From positions 62,001 to 126,000 of the forward strand of contig BROI01000001.1 of assembly GCA_027923505.1 (NCBI GenBank): a DNA stretch of 64,000 nucleotides, in the 5' to 3' direction. Both the position numbers and the translations under genes were made by a program. The stretch comes from Mayamaea pseudoterrestris. Lineage: Eukaryota. Of the stretch, positions 1 through 64,000 are shown one piece after another. The notes under the pieces are model-generated. The model ran no database searches. It saw only the letters and a list, made by a program, of their open reading frames with translations, and was not told the DNA's origin. The first letter of the stretch is position 1; every line of letters begins with the position of its first letter.

Positions 1-1
1 A

Positions 2-691
2 ACCAAAAATTTCGTTGAGATTGAACTCCCCTTTGGAGGATCACTCAAGGACGTTCTCGTCTTTACATCAGACGACGCCACGGCTGTCACCGAATGTTTC
101 TCCATCTCCGATTCCAGTTCATTGAGCGCGGACGAATCCATTTCACCTCGATGCGTCCATTTCGACATGGATGCCAATATCTCCTATCTTCCATCGTCTC
201 CAAAGACTTCCGATGAAAGGGATGCGGCATGGTATACTAAAGCTGAATACAAGGTTTTTCGAAGACAGGCGCACGTGATTGCGGGTGAGATTTCTGTCAT
301 TGAGCAGCATAACATTGCCTTCAACTCCTACGAACGCACCATCACCCGCATCCACAAAGCGTGCGAGCTGACCGCCTACACGGACCAACAAATTATAAGT
401 TACTTGAGTGCAGTCGACCGCAGACACTTGCACAGTTTGATGGAGACGGTGCCGTTTCGTCACGGACTCGAAAAGTGGTCACTGCCGACACTTTCCAACT
501 TGCGCAGCTTGCAGCGTCTCGAGCTACAGAGCACCATCATTGACTTGCAAAAGTACTTGTGCAAGGATGAGGACTATCACGAGACACTGCGATCCAACAG
601 TGAGCGACTGTCGAAACCCGCGCAGCTCTTTTCGCACTACATGGCGGAAAGCCTTGCGCACGCTGAAGAAACTGCAAAGATTATGATTTGA
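2..691 (+). CDS. Hypothetical protein, 5'-partial (frame is open from the window edge)
   Basis: The frame of ORF 122..691 has no stop from nt 2, so the TTG start in the track is unlikely and the true start lies upstream of the window. The pattern 'VHFD...WYTKAEYKVFR...GLE' resembles uncharacterised diatom proteins (recall, not searched). Stop TGA at 689-691. Confidence 0.7.
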   Translation, partial: TKNFVEIELPFGGSLKDVLVFTSDDATAVTECFSISDSSSLSADESISPRCVHFDMDANISYLPSSPKTSDERDAAWYTKAEYKVFRRQAHVIAGEISVIEQHNIAFNSYERTITRIHKACELTAYTDQQIISYLSAVDRRHLHSLMETVPFRHGLEKWSLPTLSNLRSLQRLELQSTIIDLQKYLCKDEDYHETLRSNSERLSKPAQLFSHYMAESLAHAEETAKIMI

Positions 692-1255
692 GGCGATTGG
701 AAGATTACACGCAGCATAAATACATTGTACATAAAGTTTGGATTTCATTTATAAAACACTTCATTCTTGTTAAACGTATACTATACCTGTCACAGTTCGT
801 GGGCGCCGTAGCCGCGTTTGAACCCCACCGCTTGAGTCATACCGCAAGCATAATATATATGCCAAGTACAAGCAGTACCGCTTTCACACAAATGTCGACA
901 GGTTCATCAAAATGAGATAGTTTCTGGTGTGAAAGGACAAGTCGGGCATATAATATGGCCATATTCTGCCCGATCAGTCCATCGCATGACCACTTTAGAT
1001 TAGCATCAAGATTTGGTTCATTGGCGACAATGTCATCGAGTCTTCAAGGGCGAAGACTAGTAAAAGTATCACGATCCTCCATGTTCACTTGCTTCGCCGG
1101 CAAAAATGATGCATAGCTGCGTCGTCGCGGGGAACTTACAGTTAGGAGGCTACAAGCGAGAGTGAAAACCAGCATCGCACCGTAACTCATCATGCACGCC
1201 GAAATCGCGTCGTCACCATGGCGACTTTCCTTGCACTATTTCACCGTTGCCGACC

Positions 1256-4200
1256 ATGAACAAGCAAGCCACATCAAAGGAACCAATATCAGTCAAGACT
1301 CTGACAGCCTCTTGTCTCACTATCCATAAAGAAAATAAACGAATCAAATACTTCCAAGCATTGGAATTGAGCCAACCAATCAATGAACATTTTCACGTAA
1401 AGCGCAACGTTTTGATCGGCGACTTGGTTGTATATTCCACTCCAGACGGACATGCGGCCGCCAAGTGCTCTGGAAAGGTAAAGATTGGACAAGTTCTTGC
1501 CTTGCTGGAGGAAAAGGATCAAGCGAGTAGTCTCGCTAGTTACAAGGCGATCGTTCGACCCTTTTACTGTTTCAATCAAGTGAAACATCAACGCAAGCAG
1601 CAGCAGCAAGTCTCGCAGAATAGTCTGCTGCCAATGCTTTCCGAACAAGATGACACAAATATCCGAAAAAATGTTCGGTATCAGCAAGCCTTGTTTGAAA
1701 CGATTCAAACAGAAAGTTTCGCTCTTAATCAAGTCATTTTGAATCGAACGATTCAGCTAGTGCAGTCGACCGCCACGGGCGTGCATTCGGCAGTGCAACC
1801 CGAGCGACTGGAATTGCTGGTCTATAGCAATAGTAGTGGTATGCTAATGAACATGACTAGCAAGAAGCAGAAACTACCCAAGACGCCATTAGTGGACAAT
1901 GCTTGGTTGCTAAAATATGTGTGCGCGAATCAAATTGATGCAAACGGAAACTTGACGCAGACTCTTGACTGGACCAACTATACCGGCTGGAGTAACAATG
2001 CAAACATTTCGCGGCCATTTCAACGAGGGCTTGATTGCTTGAACGACCAGACTCTGGTTCGCGCGAGTTTGGAACAAGTCGACAAGCTGCTGCAGCCATT
2101 CTTGTCGCGCGACCGGTGTTTCGTGGCCTTGCTGCATGACGAACATGACAGCGAAGCGGAAGCAGAGACGCAGCCGGCAAGGCCGGCGGATCGTAAACGA
2201 AAGGCAAGGCTTGGTCATGCTGAAACGAGTGAGGTAGACGATGATGATAATGACACGGAATGTTTGATTGGCGACGATGCAAGTGGCGGAGAATCAGCAA
2301 TTCGCGTCTCGAGGAAACGAAAAGGGGCACGCTCAAAAAAGGCAGCTCCCAGCAAGAAGCCGAAGAAGGCAAAGACAGCTGCCACGAAACGTTCAAAAGT
2401 TGTTGAAACGAGAGAGTCCGATATTGAAACCAACACTGCCGACTGCAGCAGTGCGCAGAGATCCACGGTGCAAGTGACGCCGCTCGTTGACTCTTGCTAC
2501 ACTCTTTTAGCTCGGGCGCAAGGCAAGAACAACAGCAGCAAGAAGAAGTCTCTCCATTTTTACACGCACCTTCAACTATCCATAGACAAATTTGCTCTTG
2601 ACACGTCGATTCGTCGAAAAGCCGCAAAAGATTGGGTTGTTTCCGTAGGCGATGTGATTTGCGTAAGCTGCGCGGAAGCTGCCGACACAAAACTTTCGGG
2701 AAAACCTTTGCATGCAACAAACCAGTGGTTTCCGTTTACAGTGCCATGGTCTGCTGCTCAGGTTCTATCGATTTACAGGATTGATGGTGATGATAGTAAC
2801 CAAGATGGGACGATTCCATTCTTCATGGAGCTCCGTTGGTTTTACCGACCGAGTGAACTTGACTCTGACATTATTGACAACTTGACCCCCGACATTCACA
2901 AGGACTTGTTTGGCAATACTGTCGAAGCGGCGCGCATGATGATTGAAGTGGACGAGCATGTTACCGAGGCATCCGTCGAGTCTGCCCTGGGAATGGTAAT
3001 TACGACTGGCAAAAGAAAGAACAATGCCAAATGGAAAGAGTTTCTGTCGAGCGACAATGTACCACAGATTCACTTGTTGATCCAGTACGCTTATTTGATG
3101 CAATTTGATGAAAAAACGGTGAGACCGACTAGTGATTGGATTACCTTTGGGGATTTCATGGATGGCCCACTTAACGTAGTCTTGAAATGCGAAAAAGGAT
3201 GGCCGGGCCGTAAAGAGTCGAAGCGACTACGCAAGCTGTATAAGACGTTTATAATGAAAAAGTACAATTTGCATGGTGAAAATATAAAGGCGCGCAATCT
3301 GAAAGATACGTCGCTTGCTGACGAAGTAGATGAACGAAGTCGCACCAAGCAATTTACTTGTTGGTCGAAGGAATTGCTCAATGACAGTGAATTGTCAATG
3401 TCAACCGAATCTGCAACTGTTCTACATAGTGCTGATATCGGACACGGCAAGCAACGCCAATTTCTGCACTCCATCTTTCTTCCTGTGGTGCGAAAGCGCT
3501 GCGACCCGCGAGCTACAGCGAGTAAAGCAGCGGCGGAGCAGTATTGGAACTTGAAAATTGGTAACTTTGTGTGCATGATTGACGAGGATGCAATTTGCGA
3601 ACCAGATGCTGCTACTAGCCGAAATCCATGGTTTCCTTTTCTGGGACCTTGGAATGTCTGTCAAGTACTTTGTATATACAGCGATAAATCGCGACGGGGT
3701 GCAGCATCAGTACCGATGCTGGAAGTGCGTCGCTTCTTGCGCAGGAACAATTTACCATCCCACATTCAGTCATGGATGCCACCGCGCACTGACCTCGAGC
3801 GTGAATTCTGTTTTGAAACCAATTCTGTGGAAGTTGGCGTTTTAGCGTCGCGAGTTTTAGGACGTGCTGAGCTTTTTCTTGGCCAACATAACGATTCGGC
3901 AGCAGGATATGCGGAGGATCATGCTCAGGTGCCGAGCCGAGCGTGCCGTTGCGCCTTCTTTTACGACGAACCTCGGGCACGTTTTCAGCCGCTTTTTTGT
4001 GCATCAAAAACTCCTGCGGGTTGGCTTTCCATGATGCACAAGCGAGGCTTCAGCGCCTCATCGCTTATCCAAAGTGATGCAGTCTTGATGCAGCAAATAA
4101 TGATTAAGCTGGAATCCGAGAAGAAATGTTCGTTTGACGAGATGCTTGTAAGCGATCACAAAAACGGGCCGGCTTCTGTCGCTGCTCCCCTCGAGCTTGC

Positions 4201-6865
4201 ATTTGATACGCCGCATTTTATCTCCTTGCCGCTACATCCGGAGTGGCCTGCATATGTTGCAGCAGAACAATATTGTTCTCAAGAGGATAGAGATGGTCTG
4301 GTGTGGTTCGCCCACATCGGTGATGTTGTCGCTGTCAGGACGTTGGGCGACGACTTGCAACAACCTGATTATCCATTTACCGTTCCATGGAAGGCGGGGC
4401 AGGTTTTATCAATATCTCTGACGCAAGAAAGTATCTATATGGTGGAATTTCTCTGGCTAGAGCGACGGTGCGCAGGTGTCGATGAAGAATCTCTTGACTG
4501 CCTTGCCCCGTCGGAAGCGATGATGACATGCGAGGTGCCTGCGACGGACATTCTCGCGCCAATTACTATCTTCGGCGACACTTCGGTTTGCAATCAATGG
4601 AATTCTGTTTATCCTTTCCTTCCAGTTGTTCCTGTCAGATACGAATTGGTCGATGCGTCGAGTCGGACTCCCACAAACCAAGCGTTGATGGCACTTCTCG
4701 CTCGTGGACTCGCTTTATCGTCCCATTACAACCAGGAAAAAGCCTTAGCGATTATCAGTCTACTTGAAGATATAAAGCAGAAGCAAAACGATTTTTTGCA
4801 GGCCATGCCAACGACATTTGGTAGCCCGCTGAGATTCAAAAGTACCGTCTCCGATTGTTCTGTCGTGTCTCCTGCGACCGAGGTTACTTCGGTGGTCCAC
4901 GTCAATAGCCCTGCCTTTCACGCTGATAAATCATCTTCCATCCAGTTCTTCAAGACCATAAATGTGACTGTCCCTGCGGAGGCATTGCCATTTCACGAGG
5001 GAAATGTAAGAAACACGCCATGGAGAATCAACGTCGGCGACGTTGTCGTTTTGCAGTTTTCCACAGGGGGACGGCGTGTGAAAATGGTACACTGTGAGCC
5101 ATTTTCTGTGCCCTGGGGCGTTGCGGAAATTGTCACTATGTTTACGCGACCTAACGCCAATAATGAAAGGAATGACGTCCTGTTAGAGATCCGCTGGTTT
5201 TATCGGCTGGAAGATATTCCTGGTTCAGAACGTCGGAAGGTGGAGGAGTGTGAGTCAATTTTAGACGAAGTGTTTGAGAGCGATCATTATGATGAAGTGC
5301 CATCCAAAAGCCTTCTTGCACCCGCAAAGCTTATTTATCAAGATGATCAAGTCGACGATTTGATTGCAACGGAAACACGCTTTGTTTTCATTTGCCGAAG
5401 CTTTTGGTCGCAAAAGAACAAGTCCATCGTGCCCGCAGGCGGTTTGAAAGGCCGCATTGATAGAGGACAGCGGTTTTCAAAGTTCTATTCGCAGCTCGGA
5501 TCCCTGTCGAATAATGCTCACGCTAAAGTCCCGGCACCTGCTTCGGATATGGGTTCTCAATTCATTACCAGCGCCTTTCAACGAGTAATTGAAAAGCTTT
5601 CTTTGACTGACGCATCCAAGGAAGCCACTGACGACGGCGATGGACTTGTTGGACGAGAAAAAGAACGCAACGCAATCAAATCCTTTTTGCGATTAGCCAT
5701 TATCGGTCGCATAAACGATAAGCGCCCCTCTATCTTTATCGCTGGGCCGCCAGGTGTCGGGAAGACTGCCTGCGTGCGAGCCGTCATTAACGATTTGCAA
5801 CGAGAACAAGTCGCTGGAGAATTGCCTGCGTTTCATTTCATTACAATGAATGGCATGGAGATGCGACATCCTCTCGAATTTTACGCTCGTTTTTTGGAGC
5901 TTTTGACAGGCGATCGAGGTGGTTTGGCTGCTAAGGCAGCATCGCAGCGGCTTGACAATTACTTTGGTAAATCAGAAGGCGGCGACTCAAGCACGACTGT
6001 TCTACTGGTAGACGAAATCGATTATCTGGTTACGAAGGATCAAAGTGTCATTTATAGCTTGTTTGACTGGCCGGCAAGGTCAGCTGAGATTGCCTGTCCG
6101 CGAAGGCTTGTATTAATTGGTATTTCAAACACGCTTAACCTTCCCGAGCAGATGCATCCGCGCGTTCAGTCTCGGCTCGGTGCTCATCGATGCCCTTTCC
6201 GAGCATATGGCATTCCGGAAGCTGCCAATATTCTTCGTACCAAAATTACCCGAGCGTCGCCGCACTACGACGTTTTCAAACAAGACTGCATTGATTTTGC
6301 AGCCAAGAAAACAGCTACCATGAGCGGCGACATTCGCAAAGCATTGACAATTTGCCGGACAGCTGCTGAATCAGTTTTGGATGAGATTGAAAGCGGCAAG
6401 AATACGCAGGAGAAACCGCAAGTTGTTCTGAAACACTTGTTCAGTGTGACGGCGAGTGCATTCAACTCCCCACAAGCGCATCGAATCCATGCCTTGGCGG
6501 ATTTTGAAATACTGGTTGTAGTAGCTCTGGCATCGTTGAGCAAGAGCACTGGACGCGAGCAGGGCGGATTTGACGTGGAGGAAGTAATGACCAAGATGCA
6601 GGCAATGGCCAACGGCATGGGGGATGTTCGATATACTCCGTCGCTGTCTTTGATGGAGACGCTCCAAGTTTTGAGCCAACTGGGCGCTGCACAACTGGTG
6701 TCCTTGCAAACGCCGCGTAATGTGAGCGTGAGTTACCGCGCTGCCATGGCCGGGAGTGGCGGCGCCTGGCCACTGGTTGCTTTGCTGGTAGACGCAAACG
6801 CCTTGTGGCTGACTTTGAAGAACGGGCCACACGAGGCGCTTGTAAAGAAGTACTTGAAGCGGTAG
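1256..6865 (+). CDS. ORC1: Origin recognition complex subunit 1 (ORC1/CDC6 family AAA+ ATPase) with tandem BAH-like repeats
   Basis: Intronless ORF with first ATG at 1256. The C-terminal AAA+ domain has 'LVGREKE', Walker A GPPGVGKT (5744-5767), 'NGMEM', Walker B LLVDEIDYL, 'YSLFDW', 'IGISNTLNLPE', 'RVQSRLG' and 'SGDIRKAL.ICR', followed by a winged-helix-sized tail. BAH-like motifs such as 'LEIRWFYR...EVFESDHYD' favour ORC1 over CDC6. A Lys/Arg-rich NLS-like stretch lies at about 2190-2400. Confidence 0.85.
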   Translation: MNKQATSKEPISVKTLTASCLTIHKENKRIKYFQALELSQPINEHFHVKRNVLIGDLVVYSTPDGHAAAKCSGKVKIGQVLALLEEKDQASSLASYKAIVRPFYCFNQVKHQRKQQQQVSQNSLLPMLSEQDDTNIRKNVRYQQALFETIQTESFALNQVILNRTIQLVQSTATGVHSAVQPERLELLVYSNSSGMLMNMTSKKQKLPKTPLVDNAWLLKYVCANQIDANGNLTQTLDWTNYTGWSNNANISRPFQRGLDCLNDQTLVRASLEQVDKLLQPFLSRDRCFVALLHDEHDSEAEAETQPARPADRKRKARLGHAETSEVDDDDNDTECLIGDDASGGESAIRVSRKRKGARSKKAAPSKKPKKAKTAATKRSKVVETRESDIETNTADCSSAQRSTVQVTPLVDSCYTLLARAQGKNNSSKKKSLHFYTHLQLSIDKFALDTSIRRKAAKDWVVSVGDVICVSCAEAADTKLSGKPLHATNQWFPFTVPWSAAQVLSIYRIDGDDSNQDGTIPFFMELRWFYRPSELDSDIIDNLTPDIHKDLFGNTVEAARMMIEVDEHVTEASVESALGMVITTGKRKNNAKWKEFLSSDNVPQIHLLIQYAYLMQFDEKTVRPTSDWITFGDFMDGPLNVVLKCEKGWPGRKESKRLRKLYKTFIMKKYNLHGENIKARNLKDTSLADEVDERSRTKQFTCWSKELLNDSELSMSTESATVLHSADIGHGKQRQFLHSIFLPVVRKRCDPRATASKAAAEQYWNLKIGNFVCMIDEDAICEPDAATSRNPWFPFLGPWNVCQVLCIYSDKSRRGAASVPMLEVRRFLRRNNLPSHIQSWMPPRTDLEREFCFETNSVEVGVLASRVLGRAELFLGQHNDSAAGYAEDHAQVPSRACRCAFFYDEPRARFQPLFCASKTPAGWLSMMHKRGFSASSLIQSDAVLMQQIMIKLESEKKCSFDEMLVSDHKNGPASVAAPLELAFDTPHFISLPLHPEWPAYVAAEQYCSQEDRDGLVWFAHIGDVVAVRTLGDDLQQPDYPFTVPWKAGQVLSISLTQESIYMVEFLWLERRCAGVDEESLDCLAPSEAMMTCEVPATDILAPITIFGDTSVCNQWNSVYPFLPVVPVRYELVDASSRTPTNQALMALLARGLALSSHYNQEKALAIISLLEDIKQKQNDFLQAMPTTFGSPLRFKSTVSDCSVVSPATEVTSVVHVNSPAFHADKSSSIQFFKTINVTVPAEALPFHEGNVRNTPWRINVGDVVVLQFSTGGRRVKMVHCEPFSVPWGVAEIVTMFTRPNANNERNDVLLEIRWFYRLEDIPGSERRKVEECESILDEVFESDHYDEVPSKSLLAPAKLIYQDDQVDDLIATETRFVFICRSFWSQKNKSIVPAGGLKGRIDRGQRFSKFYSQLGSLSNNAHAKVPAPASDMGSQFITSAFQRVIEKLSLTDASKEATDDGDGLVGREKERNAIKSFLRLAIIGRINDKRPSIFIAGPPGVGKTACVRAVINDLQREQVAGELPAFHFITMNGMEMRHPLEFYARFLELLTGDRGGLAAKAASQRLDNYFGKSEGGDSSTTVLLVDEIDYLVTKDQSVIYSLFDWPARSAEIACPRRLVLIGISNTLNLPEQMHPRVQSRLGAHRCPFRAYGIPEAANILRTKITRASPHYDVFKQDCIDFAAKKTATMSGDIRKALTICRTAAESVLDEIESGKNTQEKPQVVLKHLFSVTASAFNSPQAHRIHALADFEILVVVALASLSKSTGREQGGFDVEEVMTKMQAMANGMGDVRYTPSLSLMETLQVLSQLGAAQLVSLQTPRNVSVSYRAAMAGSGGAWPLVALLVDANALWLTLKNGPHEALVKKYLKR

Positions 6866-8630
6866 TAAGATTGTCTGAAAGAAATTCAGTAAATGCCGAA
6901 TAACTTACCGGCGACTCCCCGCCAAGCATGCTTCTTCCCAGCGAATACTATAAAGTATCATTTACAATCTCATGAGTAATTGGAAGTGTTTTAAGAGTTG
7001 GAGTTTCGAGTGCTTGCTGTCGAATGCGAATAATGAGCCCGGCAACTGCGGTACGCATGGACGAGCAGACGGATAGAAAATCAAAAAAATGTAAAGCAGG
7101 ATAACGAGTAATACTGCAATACGGTATACTGTGCTTCAGTAGAGCTTGTCCGTAATTTTATTGTCCCTACCGAATGCTGCTAAACTTTCGTTGGCAAAAA
7201 TCGCATCAAACGATTCCGTCATCAACACCCATTCAAGTAAAGCAGCACATACATGTTCAATGAGACGCAGATGAATCATTCATTGTGCGTGAATTAAATT
7301 GTCGTATGGTAGCTTGCATCGAACTATACCGCTTTTGTATGTACGTGCCATAAGCGTGAGCCATGCATGCAACGATATTGTGTAGGTAAACATATGCGTA
7401 AGGTCGTGGCGTAGCATGCATTCAGCTGCGTGCATGTCCTCGACATGCAATATCTCGTCAGTATATAACAAGAACTTTAAAAAACTCTTGTCAATGTCGC
7501 AGGAAAGGAGAAGCTGCCTGATTGTCGCATGGACCAGTGAAACATCATGTTGTCAAGTCAGTACGTCTCGAAGGAAGATTTGCTTGACTTGCGTGCGCGC
7601 ACGAGCTGAGAACCATGGATCACTCGCGGGCACTCGCATCTACTATGGCTCAAGTCGCAAGCAAAAAAAAAGCGAATGTTTGTTTCGTAGTATGCCATGA
7701 CTGTTGCAGGCGCGAAAAGGTGCCGCACCTTAGCAAACGACGGCAAGCAGGCAGTAAAACATTTTGGCGCTCTCGAATGTAACAAGCGCCTTGACACTGA
7801 ACGCTCATGACTTTAAGCAAAGGAGTTTGCGTCTTGTATGTTTCTCTAAAGATTGTTGAGCTGCGTCGAGACGCAAAAGCTGGACGACTGGCTGCTTTCA
7901 TGCCAGACGCAGGACGCGCCGTACGAGTTGCTCGTCGATATCCTCGCTCGTCGTCTTGCTCAATCACGCATCGCACTTTCTTTCCTCTTGCTCTAATGCA
8001 CTAATGGAGACTCCATTTGAAGTCGTTAGCAGTAGTTCTTGGTACGGAGGCCGTGCTTGTGACTTGGGGGTGTTGCTGGTTGATGGCAATGGATGCTTTG
8101 TCGAATTCACACGTCGCAACGCATATCTTTGAGATAACCGCTACGACATAAGCTATCATCCTTACCGGTGCCGCACGCCATGACAGTGAGTTTGCGAACT
8201 TGCAGTCGTCTCGCTTGTCAGCCGATAGCATGGGAACGATAAATCAGCGGAGTGAAGAAACTCGTATAGTGCTTTGTTAGAAACAAGCGGCGGCAGAGAG
8301 AAAATGATGGATCGAATGCTTTGGCAGAAATTGCTTTGATGCAAACTGCCTCTGATGATGTACAAATTGTTCATCTTGGAGTGCAGCAATAATCTTTCTT
8401 CACTACTCGAGGAGGGACATGCATACGCAATGGATCTTAACAAGAGGAGAACGAAACGAGCAAGCTTGTGCGAGCCATGCACTTGCGCACGAAACAAACA
8501 CGATGAAGCGGCGAGTGTTGCTACTAAAAAGTAAGTGCTTCAAGGTTAAGCAATTGTTGCGTTTGCGCCTATGTAGCACAACACTAAAAGCCAAATGTCA
8601 AGAAGTAAACTATATAGTCTCGTTTATGGT

Positions 8631-11600
8631 CTAGTTGTTGGTAGAGCGCTTGAGATACTCGGGTGGAATTTCAACAGGACTTGAAACCGGTGATATTTTG
8701 AAAATAGTCCTTGGCGATGCCGGCACTGGGCACGTGTAACCTCCACTTGGTGTTGGGCCAAAGGTTGCATCACCGGTTGGCGAGCTGGGTGATACAGTTG
8801 GCGTACCTGGTGACAGCGTACCTGGCGATGCTGTTGGTGTGTCCGTCTCAGGTGGTGGCAACTCAGATCTATCAGGGGGTGGCAACTCAGATCTACTCAC
8901 GGTAACATACGTTGGTTCCCCGGTTGGCTCCCCAGTTGGTGAAACAGTGGGTCCACCAGTTGGTGAAGCTGCGGGAGGGCTGGTTGGACCTCCTGTTGGA
9001 GCAGTTGTGGGAGAAGCAGTTGGACCACCACTTGGGTTAGCTGTGGGAGATGTTGTTGGTCCTCCAGTTGGTGCGCCAGTAGGTGAGGCCGTGGGACCTC
9101 CAGTTGGGGTGCCAGTTGGTGAGGCAGTGGGACCTCCAGTCGGGGTTCCAGTGGGTGAGGCAGTTGGACCTCCAGATGGCAATGCTGTGGGACTTCCTGT
9201 GGGGCCTCCTGTTGGTGCCGCTGTGGGTGAAGCTGTTGGACCTCCTGTTGGCCCACTGGTTGGAGTGGCAGTTGGTCCTATAGTTGGTGAGCTTGTTGGT
9301 GAATCAGTTGGACCTCCTGTAGGTACTGATGTGGGAGCAGCAGTGGGTCCTTCTGTTGGTGAACGAGTTGGACCTCCAGTGGGTGAGTCAGTTGGTGAAG
9401 CAGTTGGTCGTCCAGTAGGAGAAACAGTTGGGGCAGAACTTGGTTTCTGTTAACCAAAGAGAAAGAGGTTTAGATTTGTACAGCTTGAAATTTTGCAGTG
9501 CTATCTAAAATATGACATACCTTTGTTGGTGACTTTGTGGTTTTCACACAGTCACAGCTCAAATTCATCTCAGTATAAGTCGCCCAACTTCCCTTGAGGT
9601 CACCATTGATTTTGTTGCCAACACTCCAAGCAGTCTGGCCATTGGTTCCATCACTGTACTGCACATGTGCATGGGCTGCAAGCTTGTATATCTTATTTGC
9701 AAAGGTGCCCCCAATCTTGCAGTCAGGGACAAGTTTAGTAGTGACAGTGTAAGTCTTGGCACATGCATCACTGATTTTTGCATTGGCAGGGAAGAGTCCA
9801 ATGTTTGGATTGCCATTTGACCCCATAGGAATTTTGTCACCAACATATGCTTGTACCTCAGTCAAGCAAAAGTCAGTCCCAGTTGTATTGTAGGTCAGCT
9901 TGACAGTGTCACTTTCACCATTGATAATCTCAGCACAAACTTTGCCAGAATTCATGTATCGCCCAGCAAGCATGTTAACACACATGGTAGTCATTGTAGG
10001 GCCACCTGGGAAGGAAGCAATGCATCCATCAACAACAGCAGTTTGTGGACCAGGTGGTGCAAAGTAAAGAAAGTCTCCATTCCAACTAGGACTCAAACTA
10101 CCAAATGGTGAAACTGTAGGTTCACTAGTTGGTGAGAAAGTAGGTGAGCCAGGAGTGACAGTTGGTACATCGGTGGGCTTAGAAGTGGGACCACCAGTAG
10201 GTGCTATAGTTGGAGATGCAGTTGGTCCACTAGTAGGAGATTTGCTTGGTCCACCAGTGGGCAAGTATGTTGGAGAGTTGGTTGGTCCGCCTGTGGGTGA
10301 AGCAGTAGGGGATTTAGTTGGACCACCAGTTGGGGATGATGTTGGAGAGGCAGTTGGCAAACTTGTTGGAGATGGCGTGGGCCCTCCTGTTGGTGCGGCG
10401 GAGGGCGAAGCAGTTGGCCCTCCAGTCGGGGAGGCTGTGGGAGAAGTTGTTGGTCCTCCAGAGGGAGAGGCTGTAGGTCCTCCAGTTGGTGAAATTGTTG
10501 GTGAGCTAGTGGGACGTCCAGTGGGTGAAGCCGTGGGCCAGGTAGTTGGTGAACTAGTTGGCGACGCTGTTGGTCCTCCTGTTGGTGCGCCAGTGGGTGA
10601 AGCTGTTGGACCACCAGTAGGAGTAGCAGTGGGACCTTCCGTTGGTGAAGCAGTAGGAACGATGGTCGGTCCTCCGCTTGGTGTAGCAGTTGGTGAGCTT
10701 GTAGGCAATGCAGTTACAGGTTTCGCCGTTGGATGGCCTGGCTCGGCAGTCGGGTGGGCAGTAGGTGAGGTAGTTGGTCCACCAGTTGGTGTATTGGTGG
10801 GTGATATGGTTGGTCCACCAGTTGGTGCGCTAGTGGGTGAAACAGTAGGTCCCCCAGTTGGGGAGGAAGTGGGAGATCTTGTTGGTCCACCAGATGGGGA
10901 GGCTGTGGGAGAAGCAGTTGGGCCACCACTTGGGGAGGCTGTGGGTGAAACTGTTGGTCTTCCAGTTGGTGAGCTGGTAGGTGAAGCAGTTGGTCCACTA
11001 GTAGGCGCGCTGGTAGGTGAAGCAGTTGGTCCGCCAGTAGGTGAGACAGTTGGCAGTTCAGTTGGAGAAGATGTGGGTGAAGCAGTAGGCCCTTCAGTTG
11101 GCGCATCAGTTGGAGAAGCAGTTGGTCCACCAGTTGGTGAAGCAGTTGGTGACGCCGTTGGACCTCCCGTTGGCGCAACACTTGGTGAACTAGTTGGACC
11201 AGAAGTTGGTGAGCTTGTAGGCAATGCAGTTACAGGTTTAGCCGTTGGATGGCCTGGCTCGGCAGTCGGGTGAGCAGTAGGTGAAGTAGTAGGTCCACCA
11301 GTTGGTGCATTGGTGGGTGATACGGTTGGAGTGCTTGTGGGTGAAGCAGTTGGTCCCCCAGTAGGGGACATTGTTGGGCTTGTGGTTGGTGAAGCAGTTG
11401 GAGAAGCTGAGGGGGAAGCAGTTGGTGAAGCTGTTGGTGAGGCTGTTGGCCCTCCAGTAGGCGAAACAGTGGGTGAAGCAGTTGGCCCTCCAGTGGGTGC
11501 AGCTGTTGGTGAAGCAGTTGGTCCACCAGATGGAGATGCTGTGGGCACACCAGTAGGTCCACCACTGGGTGAGGCTGTGGGTGAAGTGGTTGGCTCACTG

Positions 11601-14600
11601 GTGGGAGAAACAGATGGAGCATTTGTCGGCAACGCTGTTGGGGAACCGGTAGGTCCACCAGTTGGTGTAGCAGTTGGCCCTTCTGTGGGCACTTTGGAAG
11701 GTGCATGAGTTGGACCGGAGGTGGGCAACACCGTGGGTCCGTCAGTTGGGGAGCTTGTTGGTGATGCAGTAACGGGTTTCGCTGTTGGGTGACCAGGCTC
11801 AGCAGTTGGGTGCGCCGTGGGTTGAGCGGTAGGCCCACCAGTCGGTGCGTTGGTTGGTGTCTTGGTTGGCGCTGCAGTTGGCTTTCCTGTGGGAGTTTTG
11901 GTCGGTGCGGTAGTTGGCTTTCCTGTGGGTGTCTTGGTTGGCGCAACAGTTGGCTTGCCGGTGGGATTTTTGGTTGGCGCTGCAGTTGGCTTTCCTGTGG
12001 GTGTCTTGGTTGGTTTTCCAGTTGGAATTTTGGTGGGTGCAACAGTTGGCTTTCCAGTTGGTGTCTTGGTTGGCGCAGCAGTTGGTTTTCCCGTTGGTGT
12101 CTTGGTTGGCGCAGTAGTTGGCTTTCCAGTTGGAATTTTAGTTGGCGCAGCAGTTGGCTTTCCTGTAGGTGCTTTGGTTGGTGCTGCAGTTGGCTTTTCT
12201 GTGGGTTCTTCAGCTGGCGGTATGAAAAGGGTACTAGTTCCAACTGGAGGAGGTTGCGAGGTCTGTGTGATGCAGAAAAATATGAGATAAACGTCAAGCA
12301 AATTAGCCATGCCCTGCTGCTCCTGCATATTATTACTCACCGTAGCAACTTCACATCCACAGTTCATGATAGGGTTAGAATATGAAAAGGTTGGGGAGGC
12401 TACAACTCCAGTACTCCATGAAGACTGGACTGTGCCACTACTGCCAAGCTTGACCGACGAGAAGGCACCTAATTGAAATTGCTTGTTTGACCAGGCACCA
12501 GTTGTTGTGCAACACTTTGGAACCAGATTCATCGTTACTGAAAATTTGGAGACACAAGTGGCAGTGCTAACAACCTGCCTTTGGGGAAAAGATGAAAACT
12601 TGGGTGTTCCAGCAGAATTCATTGGAATAGCTTCACCAAAGTATGCTTTCACCTCAGTCAAGCAAAATCCTGTCTTGCCAGTGTCATAAGTGATTGTGAC
12701 TGTATCCGTGCCACCGTTTGAAACTTTAGCACATACAGTACCCGAATCGCTATACTTTCCGTTAAGGTTAGCCTGGGCTGGCCAACATGCCTCGGTAGTT
12801 CCATCAGAGAAAGTAGCAACATACTCATTACACACTGCCGATGATGCCACTGGTGATGCAAGTGGAGCCCCTGTTGGAGGCTTGACTGGAGTATTAGTCG
12901 GTGGTTTGACTGGGGCATTGGTGGGTGGTTTGACTGGTGCATTGGTGGGCGGTTTAACTGGCTTGTTTGTTGGTGGTTTGGCGGGCGCATTGGTAGGTGG
13001 TTTAACTGGCGCATTAGTAGGTGGCTTGACAGGCGCATTGGTTGGTGGTTTAATTGGTTTGTTTGTTGGTGGCTTGATGGGTGCACTGGTAGGTGGTTTG
13101 ACTGGTGCATTAGTGGGGGGTTTGACAGGAGCATTGGTAGGTGGTTTCACTGGCTTGTTTGTTGGTGGCTTGACGGGTGCACTAGTAGGTGGTTTAACTG
13201 GTGCATTAGTGGGGGGTTTGACAGGAGCATTGGTGGGTGGTTTCACTGGCTTGTTTGTCGGTGGCTTAAGTGGAGCATTTGTGGGTGGTTTGACCGGCGC
13301 ATTGCTTGGTGGGTTCACAGGCTTGTTAGTTGGTGGTTTAACTGGCGCATTAGTTGGCGGTTTTACTGGGGCATTGGTTGGTGGCTTGACAGGTGCATTA
13401 GTTGGTGTTGCAACAGATGTGGTCACCTAGCAAACATTAGTAAAATGTGTGAGTACAATGCACAAAATTGCACCATAAACATGATCACTCTGCATGATTG
13501 CATACCTTTGGAGTTTCACAGCCACAGTTGAGAACCACAGGAGAGTACATAGCCCATGAGCCACCAGGCAAATCACCGCCTGTGCTCCAAGCAGTTTGGC
13601 CTCCTCCTCCATTGGCAAATTGAACATGGGAATGTGCAGCCAGCTTAAGAGACTTGTTTGACCATGTTGCCTTGATAGTGCTGCACTTGGGGATGAGGTC
13701 AGTTGTCACTGAATACACTTGGACACAGCTTGCAGTGGTAAGATCAGTAGCCTTGGCTGGGTATTGTCCAGGAACCGCAGAAGGCATTGTCTCCCCAAAA
13801 TAGGCCTGAACTTCTGTTAAGCAATAGGCCGTTCCCGTTGTGTTGTAGGTTATCTTGACCTTATCTACATTTCCACCTAAAAGCTCAGCGCACACTTCAC
13901 CAGCATTATAATGTTGTCCAGCCTGCAACAGAAATGACAAGAAAAAGAATGTAAGTAACATGCCGCACTGTCAGATTGCAAAAGCACGAAAGCATGCAGT
14001 GTACTTACTTTAGTAGGAAAGCATGCCTTTGTGCTGCCATCAGCAAAAGTTGCAACAGTGTTTGAGCAAGCAGTTGGCGCTACTGGTGGTGCAAACCCAA
14101 CAGGCGCTGCAACTGGAGCGCTTGTAGGTGGTTTGACAGGAGCATTAGTTGGCGGTTTAACTGGGGCATTAGAAGGTGGTTTAACTGGCTTGTTTGTTGG
14201 TGGTTTGACCGGCGCATTAGTAGGCGGTTTGACTGGAGCATTGGTAGGGGGTTTGACTGGCGCGTTGGTCGGTGGTTTGACCGGCGCATTAGTTGGCGGT
14301 TTGACTGGCGCATTGGTTGGTGGTTTCACCGGAGCATTAGTTGGTGGTTTCACCGGCGCATTAGTTGGTGGTTTCACTGGTTTGTTAGTAGGTGGTTTAA
14401 CTGGGGCATTGGTTGGTGGCTTGACAGGTGCGTTAGTTGGTGTTGCAACCGGTGTAGTAGCCTAGCAAATCAGAAGGGCAGTGTTAGTAAAATAACAAAA
14501 CAGACAAAGGAAAAACTTGGCAAGCTTGCTTACCTTTGGAGTACCACAGCCACAGTTGAGAACAACGGGGGAGTACATGGCCCACGAACCGCCAGGCAAA

Positions 14601-16359
14601 TCAGCTCCAGTGCTCCAAGCGGTCTGACCACCACCACCATTGGCAAACTGGACATGGGAATGTGCAGCCAGCTTGAAAGATTTGTTTGACCAGGTCACTG
14701 TTGTGGTACAGCACTTGGGGACAAGGTCCGTAGTAACCGAGTACACTTGGACACAGCTAGCGGTGGTAAGACCAGTAGCCTTGGCTGGATATTGGCCCGG
14801 CACCGCGGAAGGCATTGATTCACCAAAGTAGGCCTGAACTTCCGTCAAGCAATAGGCCGTTCCCGTTGTGTTGTATGTAACCTTCACCGTGTCCGTGTTT
14901 CCATTCAGCAGCTCAAGACAGACCTCACCAGCATTATAATTCTGCCCAGCCTGCAAAACAAAGAGCAAAAACAAAAGGGAAACCAGGAAATGGTTAGTGA
15001 CATGATGCTTACAAGAAGGTGCAGTAAAGACATGAAAAAGAAATACATACCTTGGTAGGGTAGCATTGCTTCATGCTTCCATCGGGAAAGGTTGCGAGTG
15101 GATTCGAGCAAGTTGTGGGAGCAACGGGTGGCCCAAAACCAACGGACGTTGCAACCGGAGCGACTGGTGCATTCGTAGGCGGTTTGACTGGGGCATTGGT
15201 GGGTGGCTTGACCGGTGCATTTGTAGGAGGCTTGACTGGTGCATTGGTCGGTGGTTTAACTGGCTTGTTAGTTGGTGGCTTGACTGGGGCATTCGTCGGC
15301 GGCTTAACTGGGGCATTGGTTGGTGGTTTAACTGGAGCATTCGTCGGTGGTTTAACTGGCTTGTTGGTAGGCGGCTTAACTGGGGCATTCGTTGGCGGTT
15401 TAACTGGAGCATTCGTCGGCGGCTTAACCGGCTTGTTTGTCGGCGGTTTAACTGGAGCATTCGTCGGCGGCTTTGCGGAACAATTGTAAAGAAACAAACG
15501 AAGGAAATGTTAGTCGTTGCACAGCGGAAACAAGCAACAAATACCATAGAAACCACCATTTGCCTACCTTGACCTTGACGGCAGTACAGTCGCAATCAAG
15601 AACCACTGGCGTGTATGTCGCCCACGAACCGCCATCCATTGGCGTGCCATCACTCCAGGCCGTTTGGCCGCCGCCGCCGTTGGCAAACTGAACGTGCGAA
15701 TGAGCCGCCAAATTGAACGTTTTGTCGGCCCAGGTTCCCGTCGTCGAGCAGCATTTCGGCGTGAGAGTCGTGGTAACAGAGTAGTTTGTGACGCAACTCG
15801 AGGTGGTGAGTCCAGTAGCCTTGGCTGGAAATTGCCCCGGAACAGCGGGAGGCATGTCTGTACCAAAGTAAGCTTGAACCTCCGTCAAGCAGTAGCCAGT
15901 GTTGGCCGTATCGTAGGTAATCTTGATGGTATCAGTCACTCCATTCAACAGCTCCAGGCAGACGGATCCCGCATCATAGTTTTGCCCCGCCGTCGTGGAG
16001 AAGCAAGCCTTGGTAGTGCCGTCGGCAAACTTGGCAAGTGGACTCGAGCAAGTTCCTCCAGTCGGCGGAGCAACAGGCGCAGTGGCAGGAGCGGTGGCCG
16101 TCTTGACTGGCGACGTGGGAGTCGCGACAGGAGCTTTCGTTGGAGCCTTGGTTGGAGCGACAGGTTCTGTCGTTATAAAAGCAGACGAGTGTGTTAGACA
16201 TGCTGCCAGCGGCTCGAAACGATGAAGCGATGGATCCATTCGCCGCTCTGCTCTCGCTCTGATGTTCAGCAACTACTCACTTCCAGCATTCGCCAATTCC
16301 TGGCCGGTCAGCCCCAGCAAGATGACGAGAGAGAGTAGAGAGCTTTTGGTAAACAACAT
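8631..16359 (-). CDS. Secreted Pro/Thr-rich mucin-like protein with five Cys-containing AGQ(H/N)Y domains (9 exons, 2,342 aa predicted)
   Basis: Exons on the minus strand: 16359-16281, 16166-15568, 15470-15051, 14950-14534, 14461-14009, 13922-13506, 13426-12341, 12262-9521, 9446-8631. All introns are GT..AG, several with a CTAAC/CTAAT branch site. The total is 7029 nt, in frame, ending in TAG at 8631-8633. N-terminus [26 protein letters not shown] is signal-peptide-like. No TM segment seen. Intron 12263-12340 is in frame and was read through by the ORF track. Confidence 0.85.
8920..11850 (-). repeat. Coding Pro-Thr-x-x tetrapeptide arrays (12-nt period; PTASPTGG type), interrupted by one globular domain and an intron at about 9447-10130
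   Basis: Direct translation shows PTxx periodicity and three copies of the marker [17 protein letters not shown]. Confidence 0.9.
11850..12210 (-). repeat. Coding 36-nt tandem repeat ([12 protein letters not shown])
   Basis: About 9-10 imperfect copies in exon 8. Confidence 0.9.
12870..15470 (-). repeat. Three coding 24-nt tandem arrays ([16 protein letters not shown]) at about 12870-13410, 14120-14440 and 15170-15470
   Basis: An 8-aa periodic repeat is visible in exons 7, 5 and 3. Confidence 0.9.
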
Positions 16360-17294
16360 GGTGATAGTATATCGCAAGAGGACGCAAAAAACCTTCAAAG
16401 GGACAGAAAGTGGTTGCTTTTCGACCAGGCGTCCTTGCGCGGAGAGGATCATCCGAAAGGTCTTGGGACGAATCATGGTCACACTGCTCCTTGGCGGACG
16501 AGTAGCTATTGCTGTACAATCATTTATATAGTTCGATATGAGTGTAACCCACAGAGGAATACTGGATCGCTTTTCGGTCATTATGACTGCGACATACTCA
16601 AGCACGAGAAGTGATCGTGTGAGGTCCAAGATGGGCAATAATTTTTATTTGTCAATTTGGATGCCAGGCAATATCAAACCAAATATTGAAAAGCATCTTT
16701 GGGCTTAATGCCAGTACAGGGCCATATCTTATGACGCATTGATATTGAACCGTGTCATTCCACGATCACATTCCCTTTACTCCGCCCAGCTTGACCATGG
16801 GGTGATCGTTGCGAATGTGGCAGCAAAGCACGGCCCGATACGATGCGATGCAAGGGGAGCTTGCGTTCGATTGCCATTTGGTATGTAATTGGTGCAAAAG
16901 ACTTTTGCAATGAACCAATGGTCAGAAAGGGATGACGAAATGAATGCAACATGCACCAATTTTTCGTTCCTCATGCTTTCGGCTTTCGACTACTGACTTT
17001 CGACTACCTGCTTTACCGACACGAGGAAACAAGACTACAAGCAATGGCATCGATAGTTGCTACGGCAAGACGCGAAAAAGTATGGCGATTTCTCGCTTCG
17101 ATCAGATGGAATGAGTTTTACAACGCTGATAAAGCGCTTGTTTGCGACAAGGCCACCCACGACGATTCCTCCCTGCCGTGCGCCTCGGCGCGACCTTTCA
17201 AAATCCAGAAAGGCATGCGTCTTCAACAAAGCTGCAACTTGAAATGATGAGTCTCGCCATGCACCATACGCTTAAGCAAGCGCGGATGATTACG

Positions 17295-18351
17295 CTAGTA
17301 TGACGCGCACGTTCCTTCTTCGAGCAAGCGACCACGCGAAAATCCGCAATGGGAAGTATAGCAAGCCAAGGGTGATGTACTATTAATGTAGTGTAAATCA
17401 AGATGATTTACGAAGTATAAGTCTTGTACAAAAGTTGACACAGCGAGAGCTTGTATAACAAGATATTTTCGAGCCGCGTCGTCAAAGTCAGTTGAGGCCG
17501 ACGCAAGAGTCCTTGGACAAACATTGTACCATGGTATATTGGCGGTGCGTGTTTTATAACACTCGATGTATCGACGGACTCGTTCATCGTCAACCATTCG
17601 TCGCTGGACTGGCGACTGGCTATCGGCACTGTCCTTCCTCGTCATCGCCGCTTTCATCGCCACTGCTGCCTTTATTATCATTGCTTTGCCGCCCGCTATT
17701 TTCGTTTGCTGAACCGCCGAAAAGTTTTCTTGATGGTTGTTTCTCGAGTCGTCGCTATGTGGTTCTTCCTCGTCATTGCTAAATACCGCGTTGTCGCCTT
17801 TTTCGTCATCATTACCTTCATCGCTGCCGCCTTTCGTCTCATGGTCGATTTGCCGCCCGCTTTCGTTCTGACGTTTATTACAAACGTTGACGCGGCAGTC
17901 ATTAGCCGGGCCAGAAGAGCGCTAGCAATTCAAAAATGTTTACCACCAAGTGCGTTCGCAAACGAGCACGACGATGCGGCGGTCGGCTCGTGTGCTGCCA
18001 ACGGCATGTATACGACGTAGAAGATGCGCGAGTTTGTTGCCGCAAATTTCTGCTTCATGCAGTTAAGCAGGCAGCCTGCCAACGAGAGCGCTTTGCATCG
18101 TCATGGTTGTTGTCGATTCTTACTGTTGCTTGCCTTTGCCTTGCTGATTCACCGCCACGACGCTCGAGTCCTGCTGCCAGTCGCCTCCTCCACGTACTTC
18201 CGATATGCATCACTTCATCGACGCAAACTTCTTTTTTCACGTTCTCCAGTCGCAACAAGCGAGTCGCATGCCTCGCAACGAAACGCTGGACTCGACGAAG
18301 CGCCAGATGCAATGCCTTTCGTTTCGTTCCAATCGTTTCGGATGTATCCAT
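17295..18351 (-). pseudogene. Probable decayed or frameshifted ORF with acidic low-complexity segments
   Basis: Two related acidic peptides, NESGRQIDHETKGGSDEGNDDE (about 17805-17870) and ENSGRQSNDNKGSSGDESGDDEE (about 17635-17703), are in different frames. Flanking frames are interrupted by stops. No family recognised. Confidence 0.3.
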
Positions 18352-19302
18352 CGAGTCGGTTCGAGTCGATTCGACAACAGAGACAATGCGTATGCGTAAG
18401 TCAATTCTTGTGGAAATGTCTTTACTTTCATCGCTTGCCGTGATAAAAGGGCATCATGCGCAAGCGTTGCGCGTCGGAACGAGTGCAATGTGTATCGCTG
18501 CATGACTGATGATCACGAGTATCGAATAGCCTCGCTTGCATGCTTTGGCTCGAGAATGCGCTTGCTGCCAGTGACTCTCTCGGTGCCGTTTAAGGCATAT
18601 CGCGACTCGTTTCTCTTGGCCAAAACATTGTAGAACTCATGTTTAGCGACGACAGCAACGTCTGCATATGATACACCAGAGCGAAATGGACGAAGCAAGG
18701 GGCTCCACTCGATTCACATCGGTCGCTCCAAGCAAAACATTCAATTCTTTTGGACGAGCGACAAAAGGAGCTTGCGACAAGAGACAAGAGACACATCATA
18801 GAATGGCGTATACGCGTTGCGTGTGATCATGGCAAGCTGTTACCGTTGACAGGCTCGTCACTTTCGCGCTAGGCTCAGCCTCATCATCTTCTTCCAAGCA
18901 TTAATCACATTTCGCTCGCATAGCGGCACAAAGTCAAATTACTAATGTTGTCAATACTGCGCTTATGAAAGCTAGCGCTGTACATTAAGGGCGCCATGGT
19001 GAGATGGTGAGAGCAAACGCAGTAAGAATGTTGTGGTTGCCATCGAAAGGCAAACGGTCCACGAGAAAACCAGTACGACTCGCGAAAGACAGCTCCTGCT
19101 TCACAAGCTCGGCGGCGTTCTGGTTGCGGCGGGAACAGTTTCGTATAAATTTAGTTACTCTACACGAACTGCAATCATCTTTTTGTAATATAACAGTATC
19201 CTTATTATATAGTAGTTTATCAACCCATCGTTGCTACTATTATCCGTTCATAAATCCATCATTCCTTCCATGTATTTACACATACATTTTCATTGTTTCA
19301 AC

Positions 19303-22300
19303 CTACTGCAGCTTGGCTCCAGTGAAACCAGCGCACGCACCGCAGTACGACTCGCGGTAGAACCGAAGAACCTCCGAATCCGCCTCGGGAACGCAGTAGG
19401 TGTTGTATCCAGACCGAGCGCTGTAGTGGCACACGTAGACGGACTTGCCATTGTCGCCACATGGAAAGTCGGTCGATGAGCAGTAGAATTCACCAACTTG
19501 GTCGGAACTAGTAGTCGCGGCTGCAGCTGCCGAAACCTCCTCGGCGCGACGGCCGCCTGCGGAGCAGGTTGCCTTGAGCTTGATCTTGTCAAGACCAGCC
19601 TTCTTGGTGGCATCAATGCTCGACGAGTGGAACAAGTCAAATTGGACCTTCAAGAAGCCATTCGCAAAGTATGTTTGCGGAATGGTCAACTGCGTCGAGT
19701 ACTTTTTGCCAAACGAAGTGTACGACCAGGCAATGCCGTCCGTAGTACCACTCTTGGCGGCAACCGACATGTACGGTAACTCAATACTCTTGCCTTCGAC
19801 ATAGACGTAAAGCTTTTGAGTCGATCCAAGAGCACCAACGTTGTAAAAGTCATACGACAGAACCACTGACTTTGCCATGGATGGAACCGCAAACGTTTTC
19901 GACATCATGGCACCAGAGCCAGTGAGCGGTCCAAGGTAATGGCCCAACTCATCGCAGTCGGACAATAGTCCATTGGTCCACGACGCTGATGTGTCAGAAC
20001 CTTCAAAGTCTTCCCATGAAACGACTTGATCGGCACCTCCTGCGCACATGGTGCTGACAGTCGATGAGCTAACGGTGGCCGAAGCCAACAGTGGGTTGCC
20101 ATTCACAGCGACTGAAGCGAGGCTCAATGGAGCGGCGCTCTTGGCAATAATGTGACCGACGACAATATCACCGTTGCACGCCACCTTGATGTGATTTTGG
20201 GCTGTCGCAGTTGTTTGCGATGTCAAGCTATCCGAGCACATGCTTCGGTCTTGGTCTTGTGGAAGGAGATCAGCTGCATCAGTTTCCATCTCATGCCATT
20301 GTACGGTTGTCGCCGAAAGGTCTATGTATGAAACGTAAATCTTTTTGGTGGCACCATCTGTGATCGCAACAAACACAGAATCTTCAAAAGAATCAATAGA
20401 CATGCCAGACGCGGCGGCGTAGACAGGCTTGTTCACCAGTGTTGGGGGAATTGCACCTGCCCGCCCTGTTGTACGTGCTGCAACTTCAAATCCTTGGCTA
20501 TCTGATTTCAAAGCGCTTGGGTAGTTTCGCCAGATACTCAAGTAAGCGAAACCACCGTTCGCGGCATCGACCCATCCCACCGCGGGAATACCAGATTTTG
20601 TGAAAACAAAGTCATTGGCGCACGACTTGGCACTGTTGGCGGCGCCCAGATAAGCAGCACTGTACACCAGTTCATCCAACGCTCTCCAAGATCCTGTGGA
20701 AAACGCGTCATCCTCGCTTGCCGCCAAATGTCTGCTATTACTCTTGAGGTCACGATGCACAGTTGCGGCACACTTGCAGCCAATCTTGAGTTCAGAGTAG
20801 GTAGCCCAGCTTCCGCCAGCCGTGATATCGACTCCAGTACTCCAAGCCGTCTGTCCACCACCTCCATTGGCAGTTTGGACTGAAGAATGCGCGGCAAACT
20901 TATAAGTGCGACTAGCAAATTCACGCCCGGATGAGCAGTCGGGCAACAAAGGTGTTGTGATAGTGTATCTCTTAGTACATGTTGATGTGCTGATGTTCGC
21001 CTTTGCAGGAAAGTTTCCAATTTGAGGATTACCCTTGTTGTTGCTAGGAATGTTGTCCCCGATGTATGCCTGAACTTCCTTCAAGCAATAGCCACTGTCA
21101 AGTGTATCATATGTGATCTTCGCATAATCAGTATTTCCGTTGATGATTTCAACGCAAACCTGGCCTGCCTTGTAGTGCTGTCCGGCCATCATTGGATAAC
21201 ATGATGTCATTGATCCACTTGCAGAAAAGCTGGCAACGCAACTAGTCGTTGCCGCCTCAGTTACGGCCATCGCAACAGGAGCACTTGTTGGAGATCTTGC
21301 GACAGGTGCCACACTTGGCGCTGCGATTGGCGTCACTACAGGAGCGTTGGTTGGAGCCTTGGTAATTTGCTTAGTGTTGGGCTCAAATCGAGCGACAACT
21401 AAATGCTTGTCGCCTTCAAAGACATCAAAGCCTTTCAATCCAGAGTCATCAGAGACAACGGCATGAACTGCACAAGCAAAATTTCCAATTCCTGAAATAG
21501 CTAAGTGAGCATCAGAGCTAGACCCTGGTATAATTCGAGCATTTTCACTGTCACCTCCAACTGGTCTCCATCCAGCCTCTGGATGAGCACTATTGTAGTA
21601 CCAAACTACAGCAGAGCCACTGACATTAACAGAGTCTAAATGACCTGTGCCAGCCTTGCCAACCATGACAAAGTAGTATCCCATCAAGTTGCTGCATTCA
21701 CAAGCTGAAGGCATCAACAGTTCAATGTCGCCAACACCAGCAACTCCAATTCTATTTTGCCATCCAAGCTCTCGCCATTTCTGGTCAGTCTCATCAAGAC
21801 AGTAGACGAGTGGTGTTCCTGGCTTACCAGGAATGTTGTTGCCACCAATGGATGGTGTGCTGTCGGAGAAAACCATGCAAACCTCGTTTCCTCGAGCCTG
21901 TATGTCAAACGATTGTACACAGTCTCCGTTACTGGAAACTTTGATGTCCGGTACTTTGGCAGTGTCAATCACACGATTTGCATCATACGAAACATAGCGA
22001 GAGCCCCCAACATACGACCAGATGCCACCGCTGAGTTTAAGAGCCGTTAGTTTCTCGTATTCACCCTGACTATCCTGAACAAGGTAATACATTGTATCTG
22101 AGTTGGAGCATGGCATGGCAATTCGTGGATGAGTTGCGCTTTCACCTATTCCATGACAAGACGCAGTTTCTAGGGTGTTAGTTGTATCCACAAATGATGG
22201 ATGGGGTGCTAACTTAGTGGGAATGCCCGGATACATCCACTTGTCAGGAGTGAACATAGTTTCTTCTCCACTGCATGAGCATGGGCATGTTTCTTGCGCT

Positions 22301-25300
22301 GGTGGTGAGTATGTGTAATCAATACCAATCTTGGCAAATGTAGGACTTGTTGTTGGTGTTTTATTAGGTGACGATGCAGGTGTAGACGGAGGTAAAAATT
22401 CTGGAGCACCACCCACACTGCTTGATGCACAAATGGATGTAACAACAATGTTATCCATTCCAATCACACCCTTCACACCCAAGGTCAACCTCCCTGTTGT
22501 TAGCCATGATGATGGAATAATGAGAGTAATGTGACTCGAGGAATCTTCTTTATTGATGAATGTAGCTCTAATATCCGCAAAATAACCTGAAACAGTCTTA
22601 GGTGTGGAGCTGAGCAAGTGTCCAATATCTGGGTATGAATCTTGTATGCGTAGGTAGACATCCTCTGTAGCCCGCAAATGGTACAAGTCAAAGCTGACAC
22701 TCATTGCAGTTGCACCAGATGGTACACTGTAGGTCTTAGCCATTTCATCAGCCTTTGGGGCAATGTATGTTGTTAAGGTCTTGTCCGCCACAGCGCTTGC
22801 AAAAAACCAACTTGTTAGGTCAACATTTGTCTCGAAGTTTTCTTCCGCAACAATCAAGTTGTCGTCGGAGTTGCATGTAAGTGGGAGTGGGAGCTTAGCA
22901 CATGCCGCAGTTACCTCACATGGAACTGAAATAGCATAACTGATGGTATTCTCCCCAGAATTAAAGAGCTGGCAGAGATTTGACATGACTGCACTCTCAC
23001 CCATGAACATCGCATCCTGCACAAAGATGGTGATGTCTGCTACACCATTTTGGCAGAGGGCTGTATAAAGGCCAACTTCACCTGGGGCAACATAGGACTT
23101 GTCATTGCAAGTCTTTGTACCATCCGTGTATGTATACTCTGTTCCAAGGAGACAAACTGGAGTGTTGGACCATGTCTGTGAAACAGAAAATGAAACTGTC
23201 TCACTGTCTTGAGATATTATGGTGATTGGACCATATTCAAACTCATGCAATGGCGAGCTTGGCGTGATTGTGATACATTCTGGTGTTAAGTTTGGCATGG
23301 AAGTTGGAGGCACAGTTGGAATGGTTACTGGTGCGACTGTTGGTCCATCAGTTGGAGCCGTCGTGTATCCACAGATAGCTGTAATGACAAGGTTGTCAAT
23401 TCCAAACGATCCCTTGAACCCTAGCGTCAAGCGGCCAGTGGTAAACCAAGATGATGGTATGACAAGTGTGACCTGGTTCATCGAGTTTCCCTGGCTAATG
23501 ACTGTTGTGCGAATGTTGGCAAAATATCCCGACTTATCGTCTTCTGAAGTCATAGAAAATTTGCCAAGGTCTGGGTATGAATCTTGAATGCGCAGGTAAA
23601 TGTTCTCGGAGTCAGCTAGTTCATAAAGGTCAAAGGTGACACTCAAAGCTGATGCCTCAGATGGAACACTAAAGGTCTTAGATGTTTCCACATCTTCCGG
23701 TACAAGGAAAGCTGTAAGTGCCTTATCAGGCATCTGATCAGCATAGAACCATGAGTCAATAGAATCCTGAGTTTCAAAATTTTCTTTGACGATGATCATG
23801 TCACTGTCATTTTCACATGTATTAACGGGAGGAAGTTCACCACAAACATAAGAAGGAAGGCAAGGAATCACGATTGTATAGCTGATGGTGTTTTCTCCAG
23901 ACTCAAATAGCTCGCAAAGACCAGGAACCACAGACTTGGCTCCAGCAAAAACTGCATCTTGAACATAAACTGATATCTCTGCCATGCCATTATAGCACAC
24001 AGCTTTGTAGGACCCAACTTCACCTGGTGCAACGTTGTCCTTGTCATCACAAATCTTTTCACCATCATCTGAAAATGTGTACTCAGTTGCAAGGAGACAA
24101 ACTGGATTGTTTGACCAAGTTTGTGCAACACTGAAGGACACAGATTCTCCATCCTGTGCAAGGATCTGAATTGGGCCATAGTCAAACTCAACTGAAGACG
24201 AACCTGGCATGAAAGTAATGCACTCTGTATCAGGAATTGTGACTTTCTGGGTAGTCAGTAAAGGCTCTGGAGTGGGGGGAGAGCTAGGAGAGCTACTTGG
24301 AGAAATGCTGGGTGACGCACTAGGACCCATGCTTGGACCTGAGCTTGGCTCAATGCTTGGTGACTCACTTGGTGAGTAACTAGGAGACTCACTTGGGCTA
24401 GCACTTGGAAATGTGCTAGGATACTGACTGGGTGAAGAACTTGGTGATCCACTGGGGGTAGTGCTAGGACTAGTACTCGGTGATCCACTTGGTGAACTGC
24501 TTGGTGACGTACTAGGCGCACTGCTGGGTGAGGCGCTAGGTGATCCACTGGGTGAAGAGCTTGGTGATCCACTGGGTGTAGCACTGGGTGATGCACTGGG
24601 TGTAGCACTGGGTGATGCACTGGGTGACTCACTTGGTGTGGCACTGGGTGACTTGCTTGGGGAAGCACTGGGTGATTCACTTGGTGATGCACTGGGTGTT
24701 TCACTTGGAGATGCACTGGGTGACGCACTGGGCGATCCACTTGGTGATGCACTGGGCGATTCACTGGGGGATGCACTGGGAGAAATACTGGGCGTAGCAC
24801 TTGGTCCAGAGCTTGGTTCCAGACTAGGTGGTGAACTTGGACCACCACTGGGGGAAGAACTTGGTGTTGCACTTGGACTGGAGCTTGGGGAGATGCTGGG
24901 TGATGCGCTTGGTCCAGAGCTGGGGGAGTTACTGGGACTAGCACTAGGTGACGCACTGGGACCAGTGCTTGGTGATGCACTTGGACTTACACTTGGTGAG
25001 GCACTTGGACTGGCGCTTGGAGATGCACTGGGTGTTTCACTTGGACTAGCACTTGGTGAAGAACTAGGTGTTGCACTGGGGGTGGTGCTTGGGCTAGTAC
25101 TTGGTAAGCTGCTGGGGGAAGCACTCGGCGAGGAGCTTGGTGATCCACTTGGTGGACTGCTTGGTGACGTACTAGGCGCACTGCTGGGTGAGGCGCTAGG
25201 TGATCCACTGGGTGAAGAGCTTGGTGATCCACTGGGTGTAGCACTGGGTGATGCACTGGGTGACTCACTTGGTGTGGCACTAGGAGACTCACTGGGTGAT

Positions 25301-28300
25301 GCACTGGGTGACTTGCTTGGGGAAGCACTGGGTGATTCACTTGGTGATGCACTGGGTGTTTCACTTGGAGATGCACTGGGTGATGCACTGGGTGACGCAC
25401 TGGGTGACGCACTGGGCGATCCACTTGGTGATGCACTGGGCGATTCACTGGGGGATGCACTGGGAGAAATACTGGGCGTAGCACTTGGTCCAGAGCTTGG
25501 TTCCAGACTAGGTGGTGAACTTGGACCACCACTGGGGGAAGAACTTGGTGTTGCACTTGGAGTGGAGCTTGGGGAGATGCTGGGTGATGCGCTTGGTCCA
25601 GAGCTGGGGGAGTTACTGGGACTAGCACTAGGTGACCCACTGGGACCAGTGCTTGGTGATGCACTTGGACTTACACTTGGTGAGGCACTGGGACTGGTGC
25701 TTGGAGATGCACTGGGTGTTTCACTTGGACCAGCACTTGGTGAAGAACTGGGTGTTGCACTGGGGGTGGTGCTTGGGCTAGTACTTGGTAAGCTGCTGGG
25801 GGAAGCACTTGGCGAGGAGCTTGGTGATCCACTTGGTGGACTGCTTGGTGACGTACTTGGCGCACTGCTGGGTGAGGCGCTAGGTGATCCACTGGGTGAA
25901 GAGCTTGGTGATCCACTGGGTGTAGCACTAGGTGATGCACTGGGTGACTCACTTGGTGTGGCACTAGGAGACTCACTAGGTGATGCACTGGGTGACTTGC
26001 TTGGGGAAGCACTGGGTGATTCACTTGGTGATGCACTGGGTGTTTCACTTGGAGATGCACTGGGTGACGCACTGGGTGATTCACTTGGTGATGCACTAGG
26101 CGACTCACTGGGGGATGCACTGGGAGAAATACTGGGCGAAGCACTTGGTCCAGAGCTTGGTTCCAGACTAGGTGGTGAACTTGGACCACCACTGGGGGAA
26201 GAACTTGGTGTTGCACTTGGACTGGAGCTTGGGGAGATGCTGGGTGATGCGCTTGGTCCAGAGCTGGGGGAGTTACTGGGACTAGCACTAGGTGACGCAC
26301 TGGGACCAGTGCTTGGTGATGCACTTGGACTTACACTTGGTGAGGCACTGGGACTGGCGCTTGGAGATGCACTGGGTGTTTCACTTGGACTAGCACTTGG
26401 TGAAGAACTGGGTGTTGCACTGGGGGTGGTGCTTGGGCTAGTACTTGGTAAGCTGCTGGGGGAAGCACTTGGCGAGGAGCTTGGTGATCCACTTGGTGGA
26501 CTGCTTGGTGACGTACTAGGTGCACTGCTGGGTGAGGCGCTAGGTGATCCACTGGGTGAAGAGCTTGGTGATCCACTGGGTGTAGCACTGGGTGATGCAC
26601 TGGGTGACTCACTTGGTGTGGCACTAGGAGACTCACTAGGTAATGCACTGGGTGACTTGCTTGGGGAAGCACTGGGTGATTCACTTGGTGATGCACTGGG
26701 TGTTTCGCTGGGTGACGCACTGGGTGATTCACTTGGTGATGCACTCGGCGACTCACTGGGGGATGCACTGGGAGAAATACTGGGCGAAGCACTTGGTCCA
26801 GAGCTTGGTTCCAGACTAGGTGGTGAACTTGGACCACCACTGGGGGAAGAACTTGGTGTTGCACTTGGACTGGAGCTTGGGGAGATGCTGGGTGATGCGC
26901 TTGGTCCAGAGCTGGGGGAGTTACTGGGACTAGCACTAGGTGTTGCACTGGGACCAGTGCTGGGCGATGCACTTGGACTAACACTTGGTGAGGCACTGGG
27001 ACTGGCGCTTGGAGATGCACTGGGTGTTTCACTTGGACTAGCACTTGGTGAAGAACTGGGTGTTGCACTGGGGGTGGTGCTTGGGCTAGTACTTGGTAAG
27101 CTGCTGGGGGAAGCACTTGGCGAGGAGCTTGGTGATCCACTCGGTGGACTGCTTGGTGACGTACTAGGCGCACTGCTTGGTGAGGCGCTAGGTGATCCAC
27201 TGGGTGAAGAGCTTGGTGATCCACTGGGTGTAGCACTGGGTGATGCACTGGGTGACTCACTTGGTGTGGCACTAGGAGACTCACTAGGTGATGCACTGGG
27301 TGACTTGCTTGGGGAAGCACTGGGTGATTCACTTGGTGATGCACTGGGTGTTTCACTTGGAGATGCACTGGGTGATGCACTGGGTGACGCACTGGGTGAT
27401 TCACTTGGTGTTGCACTCGGCGACTCACTGGGGGATGCACTGGGAGAAATACTGGGCGAAGCACTTGGTCCAGAGCTTGGTTCCAGACTAGGTGGTGAAC
27501 TTGGACCACCACTGGGGGAAGAACTTGGTGTTGCACTTGGACTGGAGCTTGGGGAGATGCTGGGTGATGCGCTTGGTCCAGAGCTGGGGGAGTTACTGGG
27601 ACTAGCACTAGGTGACGCACTGGGACCAGTGCTGGGCGATGCACTTGGACTAACACTTGGTGAGGCACTGGGACTGGCGCTTGGAGATGCACTGGGTGTT
27701 TCACTTGGACTAGCACTTGGTGAAGAACTGGGTGTTTCACTGGGGGTGGTGCTTGGGCTAGTACTTGGTAAGCTGCTGGGGGAAGCACTTGGCGAGGAGC
27801 TTGGTGATCCACTTGGTGGACTGCTTGGTGACGTACTAGGCGCACTGCTGGGTGAGGCGCTAGGTGATCCACTGGGTGAAGAGCTTGGTGATCCACTGGG
27901 TGTAGCACTGGGTGATGCACTGGGTGACTCACTTGGTGTGGCACTAGGAGACTCACTAGGTGATGCACTGGGTGACTTGCTTGGGGAAGCACTGGGTGAT
28001 TCACTTGGTGATGCACTGGGTGTTTCACTTGGAGATGCACTGGGAGATGCACTGGGTGACGCACTGGGTGATTCACTTGGTGATGCACTCGGCGACTCAC
28101 TGGGGGATGCACTGGGAGAAATACTGGGCGAAGTACTTGGTCCAGAGCTTGGTTCCAGACTAGGTGGTGAACTTGGACCACCACTGGGGGAAGAACTTGG
28201 TGTTGCACTTGGACTGGAGCTTGGGGAGATGCTGGGTGATGCGCTTGGTCCAGAGCTGGGGGAGTTACTGGGACTAGCACTAGGTGACGCACTGGGACCA

Positions 28301-31300
28301 GTGCTGGGCGATGCACTTGGACTAACACTTGGTGAGGCACTGGGACTGGCGCTTGGAGATGCACTGGGTGTTTCACTTGGACTAGCACTTGGTGAAGAAC
28401 TGGGTGTTGCACTGGGGGTGGTGCTTGGGCTAGTACTTGGTAAGCTGCTGGGGGAAGCACTTGGCGAGGAGCTTGGTGATCCACTTGGTGGACTGCTTGG
28501 TGACGTACTAGGCGCACTGCTGGGTGAGGCGCTAGGTGATCCACTTGGTGAAGAGCTTGGTGATCCACTGGGTGTAGCACTGGGTGATGCACTGGGTGAC
28601 TCACTTGGTGTGGCACTAGGAGACTCACTAGGTGATGCACTGGGTGACTTGCTTGGGGAAGCACTGGGTGATTCACTTGGTGATGCACTGGGTGTTTCAC
28701 TTGGAGATGCACTGGGTGATGCACTGGGTGACGCACTGGGTGATTCACTTGGTGATGCACTCGGCGACTCACTGGGGGATGCACTGGGAGAAATACTGGG
28801 CGAAGCACTTGGTCCAGAGCTTGGTTCCAGACTAGGTGGTGAACTTGGACCACCACTGGGGGAAGAACTTGGTGTTGCACTTGGACTGGAGCTTGGGGAG
28901 ATGCTGGGTGATGCGCTTGGTCCAGAGCTGGGGGAGTTACTGGGACTAGCACTAGGTGTTGCACTGGGACCAGTGCTTGGTGATGCACTTGGACTTACAC
29001 TTGGTGAGGCACTGGGACTGGCGCTTGGAGATGCACTGGGTGTTTCACTTGGACTAGCACTTGGTGAAGAACTGGGTGTTTCACTGGGGGTGGTGCTTGG
29101 GCTAGTACTTGGTAAGCTGCTGGGGGAAGCACTTGGCGAGGAGCTTGGTGATCCACTTGGTGGACTGCTTGGTGACGTACTAGGCGCACTGCTGGGTGAG
29201 GCGCTAGGTGATCCACTGGGTGAAGAGCTTGGTGATCCACTGGGTGTAGCACTGGGTGATGCACTGGGTGACTCACTTGGTGTGGCACTAGGAGACTCAC
29301 TAGGTGATGCACTGGGTGACTTGCTTGGGGAAGCACTGGGTGATTCACTTGGTGATGCACTGGGTGTTTCACTTGGAGATGCACTGGGTGATGCACTGGG
29401 TGACGCACTGGGTGATTCACTTGGTGATGCACTCGGCGACTCACTGGGGGATGCACTGGGAGAAATACTGGGCGAAGCACTTGGTCCAGAGCTTGGTTCC
29501 AGACTAGGTGGTGAACTTGGACCACCACTGGGGGAAGAACTTGGTGTTGCACTTGGACTGGAGCTTGGGGAGATGCTGGGTGATGCGCTTGGTCCAGAGC
29601 TGGGGGAGTTACTGGGACTAGCACTAGGTGTTGCACTGGGACCAGTGCTTGGTGATGCACTTGGACTTACACTTGGTGAGGCACTGGGACTGGCGCTTGG
29701 AGATGCACTGGGTGTTTCACTTGGAGTAGCACTTGGTGAAGAACTGGGTGTTTCACTGGGGGTGGTGCTTGGGCTAGTACTTGGTAAGCTGCTGGGGGAA
29801 GCACTTGGCGAGGAGCTTGGTGATCCACTTGGTGGACTGCTTGGTGACGTACTAGGCGCACTGCTGGGTGAGGCGCTAGGTGATCCACTGGGTGAAGAGC
29901 TTGGTGATCCACTGGGTGTACCACTGGGTGATGCACTGGGTGACTCACTTGGTGTGGCACTAGGAGACTCACTAGGTGATGCACTGGGTGACTTGCTTGG
30001 GGAAGCACTGGGTGATTCACTTGGTGATGCACTGGGTGTTTCACTTGGAGATGCACTGGGTGATGCACTGGGTGACGCACTGGGTGATTCACTTGGTGAT
30101 GCACTCGGCGACTCACTGGGGGATGCACTGGGAGAAATACTGGGCGAAGCACTTGGTCCAGAGCTTGGTTCCAGACTAGGTGGTGAACTTGGACCACCAC
30201 TGGGGGAAGAACTTGGTGTTGCACTTGGACTGGAGCTTGGGGAGATGCTGGGTGATGCGCTTGGTCCAGAGCTGGGGGAGTTACTGGGACTAGCACTAGG
30301 TGTTGCACTGGGACCAGTGCTCGGTGATGCACTTGGACTTACACTTGGTGAGGCACTGGGACTGGCGCTTGGAGATGCACTGGGTGTTTCACTTGGACTA
30401 GCACTTGGTGAAGAACTGGGTGTTGCACTGGGGGTGGTGCTTGGGCTAGTACTTGGTAAGCTGCTGGGGGAAGCACTTGGCGAGGAGCTTGGTGATCCAC
30501 TTGGTGGACTGCTTGGTGACGTACTAGGCGCCCTGCTGGGTGAGGCGCTAGGTGATTCACTGGGTGAAGAACTTGGTGATCCACTGGGTGTAGCACTGGG
30601 TGATGCACTGGGTGACTCACTTGGTGTGGCACTAGGAGACTCACTGGGTGATGCACTGGGTGACTTGCTTGGGGAAGCACTGGGTGATTCACTTGGTGAT
30701 GCACTGGGTGTTTCACTTGGAGATGCACTGGGTGATGCACTGGGTGACGCACTGGGCGATCCACTTGGTAATGCACTAGGCGACTCACTGGGGGTAGCAC
30801 TTGGTCCAGAGCTTGGTTCCAGACTAGGTGGTGAACTTGGACCACCACTAGGGGAAGAACTTGGTGTTGCACTTGGACTGGAGCTTGGGGAGATGCTGGG
30901 TGATGTGCTTGGCCCAGAGCTGGGGGAGTTACTGGGACTAGCACTAGGTGATGCACTGGGACCAGTGCTCGGTGATGCACTTGGACTAACACTTGGTGAG
31001 GCACTGGGACTGGCGCTTGGAGGTGCACTGGGTGTTTCACTGGGACTAGCACTTGGTGAAGAACTGGGTGTTGCACTTGGGGTGGTGCTTGGGCTAGTAC
31101 TTGGTAAGCTGCTGGGGGAAGCACTTGGTGAGGAGCTTGGTGATCCACTTGGTGAACTGCTTGGTGACATACTAGGCGCACTGCTGGGTGAGGCGCTAGG
31201 TGATCCACTGGGTGAAGAGCTTGGTGATCCACTGGGTGTAGCACTGGGTGATGCACTGGGTGACTCACTTGGTGTGGCACTAGGAGACTCACTGGGTGAT

Positions 31301-34300
31301 GCACTGGGTGACTTGCTTGGGGAAGCACTAGGAAGTGCACTTGGTTGACTGCTTGGTGCAGCACTGGGAGATTTACTTGGTGATGAACTTGGTGATGCAC
31401 TGGGTTCTGCGCAAATGGCTGTGATGCTAAAATTGTCAACACCATAGGATTCAAAACCAATTGTTAATCGCCCATCACTTTGAAACCATCCATTTGGAAT
31501 GATAAGGCCCACCTTGTTTTGAGTCTCAGACAAGCTAATTACTGAGACCCAAATATCACCTAAATAACCTTCTTGGGTCGCCTCAGTAGAACTTATATTG
31601 AATGACCCCAAGTCAAGGTAAGCATGTTGTTGTAAGCGGACCAAAGCTGAACTTGTATCTTCTAGCTCATAAAGGTCAAATGTAATGCTCAATGCAGCAG
31701 CATCACTAGGAACTTCAAATGATTTGGAAGTAACAGAAGGCAATCCATCAGTTGAAGGTATAGGGGTCAAAAATTTGCCATTTATAGCATCTTCACTGGT
31801 GTCACCATAGGTCCAGCTAGTGGCCTCACCATCCTCAAAGTCATATGAAAAAAGGGCCATGTCATCTTCAGCATCTGCACATTCTAGCTTGCTGAATGGT
31901 GGAGCAAAACTCAATCCTGAAGGCGTTGGCATATGAGCACATCGTTCATCTTCAAGGACACATGGAACAGTAAAGTCGTATCTGATAGTGTAATCTCCCG
32001 ACACAAGTGGTGTACATCTTGAAGGGATGTTCTTAACAACATCTGAGCTGCTAAACCTGCCATCCTGGACATAGATAGTAAAGGTTGCCATCCCATTGAC
32101 ACATTTGGCAACATATTTTCCGTATTCGCCTGGTGCAACATTTGATTTTGTATCACAGGTTTGCACACCATTAGATGCAGATGTGTAATCTGTTGAGACA
32201 AGACAAATAGGGCCTTGGGACCAAGTCTGTGATATTCCAACAGTAACAGTGGTCTTGTCTTGATACAAAATTTTTGTTGGAAGAAAGTCAAATTCTTCAC
32301 TTGGGTTGCTAGATGTGAACACAATATCTGGAATGCAGTCAAAAGTAGGGGATGAACTTGGTTCCAGACTAGGTGGTGAGCTTGGACCACCACTGGGGGA
32401 AGAACTTGGCGGCGCACTTGGAGTGGAGCTTGGGGAGATGCTGGGTGATGCGCTTGGTCCAGAGCTGGGGGAGTTACTGGGACTAGCACTAGGTGATGCA
32501 CTGGGGCCAGTGCTTGGTGATACACTTGGACTTACACTTGGTGAGGCACTGGGACTGGCGCTTGGAGATGCACTGGGTGTTTCACTTGGACTAGCACTTG
32601 GTGAAGCACTGGGTGTTGCACTGGGGGTGGTGCTTGGGCTAGTACTTGGTAAGCTACTGGGGGAATCACTTGGCGAGGAGCTTGGTGATCCACTTGGTGG
32701 ACTGCTTGGTGATGTGCTAGGTGATCCACTGGGTGAAGAGCTTGGTGAAGCACTGGGTGATGCACTGGGTGACTCACTTGGTGTGGCACTAGGATACTCA
32801 CTAGGAGATGCACTGGGTGAGTTGCTTGGCAAAGCACTGGGTCTTTCACTTGGCAATGCACTGGGTGATGCACTTGGAGACGCACTGGGTGATTCACTTG
32901 GTGAAGCACTGGGCGATTCACTGGGGGATGCACTGGGAGAAATACTGGGCGTAGCACTTGGTCCAGAGCTTGGTTCCAGACTAGGTGGTGAGCTTGGACC
33001 TCCACTGGGTGCAGAGCTTGGTGGTGCACTTGGACTAGAGCTTGGGGAGATACTGGGTGATGCGCTTGGTCCAGAGCTGGGGGAGTTACTGGGACTAGCA
33101 CTAGGTGACCCACTGGGAACAGTGCTTGGTGATGCACTTGGACTAACACTTGGTGAGGCACTGGGACTGGCGCTTGGAGATGCACTGGGTGTTTCACTTG
33201 GACTAGCACTTGGTGAAGAACTGGGTGTTGCACTGGGGGTGGTGCTTGGGCTAGTACTTGGTAAGCTGCTGGGGGAAGCACTTGGCGAGGAGCTTGGTGA
33301 TCCACTTGGTGGACTGCTTGGTGACGTACTAGGCGCACTGCTGGGTGAGGCGCTAGGTGATCTACTGGGTGAAGAGCTTGGTGATCCACTGGGTGTAGCA
33401 CTGGGTGATGCACTGGGATTGCTGCTAGGTGAGCCACTTGGTAAAAAGCTGGGGCTGTTGCTTGGACTAGAACTGGGAGTCTGGCTTGGAGTTCCACTAG
33501 GAATAGTACTGGGGACTGCACTTGGTGTTCCGGTGGGCTGACCACTGGGTGTAGTACTCGGAGAGGAGCTTGGTGCTGCACTAGGTTCTGCACAAATGGC
33601 TGTGATGCTAAAATTGTCAATGCCTACATTGGAATCAAATCCGACTGTCAGCCTTCCGCGTGCTGAAAACCACTCATCGGGAATGATCAATGTCACCTTG
33701 TTAACAGTTTGACTTGTACTGACTATGGAGACCCACACATTTCCAAAATAGCCTTCAACAGAAGCCTCGGCAAGTGATGGGCTGAACACTCCTAGATCCA
33801 AGTAAGCATGCTGAATGCGAACCAACGTTGTGCTTGTATCTTGCAGCTCATAAAGATCGAAAGATACAGTCAATGCTGCAGCATCCATAGGAACAACAAA
33901 GGATTTGCTCATGGAATTGTCAGCTGGGGTCAGGAACTTGCCAAATTCAACATTTTCTGATATCAGCCCATATTGCCATGCAGATAAGGCTTCATTATTT
34001 TCAAAGTCGTCAGTTACAAGATGCATGTCAGCTTCTGATTCTTCACAAAGTGGGCTGACAGGAGGAGCACATCTATCATCTTCAACAAGACATGGGATGA
34101 CAAATTCATATGACACAATTTCACCACCCTTGACCAGAGGCGCGCATTGCAAAGGAATGTTCTCCACAACATCACTGCCTCCAAATATGCCATCTTGCAC
34201 AAACACTGTCATAGAAGCCTTTCCGTCCACACAAACAACATCATACTTCGCAAATTCTCCAGCTGGGACATTATCCCTTGTATCACAGGTCTCTTGGCCA

Positions 34301-37300
34301 TCCACTGTGGAAACATAGTTTGTGGCTAGTAGACAAATGGCATTACTAGACCAAGTCTGTGACAAAGTCACAGCAACTGATTCAGTGTCTTGTGAAATGA
34401 TTTCAATTGGGAGAAAGTCAAATTCCTTAGGGCTGCTGGAAGAGAATGTAATGTCAGGAATACAGTCATATGTAGGAGATGAGCTTGGTTCAAGACTAGG
34501 TGGGGAACTGGGACCTCCACTGGGTGCAAGGCTTGGTGAACCACTGGGAACTGCACTGGGTGCAATGCTTGGTGATGCACTTGGCCCACTGCTTGGGCTA
34601 GCACTTGGTGATGAGCTTGGTGTGGCACTGGGCAAGGCACTTGGTCCCCCACTGGGAGCACTACTGGGTGATGCACTAGGCAGTACACTGGGAGCTGAGC
34701 TGGGTTGAGCACTTGGTGCGGTGCTTGGTGATGCACTGGGCCCAGAGCTTGGCACTGCACTGGGAGACAGGCTTGGTGAACTACTAGGAGATCCACTTGG
34801 TGAGCTGCTTGGCTCCAAACTTGGTGTGGAGCTAGGTGGGCTGCTTGGAGTGGCACTGGGCAAGCTGCTAGGGGCTCCACTTGGACCAGCGCTTGGCTGT
34901 GAGCTTGGCTGGGCACTAGGAGCACTGCTGGGTGTGCTGCTTGGGAGGGAACTGGGTGTTGCACTTGGCAAAGAGCTTGGGATGCTGCTTGGCAGGGCAC
35001 TGGGACTACTGCTTGGGATTCCACTTGGAGATGCACTTGGACCACCACTTGGGGAAGCACTAGGTGAACTGCTGGGTTCTTCACTAGGGGAGATGCTTGG
35101 TGACACACTTGGGCCAGAGCTTGGCTCAAGACTAGGTGGGGAACTGGGACCTCCACTGGGTGCAAGGCTTGGTGAACCACTGGGAACTGCACTAGGCGCA
35201 ATGCTTGGTGATGCACTTGGTCCACTGCTTGGGCTAGCACTTGGTGATGAGCTCGGTGTGGCACTGGGCAAGGCACTTGGTCCCCCACTGGGAGCACTAC
35301 TGGGTGATGCACTAGGCAGTACACTGGGAGCTGAGCTGGGTTGAGCACTTGGTGCGGTGCTTGGTGATGCACTGGGTCCAGAGCTTGGCACTGCACTGGG
35401 AGACAGGCTCGGTGAACTACTAGGTGATCCACTTGGTGAGCTGCTTGGCTCTAAACTTGGTGCAGAGCTAGGTGGGCTGCTTGGAGTGGCACTGGGCAAG
35501 CTGCTAGGGGCTCCACTCGGACCAGCGCTTGGCTTTGAGCTTGGCTGGGTACTAGGAGCACTGCTGGGTGTGCTGCTTGGGAGGGAACTGGGTGTTGCAC
35601 TTGGCAAAGAGCTTGGGATGCTGCTTGGCAGGGCGCTGGGACTACTGCTTGGGATTCCACTTGGAGATGCACTTGGACCACCACTTGGGGAAGCACTAGG
35701 TGAACTGCTGGGTTCTGCACTAGGGGAGATGCTTGGTGACACACTTGGGCCAGAGCTTGGCTCAAGACTAGGTGGGGAACTGGGACCTCCACTGGGTGCA
35801 AGGCTTGGTGAACCACTGGGAACTGCACTGGGCGCAATGCTTGGTGATGCACTTGGTCCACTGCTTGGGCTAGCACTTGGTGATGAGCTTGGTGTGGCAC
35901 TGGGCAAGGCGCTTGGTCCCCCACTGGGAGCACTACTGGGTGATGCACTAGGCAGTACACTGGGAGCTGAGCTGGGTTGAGCACTTGGTGCGGTGCTTGG
36001 TGATGCACTGGGTCCAGAGCTTGGCACTGCACTGGGAGACAGGCTTGGTGAACTAGTGGGTGATCCACTTGGTGAGCTGCTAGGCTCCAAACTTGGTGCG
36101 GAGCTAGGTGGGCTGCTTGGAGTGGCACTGGGCAAGCTGCTAGGGGCTCCACTCGGACCAGCGCTTGGCTGTGAGCTTGGCTGGGTACTAGGAGCACTGC
36201 TGGGTGTGCTGCTTGGGAGGGAACTGGGTGTTGCACTTGGCAAAGAGCTTGGGATGCTGCTTGGCAGGGCACTGGGACTACTGCTTGGGATTCCACTTGG
36301 AGATGCACTTGGACCACCACTGGGGGAAGCACTAGGTGAACTGCTAGGTTCTGCACTAGGGGAGATGCTTGGTGACACACTTGGGCCAGAGCTTGGCTCA
36401 AGACTAGGTGGGGAACTAGGACCTCCACTGGGTGCAAGGCTTGGTGAACCGCTGGGAACTGCACTGGGTGCAATGCTTGGTGATGCACTTGGTCCACTGC
36501 TTGGGCCAGCACTTGGTGATGAGCTTGGTGTGGCACTGGGCAAGGCACTTGGTCCACCACTGGGAGCACTACTGGGTGATGCACTAGGTAGTACACTGGG
36601 AGCTGAGCTGGGTTGAGCACTTGGTGCTGTGCTTGGAGATGCACTGGGTCCAGAGCTTGGCACTGCACTGGGAGAGAGGCTTGGTGAACTACTAGGTGAT
36701 CCACTTGGTGAGCTGCTTGGCTCCAAACTTGGTGCAGAGCTAGGTGGGCTGCTTGGAGTGGCACTGGGCAAGCTGCTAGGGGCTCCACTCGGACCAGCGC
36801 TTGGCTGTGAGCTTGGCTGGGTACTAGGAGCACTGCTGGGTGTGCTGCTTGGGAGGGAACTGGGTGTTGCACTTGGCAAAGAGCTTGGGATGCTGCTTGG
36901 CAGGGCACTGGGACTACTGCTTGGGATTCCACTTGGAGATGCGCTTGGACCACCACTGGGGGAAGCACTAGGTGAACTGCTGGGTTCTGCACTAGGGGAG
37001 ATGCTTGGTGACACACTTGGGCCAGAGCTTGGCTCAAGACTAGGTGGGGAACTGGGACCTCCACTGGGTGCAAGGCTTGGTGAACCACTGGGAACTGCAC
37101 TAGGCGCAATGCTTGGTGATGCACTTGGTCCACTGCTTGGGCTAGCACTTGGTGATGAGCTCGGTGTGGCACTGGGCAAGGCACTTGGTCCCCCACTGGG
37201 AGCACTACTGGGTGATGCACTAGGCAGTACACTGGGAGCTGAGCTGGGTTGAGCACTTGGTGCGGTGCTTGGTGATGCACTGGGTCCAGAGCTTGGCACT

Positions 37301-40300
37301 GCACTGGGAGACAGGCTTGGTGAACTACTAGGAGATCCACTTGGTGAGCTGCTTGGCTCCAAACTTGGTGTGGAGCTAGGTGGGCTGCTTGGAGTGGCAC
37401 TGGGCAAGCTGCTAGGGGCTCCACTCGGACCAGCGCTTGGCTTTGAGCTTGGCTGGGTACTAGGAGCACTGCTGGGTGTGCTGCTTGGGACGGAACTGGG
37501 TGTTGCACTTGGCAAAGAGCTTGGGATGCTGCTTGGCAGGGCACTGGGACTACTGCTTGGGATTCCACTTGGAGATGCACTTGGACCACCACTGGGGGAA
37601 GCACTAGGTGAACTGCTGGGTTCTGCACTAGGGGAAATGCTTGGTGACAAACTTGGGCCAGAGCTTGGCTCAAGACTAGGTGGGGAACTGGGACCTCCAC
37701 TGGGTGCAAGGCTTGGTGAACCACTGGGAACTGCACTGGGCGCAATGCTTGGTGATGCACTTGGTCCACTGCTTGGGCTAGCACTTGGTGATGAGCTCGG
37801 TGTGGCACTGGGCAAGGCACTTGGTCCCCCACTTGGAGCACTACTGGGTGATGCACTAGGTAGTATACTGGGAGCTGAGGTGGGTTGAGCACTTGGTGCG
37901 GTGCTTGGTGATGCACTGGGCCCAGAGCTTGGCACTGCACTGGGAGACAGGCTTGGTGAACTACTAGGCGATCCACTTGGTGAGCTGCTTGGCTCCAAAC
38001 TTGGTGTGGAGCTAGGTGGGCTGCTTGGAGTGGCACTGGGCAAGCTGCTAGGGGCTCCACTTGGACCAGCGCTTGGCTGTGAGCTTGGCTGGGCACTAGG
38101 AGCACTGCTGGGTGTGCTGCTTGGGAGGGAACTGGGTGTTGCACTTGGCAAAGAGCTTGGGATGCTGCTTGGCAGGGCACTGGGACTACTGCTTGGGATT
38201 CCACTTGGAGATGCACTTGGACCACCACTTGGGGAAGCACTAGGTGAACTGCTGGGTTCTTCACTAGGGGAGATGCTTGGTGACACACTTGGGCCAGAGC
38301 TTGGCTCAAGACTAGGTGGGGAACTGGGACCTCCACTGGGTGCAAGGCTTGGTGAACCACTGGGAACTGCACTGGGCGCAATGCTTGGTGATGCACTTGG
38401 TCCACTGCTTGGGCTAGCACTTGGTGATGAGCTCGGTGTGGCACTGGGCAAGGCACTTGGTCCCCCACTGGGAGCACTACTGGGTGATGCACTAGGCAGT
38501 ACACTGGGAGCTGAGCTGGGTTGAGCACTTGGTGCGGTGCTTGGTGATGCACTGGGTCCAGAGCTTGGCACTGCACTGGGAGACAGGCTTGGTGAACTAC
38601 TAGGCGATCCACTTGGTGAGCTGCTTGGCTCCAAACTTGGTGCAGAGCTAGGTGGGCTGCTTGGAGTGGCACTGGGCAAGCTGCTTGGGGCTCCACTCGG
38701 ACCAGCGCTTGGCTTTGAGCTTGGCTGGGTACTAGGAGCACTGCTGGGTGTGCTGCTTGGGAGGGAACTGGGTGTTGCACTTGGCAAAGAGCTTGGGATG
38801 CTGCTTGGCAGGGCGCTGGGACTACTGCTTGGGATTCCACTTGGAGATGCACTTGGACCACCACTTGGGGAAGCACTAGGTGAACTGCTGGGTTCTGCAC
38901 TAGGGGAGATGCTTGGTGACACACTTGGGCCAGAGCTTGGCTCAAGACTAGGTGGGGAACTGGGACCTCCACTGGGTGCAAGGCTTGGTGAACCACTGGG
39001 AACTGCACTGGGCGCAATGCTTGGTGATGCACTTGGTCCACTGCTTGGGCTAGCACTTGGTGATGAGCTCGGTGTGGCACTGGGCAAGGCACTTGGTCCC
39101 CCACTGGGAGCACTACTGGGTGATGCACTAGGTAGTACACTGGGAGCTGAGCTGGGTTGAGCACTTGGTGCGGTGCTTGGTGATGCACTGGGTCCAGAGC
39201 TTGGCACTGCACTGGGAGACAGGCTTGGTGAACTAGTGGGTGATCCACTTGGTGAGCTGCTAGGCTCCAAACTTGGTGCGGAGCTAGGTGGGCTGCTTGG
39301 AGTGGCACTGGGCAAGCTGCTAGGGGCTCCACTCGGACCAGCGCTTGGTGGGCTACTTGGTAGTCTACTGGGCAAGCTACTGGGAGTTCCACTTGGGCTG
39401 GAGGTTGGTGGTGAAGTTGGATGAGTACTAGGAGCATGGCTTGGTGCAATGCTTGGCAAAGCACTGGGCAGATCAGTTGGATATGGAATACCAGGGGAAA
39501 AAGGAGATGGTGTCTCAGTAACATCAATGCACAGACCCAAATATGAAATGGCTGCACCTCCAATGAGGTTTACTTCCAGCTTCATAATATCAGGAGCATT
39601 CAGGTCAACTTTATATTCCATGCCAGCGCCAGATGATGGGGGAGTAAATTTGGACTCAAAGACATCACCATTAAAATCTGTAGCTGCAATAAGTGTGCCA
39701 AAGGATGATGGGTTCAGTATGCCAATCTGCACTACTTCATGGATTGGCTGTGAGAAAGTAAATACAATGACCCCATCTTCAGCTGCAACTGGAAATGATT
39801 CAGTGCCATTCTGTACAATTAGAACATTGCCAATGTTTGGATTGCCTAGTGGAGTCCCAAGAGATGCTGATGAATCCAAAATACGTGGTAGACCATAGGA
39901 TGTAAAGCCTCCAGTGGCAGTCATCCTGAACTTGAACTCATCCCACTGAGTTGAAACATATGCACCAGCAGGGACTGGGAAACCATCATCATCATTGGCA
40001 AATGTAACATTAAAGTACTCACACGGCTTAGTTGGTGACGCACTAGGTGATGCACTGGGAGACTCAGTAGGTGATGAACTTGGAAGTTGTACACTTGGTA
40101 AAGCACTAGGGCCTAAGGTAGGAGCTTCAGAAGGGCCTGATGTAGGTGTTGTGCTTGGCATACTGGATGGATTGACACTAGGAAGTCCACTGGGTAGAGA
40201 CGTTGGACTGTAAGTAGGAGACTCAGATGGCAAGGAACTGGGGGAACCAGTGGGTAAATTTGATGGAGATGTACTAGGTCCACCAGAAGGTAAATCAGTG

Positions 40301-43300
40301 GGAGCTATTGGGCTTACAGATGGTGAGGTTGTTGGACTTGTGGTTGGTCCACCAGTGGGTGCAACAGTTGGTGACACAGTGGGGCCTCCAGAAGGTGAGA
40401 CTGTTGGGCTGGTGGTTGGTAATCCAGTTGGCACACCCGTGGGAGAAACGGTTGGTGTGCTTGTTACTGGGCTAGCAGTTGGGTTGCCTGGTTCAACAGT
40501 AGGCTGACCAGTTGGGGAGACAGTTGGTCCACCAGTGGGTGCACTTGTTGGTGACACAGTTGGACCACCAGTTGGCCCAGCAGTGGGAGAAGCAGTAGGA
40601 CCACCAGAAGGTGTTGCTGTTGGGCCTCCAGATGGTGATGCAGTTGGCGAGGTAGTTGGTCCACTGGTAGGTGCACCAGTGGGTGCACCAGTGGGTGAAA
40701 TAGTTGGGCTACCAGATGGAGACATAGTTGGAGCACCAGTTGGTGACACAGTGGGGCCTCCAGAAGGTGAGGCTGTTGGGCTGGTGGTTGGTAATCCAGT
40801 TGGCACACCAGTGGGAGAAACGGTTGGTGTGCTTGTTACTGGGCTAGCAGTTGGGTTGCCTGGTTCAACAGTAGGCTGACCAGTTGGGGAGACAGTTGGT
40901 CCACCAGTGGGTGCACTTGTTGGTGACACAGATGGACCACCAGTTGGCCCAGCAGTGGGAGAAGCAGTAGGACCACCAGAAGGTGATGCTGTTGGGCTTC
41001 CAGATGGAGAAACAGTCGGACCAGCAGATGGCGAAACAGTCGGGCCACCAGATGAAGAAACAGTAGGAGATATTGATGGGCCAGATGAAGGAGACGCAGT
41101 TGGGCTACCAGTGGGGGCAACAGATGGTGACCCAGTGGGGCCTCCAGAAGGTGAGACTGTTGGGCTGGTGGTTGGTAATCCAGTTGGCACACCAGTGGGA
41201 GAAACGGTTGGTGTGCTTGTTACTGGGCTAGCAGTTGGGTTGCCTGGTTCAACAGTAGGCTGACTAGTTGGGGAGACAGTTGGTGCACCAGTGGGTGCCC
41301 TTGTTGGTGACACAGTTGGACCACCAGTTGGCCCAGCAGTGGGAGAAGCAGTAGGACCACCAGAAGGTGATGCTGTAGGGCCTCCAGATGGTGATGCAGT
41401 TGGAGAGGTAGTTGGTCCACTGGTAGGCGCACCAGTGGGTGCACCAGTGGGTGAAATAGTTGGGCCACCAGATGGAGAAACAGTTGGGCCACCAGATGGA
41501 GACACAGTGGGGCCTCCAGAAGGTGAGGCTGTTGGGCTGGTGGTTGGTAATCCAGTTGGCACACCAGTGGGAGAAACGGTTGGTGTGCTTGTTACTGGGC
41601 TAGCAGTTGGGTTGCCTGGTTCAACAGTAGGCTGACCAGTTGGGGAGACAGTTGGTCCACCAGTGGGTGCACTTGTTGGTGACACAGTTGGACCACCAGT
41701 TGGCCCAGCAGTGGGAGAAGCAGTAGGACCACCAGAAGGTGATGCTGTTGGGCCTCCAGATGGAGATGCAGTTGGACCAGCAGATGGTGAAACAGTTGGG
41801 CCACCAGATGGAGACACAGTAGGAGATACCGTTGGTCCTCCAGAAGGTGAGACTGTTGGGCTGGTGGTTGGTAATCCAGTTGGCACACCAGTGGGAGAAA
41901 CGGTTGGTGTGCTTGTTACTGGGCTAGCAGTTGGGTTGCCTGGTTCAACAGTAGGCTGACCAGTTGGGGAGACAGTTGGTCCACCAGTGGGTGCACTTGT
42001 TGGTGACACAGTTGGACCACCAGTTGGCCCAGCAGTGGGCGAAGCAGTAGGACCACCAGAAGGTGATGCTGTTGGGCTTCCAGATGGAGAAACTGTTGGA
42101 CCAGCAGATGGCGAAACAGTCGGGCCACCAGATGGAGATACAGTAGGAGATACTGTTGGGCTAGATGAAGGAGACACAGTTGGGCCACCAGTAGGTGCAA
42201 CAGTTGGTGACACAGTGGGGCTTCCAGAAGGTGAGACTGTTGGGCTGGTGGTTGGTAATCCAGTTGGCACACCAGTGGGAGAAACGGTTGGTGTGCTTGT
42301 TACTGGGCTAGCAGTTGGGTTGCCTGGTTCAACAGTAGGCTGACCAGTTGGGGAGACAGTTGGTCCACCAGTGGGTGCACTTGTTGGTGACACAGTTGGA
42401 CCACCAGTTGGCCCAGCAGTGGGCGAAGCAGTAGGACCACCAGAAGGTGATGCTGTTGGGCTTCCAGATGGAGAAACTGTTGGACCAGCAGATGGCGAAA
42501 CAGTCGGGCCACCAGATGGAGATACAGTAGGAGATACTGTTGGGCTAGATGAAGGAGACACAGTTGGGCCACCAGTAGGTGCAACAGTTGGTGACACAGT
42601 GGGGCTTCCAGAAGGTGAGACTGTTGGTCTGGTGGTTGGTAATCCAGTTGGCACACCAGTGGGAGAAACGGTTGGTGTGCTTGTTACTGGGCTAGCAGTT
42701 GGGTTGCCTGGTTCAACAGTAGGCTGACCAGTTGGGGAGACAGTTGGTCCACCAGTGGGTGCACTTGTTGGTGACACAGTTGGACCACCAGTTGGCCCAG
42801 CAGTGGGAGAAGCAGTAGGACCACCAGAAGGTGTTGCTGTTGGGCTTCCAGATGGAGAAACAGTTGGACCAGCAGATGGTGAAACAGTTGGGCCACCAGA
42901 TGGAGATACAGTAGGAGATATTGTTGGGCCAGATGAAGGAGACGCAGTTGGGCCACCAGTGGGGGCAACAGATGGTGAACCAGTGGGGCCTCCAGAAGGT
43001 GTGACTGTTGGGCTGGTGGTTGGTAATCCAGTTGGCACACCAGTGGGAGAAACGGTTGGTGTGCTTGTTACTGGGCTAGCAGTTGGGTTGCCTGGTTCAA
43101 CAGTAGGCTGACTAGTTGGGGAGACAGTTGGTCCACCAGTGGGTGCACTCGTTGGTGACACAGTTGGACCACCAGTTGGCCCAGCAGTGGGAGACGCAGT
43201 AGGACCACCAGAAGGTGATGCTGTTGGGCCTCCAGATGGAGATGCAGTTGGGACAGCAGATGGTGAAACAGTTGGGCCACCAGATGGAGATACAGTAGGA

Positions 43301-46300
43301 GATACTGTTGGGCTAGATGAAGGAGACACAGTTGGGCCACCAGTGGGTGCAACAGTTGGTGACACAGTGGGGCTTCCAGAAGGTGAGACTGTTGGGCTGG
43401 TGGTTGGTAATCCAGTTGGCACACCAGTGGGAGAAACGGTTGGTGTGCTTGTTACTGGGCTAGCAGTTGGGTTGCCTGGTTCAACAGTAGGCTGACCAGT
43501 TGGGGAGACAGTTGGTCCACCAGTGGGTGCACTTGTTGGTGACACAGTTGGACCACCAGTTGGCCCAGCAGTGGGAGAAGCAGTAGGACCACCAGAAGGT
43601 GATGCTGTTGGGCTTCCAGATGGAGAAACAGTTGGACCAGCAGATGGTGAAACAGTTGGGCCACCAGATGGAGATACAGTAGGAGATATTGTTGGGCCAG
43701 ATGAAGGAGACGCAGTTGGGCCACCAGTGGGGGCAACAGATGGTGAACCAGTGGGGCCTCCAGAAGGTGTGACTGTTGGGCTGGTGGTTGGTAATCCAGT
43801 TGGCACACCAGTGGGAGAAACGGTTGGTGTGCTTGTTACTGGGCTAGCAGTTGGGTTGCCTGGTTCAACAGTAGGCTGACTAGTTGGGGAGACAGTTGGT
43901 CCACCAGTGGGTGCACTCGTTGGTGACACAGTTGGACCACCAGTTGGCCCAGCAGTGGGAGACGCAGTAGGACCACCAGAAGGTGATGCTGTTGGGCCTC
44001 CAGATGGAGATGCAGTTGGGACAGCAGATGGTGAAACAGTTGGGCCACCAGATGGAGACACAGTTGGAGATACCGTTGGTCCTCCAGAAGGTGAGACTGT
44101 TGGGCTAGTGGTTGGTAATCCAGTTGGCACGCCAGTGGGAGAAACGGTTGGTGTGCTTGTTACTGGGCTAGCAGTTGGGTTGCCTGTTTCAACAGTAGGC
44201 TGACCAGTTGGGGAGACAGTTGGTCCACCAGTGGGTGCACTTGTTGGTGACACAGTTGGACCACCAGTTGGCCCAGCAGTGGGAGAAGCAGTAGGACCAC
44301 CAGAAGGTGTTGCTGTTGGGCTTCCAGATGGAGAAACAGTTGGACCAGCAGATGGCGAAACAGTTGGGCCACCAGATGGAGATACAGTAGGAGATATTGT
44401 TGGACCAGCAGATGGTGAAACAGTTGGGCCACCAGATGGAGACACAGTAGGAGATACCGTTGGTCCTCCAGAAGGTGAGACTGTTGGGCTGGTGGTTGGT
44501 AATCCAGTTGGCACACCAGTGGGAGAAACGGTTGGTGTGCTTGTTACTGGGCTAGCAGTTGGGTTGCCTGGTTCAACAGTAGGCTGACCAGTTGGGGTGA
44601 CAGTTGGTCCACCAGTGGGTGCACTTGTTGGTGACACAGTTGGGCCACCAGTTGGCCCAGCAGTGGGAGAAGCAGTAGGAACACCAGAAGGTGATGCTGT
44701 TGGGCCTCCAGATGGTGATGCAGTTGGACCAGCAGATGGTGAAACAGTTGGGCCACCAGATGGAGACACAGTGGGAGATACCGTTGGTCCTCCAGAAGGT
44801 GAGACTGTTGGGCTGGTGGTTGGCCCTCCAGTTGGCACACCAGTGGGAGAAACTGTTGGTGTGCTTGTTACTGGGCTAGCAGTTGGGTTGCCTGGTTCAA
44901 CAGTAGGCTGACTAGTTGGGGAGACAGTTGGTCCATCAGTGGGTGCACTTGTTGGTGACACAGTTGGACCACCCGTTGGCCCAGCAGTGGGAGAAGCAGT
45001 AGGACCACCAGAAGGTGATGCTGTTGGGCCTCCAGATGGAGATGCAGTTGGAGAGGTAGTTGGTCCACTGGTGGGTGCACCAGTGGGTGCACCAGTGGGT
45101 GAAACAGTTGGGCCACCAGATGGAGACGTAGTTGGAGCACCAGTTGGTGACACAGTGGGGCCTCCAGATGGTGAGGCTGTTGGGCTGGAGGTTGGTAATC
45201 CAGTTGGCACACCAGTGGGAGAAATGGTTGGTGTGCTTGTTACTGGGCTAGCAGTTGGGTTGCCTGGTTCAACAGTAGGCTGACTAGTTGGGGAGACAGT
45301 TGGTCCACCAGTGGGTGCACTTGTTGGTGACACAGTTGGGCCACCAGTTGGCCCAGCAGTGGGAGAAGCAGTAGGAACACCAGAAGGTGATGCTGTTGGG
45401 CCTCCAGATGGTGATGCAGTTGGACCAGCAGATGGTGAAACAGTTGGGCCACCAGATGGAGACACAGTGGGAGATACCGTTGGTCCTCCAGAAGGTGAGA
45501 CTGTTGGGCTGGTGGTTGGCCCTCCAGTTGGCACACCAGTGGGAGAAACGGTTGGTGTGCTTGTTACTGGGCTAGCAGTTGGGTTGCCTGGTTCAACAGT
45601 AGGCTGACTAGTTGGGGAGACAGTTGGTCCATCAGTGGGTGCACTTGTTGGTGACACAGTTGGACCACCCGTTGGCCCAGCAGTGGGAGAAGCAGTAGGA
45701 CCACCAGAAGGTGATGCTGTTGGGCCTCCAGATGGAGATGCAGTTGGAGAGGTAGTTGGTCCACTGGTGGGTGCACCAGTGGGTGCACCAGTGGGTGAAA
45801 CAGTTGGGCCACCAGATGGAGACGTAGTTGGAGCACCAGTTGGTGACACAGTGGGGCCTCCAGAAGGTGAGACTGTTGGGCTGGTGGTTGGCCCTCCAGT
45901 TGGCACACCAGTGGGAGAAACGGTTGGTGTGCTTGCTACTGGGCTAGCAGTTGGGTTGCCTGGTTCGACAGTAGGCTGACTAGTTGGGGAGACAGTTGGT
46001 CCACCAGTGGGTGCACTTGTTGGTGACACAGTTGGACCACCAGTTGGCCCAGCAGTGGGAGACGCAGTAGGACCACCAGAAGGTGATGCTGTTGGGCCTC
46101 TAGATGGAGATGCAGTTGGACCAGCAGATGGTGAAACAGTTGGGCCACCAGATGGAGACACAGTAGGAGATACCGTTGGTCCTCCAGAAGGTGAGACTGT
46201 TGGGCTGGTAATTGGCACTCCAGTTGGCACACCAGTGGGAGAAACTGTTGGCAAGCGTGTTACTGGGCTAGCAGTTGGGTTGCCTGGTTCAACAGTAGGC

Positions 46301-49300
46301 TGACCAGTAGGGGAATCAGTTGTTTCACCAGTTGGAAATTGTTCTGTTCGTCCCACTGTTTTTATTGTTGGCTCCAAGGTTTGTTCTCTAGTGGGTTGTG
46401 CAGTGGGACTCGTAATGAGTGGTCCACCAGATGGAGATGCAGTTGGAGAGGTAGTTGGTCCACTGGTGGGTGCACCAGTGGGTGAAACAGTTGGGCCACC
46501 AGATGGAGACGTAGTTGGAGCACCAGTTGGTAACACAGTGGGGCCTCCAGAAGGTGAGGCTGTTGGGCTGGAGGTTGGTAATCCAGTTGGCACACCAGTG
46601 GGAGAAACCGTTGGTGTGCTTGTTACTGGGCTAGCAGTTGGGTTGCCAGGTTCAACAGTGGGCTGACCAGTTGGGGAGATGGTTGGTCCACCAATGGGTG
46701 CTCCTGTTGGTGGCAAAGTAGGCAAACTAGTTGGTGATACTGTAGGAAGAATAGTTGGACCACCTGAAGGAAAGAATGTTGGCAAGGTAGATGGAGTTGG
46801 TGTAGGACCCGATGATGGAGTTGCTGTAGGTCCAGATGTTTTGGGTAATGAAGGTGCAGCAGTAGGTCCTACACTGGAAGGGACTGATTGAAAAGCAACA
46901 GGCACCGCACTGGTTGGAGCTGGTGTGCCAGAATAAGCCTCCGTGCCTCCACTGGTTGGAGCTGGTGTGCCAGAGTAAGCCTCCGTGCCTCCACTGGTTG
47001 GAGCTGGTGTGCCAGAGTAAGCCTCAGTGCCTCCACTGGTTGGAGCTGGTGTGCCAGAGTAAGCCTCAGTGCCTCCACTGGTTGGAGCTGGTGTGCCAGA
47101 GTAAGCCTCCGTGCCTCCACTGGTTGGAGCTGGTGTGCCAGAGTAAGCCTCCGTGCCTCCACTGGTTGGAGCTGGTGTGCCAGAGTAAGCCTCCGTGCCT
47201 CCGCTGGTTGGAGCTGGTGTGCCAGAGTAAGCCTCAGTGCCTCCGCTGGTTGGAGCCGGTGTGCCAGAGTAAGCCTCAGTGCCTCCACTGGTTGGAGCTG
47301 GTGTGCCAGAGTAAGCCTCCGTGCCTCCACTGGTTGGAGCCGGTGTGCCAGAGTAAGCCTCCGTGCCTCCACTGGTTGGAGCTGGTGTGCCAGAGTAAGC
47401 CTCCGTGCCTCCGCTGGTTGGAGCTGGTGTGCCAGAGTAAGCCTCAGTGCCTCCGCTGGTTGGAGCCGGTGTGCCAGAGTAAGCCTCAGTGCCTCCACTG
47501 GTTGGAGCCGGTGTGCCAGAGTAAGCTTCCGTGCCTCCACTGGTTGGAGCCGGTGTGCCAGAGTCAGCCTCAGTGCCTCCGCTGGTTGGAGCCAGTGTGC
47601 CAGAGTAAGCCTCAGTGCCTCCGCTGGTTGGAGCTGGTGTGCCAGAGTAAGCCTCAGTGCCTCCAATGGTTGGAGCCGGTGTGCCAGAAAAAGCCTCCGT
47701 GTCTCCAATGGTTGGAGCTGGTGTGTCAGAGTAAGCCTCCGTGCCTCCACTGGTTGGAGCTGGTGTGCCAGAGTAAGCCTCAGTGCCTCCACTGGTTGGA
47801 GCCAGTGTGCCAGAGTAAGCTTCCGTGCCTCCACTGGTTGGAGCCGGTGTGCCAGAGTCAGCCTCAGTGCCTCCACTGGTTGGAGCCAGTGTGCCAGGGT
47901 AAGCCTCAGTGCCTCCGCTGGTTGGAGCCGGTGTGCCAGAGTAAGCCTCAGTGCCTCCGCTGGTTGGAGCCGGTGTGCCACGGTAAGCCTCAGTGCCTCC
48001 GCTGGTTGGAGCCGGTGTGCCAGAGTAAGCCTCAGTGCCTCCACTGGTTGGAGCCGGTGTGCCAGAGTAAGCCTCAGTGCCTCCACTGGTTGGAGCCGGT
48101 GTGCCAGAGTAAGCCTCAGTGCCTCCACTGGTTGGAGCTGGTGTGCCAGAGTAAGCCTCCGTGCCTCCACTGGTTGGAGCTGGTGTGCCAGGGTAAGCCT
48201 CAGTGCCTCCGCTGGTTGGAGCCGGTGTGCCAGAGTTAGCCTCTGTGCTTCCACTGGTTGGAGCTGGTGTGCCAGAGTCAGCCTCAGTGCCTCCGCTGGT
48301 TGGAGCCGGTGTGCCAGAGTAAGCCTCCGTGCCTCCACTGGTTGGAGCTGGTGTGCCAGAGTAAGCCTCCGTGCCTGCACTGGTTGGAGCTGGTGTGCCA
48401 GAGTAAGCCTCAGTGCCTCCACTGGTTGGAGCCAGTGTGCCAGAGTAAGCTTCCGTGCCTCCACTGGTTGGAGCCGGTGTGGCAGAGTCAGCCTCAGTGC
48501 CTCCGCTGGTTGGAGCCGGTGTGCCAGGGTTAGCCTCGGTGCCTCCGCTGGTTGGAGCCGGTGTGCCACGGTAAGCTTCCGTGCCTCCACTGGTTGGAGC
48601 TGTTGTGCCAGAGTAGGCCTCCGTGCCTCCACTGGTTGGAGCTGGTGTGCCAGAGTAAGTCTCCGTGCCTCCACTGGTTGGAGCCAGTGTGCCAGAGTAA
48701 GCCTCAGTGCCTCCACTGGTTGGAGCTGGTGTTCCAAAGTATGCCTCAGTGCCTCCGCTGGTTGGAGCCGGTGTGCCACGACTTAATTGTTGGACGTCAT
48801 CTGATGGTGCTGGAGTGCCAGTGAATTCTTTAGATCCTTCACTTGATGGAGCTGGCGTTCCATTTAGAGACTGGTCCCCTTGACTTGTTGGTGCAGAAGT
48901 TTCTGCTGTAAGGCTATCACTAGAAGGAGCCGGCGTTCCATTTGAAGACTGGTCCCCTTGACTTGTTGGCGCAGAAGAAGGAGCCGGCGTTCCATTTGGA
49001 GACTGTTCTGCTCCACTTGTTGGCAACGGAGTACCTGTGATTCGAAGAGCTCCAGCAGATGGAGCTGGCGTTCCAATTGATGACTGGTCCCCTTCACTCG
49101 TTGGCGCTGGAGTGCCAGTAATTTTAAGACCCTCAGTAGATGGAGCTGGTGTTCCGATTGATGACTGGTCCCCTCCACTTGTTGGCGCTGGAGTTCCAGT
49201 TGTTTGAAGACCTCCAGTAGATGGAGCTGGCGTTTCAAGTAATAACTGATCCCCTTCACTTGTTGGCGCTGGAGTGCCAGTAGTTTGAAGACCCTCAGTT

Positions 49301-51860
49301 GATGGAGCTGGTGTTCCGATTGGCGACTGGTCCCCTCCACTTGTTGGAGCTGGCGTTCCAGTAGTTTGAAGACCTCCAGTTGATGGAGTGGGCGTTCCGA
49401 TTGACGACTGGTCCCCTTCACTTGTCGGTGCTAGAGTGCCAGTCTTTTGTAGACCTCCAGTTGATGGAGCTGGGGTAGCCGTGTTTTGATCATTCCTGCT
49501 TGAAGGACCTGGAGTGCTGCGCATTACCTGATCACCGTTTCCAGATGGAGATGGTGTTGGCATAACAAACACACTTTCGCATGCACAAGCTGCCTTGGTG
49601 GTAAATTTACAAGCCTTCTTTCTCTCTTGGAAATGCTGGTCGCGGCACAACGCATTCGACGCTGAATCTGACGCCGAAAAAGTCTCATCGTAAACGTAAA
49701 TCTCGAGTGCAGCGTATCCACTTTCATCACAGTCAGCTGTAAAGGTCATTTCAGTACTTGGAAGAATGTTTTGCTGGACAACACAACCTGTACTTCCCGC
49801 ATCAGTGAAGACGGCACCAAGTCGCGACAAACTTTTGTCATCAGAAGTCCAAGACTGATTGACGACAAACGAAACTGCAACCTCAGATCGTGAAAGAATT
49901 TTGACGGCTGTTCCATACACTTGACATGAGGAACCAATCTCCATGAAAAGGGGAACATCCTTTCTATCCTTACACTCGAGAGCGCTTGGAGAGCGGACTC
50001 GGGATGGAGCAGCAGTTCTATTCGGCGTCTGCGATCCTTCAGAGGTCGGAGGCGGCGTTCCACCCGGCTGCGATCCTTCAGAGGTCGGAGGCGGTGTTCC
50101 ACCCGGCTGCGATCCTTCAGAGGTCGGAGGCGGCGTTCCACCCGGCTGCGATCCTTCAGAGGTCGGAGGCGGCGTTCCACCCGGCTGCGATCCTTCAGAG
50201 GTCGGAGGCGGCGTTCCACCCGGCTGCGATCCTTCAGAAATTGGAGGCGGCGTTCCACCCGGCTGCGATCCTTCAGAAGTCGGAGGCGGTGTTTTAGTCA
50301 ACTGCGATCCTTCCAAGGTCGGAGGCGGCGTTCCAACCGGCTGCGAGTTTCGAGCAAGAGTCGTGACAGTAGACGCGCAGGCACAAGCTAACGACATACT
50401 GTAGCCACAAGTCGATTTTTGGCTTCCACCAAATCTATGCTTCGAGCAAGCGTCAGGAACCACAGCAGAGTCCTCTTGAAGAGTCCACCCAGTGTACGAA
50501 ACATAAAGTTCAATGTCGGCGTAACCGTCGACACATTCTGCTTCGTAGGTAATGGCCTTGTTCTTCTCGACGTGCATGCTGGCCTTGCAGTCATCCTCCC
50601 CGTCTGCAACAGTCACGACTGTCCACCAACTGAGATGGTCTTCAATCTGCCATGTGTTACTGACTGTAAAAGAGACCTTCTTGTCATCGCGCGCCGTGAC
50701 TTCGATGGGAGCGTCGCCGTAAGCACACGAGCTACCGGCAACTAGATCCAGCGTACCGTCCTTTCGATCCGCGCAGGCAGCGGAAAGAGGCAGCTTCAAG
50801 GTCGGCTTCTCGTCGCCAGCTGGAGCTTGCGTTGGGTCAAGGGTTTGAGACGGCATGGACGAGGCACAGAAACGTGGATCAATCATGTGCCCTAAGCAAG
50901 AAGGAGGAGGAGAAGTCAAAAAATGAAAATAAAGCGGAATATGTGAGACAACGGATTCGCGAAATGCATGCAATGTTTCATCGTTACGAATTACGTACCG
51001 TAGCAGTCGTCTCGGGTGGGCATGTCCGTCCTGCAAACGAGATCAAGGTTTCAACAATTCACAATGAGACTGACATTTGACGAGGCGACTCGCTATGCAC
51101 GACTCTCATGAAAATACGTACGCGATGAATCCTTCAGGGTACTCGTTCAAAAACGAAGAAGGAGCCGGCGTAGGGACTTGCGTCATGACTGGACTTGGCG
51201 TCGGCTTGTTCGTGGCCTCGTTGGAGGCAGAACTCGGCGACGGCGCATCGGCCATGATAATAGTATTTTCACTTTCATTTGTATTGTTATTTTCCTGCAG
51301 ACCGCGATCGGCGGCAGCATTATCTAGCTGGCGGCAATCGGGGGCGTCAGGATCTGTAGTAAAGGTGAAGGAAAGATCAAATGCAAGGTGTGAGAGAGGC
51401 GATGAGATAGGGTGATTCATTACTGCTCCGACTTGATGTCAGACGATCGCCTCACGAAAGGTACAGTCGCTCCTTCACCGAAACATTTCAGGACACGTCA
51501 AATGCGACTCTCATTCCAAATAGCGATACAATAATAGCACTTACGTTCCAAGCATAATTTGACGAGTTCCTTCCAATCCAAACCTTGGGCGGATCGAGAT
51601 CCGGCGGTCGGTGGAAACGGATTGGAAGCAACTGGTGGGCACATGCTTCGTTTGGCAGGGTCATTGTAGTCGCAATCGAGACGACCTTCCTTACGGTTTC
51701 GGTTCAAGTTAAGTCCAAAGTGACTAAAGAACGAAAGCGATTTGCGTTCGAAAACGCCAGGAATCGTCTGGAAAAGCGATGACACGGTCTCACTCAGACC
51801 GGCCTCGGAAGCTTGCGCGCAGAGCGCCAAGAGAACTAGAGAGCGTAGGGGGTGCAACAT
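19303..51860 (-). CDS. Giant secreted mucin-like Pro/Ser/Thr-rich multidomain protein (4 exons, 10,722 aa predicted)
   Basis: Exons on the minus strand: 51860-51545, 51353-51122, 51030-50999 (32 nt), 50891-19303. Introns are GT..AG with matching phases 1, 2, 1. The total is 32,169 nt, in frame, ending in TAG at 19303-19305. Signal-peptide-like N-terminus MLHPLRSLVLLALCAQASEA. The track's start at 51036 lies in an intron. Cys-rich globular domains alternate with PT/PS arrays. No TM segment seen. Confidence 0.88.
24290..31405 (-). repeat. Coding higher-order tandem repeat, unit about 648-684 nt (mostly 672 nt / 224 aa), about 10-11 copies, built on PSxx tetrapeptides
   Basis: The marker GGPSSPPSLEPSSGP recurs near 24.82, 25.50, 26.16, 26.81, 27.48, 28.15, 28.82, 29.50, 30.17 and 30.82 kb. 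Confidence 0.95.
32350..33585 (-). repeat. Coding PSxx array, about two diverged copies of the 672-nt-type unit
   Basis: The same marker peptide occurs near 32.36 and 32.97 kb. Confidence 0.9.
34480..39420 (-). repeat. Coding 636-nt (212 aa) tandem repeat, about 7.7 copies
   Basis: Antisense ORF starts at 34721, 35357, 35993, 36629, 37265, 37901, 38537 and 39173 give an exact 636-nt period. Confidence 0.95.
40330..46700 (-). repeat. Coding PT-rich higher-order repeat, units of 324, 372 or 384 nt, 18 marker copies
   Basis: The marker QPTVEPGNPTASPVT recurs 18 times (antisense ORF ends 40507 to 46666). Unit lengths differ mostly by multiples of 12 nt. Confidence 0.95.
46910..48780 (-). repeat. 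Coding 42-nt minisatellite (GTPAPTSGGTEAYS), about 44 copies
   Basis: Near-perfect 42-nt period. Degenerate GTPAP 14-mers continue to about 49500. Confidence 0.95.
50030..50345 (-). repeat. Coding 39-nt tandem repeat (GTPPPTSEGSQPG), about 8 copies
   Basis: The unit gatccttcagaggtcggaggcggcgttccacccggctgc is repeated on the + strand. Confidence 0.92.
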
Positions 51861-53708
51861 AATAGGACAAAGGACACTTCGATTCGATGTTGAGCATTAG
51901 CCGAGGCTAAAACGAACCAGTTGCGGAAGAGTGATGGTCATGGCCGTCCAGCGCCTCGCCGCGCCCCTTCGCGCGCCTCGGGTTGGAGTCATTTTCGAAA
52001 GGCGTGACTGTTGGGTGATCGTACTTGCACGCCGGCCGCGTCAATTACTTAGACGCTGGTTACAGAGGGCAATGGTTTTATTGGAGATTTTCAGCCAATC
52101 AAGATATTGCAAGTTCGTTGGGCCTGGCTTCTCCGAGCGTTCACTATAGAGCTGACTGTACATGACGATCCCGCGCATGGAGAAACGAGTCTTGAAGGCA
52201 TGCCCGTCGTAAATGACCGTGATCAACAGCTCACACGCGTTGATGGCGAGGTTGAACTTGCACTGCAATAGCCCATGTAGTCGCAGCGGTGATCGACCGA
52301 AGCTGCTGCTGCCATGGCGAAGCACGATGTTTGAAACCATGGAAAAGCGTTTGTATGATACGCCAGCCAGTCTACAGATTTAAAAAAAAAATGGACATGC
52401 TGGAGCATACATAACAGCTGGCGACAAGAGTGAAGCAATCGCTGTAATACTAATTCGTACTGTACAGTGCGAGCGTGGGCAAGAAAGACGACGGAGAGCT
52501 GCATGCGCAATGTGCAGTATGCCTTGATCGACAAGCAAGTCTTTCAGTTGCGAAACCTAGACACGGACATTCTGGGCGAATGGAGATGATTCTCTGTTGA
52601 GTCATCAATGTCATGGAATACTTGTATACGGAAAACATAGTAAAGGACGAACGGCGGACGATTTGACGAGGCAGCAGCTAGGAACGATGGATATTTTTTG
52701 AACGTTTCGTGCCAGTGTTGTACCAGGTACCAGGAGCCGAACGAAGAGCAACAAAATTGTCAAAACTGCGTTACAGTACAGTACGTCAGGTTTGGAAACG
52801 CTGACGCATATGTTGCATACAGCAAGCGCCTTTGGTGTTGTTGAGCAGATACTGGCTTGTAAGGCGATCGAGTCGAATAGTTATCAAATGTTGGCGTTCC
52901 AATGTCTGCAATCACTAAACAATCGGCGCAACGTATCTTTGCGCAAAGGTAAGGACGGCCGAGTTTTGCAAAGTGCTTCAAACGCTACCATTCCTTCGAC
53001 CGCCTTGGTTTCAAATTTTGACGAATCGTTTTGCAAAACGACGTTTTCTGCTGTTCCTATCTGGAAATGCGACTGCACTTTTTGACGAGGCGCTAATAAT
53101 TTCTTTGGCCGTACTGTATGCGACAGTATGGAGCCATGGCATGAAAGCGTAAACTTGAAGATGGGGCAAGCGGTCACCGTTGGTGCGCGGTCAGAAATCT
53201 TTGGCAGATTACGCGCAGTGCAGTCAGTTTGGAGCAATGATTAAGAAACTGTCGTGCGAGTGCACCTTGAGCGCATGTTGTCATTAAAATCATGTGCAAT
53301 GGTTCAAATTATGCTATTCAGATGGCGAGAAATTGAGCGCAGGATGCAAGCCGCACTCGGTCATTCGACGCGAAAGCAACACGTGGCTGCAAACTCTGAA
53401 GACGAAAAACGATGGCGTTAAACTAAAAGCGAAGTTATGCAGCTACCGGCGTATGATCTTTGGACGTTGATGAATTTGCTTGTGGAACCTCCACATTGTG
53501 GTGCTGGAGTGTGTGACGAGTTTGACGAACCACTCGACGTTTTTTAATGCAGTTTGACAATCGCAGGTACCACAGATTTTAGCTTCTGCAAGTTGATTCA
53601 GTTCACTCGTCAATATGATGGTCGAGCTACTCAGCGCTAGAGTAATATGTATAACTAAGAGTCTGTGTTATTGTCGCAATTGACTACTTTACAACTGTAG
53701 CAGACCAT

Positions 53709-54174
53709 TGTTGTTGTTGTTTAACTGGCCTCCAGAAGGGCGAGGCTTGAAGATCGTGAGGTATCGACCTCGCTTCAGCGGCCTTCCCCCTTCCTAGGCT
53801 CTGACGCTTATAGTACTTGTTTTATGTCTATCCTAAACTAACTGATCCCACCATCGTTGCAGGCGGGATGAGCCAGGCGCTCGCCTGGTGTTGGTGCAGA
53901 GATCAAATATAGGCCTGGTAGCGATGTAATCAACGGCGTGGTTGCGGCGACTTTGGATTAACTCCTCCATCGGCAACACGCCAGCGATTTCCAATGCGGG
54001 AATCCTTCCAATGTCCGGAGCATGGAGGAACTGAGGTTCCACGATTCACTACCGTTACTGAACTATAAATGGTCTCTTTACAACACTGTTGTAGGTATAA
54101 ACATTAAACAAGCGATATACTATAGCGTAAATGGCAGGAATTATGGTTGCTCCTGTTGCCACGAGGAGGACCAG
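53709..54174 (-). mobile_element. Short non-LTR (LINE)-derived insertion, 466 bp, with (AAC)n tail and 13-bp target-site duplication
   Basis: Identical direct repeats TGTAGCAGACCAT flank it at 53696-53708 and 54175-54187. The minus-strand 3' end is AAACAACAACAACA. ORF remnant ...LEIAGVLPMEELIQSRRNHAVDYIATRPIFDLCTNTRRAPGSSRLQRWWDQ* (stop 53833-53835) resembles the C-terminus of RTE-like LINE ORFs (recall). A hairpin lies in the 3' UTR at about 53742-53786. Confidence 0.75.
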
Positions 54175-55028
54175 TGTAGCAGACCATATAGTACGAGCTG
54201 TCAGACCGAACGAATTGCTAGCCATGCAAATTAGCTGCCCATGGTACTCGTACTGTAGTTCCCCGTCAATGATCTTGATTAGCCAAGGAAAAAAGGCATC
54301 AAAACTGATAGACAAACTCATACCTCAATGGTCGCCTTCAAGCAACTGTACCCGTCTTTCGTCCCAGGATGGTATCTGACTATACATATACTGTATTACG
54401 TTAGAGACGACTTGGCGCATGCACGTATCGCCCATGATTGTGTCTTCTTTTATTGGTACCGGCGATTCGCGATCGACTGGATCATGACTGGCACTTGACA
54501 GTGTAGACAAGAAAGTTTGACGGAAGCACCCTCCGCACAACCGCTTCGTAGCCAACGAGCAGCATCGCGGCCGACCATCGTTTACTCAAAGTCACGATAA
54601 GGTGTCGTACACAACTTCGCAACCTCGTATGTGCCCCGAAAACCTTTGATTCGGTCGGATGGTACCTGTTCCCGAGCGTCGACATGAGATTGCCGACCGG
54701 AAAGGCTGGACGAAAAACTCGTATTTCTTAGGTAACCTTTTCGAATACCGCGTCTTGCGCGTCGTGAAACGAATACATTGATAGTGAAGAATATCGCCGC
54801 CCGGCAGCGACCGATAGCGCAGAGATTTTGCGCGAAGTGTACCTTGTCCGACATTTTCCGTTAGTTTAACGCCTCGGGCTGCAAAAAGTAGATTGAGATG
54901 GTCAAGGTTCTGTATGCCGATATGCCGCGTCCTCCAGGCAGCTGGATCATCGCCGACTCAAAACATTGAGCGCCATGCCCGATGCGTGTTGCAAGGCAAG
55001 TTAAGCGACAAAGATCTCAAAGAATTTC

Positions 55029-55172
55029 ATGCTGAATATGCTGTCGCGTCATCCAGGTGCAATAATTTCGCCGATTAGAACGTTGAGCGCCATCCCAGAT
55101 ATGCTGAATATGCTGTCGCGTCATCCAGGTGCAATAATTTCGCCAATTTGAACGTTGTGCGCCATCCCAGAC
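55029..55172. repeat. 72-bp tandem duplication (2 copies)
   Basis: Copies at 55029-55100 and 55101-55172 differ at 4 positions. Confidence 0.95.
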
Positions 55173-58100
55173 AGTGTCGCAAACTATTTTCAATACCATT
55201 GCAAGCGAGCACATGTCGGCGTCGATGTTCCCGAGCATATCGGCCATGGGTCTTCCTATGCCACCACATCCTGTCGCTGTTCTGCACGTTTCATTGAGCG
55301 AAAATGAAACAAAATCATTACCAAAAATAAAGCCGTATCAGGTATCATCGTGTCTCTGCTGCTGTAGCAGACCAATCGGTTCGTTCAAAAATGGTTCACA
55401 GCGTCTTGGCAAGTCGCTTGTCCCAATCCCATTTGCATGACTGTACGCCGACTGGCATTACCATGCAATTTCCCTGTCCTATTGTTGATTGCGATGAAGG
55501 GTCGAAGTTTCACAAGATGAAAACTGAACAGAATCGCCCAAGCAGCTTCTATCCTTTTCTCATCGTTAGTCGAGCAAAAGAAAGGTTGACCTGCAGCTCG
55601 TTCACTCTGCTTCCTGCAAACATAGTGAAACGTGTGTTCGAATCGTTGCCGCCGCACCTGCCTCGGCTAGCTTGCCGCAAAAATTACGATGTCTCCGCCA
55701 TGCCTCGAGCTGGTGACAGTCGATGTAGCGCTTGCTTACATTCCGCAAACGTTTCAACATTCGTCGTTTGCAAAGCGCCTTTTGGTGGACAAAAAGTGAG
55801 CGACTCAATGATCAGTTTCCCCAGCGATAAATTATGCCATGATAAAAGCACTTTTCGCAGCTGCTAAGCATCGTGGCAAAACGAACGCTGCCAGACCTGT
55901 GACAATCAGCATTGTAGCATTCCCGGCAGTTGCGAGGCAATGGCGGCACTTAACGAGCTGGCAAAACGCTTCGCGAAGTGGGGTGTAAGGCGAAGACTAA
56001 TTTTTGGAGCACATGACAGCGTGCGACGCTTGCAAGACGGTAAATATACAGTGCGGGCTCTGCGTGCAACGGTGACTGCGCAGCCTCATATCCAAGTTTC
56101 ATTAAGCAGCGAGGCGTCGGCAAGCAAGTGCCAGGGGGCGTAGGGCAGAGTCGATTAGAAGACGCACATGCTGGCGATGGCAAGGCGCGACACGAAACGC
56201 TCCCCCAAAGCAGAATGCTTGTCGACACCGGGCCAACAAAATTAATTTCGGCGATGCCCTGTAGGAGGAACTTGTTGCCAAGATGTTGCTAACTCGATCT
56301 GTTGCGCCAAAGACAGGGCGATATTATGACGTCGAAATGTTGGATGGAACACCGCAAAAGATTCATTATTTATTCGTGGACCATGTTAGCAGAGTTGATG
56401 CAAGTGAGCTCGGCTCATGGGGAAGATATCGCAAAGTTTGGTGCGAGGGATGGAGGTCTCATGCACTTGCGTCAAGTTGTGCTTTTGAAAGGCTTCGTCG
56501 AACATATATATACAGGCGCCGGGCCTCCCACCACTGGCTAATGAATGGGCGCGAGGAACACATCCGAAAATCTGCCAGTCGACTTGTCGCCTCATCAAAC
56601 CTTTTTTCAGAGCATGCCGACGATAATTGGCATGATGATGGCTCCTTGAGCACAGCCGCTATCCGATACCGAGGCATTCGTAACAGTGCTGATACAATAC
56701 TTGACGCCATGGCCGATCGTTTCGTTCCCGAATGTAGGATGCAGTGCGCAAGATCTCGTGAGTGTCCCTGGATTGTGCTAGCTAGACGCGTGAAGCGGCG
56801 AGACTTGGTGTTAAGGAATCGTAAAAAAACCTTTGTCGACAACCGTAAAGCACATGACACACTTTTTAATTCACGCGACAAGCCGATAACTTCCAAAATA
56901 TGTCAGAGCATCAAATTACAGTTGTAGAAAAGAACCACACCTCTTAGAACGATCCGAATCGTCTGACACTTCCAGCACCTTCGCGCGCCTCAAACCAATG
57001 CATAGTATATTGTAGCCATATTGTCTCATAGGACAGGTATCGGATCCAAGTCTTTAAACCCGGTAGTCGGCATCCTTTGTTTGACCATAAGCGCTCGACT
57101 TGAATCGCCGGAGTTATTCTAACATTGATACTGCCAAAGCCGAAACAAGGAAACCTTGCCTTGACGCATTTGTCAAGATCCAACCGGAAGGCACGAGGCG
57201 CCCCTACGATCCGCATTTTATGCGGCTAGTGGCCGTTCGGAACATAAAAATGGCAGACAAGTACTCAAGCTGCGTCCACAAGACACGTTTTCGTATCAGA
57301 GAAAATATCCTTGCGATTTCAGATACTCTCCTACAAGCGTCATCTATCGGCACAAATCACCTCGAGTCATACGTTCAAGTCTTCATTTCAAGCCGTCGTG
57401 GTCCTTGCATTCACAGGCAACGTGGAAAATGCTTTGCATACCTCGTTACGCGTCCGTTCATTATTGCCTAGCGGGCAAGCGTCTTGCAATTCGCATTCAT
57501 CGTTGCCATATTCCGTGTGGGAACTCGACTCCACGCATGCCTTGCTGAATGACTCAATCACTTGCGCAGCAAAGACTTCACACTTTGGTAAATGCGTATT
57601 GAACATATACGCATCGGCCGTCGATATTTTTTTGCTAAATGGGAAACGCGCCTCCTATACTTCGCTGCCTCCGCCCTCGTCCGCCACAACCAATCTTCAG
57701 TGAATTGCTGTCGCAAAGCATCGTTTCTTAAAAGCAATAAGTCAAAAACAATAGCGATTGGGTCATTGATGGGATAGACACCAACTAGCAAAATCGCTTT
57801 TGCAAACTAGCGAAACATCGATATACTTGTCAACCCGACACATGCAGCAGACGCTCTGATTGCGGAATTTAGTTATAACAGTATGATTCAGACTGAGGAG
57901 GCGCGGCGAATTTTACCGGACTCGAAGCAACAGGACGATTCGAAATACGCCGCCTCGATGCCCGTTTGGTTAGCTTCGCCGCTTTGCAAATCACCGTACT
58001 CGGGCCTTCCTTCATCGTACATTTGAATCGATGGCTGACTCGTCCACACCTTGACGCTTGAGAATTTTGCAATGCCATTTCTCTCGCTTTCTGCGCATTC

Positions 58101-60569
58101 GCTTGACCCTTGACTCTAAAAAAAAAATTAATTAGTAAAGTACAGTTCGAACGCTGTGATTACCAATATCCATTGTTTTCCTCGCGCAAGACAACCAAAA
58201 GCTCATTGTCCCCAACCAATCGCAGCAACGTAGATTGCCGCATCCCGAAAAAAAAGCTAGTTGTTGCGTACTTCTTCATTTCCCGTTCCGATTCGAAGCA
58301 ATTATGAGGGCCAGGAGCGAGTAAAGTTGCAATCGACCACGCCCTCGCCCAACCGATAACGATGTTTGCTCAATGAATTTAAAGGTGATCGGGCGTCTTC
58401 GCTTCTTCATTATAGAAGACTAACACAAGTCGCCGCCGCAGCACAAGCCGCCGCTTCCAATCGCAAGTATCTAGCCGTGACAAAAGTTAGGCGTACGCGC
58501 GCGCAAATCAGATGCTGTAGCTCCATTGACTTCAACTCAAACGAGTGTAACGAACATCCGCGTGCTGCTTGCTAGCACCTTGCAGCCGAAAGATTGCGCG
58601 CGCGAGCGTATGCAATGCAAAGAATGCCCATCGCAATTACGTAGACAACCGACCGAAAGGACAGTATGATCTTTGCAGCCGCAAACGTAATCATCGCATG
58701 TCAATTTTCCGAGATATAAACGTTCAAGCATCAAATCAATGAAGCGATTCCAAATGACGCAATGCTGGATCGTTTCACACGCATGGTGACGCGAGCGAGT
58801 ATCAGCTTGCAGCAGTCACAAGGAGGCAGATCGATATGAAATGTTGACGCCAACCCATGGCAGTGAAGATAGGAGAAAGAAAGCTCCCTGGATTCGTCGC
58901 AGCGAAGCACTTTTTGGAAGGAAGACCAAAATAACCTCGTTGAACTAAGTTTCATAATAGCATGAATCGCTTGTATTACGTTCATCCAACGAGTCGGTAT
59001 CAATCCAATCAATGGCAACAAGGGCAATGTCTGATGTTGCAAGGACACGCAACCCTCATTGTCATGCAAAATTTTCGTGCTTGCTCCAAAGCAGAATTCA
59101 TCGTGCGACAGCGTGATGGCGTGGAAGCCAAATTGTGCACCGTTGCTGCTAACTGTAAAGAGCAGTGCGTCACTGCAACAAACATTGCTCATGCCAGCAG
59201 ATTGTCGAGTCGAAATGCATCAAAACTGCGCTCGCAAACCAACTAGTGCTCCCTTTCGACCCAGCAGCACCAGCAGTCTTCTTTTCGCGTTCATTGACTG
59301 GATTCGTTGTTTCGAATTGCGACTGGAATCGTCCTTTTTGACGGAGCAGCAGCAGCAGCAACGATTTCCGTGCGCACTACCGTAGTATAGTCGAAAAGGC
59401 GCAAATCACAAGCAAACGCCGCAAGCGTCGCCGTTGCTGCTGCTGTTGCTTCCAAGACCGTTCTGCATGTTCCGTTTGGATTTTACCATGATGCATGCAT
59501 GCACATTAGCGCGTTGTTGTTGTCTCATTCTCCAAATCGCGCCACCAGTTCATTGTTTCATGGAGCGACTACGTTGCCTGCTACTGCGTTTATTGTTGTC
59601 ATTTACTTGCAAGCCAAACAGGCCAGGCGCCTTGACTGACCAAGTCGCAACATCAAATCGTCAAGATACGGTGGAAAATGTTAAGTGGAATGGGCCAAGG
59701 CCAATCTGCAAAAGGCGCTCTCGGATTGGAAATTTTTTCATATACTCGCTTCAAAGGCTTCCAGTCGTCATTGCTCGGTAAAGACATGACGCTCATGCTA
59801 TATTGATGGTCGGATTTGATCAATTGCTGCCGCAGCGTCGATCATGGTCGTCGTCGAAGGATCGGCAAGCTCGTCTTACCGGTAATGACTTAGACATTGA
59901 TACGCTACTCATCAACGAATCAAAATGCATGTGGCGCGCGCCAGCGCGGTTGCCGTTTCCAAGCACCACTGGAACGGCAACGCGACACGCACGAACCGGA
60001 GCGACGACGACGACGATCACCTTGAAGAGCGCGGCGCGGCCAAGCATTCCCAGCAAGTCAACTTGCCAGATCGTTTGTTTGCTAGTTTGTACCTTCTTCA
60101 CTCACTCATTACTGAAGTTTCTCATTAAGCGAAATTGTCGGGACGACTATCATTTTTGCTGCCTACCCTCCCGCCTGTCCATACATTGCTGCTTCATTGT
60201 CAATCCGGAACTACTACAAGCTCCTTTGGCTCTCATTCATCAAGAAGGATTCGTTCTTTGGCTTATACTACATTGAATAATACGAGCAGAGTGTACTGCA
60301 TGCATTTTGAGCGCTCACGAAACGTTTCGCGCACCTCTGTTACTCGAGCGTCGGCATCCGCCTTTGGAGATTGCATAGCCGACCAACCAATTCCAATGAT
60401 GATACATTCCACCCGGCGCCGACGAACATCAACGACGGAAATGGGCATGAAAAATGAGCCATCAAGTAGTGAAAGCAATGAACCGGTAGCAGCAGCTGCA
60501 GCAGCAGCGTTACCTGCTGGACGAAAGAATTCCATCACGAAACAGTCTCTAAAATTCTCCTTTTTCTCC

Positions 60570-62243
60570 ATGGCATGGCTCGCCGCAATCTCACTGCTGC
60601 TTCCAACACTATCAAACGCCCAATCATCATGTCCATTGGAAATGCATGTCTTTGCCGATTCCGCCAATTGTAACGTTCAAACGACGGCCGACGCAGTTGG
60701 GACGCTCTATCCGGATGATACGTGTCGCTCCACGGAACTCGTTTCCGGAGACTCGCCCGAGCTACTACCCGGCAACTATCGGGCCTCCTGCAGCTCCGAC
60801 GGGCGGGTGCAAATTTACGAGTCGGGTTGTACGTCCAGTACTTGCGCCGCAACAAACGGCGGAAGCGTCTGCGAGCGACAGTTGGACTATGCGTCACTCT
60901 ACTCGCGACTGAGTCCGCCACTGTACAAGCTGCAGTCGCAAAACGCATCCTTTGTCTCATGTTTCGCACTGTCGTCATCGGATGAAACGTACCAGGTGGT
61001 GTTTTTCATTTACGGCGACTGCACGCCGTGTATTTCGGCAACGCCGTCGCCAGCGACGGCCGATACCAATCAACCCACGGCGGTCTTTGTCACGCCGTCG
61101 TTTCCGTCAACGTCGACTGGACCGACCGTGCGGCCGACGCTGCGGCCCACCGAAAAACCGACACCTGCTCCAACGACTTTTGAACCGACGGTGCCAGGCA
61201 TTGACCAAGGAAATCCTCCGTTTTCCAAGCCAACGACCAAGAGTCCGTCGCCTGCTGCGTCTGGTGGATCGGACCCTACCTTTGAACCGACTTTTTCGTC
61301 CACGGGTGGAACAACTGGGCCGACGGCTGGTGGCGACAAAGACAACGTTCCAACGAATAACGGAAACAATGGAGGTGCAAGTGCTCCGGCGAGAGCACCC
61401 AATGCGAAACCGTCCTCGCCGTCCAGTCCAACGCAACCTTCATCCAACGAAACAATCTCGGCAAGTTCCGCCGACCAAGGCAACATGGGTGTCGTCATTG
61501 GAAGCGTCGTTGGCGTCATTGCAGCGTTGGCCTGCTTTTTGACGACTGGATTTTTATTGGGGCGTCGACTTCAGGCAAGTGATAGTCGCAAGAGCTTGTC
61601 GGAAGCGGGAAGTCAAGCCAATCGTGAGCAGAGTCCCAACTACTTGCACTCATCTACGCCATTGACCATGTCGGGGAGCATGTTCCATTCCTCGTCACCT
61701 GGAACGCCTGGTGTCGAGGCGCCAGTGGCGGCAGATCACAACATTATGATTAGCATTGACGACCAGGATGACATTTCCACGTTGGAGGATCCTACCGTTT
61801 ACACGCGCGACACGCAAACGACGCGTGACTCTGTTTTGGGAACCACCTTTTTGGATCACGACGCCGATGACGAAGTGCCGACGGTGGCGTCGCACCGCAC
61901 GAAAGAGACGAACGATTCAACGTCCTTACTCATGGGCGCTCAATATTTGCGCGACACTTCCGCCGCCGCCAGTGTTTCCGAATCCGTCGCCAATGACTCG
62001 AGGGCCAATCACACGGCGGCGAGTTCCGCGGCGGGTGGCGGTTTGGGAAACCAAACGACGAGTAGTCGCATGACGAACGAAACGTCGTCGGTGATTGGAC
62101 TAAACTTCTTGTCGGATTTGGAGGAGCCGTCGCAGCCGCAACGAAAATTGTTTGGAGGAGCTCCACAACCGCAGGCGGAAGACGATGAAGATGACGCGAG
62201 TGCGGCATGGCGACCGGGGGCCAAGTGGTTTGGTGTAAAGTAG
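60570..62243 (+). CDS. Type I single-pass membrane protein: Cys-rich ectodomain, Pro/Thr stalk, TM helix, Ser/Thr/Asp-rich cytoplasmic tail
   Basis: MAWLAAISLLLPTLSNAQ is signal-like (ATG 60570; alternative in-frame ATGs at 60396 and 60441). A Cys-rich region of about 140 aa is followed by a PT-rich stalk and the TM segment MGVVIGSVVGVIAALACFLTTGFLLG, then RR. The tail contains DDISTLEDP. Stop TAG at 62241-62243. Confidence 0.8.
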   Translation: MAWLAAISLLLPTLSNAQSSCPLEMHVFADSANCNVQTTADAVGTLYPDDTCRSTELVSGDSPELLPGNYRASCSSDGRVQIYESGCTSSTCAATNGGSVCERQLDYASLYSRLSPPLYKLQSQNASFVSCFALSSSDETYQVVFFIYGDCTPCISATPSPATADTNQPTAVFVTPSFPSTSTGPTVRPTLRPTEKPTPAPTTFEPTVPGIDQGNPPFSKPTTKSPSPAASGGSDPTFEPTFSSTGGTTGPTAGGDKDNVPTNNGNNGGASAPARAPNAKPSSPSSPTQPSSNETISASSADQGNMGVVIGSVVGVIAALACFLTTGFLLGRRLQASDSRKSLSEAGSQANREQSPNYLHSSTPLTMSGSMFHSSSPGTPGVEAPVAADHNIMISIDDQDDISTLEDPTVYTRDTQTTRDSVLGTTFLDHDADDEVPTVASHRTKETNDSTSLLMGAQYLRDTSAAASVSESVANDSRANHTAASSAAGGGLGNQTTSSRMTNETSSVIGLNFLSDLEEPSQPQRKLFGGAPQPQAEDDEDDASAAWRPGAKWFGVK

Positions 62244-62403
62244 TTTCAATGTAGCTTGAGCCGTAGAGGATTGTCGGTGGAAGATGCGACTCGCTAAGGA
62301 GTGAGACATGCAGGAGAATTCTGACGTTTGCTTGCTCGGTCCGCCTGTAGGCATGTAAAGTATCATACACATTTAATAAAGACTTTTTCCACGAGTAAAT
62401 TAT

Positions 62404-63627
62404 CTATCCATCGATGCTGCTGCTGTCGTCACTATTATCGTCGCTGTCGTCACCTTTCTCGCTGCCAGCGTTAATTTCATCACTGCCGCTGCCATCACTC
62501 TCGTCGCTGCTAGCGTCCGATTCGCTAGGAGGATACTCATTCCCGGCGGCAACAATTTCGTCGTCGTCATTGTAAATACAGTACCCATCGTCTGCATCCG
62601 ACAACCACGAACCATAGACTGTGCAGGGAAATCCTGGAAGGAGAGCCTGGGCGGCTTCCTCAATTTGATTCGGGACCGGCGTGTGGACGAAGAAAGTTTC
62701 CGCATTCACGTCGTCACTCGTCACAAGGCGCGATGGAGGAGCATGCATTCGCAACAGATGTTTGGTCAAGGGCATGCCATGGCCCCGAAAGTTTCGCGGA
62801 GCATCATCGAGATCCTCCAATGGCGCCATAGCACAATACATCAATCTGCGACACGCTGGGGTAAGGATCAAACCAATGAGTTTGACAGTACCCGTCCAAA
62901 CACGCTCAAAAATGTCGTGGTCAAGCTTTGAGATCCCAGCAGATAATGATAGTTCCAGAATGATCTTGTCTCGTACCTCCGAATCAATCAATGAGTTTGC
63001 AATGGCAGCATCCACGTCAGTAGGAGTCTGGAACAAGAGCGGATGCCCAAAATCTTCGCACGCCTTTTCGTCTTGCCACTGCAAGTCCGCTAAGCAAACG
63101 ACTGGATAAAACATGTCGCCGCGCGCGCGTTCCTGTAACGCGCGGGTGTCGAAGGCTCGTTTGAGATATTTCGTAACAGAAATACTTACAATCTCCAAGA
63201 TTGTGTACAGGGTGTCGCCGCGAATCTCGAACCGATGCTCTCGCCGCTCCACTCCCGAGAGAGGGTCGTGATAGTTACGGGCGATGATTGCTTGGATTAT
63301 TTCGCTCCATTTTTGGCAAGGAAAGTTGCCTTGAAAAACTTCCAAGAAAGGAATTTCGCTAATACTATCCAAAGACCGCTTAAAGAGAATTTTGCGAAGA
63401 TTGTGACAAATCATTCGGTGCATGCGAATGCTGTCAAAACGAGGGTCCATGGGAAAGTCATGTCCAAGAGGCAAAAAGCTCCAATGTGCATCATGCGCCA
63501 AAAATTCTCGAAAATGTCGATTTGTAAGTTCCAGCGCAAGTGGCCCCGTAACATCAAGAAATCCTAAGATGCGACGAAGAACATTGGCGTCAAAGTCAAG
63601 AACGCTCGGCCGAGTTTGCGGGTCCAT
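62404..63627 (-). CDS. 407-aa protein: F-box-like N-terminus, putative H3-like and H4-like histone folds, acidic C-terminal tail
   Basis: Intact ATG-to-stop ORF. Aa 7-50 fit the F-box pattern. By-eye similarity to H3 at aa 76-186 and to H4 at aa 220-340. D/E/S-rich aa 344-407. The coding call is firm; the domain calls are tentative. Confidence 0.75.
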   Translation of the reverse strand: [407 protein letters not shown]

Positions 63628-64000
63628 TATGCTGCGCGTGAAATTTTCTACCGGATCGTCTCGGTCTCTTAAACGCTAATAATCTGCAGATAGAAAAAGG
63701 CCATTCCTGTAAGAATAGGGTGATTGTCTGGTTCGCTGCCCCGCTATTTGCATTTTTGAAATTGCGTAGTCTCGCCCACTCAGTCGTCTTGTCATTCTTC
63801 CGTTTCTTCCTCCATTCTGTTAAAATTGTCGACTGCAGGCAGCAGCGTGCACTACATAAATTACCTTTCTAAGTGACAAGTAGGCAAGAGTCGTCTTTGC
63901 GTGTCAACATGCAGCAATGAGGATTCTTCCGCGCGGTGAAGACGAATGCGATAAGCGACGCATCCAGAGCCACTGCGATGCGATCTTACCAGCCCAACTC

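Follow-up and report, generated by a model that had tools for sequence, protein, structure and literature searches.

A gene encoding a giant secreted protein of 10,722 amino acids lies at 19303..51860, on the minus strand, of the 64,000-nt stretch of the Mayamaea pseudoterrestris genome analyzed here (the window; contig BROI01000001.1, positions 62,001 to 126,000). The gene is real, and the original prediction of a secreted giant at this place is confirmed. We favor the reading that this is one expressed nuclear gene whose product is a secreted, acidic, modular giant acting as an O-glycosylated adhesive or mucilage strand, most likely used in the gliding trails secreted from the raphe. The link to trails is drawn by analogy with published trail proteins.

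The coding sequence is assembled from four exons, and all coordinates below are on the minus strand of the window. Exon 1 (51545..51860, 316 nt of coding sequence), exon 2 (51122..51353, 232 nt) and exon 3 (50999..51030, a micro-exon of 32 nt) are followed by exon 4 (19303..50891), an unbroken frame of 31,589 nt including the stop codon. The sum is 32,169 nt, i.e. 10,722 codons plus stop. The ATG at 51860 begins the sequence MLHPLRSLVLLALCAQASEA, which has the appearance of a signal peptide as judged by eye. Three short 5' exons leading into such a frame had been predicted, and this arrangement is borne out by assembled contigs from three coded runs of a single study (X2, X3 and X4). One contig in each joins 51920..51545, 51353..51121, 51029..50998 and 50890..50350, and the exon boundaries were set with a '+1' cut at these joints. 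The stretches removed are 191 nt before exon 2, 91 nt between exons 2 and 3 and 107 nt after exon 3, so that the 32-nt exon is the piece between two joints. Their ends are CT..AC on the plus strand, i.e. GT..AG on the strand of the gene. Contigs of X1 are unspliced and retain all three intron stretches. That three GT..AG stretches are precisely removed leads us to infer that the X2, X3 and X4 contigs are transcripts. Their starts, at 51917-51923, imply a 5' UTR of ~60 nt, and they continue from the last joint into exon 4 to at least 50350, so covering only the first ~640 nt of the giant exon.

Beyond the splice sites the evidence is that of the open frame. This runs from stop to stop over 51042..19303, a total of 10,579 codons (19303..51036 and 10,577 aa in the ORF list). 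The reading frame has no stops across the 31.7-kb span, whereas the two other frames of this strand contain 127 and 676, and those of the opposite strand 172-613. The non-repetitive 3' part of 4,959 nt has no stops in frame, compared with 50-121 in the other frames. The translated product has a mass of 1,017 kDa without its first 20 residues, agreeing with the single secreted polypeptide of ~1 MDa that was predicted, and a pI of 4.2. Its content of P+T+S+G is 65.7% (S 27%, P 19%, T 11%, G 9%). The tetrapeptide P[S/T]xx, present as 1,635 units, makes up 62% of the protein, and at least 13 folded modules lie between and around the repeats. No hydrophobic stretch was found at the C-terminus of the translation, and a Pfam-A search of the non-array segments found neither a membrane anchor nor a recognized adhesion domain (CAA, vWA). 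A search of NCBIfam gave nothing above noise. Weak Pfam matches to SSI, BclA_C, PITM1-3, MucBP_2 and NTR2 all fall far under the cut-offs and were set aside as chance. The deposited annotation of M. pseudoterrestris is limited to the C-terminal 1,631 aa of the protein (P0001, 100% identical, an NCBI 'hypothetical protein'). That model begins within an A domain (described below), as expected of a gene predictor stopped by masked repeats.

The repeat arrays are described from the N-terminus. A 13-residue repeat (50029..50346; 39 nt, 8.2 copies, 91% matches) lies between the first two A domains. The second A domain is separated by a 27-residue repeat (48972..49473; 81 nt, 6.2 copies) from an array of the 14-residue repeat GTPAPTSGGTEAYS (46908..48778; 42 nt, 44.5 copies, 93% matches). 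The PT arrays (40024..46866) contain 34 and 484 units of P[TS]xx with a higher-order unit of ~384 nt; in the PT array 447 of the 483 spacings are exactly four residues, and there is a regular interruption (..EPGNPTASPVTS..). The PS arrays are stricter still in their spacing. PS array 1 (34465..39480) has 418 PSxx units with 417 of 417 spacings of four, PS array 2 (32338..33585) has 104 units with 103 of 103, and PS array 3 (24265..31404) has 595 units with 594 of 594. Their higher-order periods are 636 nt (7.9 copies, 96% self-identity, neighboring units 97-98% identical), 612 nt and 672/1344 nt respectively. The 13-mer and 14-mer arrays and the 636- and 672-nt units were thus recovered as predicted. 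The predicted order of domains also stands, with six A and five B domains placed by HMM where they had been expected, except that it left out the 27-residue array. The repeat DNA totals ~22.8 kb rather than the ~24 kb originally given. Copy numbers are those of a Nanopore assembly for which a read N50 of 8.6 kb is reported in the text of PMC9724779, a length comparable to the 5.0-7.1-kb arrays.

Survival of the frame through these arrays had been taken to imply purifying selection. The argument from the open frame is weaker than it seems. All the repeat units have lengths divisible by 3, and those of the PS arrays lengths divisible by 12, which means that unequal exchange is unable to break the frame. 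Inside the arrays there are also few stops in a second sense frame (1, 1, 6 and 19). Selection on the protein is better shown by the perfect spacing of four residues together with an excess of third-position changes. Variation among the 636-nt units is distributed 23/20/54 over the three codon positions, with 40 synonymous against 31 non-synonymous differences.

Folded domains were located using HMMs for A and B built in this analysis. Copies outside the training alignments are found strongly: A copy 1 (residues 248-366, 50374..50730; i-E 9.3e-22), A copy 2 (residues 515-632, 49576..49929; i-E 2.3e-17) and the terminal B domain (residues 10474-10638, 19558..20052; i-E 2e-31). The remaining copies form four A+B modules, at 33586..34467, 31405..32340, 23368..24219 and 22423..23274. 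The PT and PS arrays are separated by a unique domain of ~165 aa (39508..40005), which has no match in Pfam or NCBIfam and none to PDB sequences at E<=1. Five of the six A domains match Pfam DUF7633 (PF24636) weakly at 12.7-25.2 bits (best E 1.9e-5; copy 2 has E 0.0015 and 19.1 bits), below the gathering cut-off of 27, and only three of the 26 aligned family members match it at E<=0.001. Domain A, a predicted beta-sandwich, is at most a divergent relative of DUF7633.

The AlphaFold2 model of the first A+B module has a mean pLDDT of 88.7. In this model the B domain (module residues 153-304) is most similar to a porphyran-binding carbohydrate-binding module (CBM), 8xmz_B (Z 10.4, 2.4 Å over 114 aa), and to CBM22 in 4xup_A and 4xuo_B (Z 10.3, 2.7 Å over 125-126 aa); the best match in Foldseek is also a CBM22. 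The B domains are thus predicted to share the beta-jelly-roll fold of CBMs. The likeness is at the level of fold, with identities of 8-20% (8xmz and CBM22 superpose on B, but at only 16-18% identity), and the fold is shared by the parts of bacterial toxins that bind receptors and by reelin, Eph and MAM-type domains. Glycan binding by the B domains is consequently putative, following from a fold that is shared with domains other than CBMs. The A+B profile had no match to PDB sequences at E<=1, and B matched none of the CBM families of Pfam.

The region between the last A+B module and the terminal B domain is all-beta, and comprises a part upstream of an inserted domain (21358..22305), conserved in P0002-P0004 and modeled with low confidence, and a part following it (20053..20715). 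It had been called propeller-like, and that description finds weak support. The mean pLDDT of the model is 44.3, and most of the closest solved structures are propellers, at Z 6.5-8.8, a range counted as common by the search tool; these parts may be propeller blades. The insert, the cysteine-containing 'AGQHY' beta domain (20767..21270), is the better part of an otherwise poor model, with pLDDT 64-88. It is present in P0003, and absent from the same place in P0002, P0004 and P0005. It is ~50% identical to four copies in neighboring genes, and the ESM Atlas returned for it nothing but nameless clusters (0.92-0.93, low recognition). The protein ends in a tail with seven cysteines (19306..19488, stop at 19303-19305) for which no Pfam family was found. 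The same Cys-rich tail follows a B domain in P0092, P0021, P0024 and P0002-P0005. The 1,040-aa C-terminal region as a whole gave no usable match in the ESM Atlas, and its profile no PDB match at E<=1.

The folded parts have many relatives. At E<=0.001 there are 189 clusters related to the A+B module, indicating that selection keeps the modules, and the folded domains are 56-74% identical in proteins of other organisms. Some relatives of A+B are short secreted proteins, 300-600 aa in length. None of the proteins of 5,498-17,497 aa matched the C-terminal region, and a search for longer proteins with A+B gave six metagenome proteins only. Examination of the metagenome DNA context of the relatives yielded no confirmed locus. 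The contigs of P0002 and P0003, of 5.2 and 6.8 kb, are mostly taken up by these proteins, which may be truncated where the contigs end.

Several known giant proteins invite comparison. The gel-forming and tethered mucins of animals carry huge PTS-rich arrays for O-glycosylation encoded by one giant exon, with Cys-containing globular domains and Cys-rich ends. The Mayamaea protein, its arrays being putative sites of O-glycosylation, resembles them in all these respects, with the Cys-containing domains interrupting the arrays. Yet the vWD, CysD, SEA and cystine-knot families of the mucins were absent from its N-terminal, inter-array and C-terminal segments in the Pfam search, and both its strict period of four residues and the dihydroxyproline chemistry expected of it are features of algae, not of animals.

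A closer likeness is to trail proteins of the diatom Craspedostauros australis, as presented in the text of bioRxiv 10.1101/2023.03.06.531300: CaTrailin4, encoded by an intronless gene of 28,951 bp (894 kDa), and Ca5609 (>1 MDa). These and the Mayamaea protein are all secreted proteins of raphid diatoms, of ~0.9 to >1 MDa, whose genes are very long and contain few introns or none; short-read or automatic annotation either missed them or cut them short. In all of them 50-70% of the sequence consists of PTS repeats, among which lie repeated Cys-containing domains, and the PTSG content is similar, at 69-78% in Craspedostauros and 66% here. Diatom trail material is described there as containing 22% Ser, 18% Gly, 12% Thr and 17% dihydroxyproline. 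The domains differ. The CAA domain of the Trailins (PF20597) is absent from the Mayamaea protein in a Pfam-A hmmscan of all non-array segments at E up to 1 and 0.01. The modules of the latter are the pair of A (DUF7633-like) and B (CBM-fold); those of CaTrailin4 and Ca5609 are named DUF1 and DUF2. According to the same account, the C-terminal regions of CaTrailin4 and Ca5609 are absent from Naviculales; NCBI places Mayamaea in Sellaphorales. The account also gives GDPH as the hallmark of trail proteins of Amphora. A motif search found no GDPH in the 10,722-aa product, and one of the 26 aligned relatives (P0046) has it behind A+B.

The arrays themselves are best compared with TLP-4, a glycofibril for which the text of PMC11725842 describes by cryo-EM a PT/Sxx-type chain in which 3,4-dihydroxyproline bears two glycans and Ser/Thr a single one, each repeat measuring 12.4 Å. 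Diatom proteins are named there as candidates, diatoms being the main candidate source. Both are linear PT/Sxx repeats of freshwater origin. Long consecutive PT/Sxx repeats, by which TLP-4-like proteins are recognized, are found in the Mayamaea arrays, with no slip of register over 418, 104 and 595 units. The longest candidate given in PMC11725842 is a Nitzschia protein of 6,077 aa with 667 PSxx repeats, against 10,722 aa and 1,635 units here. The Mayamaea protein is not pure repeat, having at least 13 folded modules as well. The name Mayamaea was not found in the available supplement text of PMC11725842, nor were the gene identifiers tried in the available supplements of the Mayamaea genome paper. 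The suggestion that the gene may be undescribed holds only for the gene as a whole, which with its different domain set is new; its kind is already published, in the giant PTS-rich trail proteins and the Nitzschia protein described above.

The role that we favor can be set out as follows, with the glycosylation, extension and tether role of the product being what we infer. In the secretory pathway the proline of the 1,635 P[S/T]xx units would be hydroxylated, with O-linked sugars added to (di)hydroxyproline and to the Ser/Thr next to it. The arrays would thereby become stiff rods in a sheath of sugar, of the type seen in the TLP-4 glycofibril. Taking the TLP-4 value of 12.4 Å per unit (PMC11725842, as described in its text), 1,635 units would span ~2.0 μm in segments of ~0.13-0.74 μm, so that the predicted micrometer span is plausible by this analogy. 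The HMM positions show that folded modules punctuate the arrays. These could serve as sticky or cross-linking points, binding glycans of neighboring fibers, extracellular polysaccharide or the substratum, through the CBM fold of B and possibly a lectin-type propeller near the C-terminus. The conserved Cys-rich tail could join molecules end to end. The result would be an extracellular adhesive or mucilage strand, secreted from the raphe into trails and contributing to cell sticking and gliding. M. pseudoterrestris does glide, the text of PMC9724779 giving 35.8-51.3% of cells.

A different use of the same product is a credible minority reading: a mucilage coat associated with the cell surface or frustule, serving water retention, protection, metal chelation or a colony matrix, instead of a gliding tether. 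CaFAP1, a cell-surface mucin-like protein, offers a comparison. The product lacks a membrane anchor or recognized adhesion domain, as noted above, and the secreted A+B relatives of 300-600 aa would not be tethers. According to the text of PMC11725842, a thick sheath of glycans gives protection and hydration, and the freshwater M. pseudoterrestris is described in PMC9724779 as raising EPS-related genes under copper. Yet the composition fits the trail material of bioRxiv 10.1101/2023.03.06.531300 equally well, and it was in trails that the published proteins of comparable size described there (894 kDa and >1 MDa) were detected.

We think it improbable that the cell makes something other than the single 10,722-aa product, whether through internal introns, starts or polyadenylation, proteolytic processing to a number of smaller glycoproteins or mis-assembly of the array lengths. 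The contigs bridge the 5' end only, and the deposited annotation is of the 3' end alone. Against smaller products stand the complete lack of stops in 31.7 kb with signal-peptide exons spliced onto the frame, a start of the deposited model where masked repeats would have put it, and the precedent of CaTrailin4, an intronless 29-kb gene of the same type as described in the bioRxiv text. For mis-assembly, reads of N50 8.6 kb (PMC9724779) face arrays of 5-7 kb, with 97-98% identity between neighboring units of PS array 1, but an error in copy number is unable to break the frame. That low-complexity DNA produced the long frame incidentally, under no selection as protein, is scarcely credible. Such an origin would agree with the 1-19 stops of the second sense frame inside the arrays, but not with the open 4,959 nt of non-repetitive 3' sequence, the conservation of the folded domains in other organisms and in the clusters related to A+B, the third-position excess among unit variants, or the existence of spliced contigs.

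To our knowledge, the adhesion and gliding of raphid diatoms have yet to be explained. The strands proposed to transmit the force are giant glycoproteins, which are routinely broken by assemblies and annotators. In the present case a single contig contains the complete gene, the 5' splicing of which is documented, and the host is culturable, gliding, freshwater and of small genome (30.6 Mb). The domain set of the protein is unlike those of the trail proteins of Craspedostauros and Amphora. In length and regularity the PS arrays exceed the other TLP-4-type repeats of the papers cited here, with 595 uninterrupted units, and 1,635 in the protein as a whole, compared with 667 in the longest protein named in PMC11725842. 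A more speculative proposal, which we regard as unlikely, is that this gene family provides the kind of polypeptide core found in freshwater TLP-4 glycofibrils, with the perfect PSxx arrays as 8-nm rods glycosylated on dihydroxyproline and Ser, and the B domains and terminal propeller binding the glycan sheaths of other rods, so that fiber and cross-linker are combined in one 2-μm molecule. Were that true, the product would be a self-adhesive bottle-brush chain carrying force from raphe to substratum during gliding. The gene provides a concrete sequence with which to ask whether the mucilage strands of diatoms are TLP-4-like glycofibrils, and whether CBM-fold modules bind the glycans of their sheaths.

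The giant gene on the minus strand (window 19303..51860) has 10,579 open codons from 51042 to a stop at 19303, or 10,577 aa counted from the first TTG. Across 51042-19303 there are 0 stops in this frame, compared with 127 and 676 in the other sense frames and 172-613 on the opposite strand, in agreement with the uninterrupted frame of the original prediction. Further upstream an ATG at 51860 is followed by MLHPLRSLVLLALCAQASEA, which we read by eye as a putative signal peptide. Four sequencing runs, all from one study, cover the 5′ end. One contig in each of X2, X3 and X4 joins 51920..51545, 51353..51121, 51029..50998 and 50890..50350, skipping stretches of 191, 91 and 107 nt with ends GT..AG on the gene strand, while X1 keeps the region uninterrupted; the joints count as one study. 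The library kind is without record, and we infer that the X2-X4 contigs derive from RNA because three canonical introns are removed exactly. The exons of 316 + 232 + 32 + 31,589 nt sum to 32,169 nt (with a +1 cut), i.e. 10,722 codons plus stop, exactly the length predicted with a 32-nt micro-exon. Less its first 20 residues the product has a mass of 1,017 kDa and a pI of 4.2. P+T+S+G make up 65.7% of the composition, there are 92 Cys, and the C-terminus has no hydrophobic stretch.

M. pseudoterrestris is a raphid pennate diatom of the order Sellaphorales (NCBI taxonomy), and gliding is reported in 35.8-51.3% of its cells (PMC9724779). A search with the C-terminal 1,040 aa found a 100% identical NCBI entry, 'hypothetical protein MPSEU_000001600 [Mayamaea pseudoterrestris]', of 1,631 aa, encoded on a contig of 2.99 Mb. 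This deposited model starts within the third A+B module (an adjoining pair of the folded domains A and B), and therefore covers only the last 15% of the giant frame.

The repeat arrays were mapped by Tandem Repeats Finder and autocorrelation. The arrays of the predicted layout were recovered, these being the 13-mer array (39-nt unit, × 8.2), the 14-mer array (42 nt, × 44.5), the PT array (about 384 nt) and PS arrays 1 (636 nt, 96% self-identity), 2 (612 nt) and 3 (672/1344 nt). A 27-mer array (81 nt, × 6.2) had been left out. The most striking trait of the protein is the four-residue register rather than the 636- and 672-nt units. The spacing from one P[ST] to the next is exactly four residues in 417/417 steps of PS array 1, 103/103 of PS array 2 and 594/594 of PS array 3, and all higher-order units of these arrays have lengths divisible by 12 nt. 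The main PT array keeps the four-residue spacing in 447/483 steps and contains a recurring, regular interruption of 16 residues. Altogether 1,635 P[ST] tetrapeptide units account for 6,692 aa, 62% of the protein.

It had been argued that survival of the frame through the repeats implies selection. That argument is weaker than it was stated, since unit lengths divisible by 3 guard the frame automatically and another sense frame has just 1-19 stops within the arrays. Better evidence comes from the unbroken four-residue spacing, the codon-position pattern and the folded parts kept in other organisms. Among the seven full 636-nt units, variant codons differ 23/20/54 times at positions 1/2/3, and the types of change number 40 synonymous and 31 non-synonymous. 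Four relatives of the C-terminal region (P0002-P0005) are 56-74% identical to it, and the A+B module has relatives, as metagenome fragments, in 189 clusters at E<=0.001, 32 of them at E<=1e-30.

HMMs for A and B built from a 26-sequence alignment locate six copies of A and five of B, all where they had been predicted. These include copies outside the training set, namely the two N-terminal A domains (i-E 9e-22 and 2e-17) and the terminal B (i-E 2e-31). The A+B module is modelled as two beta-sandwiches (mean pLDDT 88.7, pTM 0.81). The model of domain B (module residues 153-304) superposes on the porphyran-binding CBM 8xmz_B (Z 10.4, 2.4 Å, 114 aa) and on CBM22 4xup_A/4xuo_B (Z 10.3, 2.7 Å, 125-126 aa), with many more CBMs further down the match list, and the first Foldseek match is likewise CBM22. 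The predicted fold suggests a binding module; it does not prove a sugar ligand, because bacterial toxins have the same jelly-roll in their receptor-binding parts, as do domains of the reelin, Eph and MAM types. Domain A gives only sub-threshold matches to Pfam DUF7633 (best 25.2 bits, cut-off 27), and only 3/26 aligned family members match at E<=0.001; a literature search found no mention of DUF7633.

The 801-aa region described as propeller-like is modelled poorly (mean pLDDT 44.3). Most of its nearest solved folds are propellers (LRP4, PLL and fucose lectins, neuraminidases and WD40 proteins), at Z of only 6.5-8.8, so that a propeller is weakly supported. Within this model the AGQHY domain is all-beta, with pLDDT 64-88. 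It is a true insert: of the four relatives P0003 carries it, and in P0002, P0004 and P0005 the sequence continues over the site without a break. The Cys-rich tail also stands behind a B domain in P0092, P0021 and P0024, so that 'B + tail' is a conserved C-terminal cassette. The unique domain, AGQHY domain, Cys-rich tail and N-terminal exons have no match in Pfam, NCBIfam or PDB sequences.

The giant gene is followed immediately downstream by clustered smaller frames on the minus strand (window 8631-16272), which hold at least four further AGQ(H/N/R)Y domains that are 46-52% identical to that of the giant, and 68-89% among three of them. These frames are joined both to repeats of a 12-letter motif and to arrays of PT tetrapeptides. 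In the 9470-13426 frame, the PT array matches the interruption unit from the giant's PT array at about 76% nt identity along about 146 nt; a domain and array units alike are therefore common to the giant and these neighbours. On the plus strand, the product of the 60135-62243 frame has a hydrophobic stretch at the N-terminus, a Cys-containing domain and a part rich in PT, together with a single transmembrane-like segment (VVIGSVVGVIAALACFLTTGFLLG) and a long tail rich in Ser, Thr and Asp. A Pfam search gave no family, and it could be a membrane mucin-like protein encoded close to the giant gene. In a plus-strand frame at 1166-6865 (about 1,870-1,900 aa), Pfam finds an ORC1/Cdc6-type AAA+ ATPase with its lid domain and also a BAH domain, with upstream stretches that look like more BAH-type repeats. 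As an ORC1-like protein it is unusually long.

Raphid diatoms are already known to secrete giant modular proteins rich in PTS, and repeat proteins like that of TLP-4 are known as well. The adhesive trails of Craspedostauros contain CaTrailin4 (28,951-bp intronless gene, 894 kDa) and Ca5609 (>1 MDa), and such modular giants are proposed to span at least 1 µm from membrane through raphe to substratum (bioRxiv 10.1101/2023.03.06.531300). The Mayamaea gene is not a Trailin. A Pfam search of the non-array segments found no CAA domain (PF20597), the product lacks the GDPH motif, and CaTrailin4 and Ca5609 have C-terminal regions that are described as absent from Naviculales (bioRxiv 10.1101/2023.03.06.531300). 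Its own C-terminal region has no match among 3,016 candidate proteins of 5,498-17,497 aa. What is new is the domain set of A/B modules, a putative propeller with a mobile AGQHY insert, and B + Cys tail. In a 584-aa secreted A+B relative, P0046, a GDPH motif (..GGGGDPHFQRWG..) stands directly behind the module, a possible link of the A+B family to the GDPH-type adhesion proteins of the trail literature.

That the frame is a non-coding artefact can be discounted as excluded; it is more than a low-complexity effect, since the non-repetitive 3′ part of 4,959 nt alone has 0 stops, compared with 50-121 in other frames. It is improbable, to a lesser degree, that the cell makes smaller products or that array lengths are mis-assembled. 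The contigs bridge only the 5′ end of the gene, and neighbouring units of PS array 1 are 97-98% identical. The assembly (30.6 Mb, 41 contigs) was made from Nanopore reads at 52x and then polished using Illumina data (PMC9724779); the read N50 was 8.6 kb, and the arrays are 5-7 kb long.

The solved freshwater glycofibril TLP-4 has as its sole protein a linear PT/Sxx-type tetrapeptide chain, carrying in each 12.4 Å repeat two glycans on 3,4-dihydroxyproline and one on the adjacent Ser/Thr (PMC11725842). Diatoms are the leading candidates for its source, and the longest candidate named has 6,077 aa with 667 PSxx repeats (PMC11725842); 'Mayamaea' was not found in the supplement text. Among the tetrapeptide arrays described in the papers cited here, those of the Mayamaea protein are the longest and most regular. 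At the TLP-4 rise each would extend over about 0.13-0.74 µm, for a combined length of about 2.0 µm. Carbohydrate accounts for about 70% of trail material, for which Ser 22%, Gly 18%, Thr 12% and dihydroxyproline 17% are reported (bioRxiv 10.1101/2023.03.06.531300); in the giant protein the values are S 27%, P 19%, T 11% and G 9%. Set beside these data, its composition and array span suggest a protein that would be hydroxylated, heavily O-glycosylated and secreted as a fibre, with CBM-fold modules that may bind glycans or cross-link placed in alternation with sugar-sheathed rods. A surface-coat or hydration role is the less likely use, though one inseparable from a trail role with present data. 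By analogy, the giant protein would most likely serve in the adhesive trails and mucilage of this diatom.
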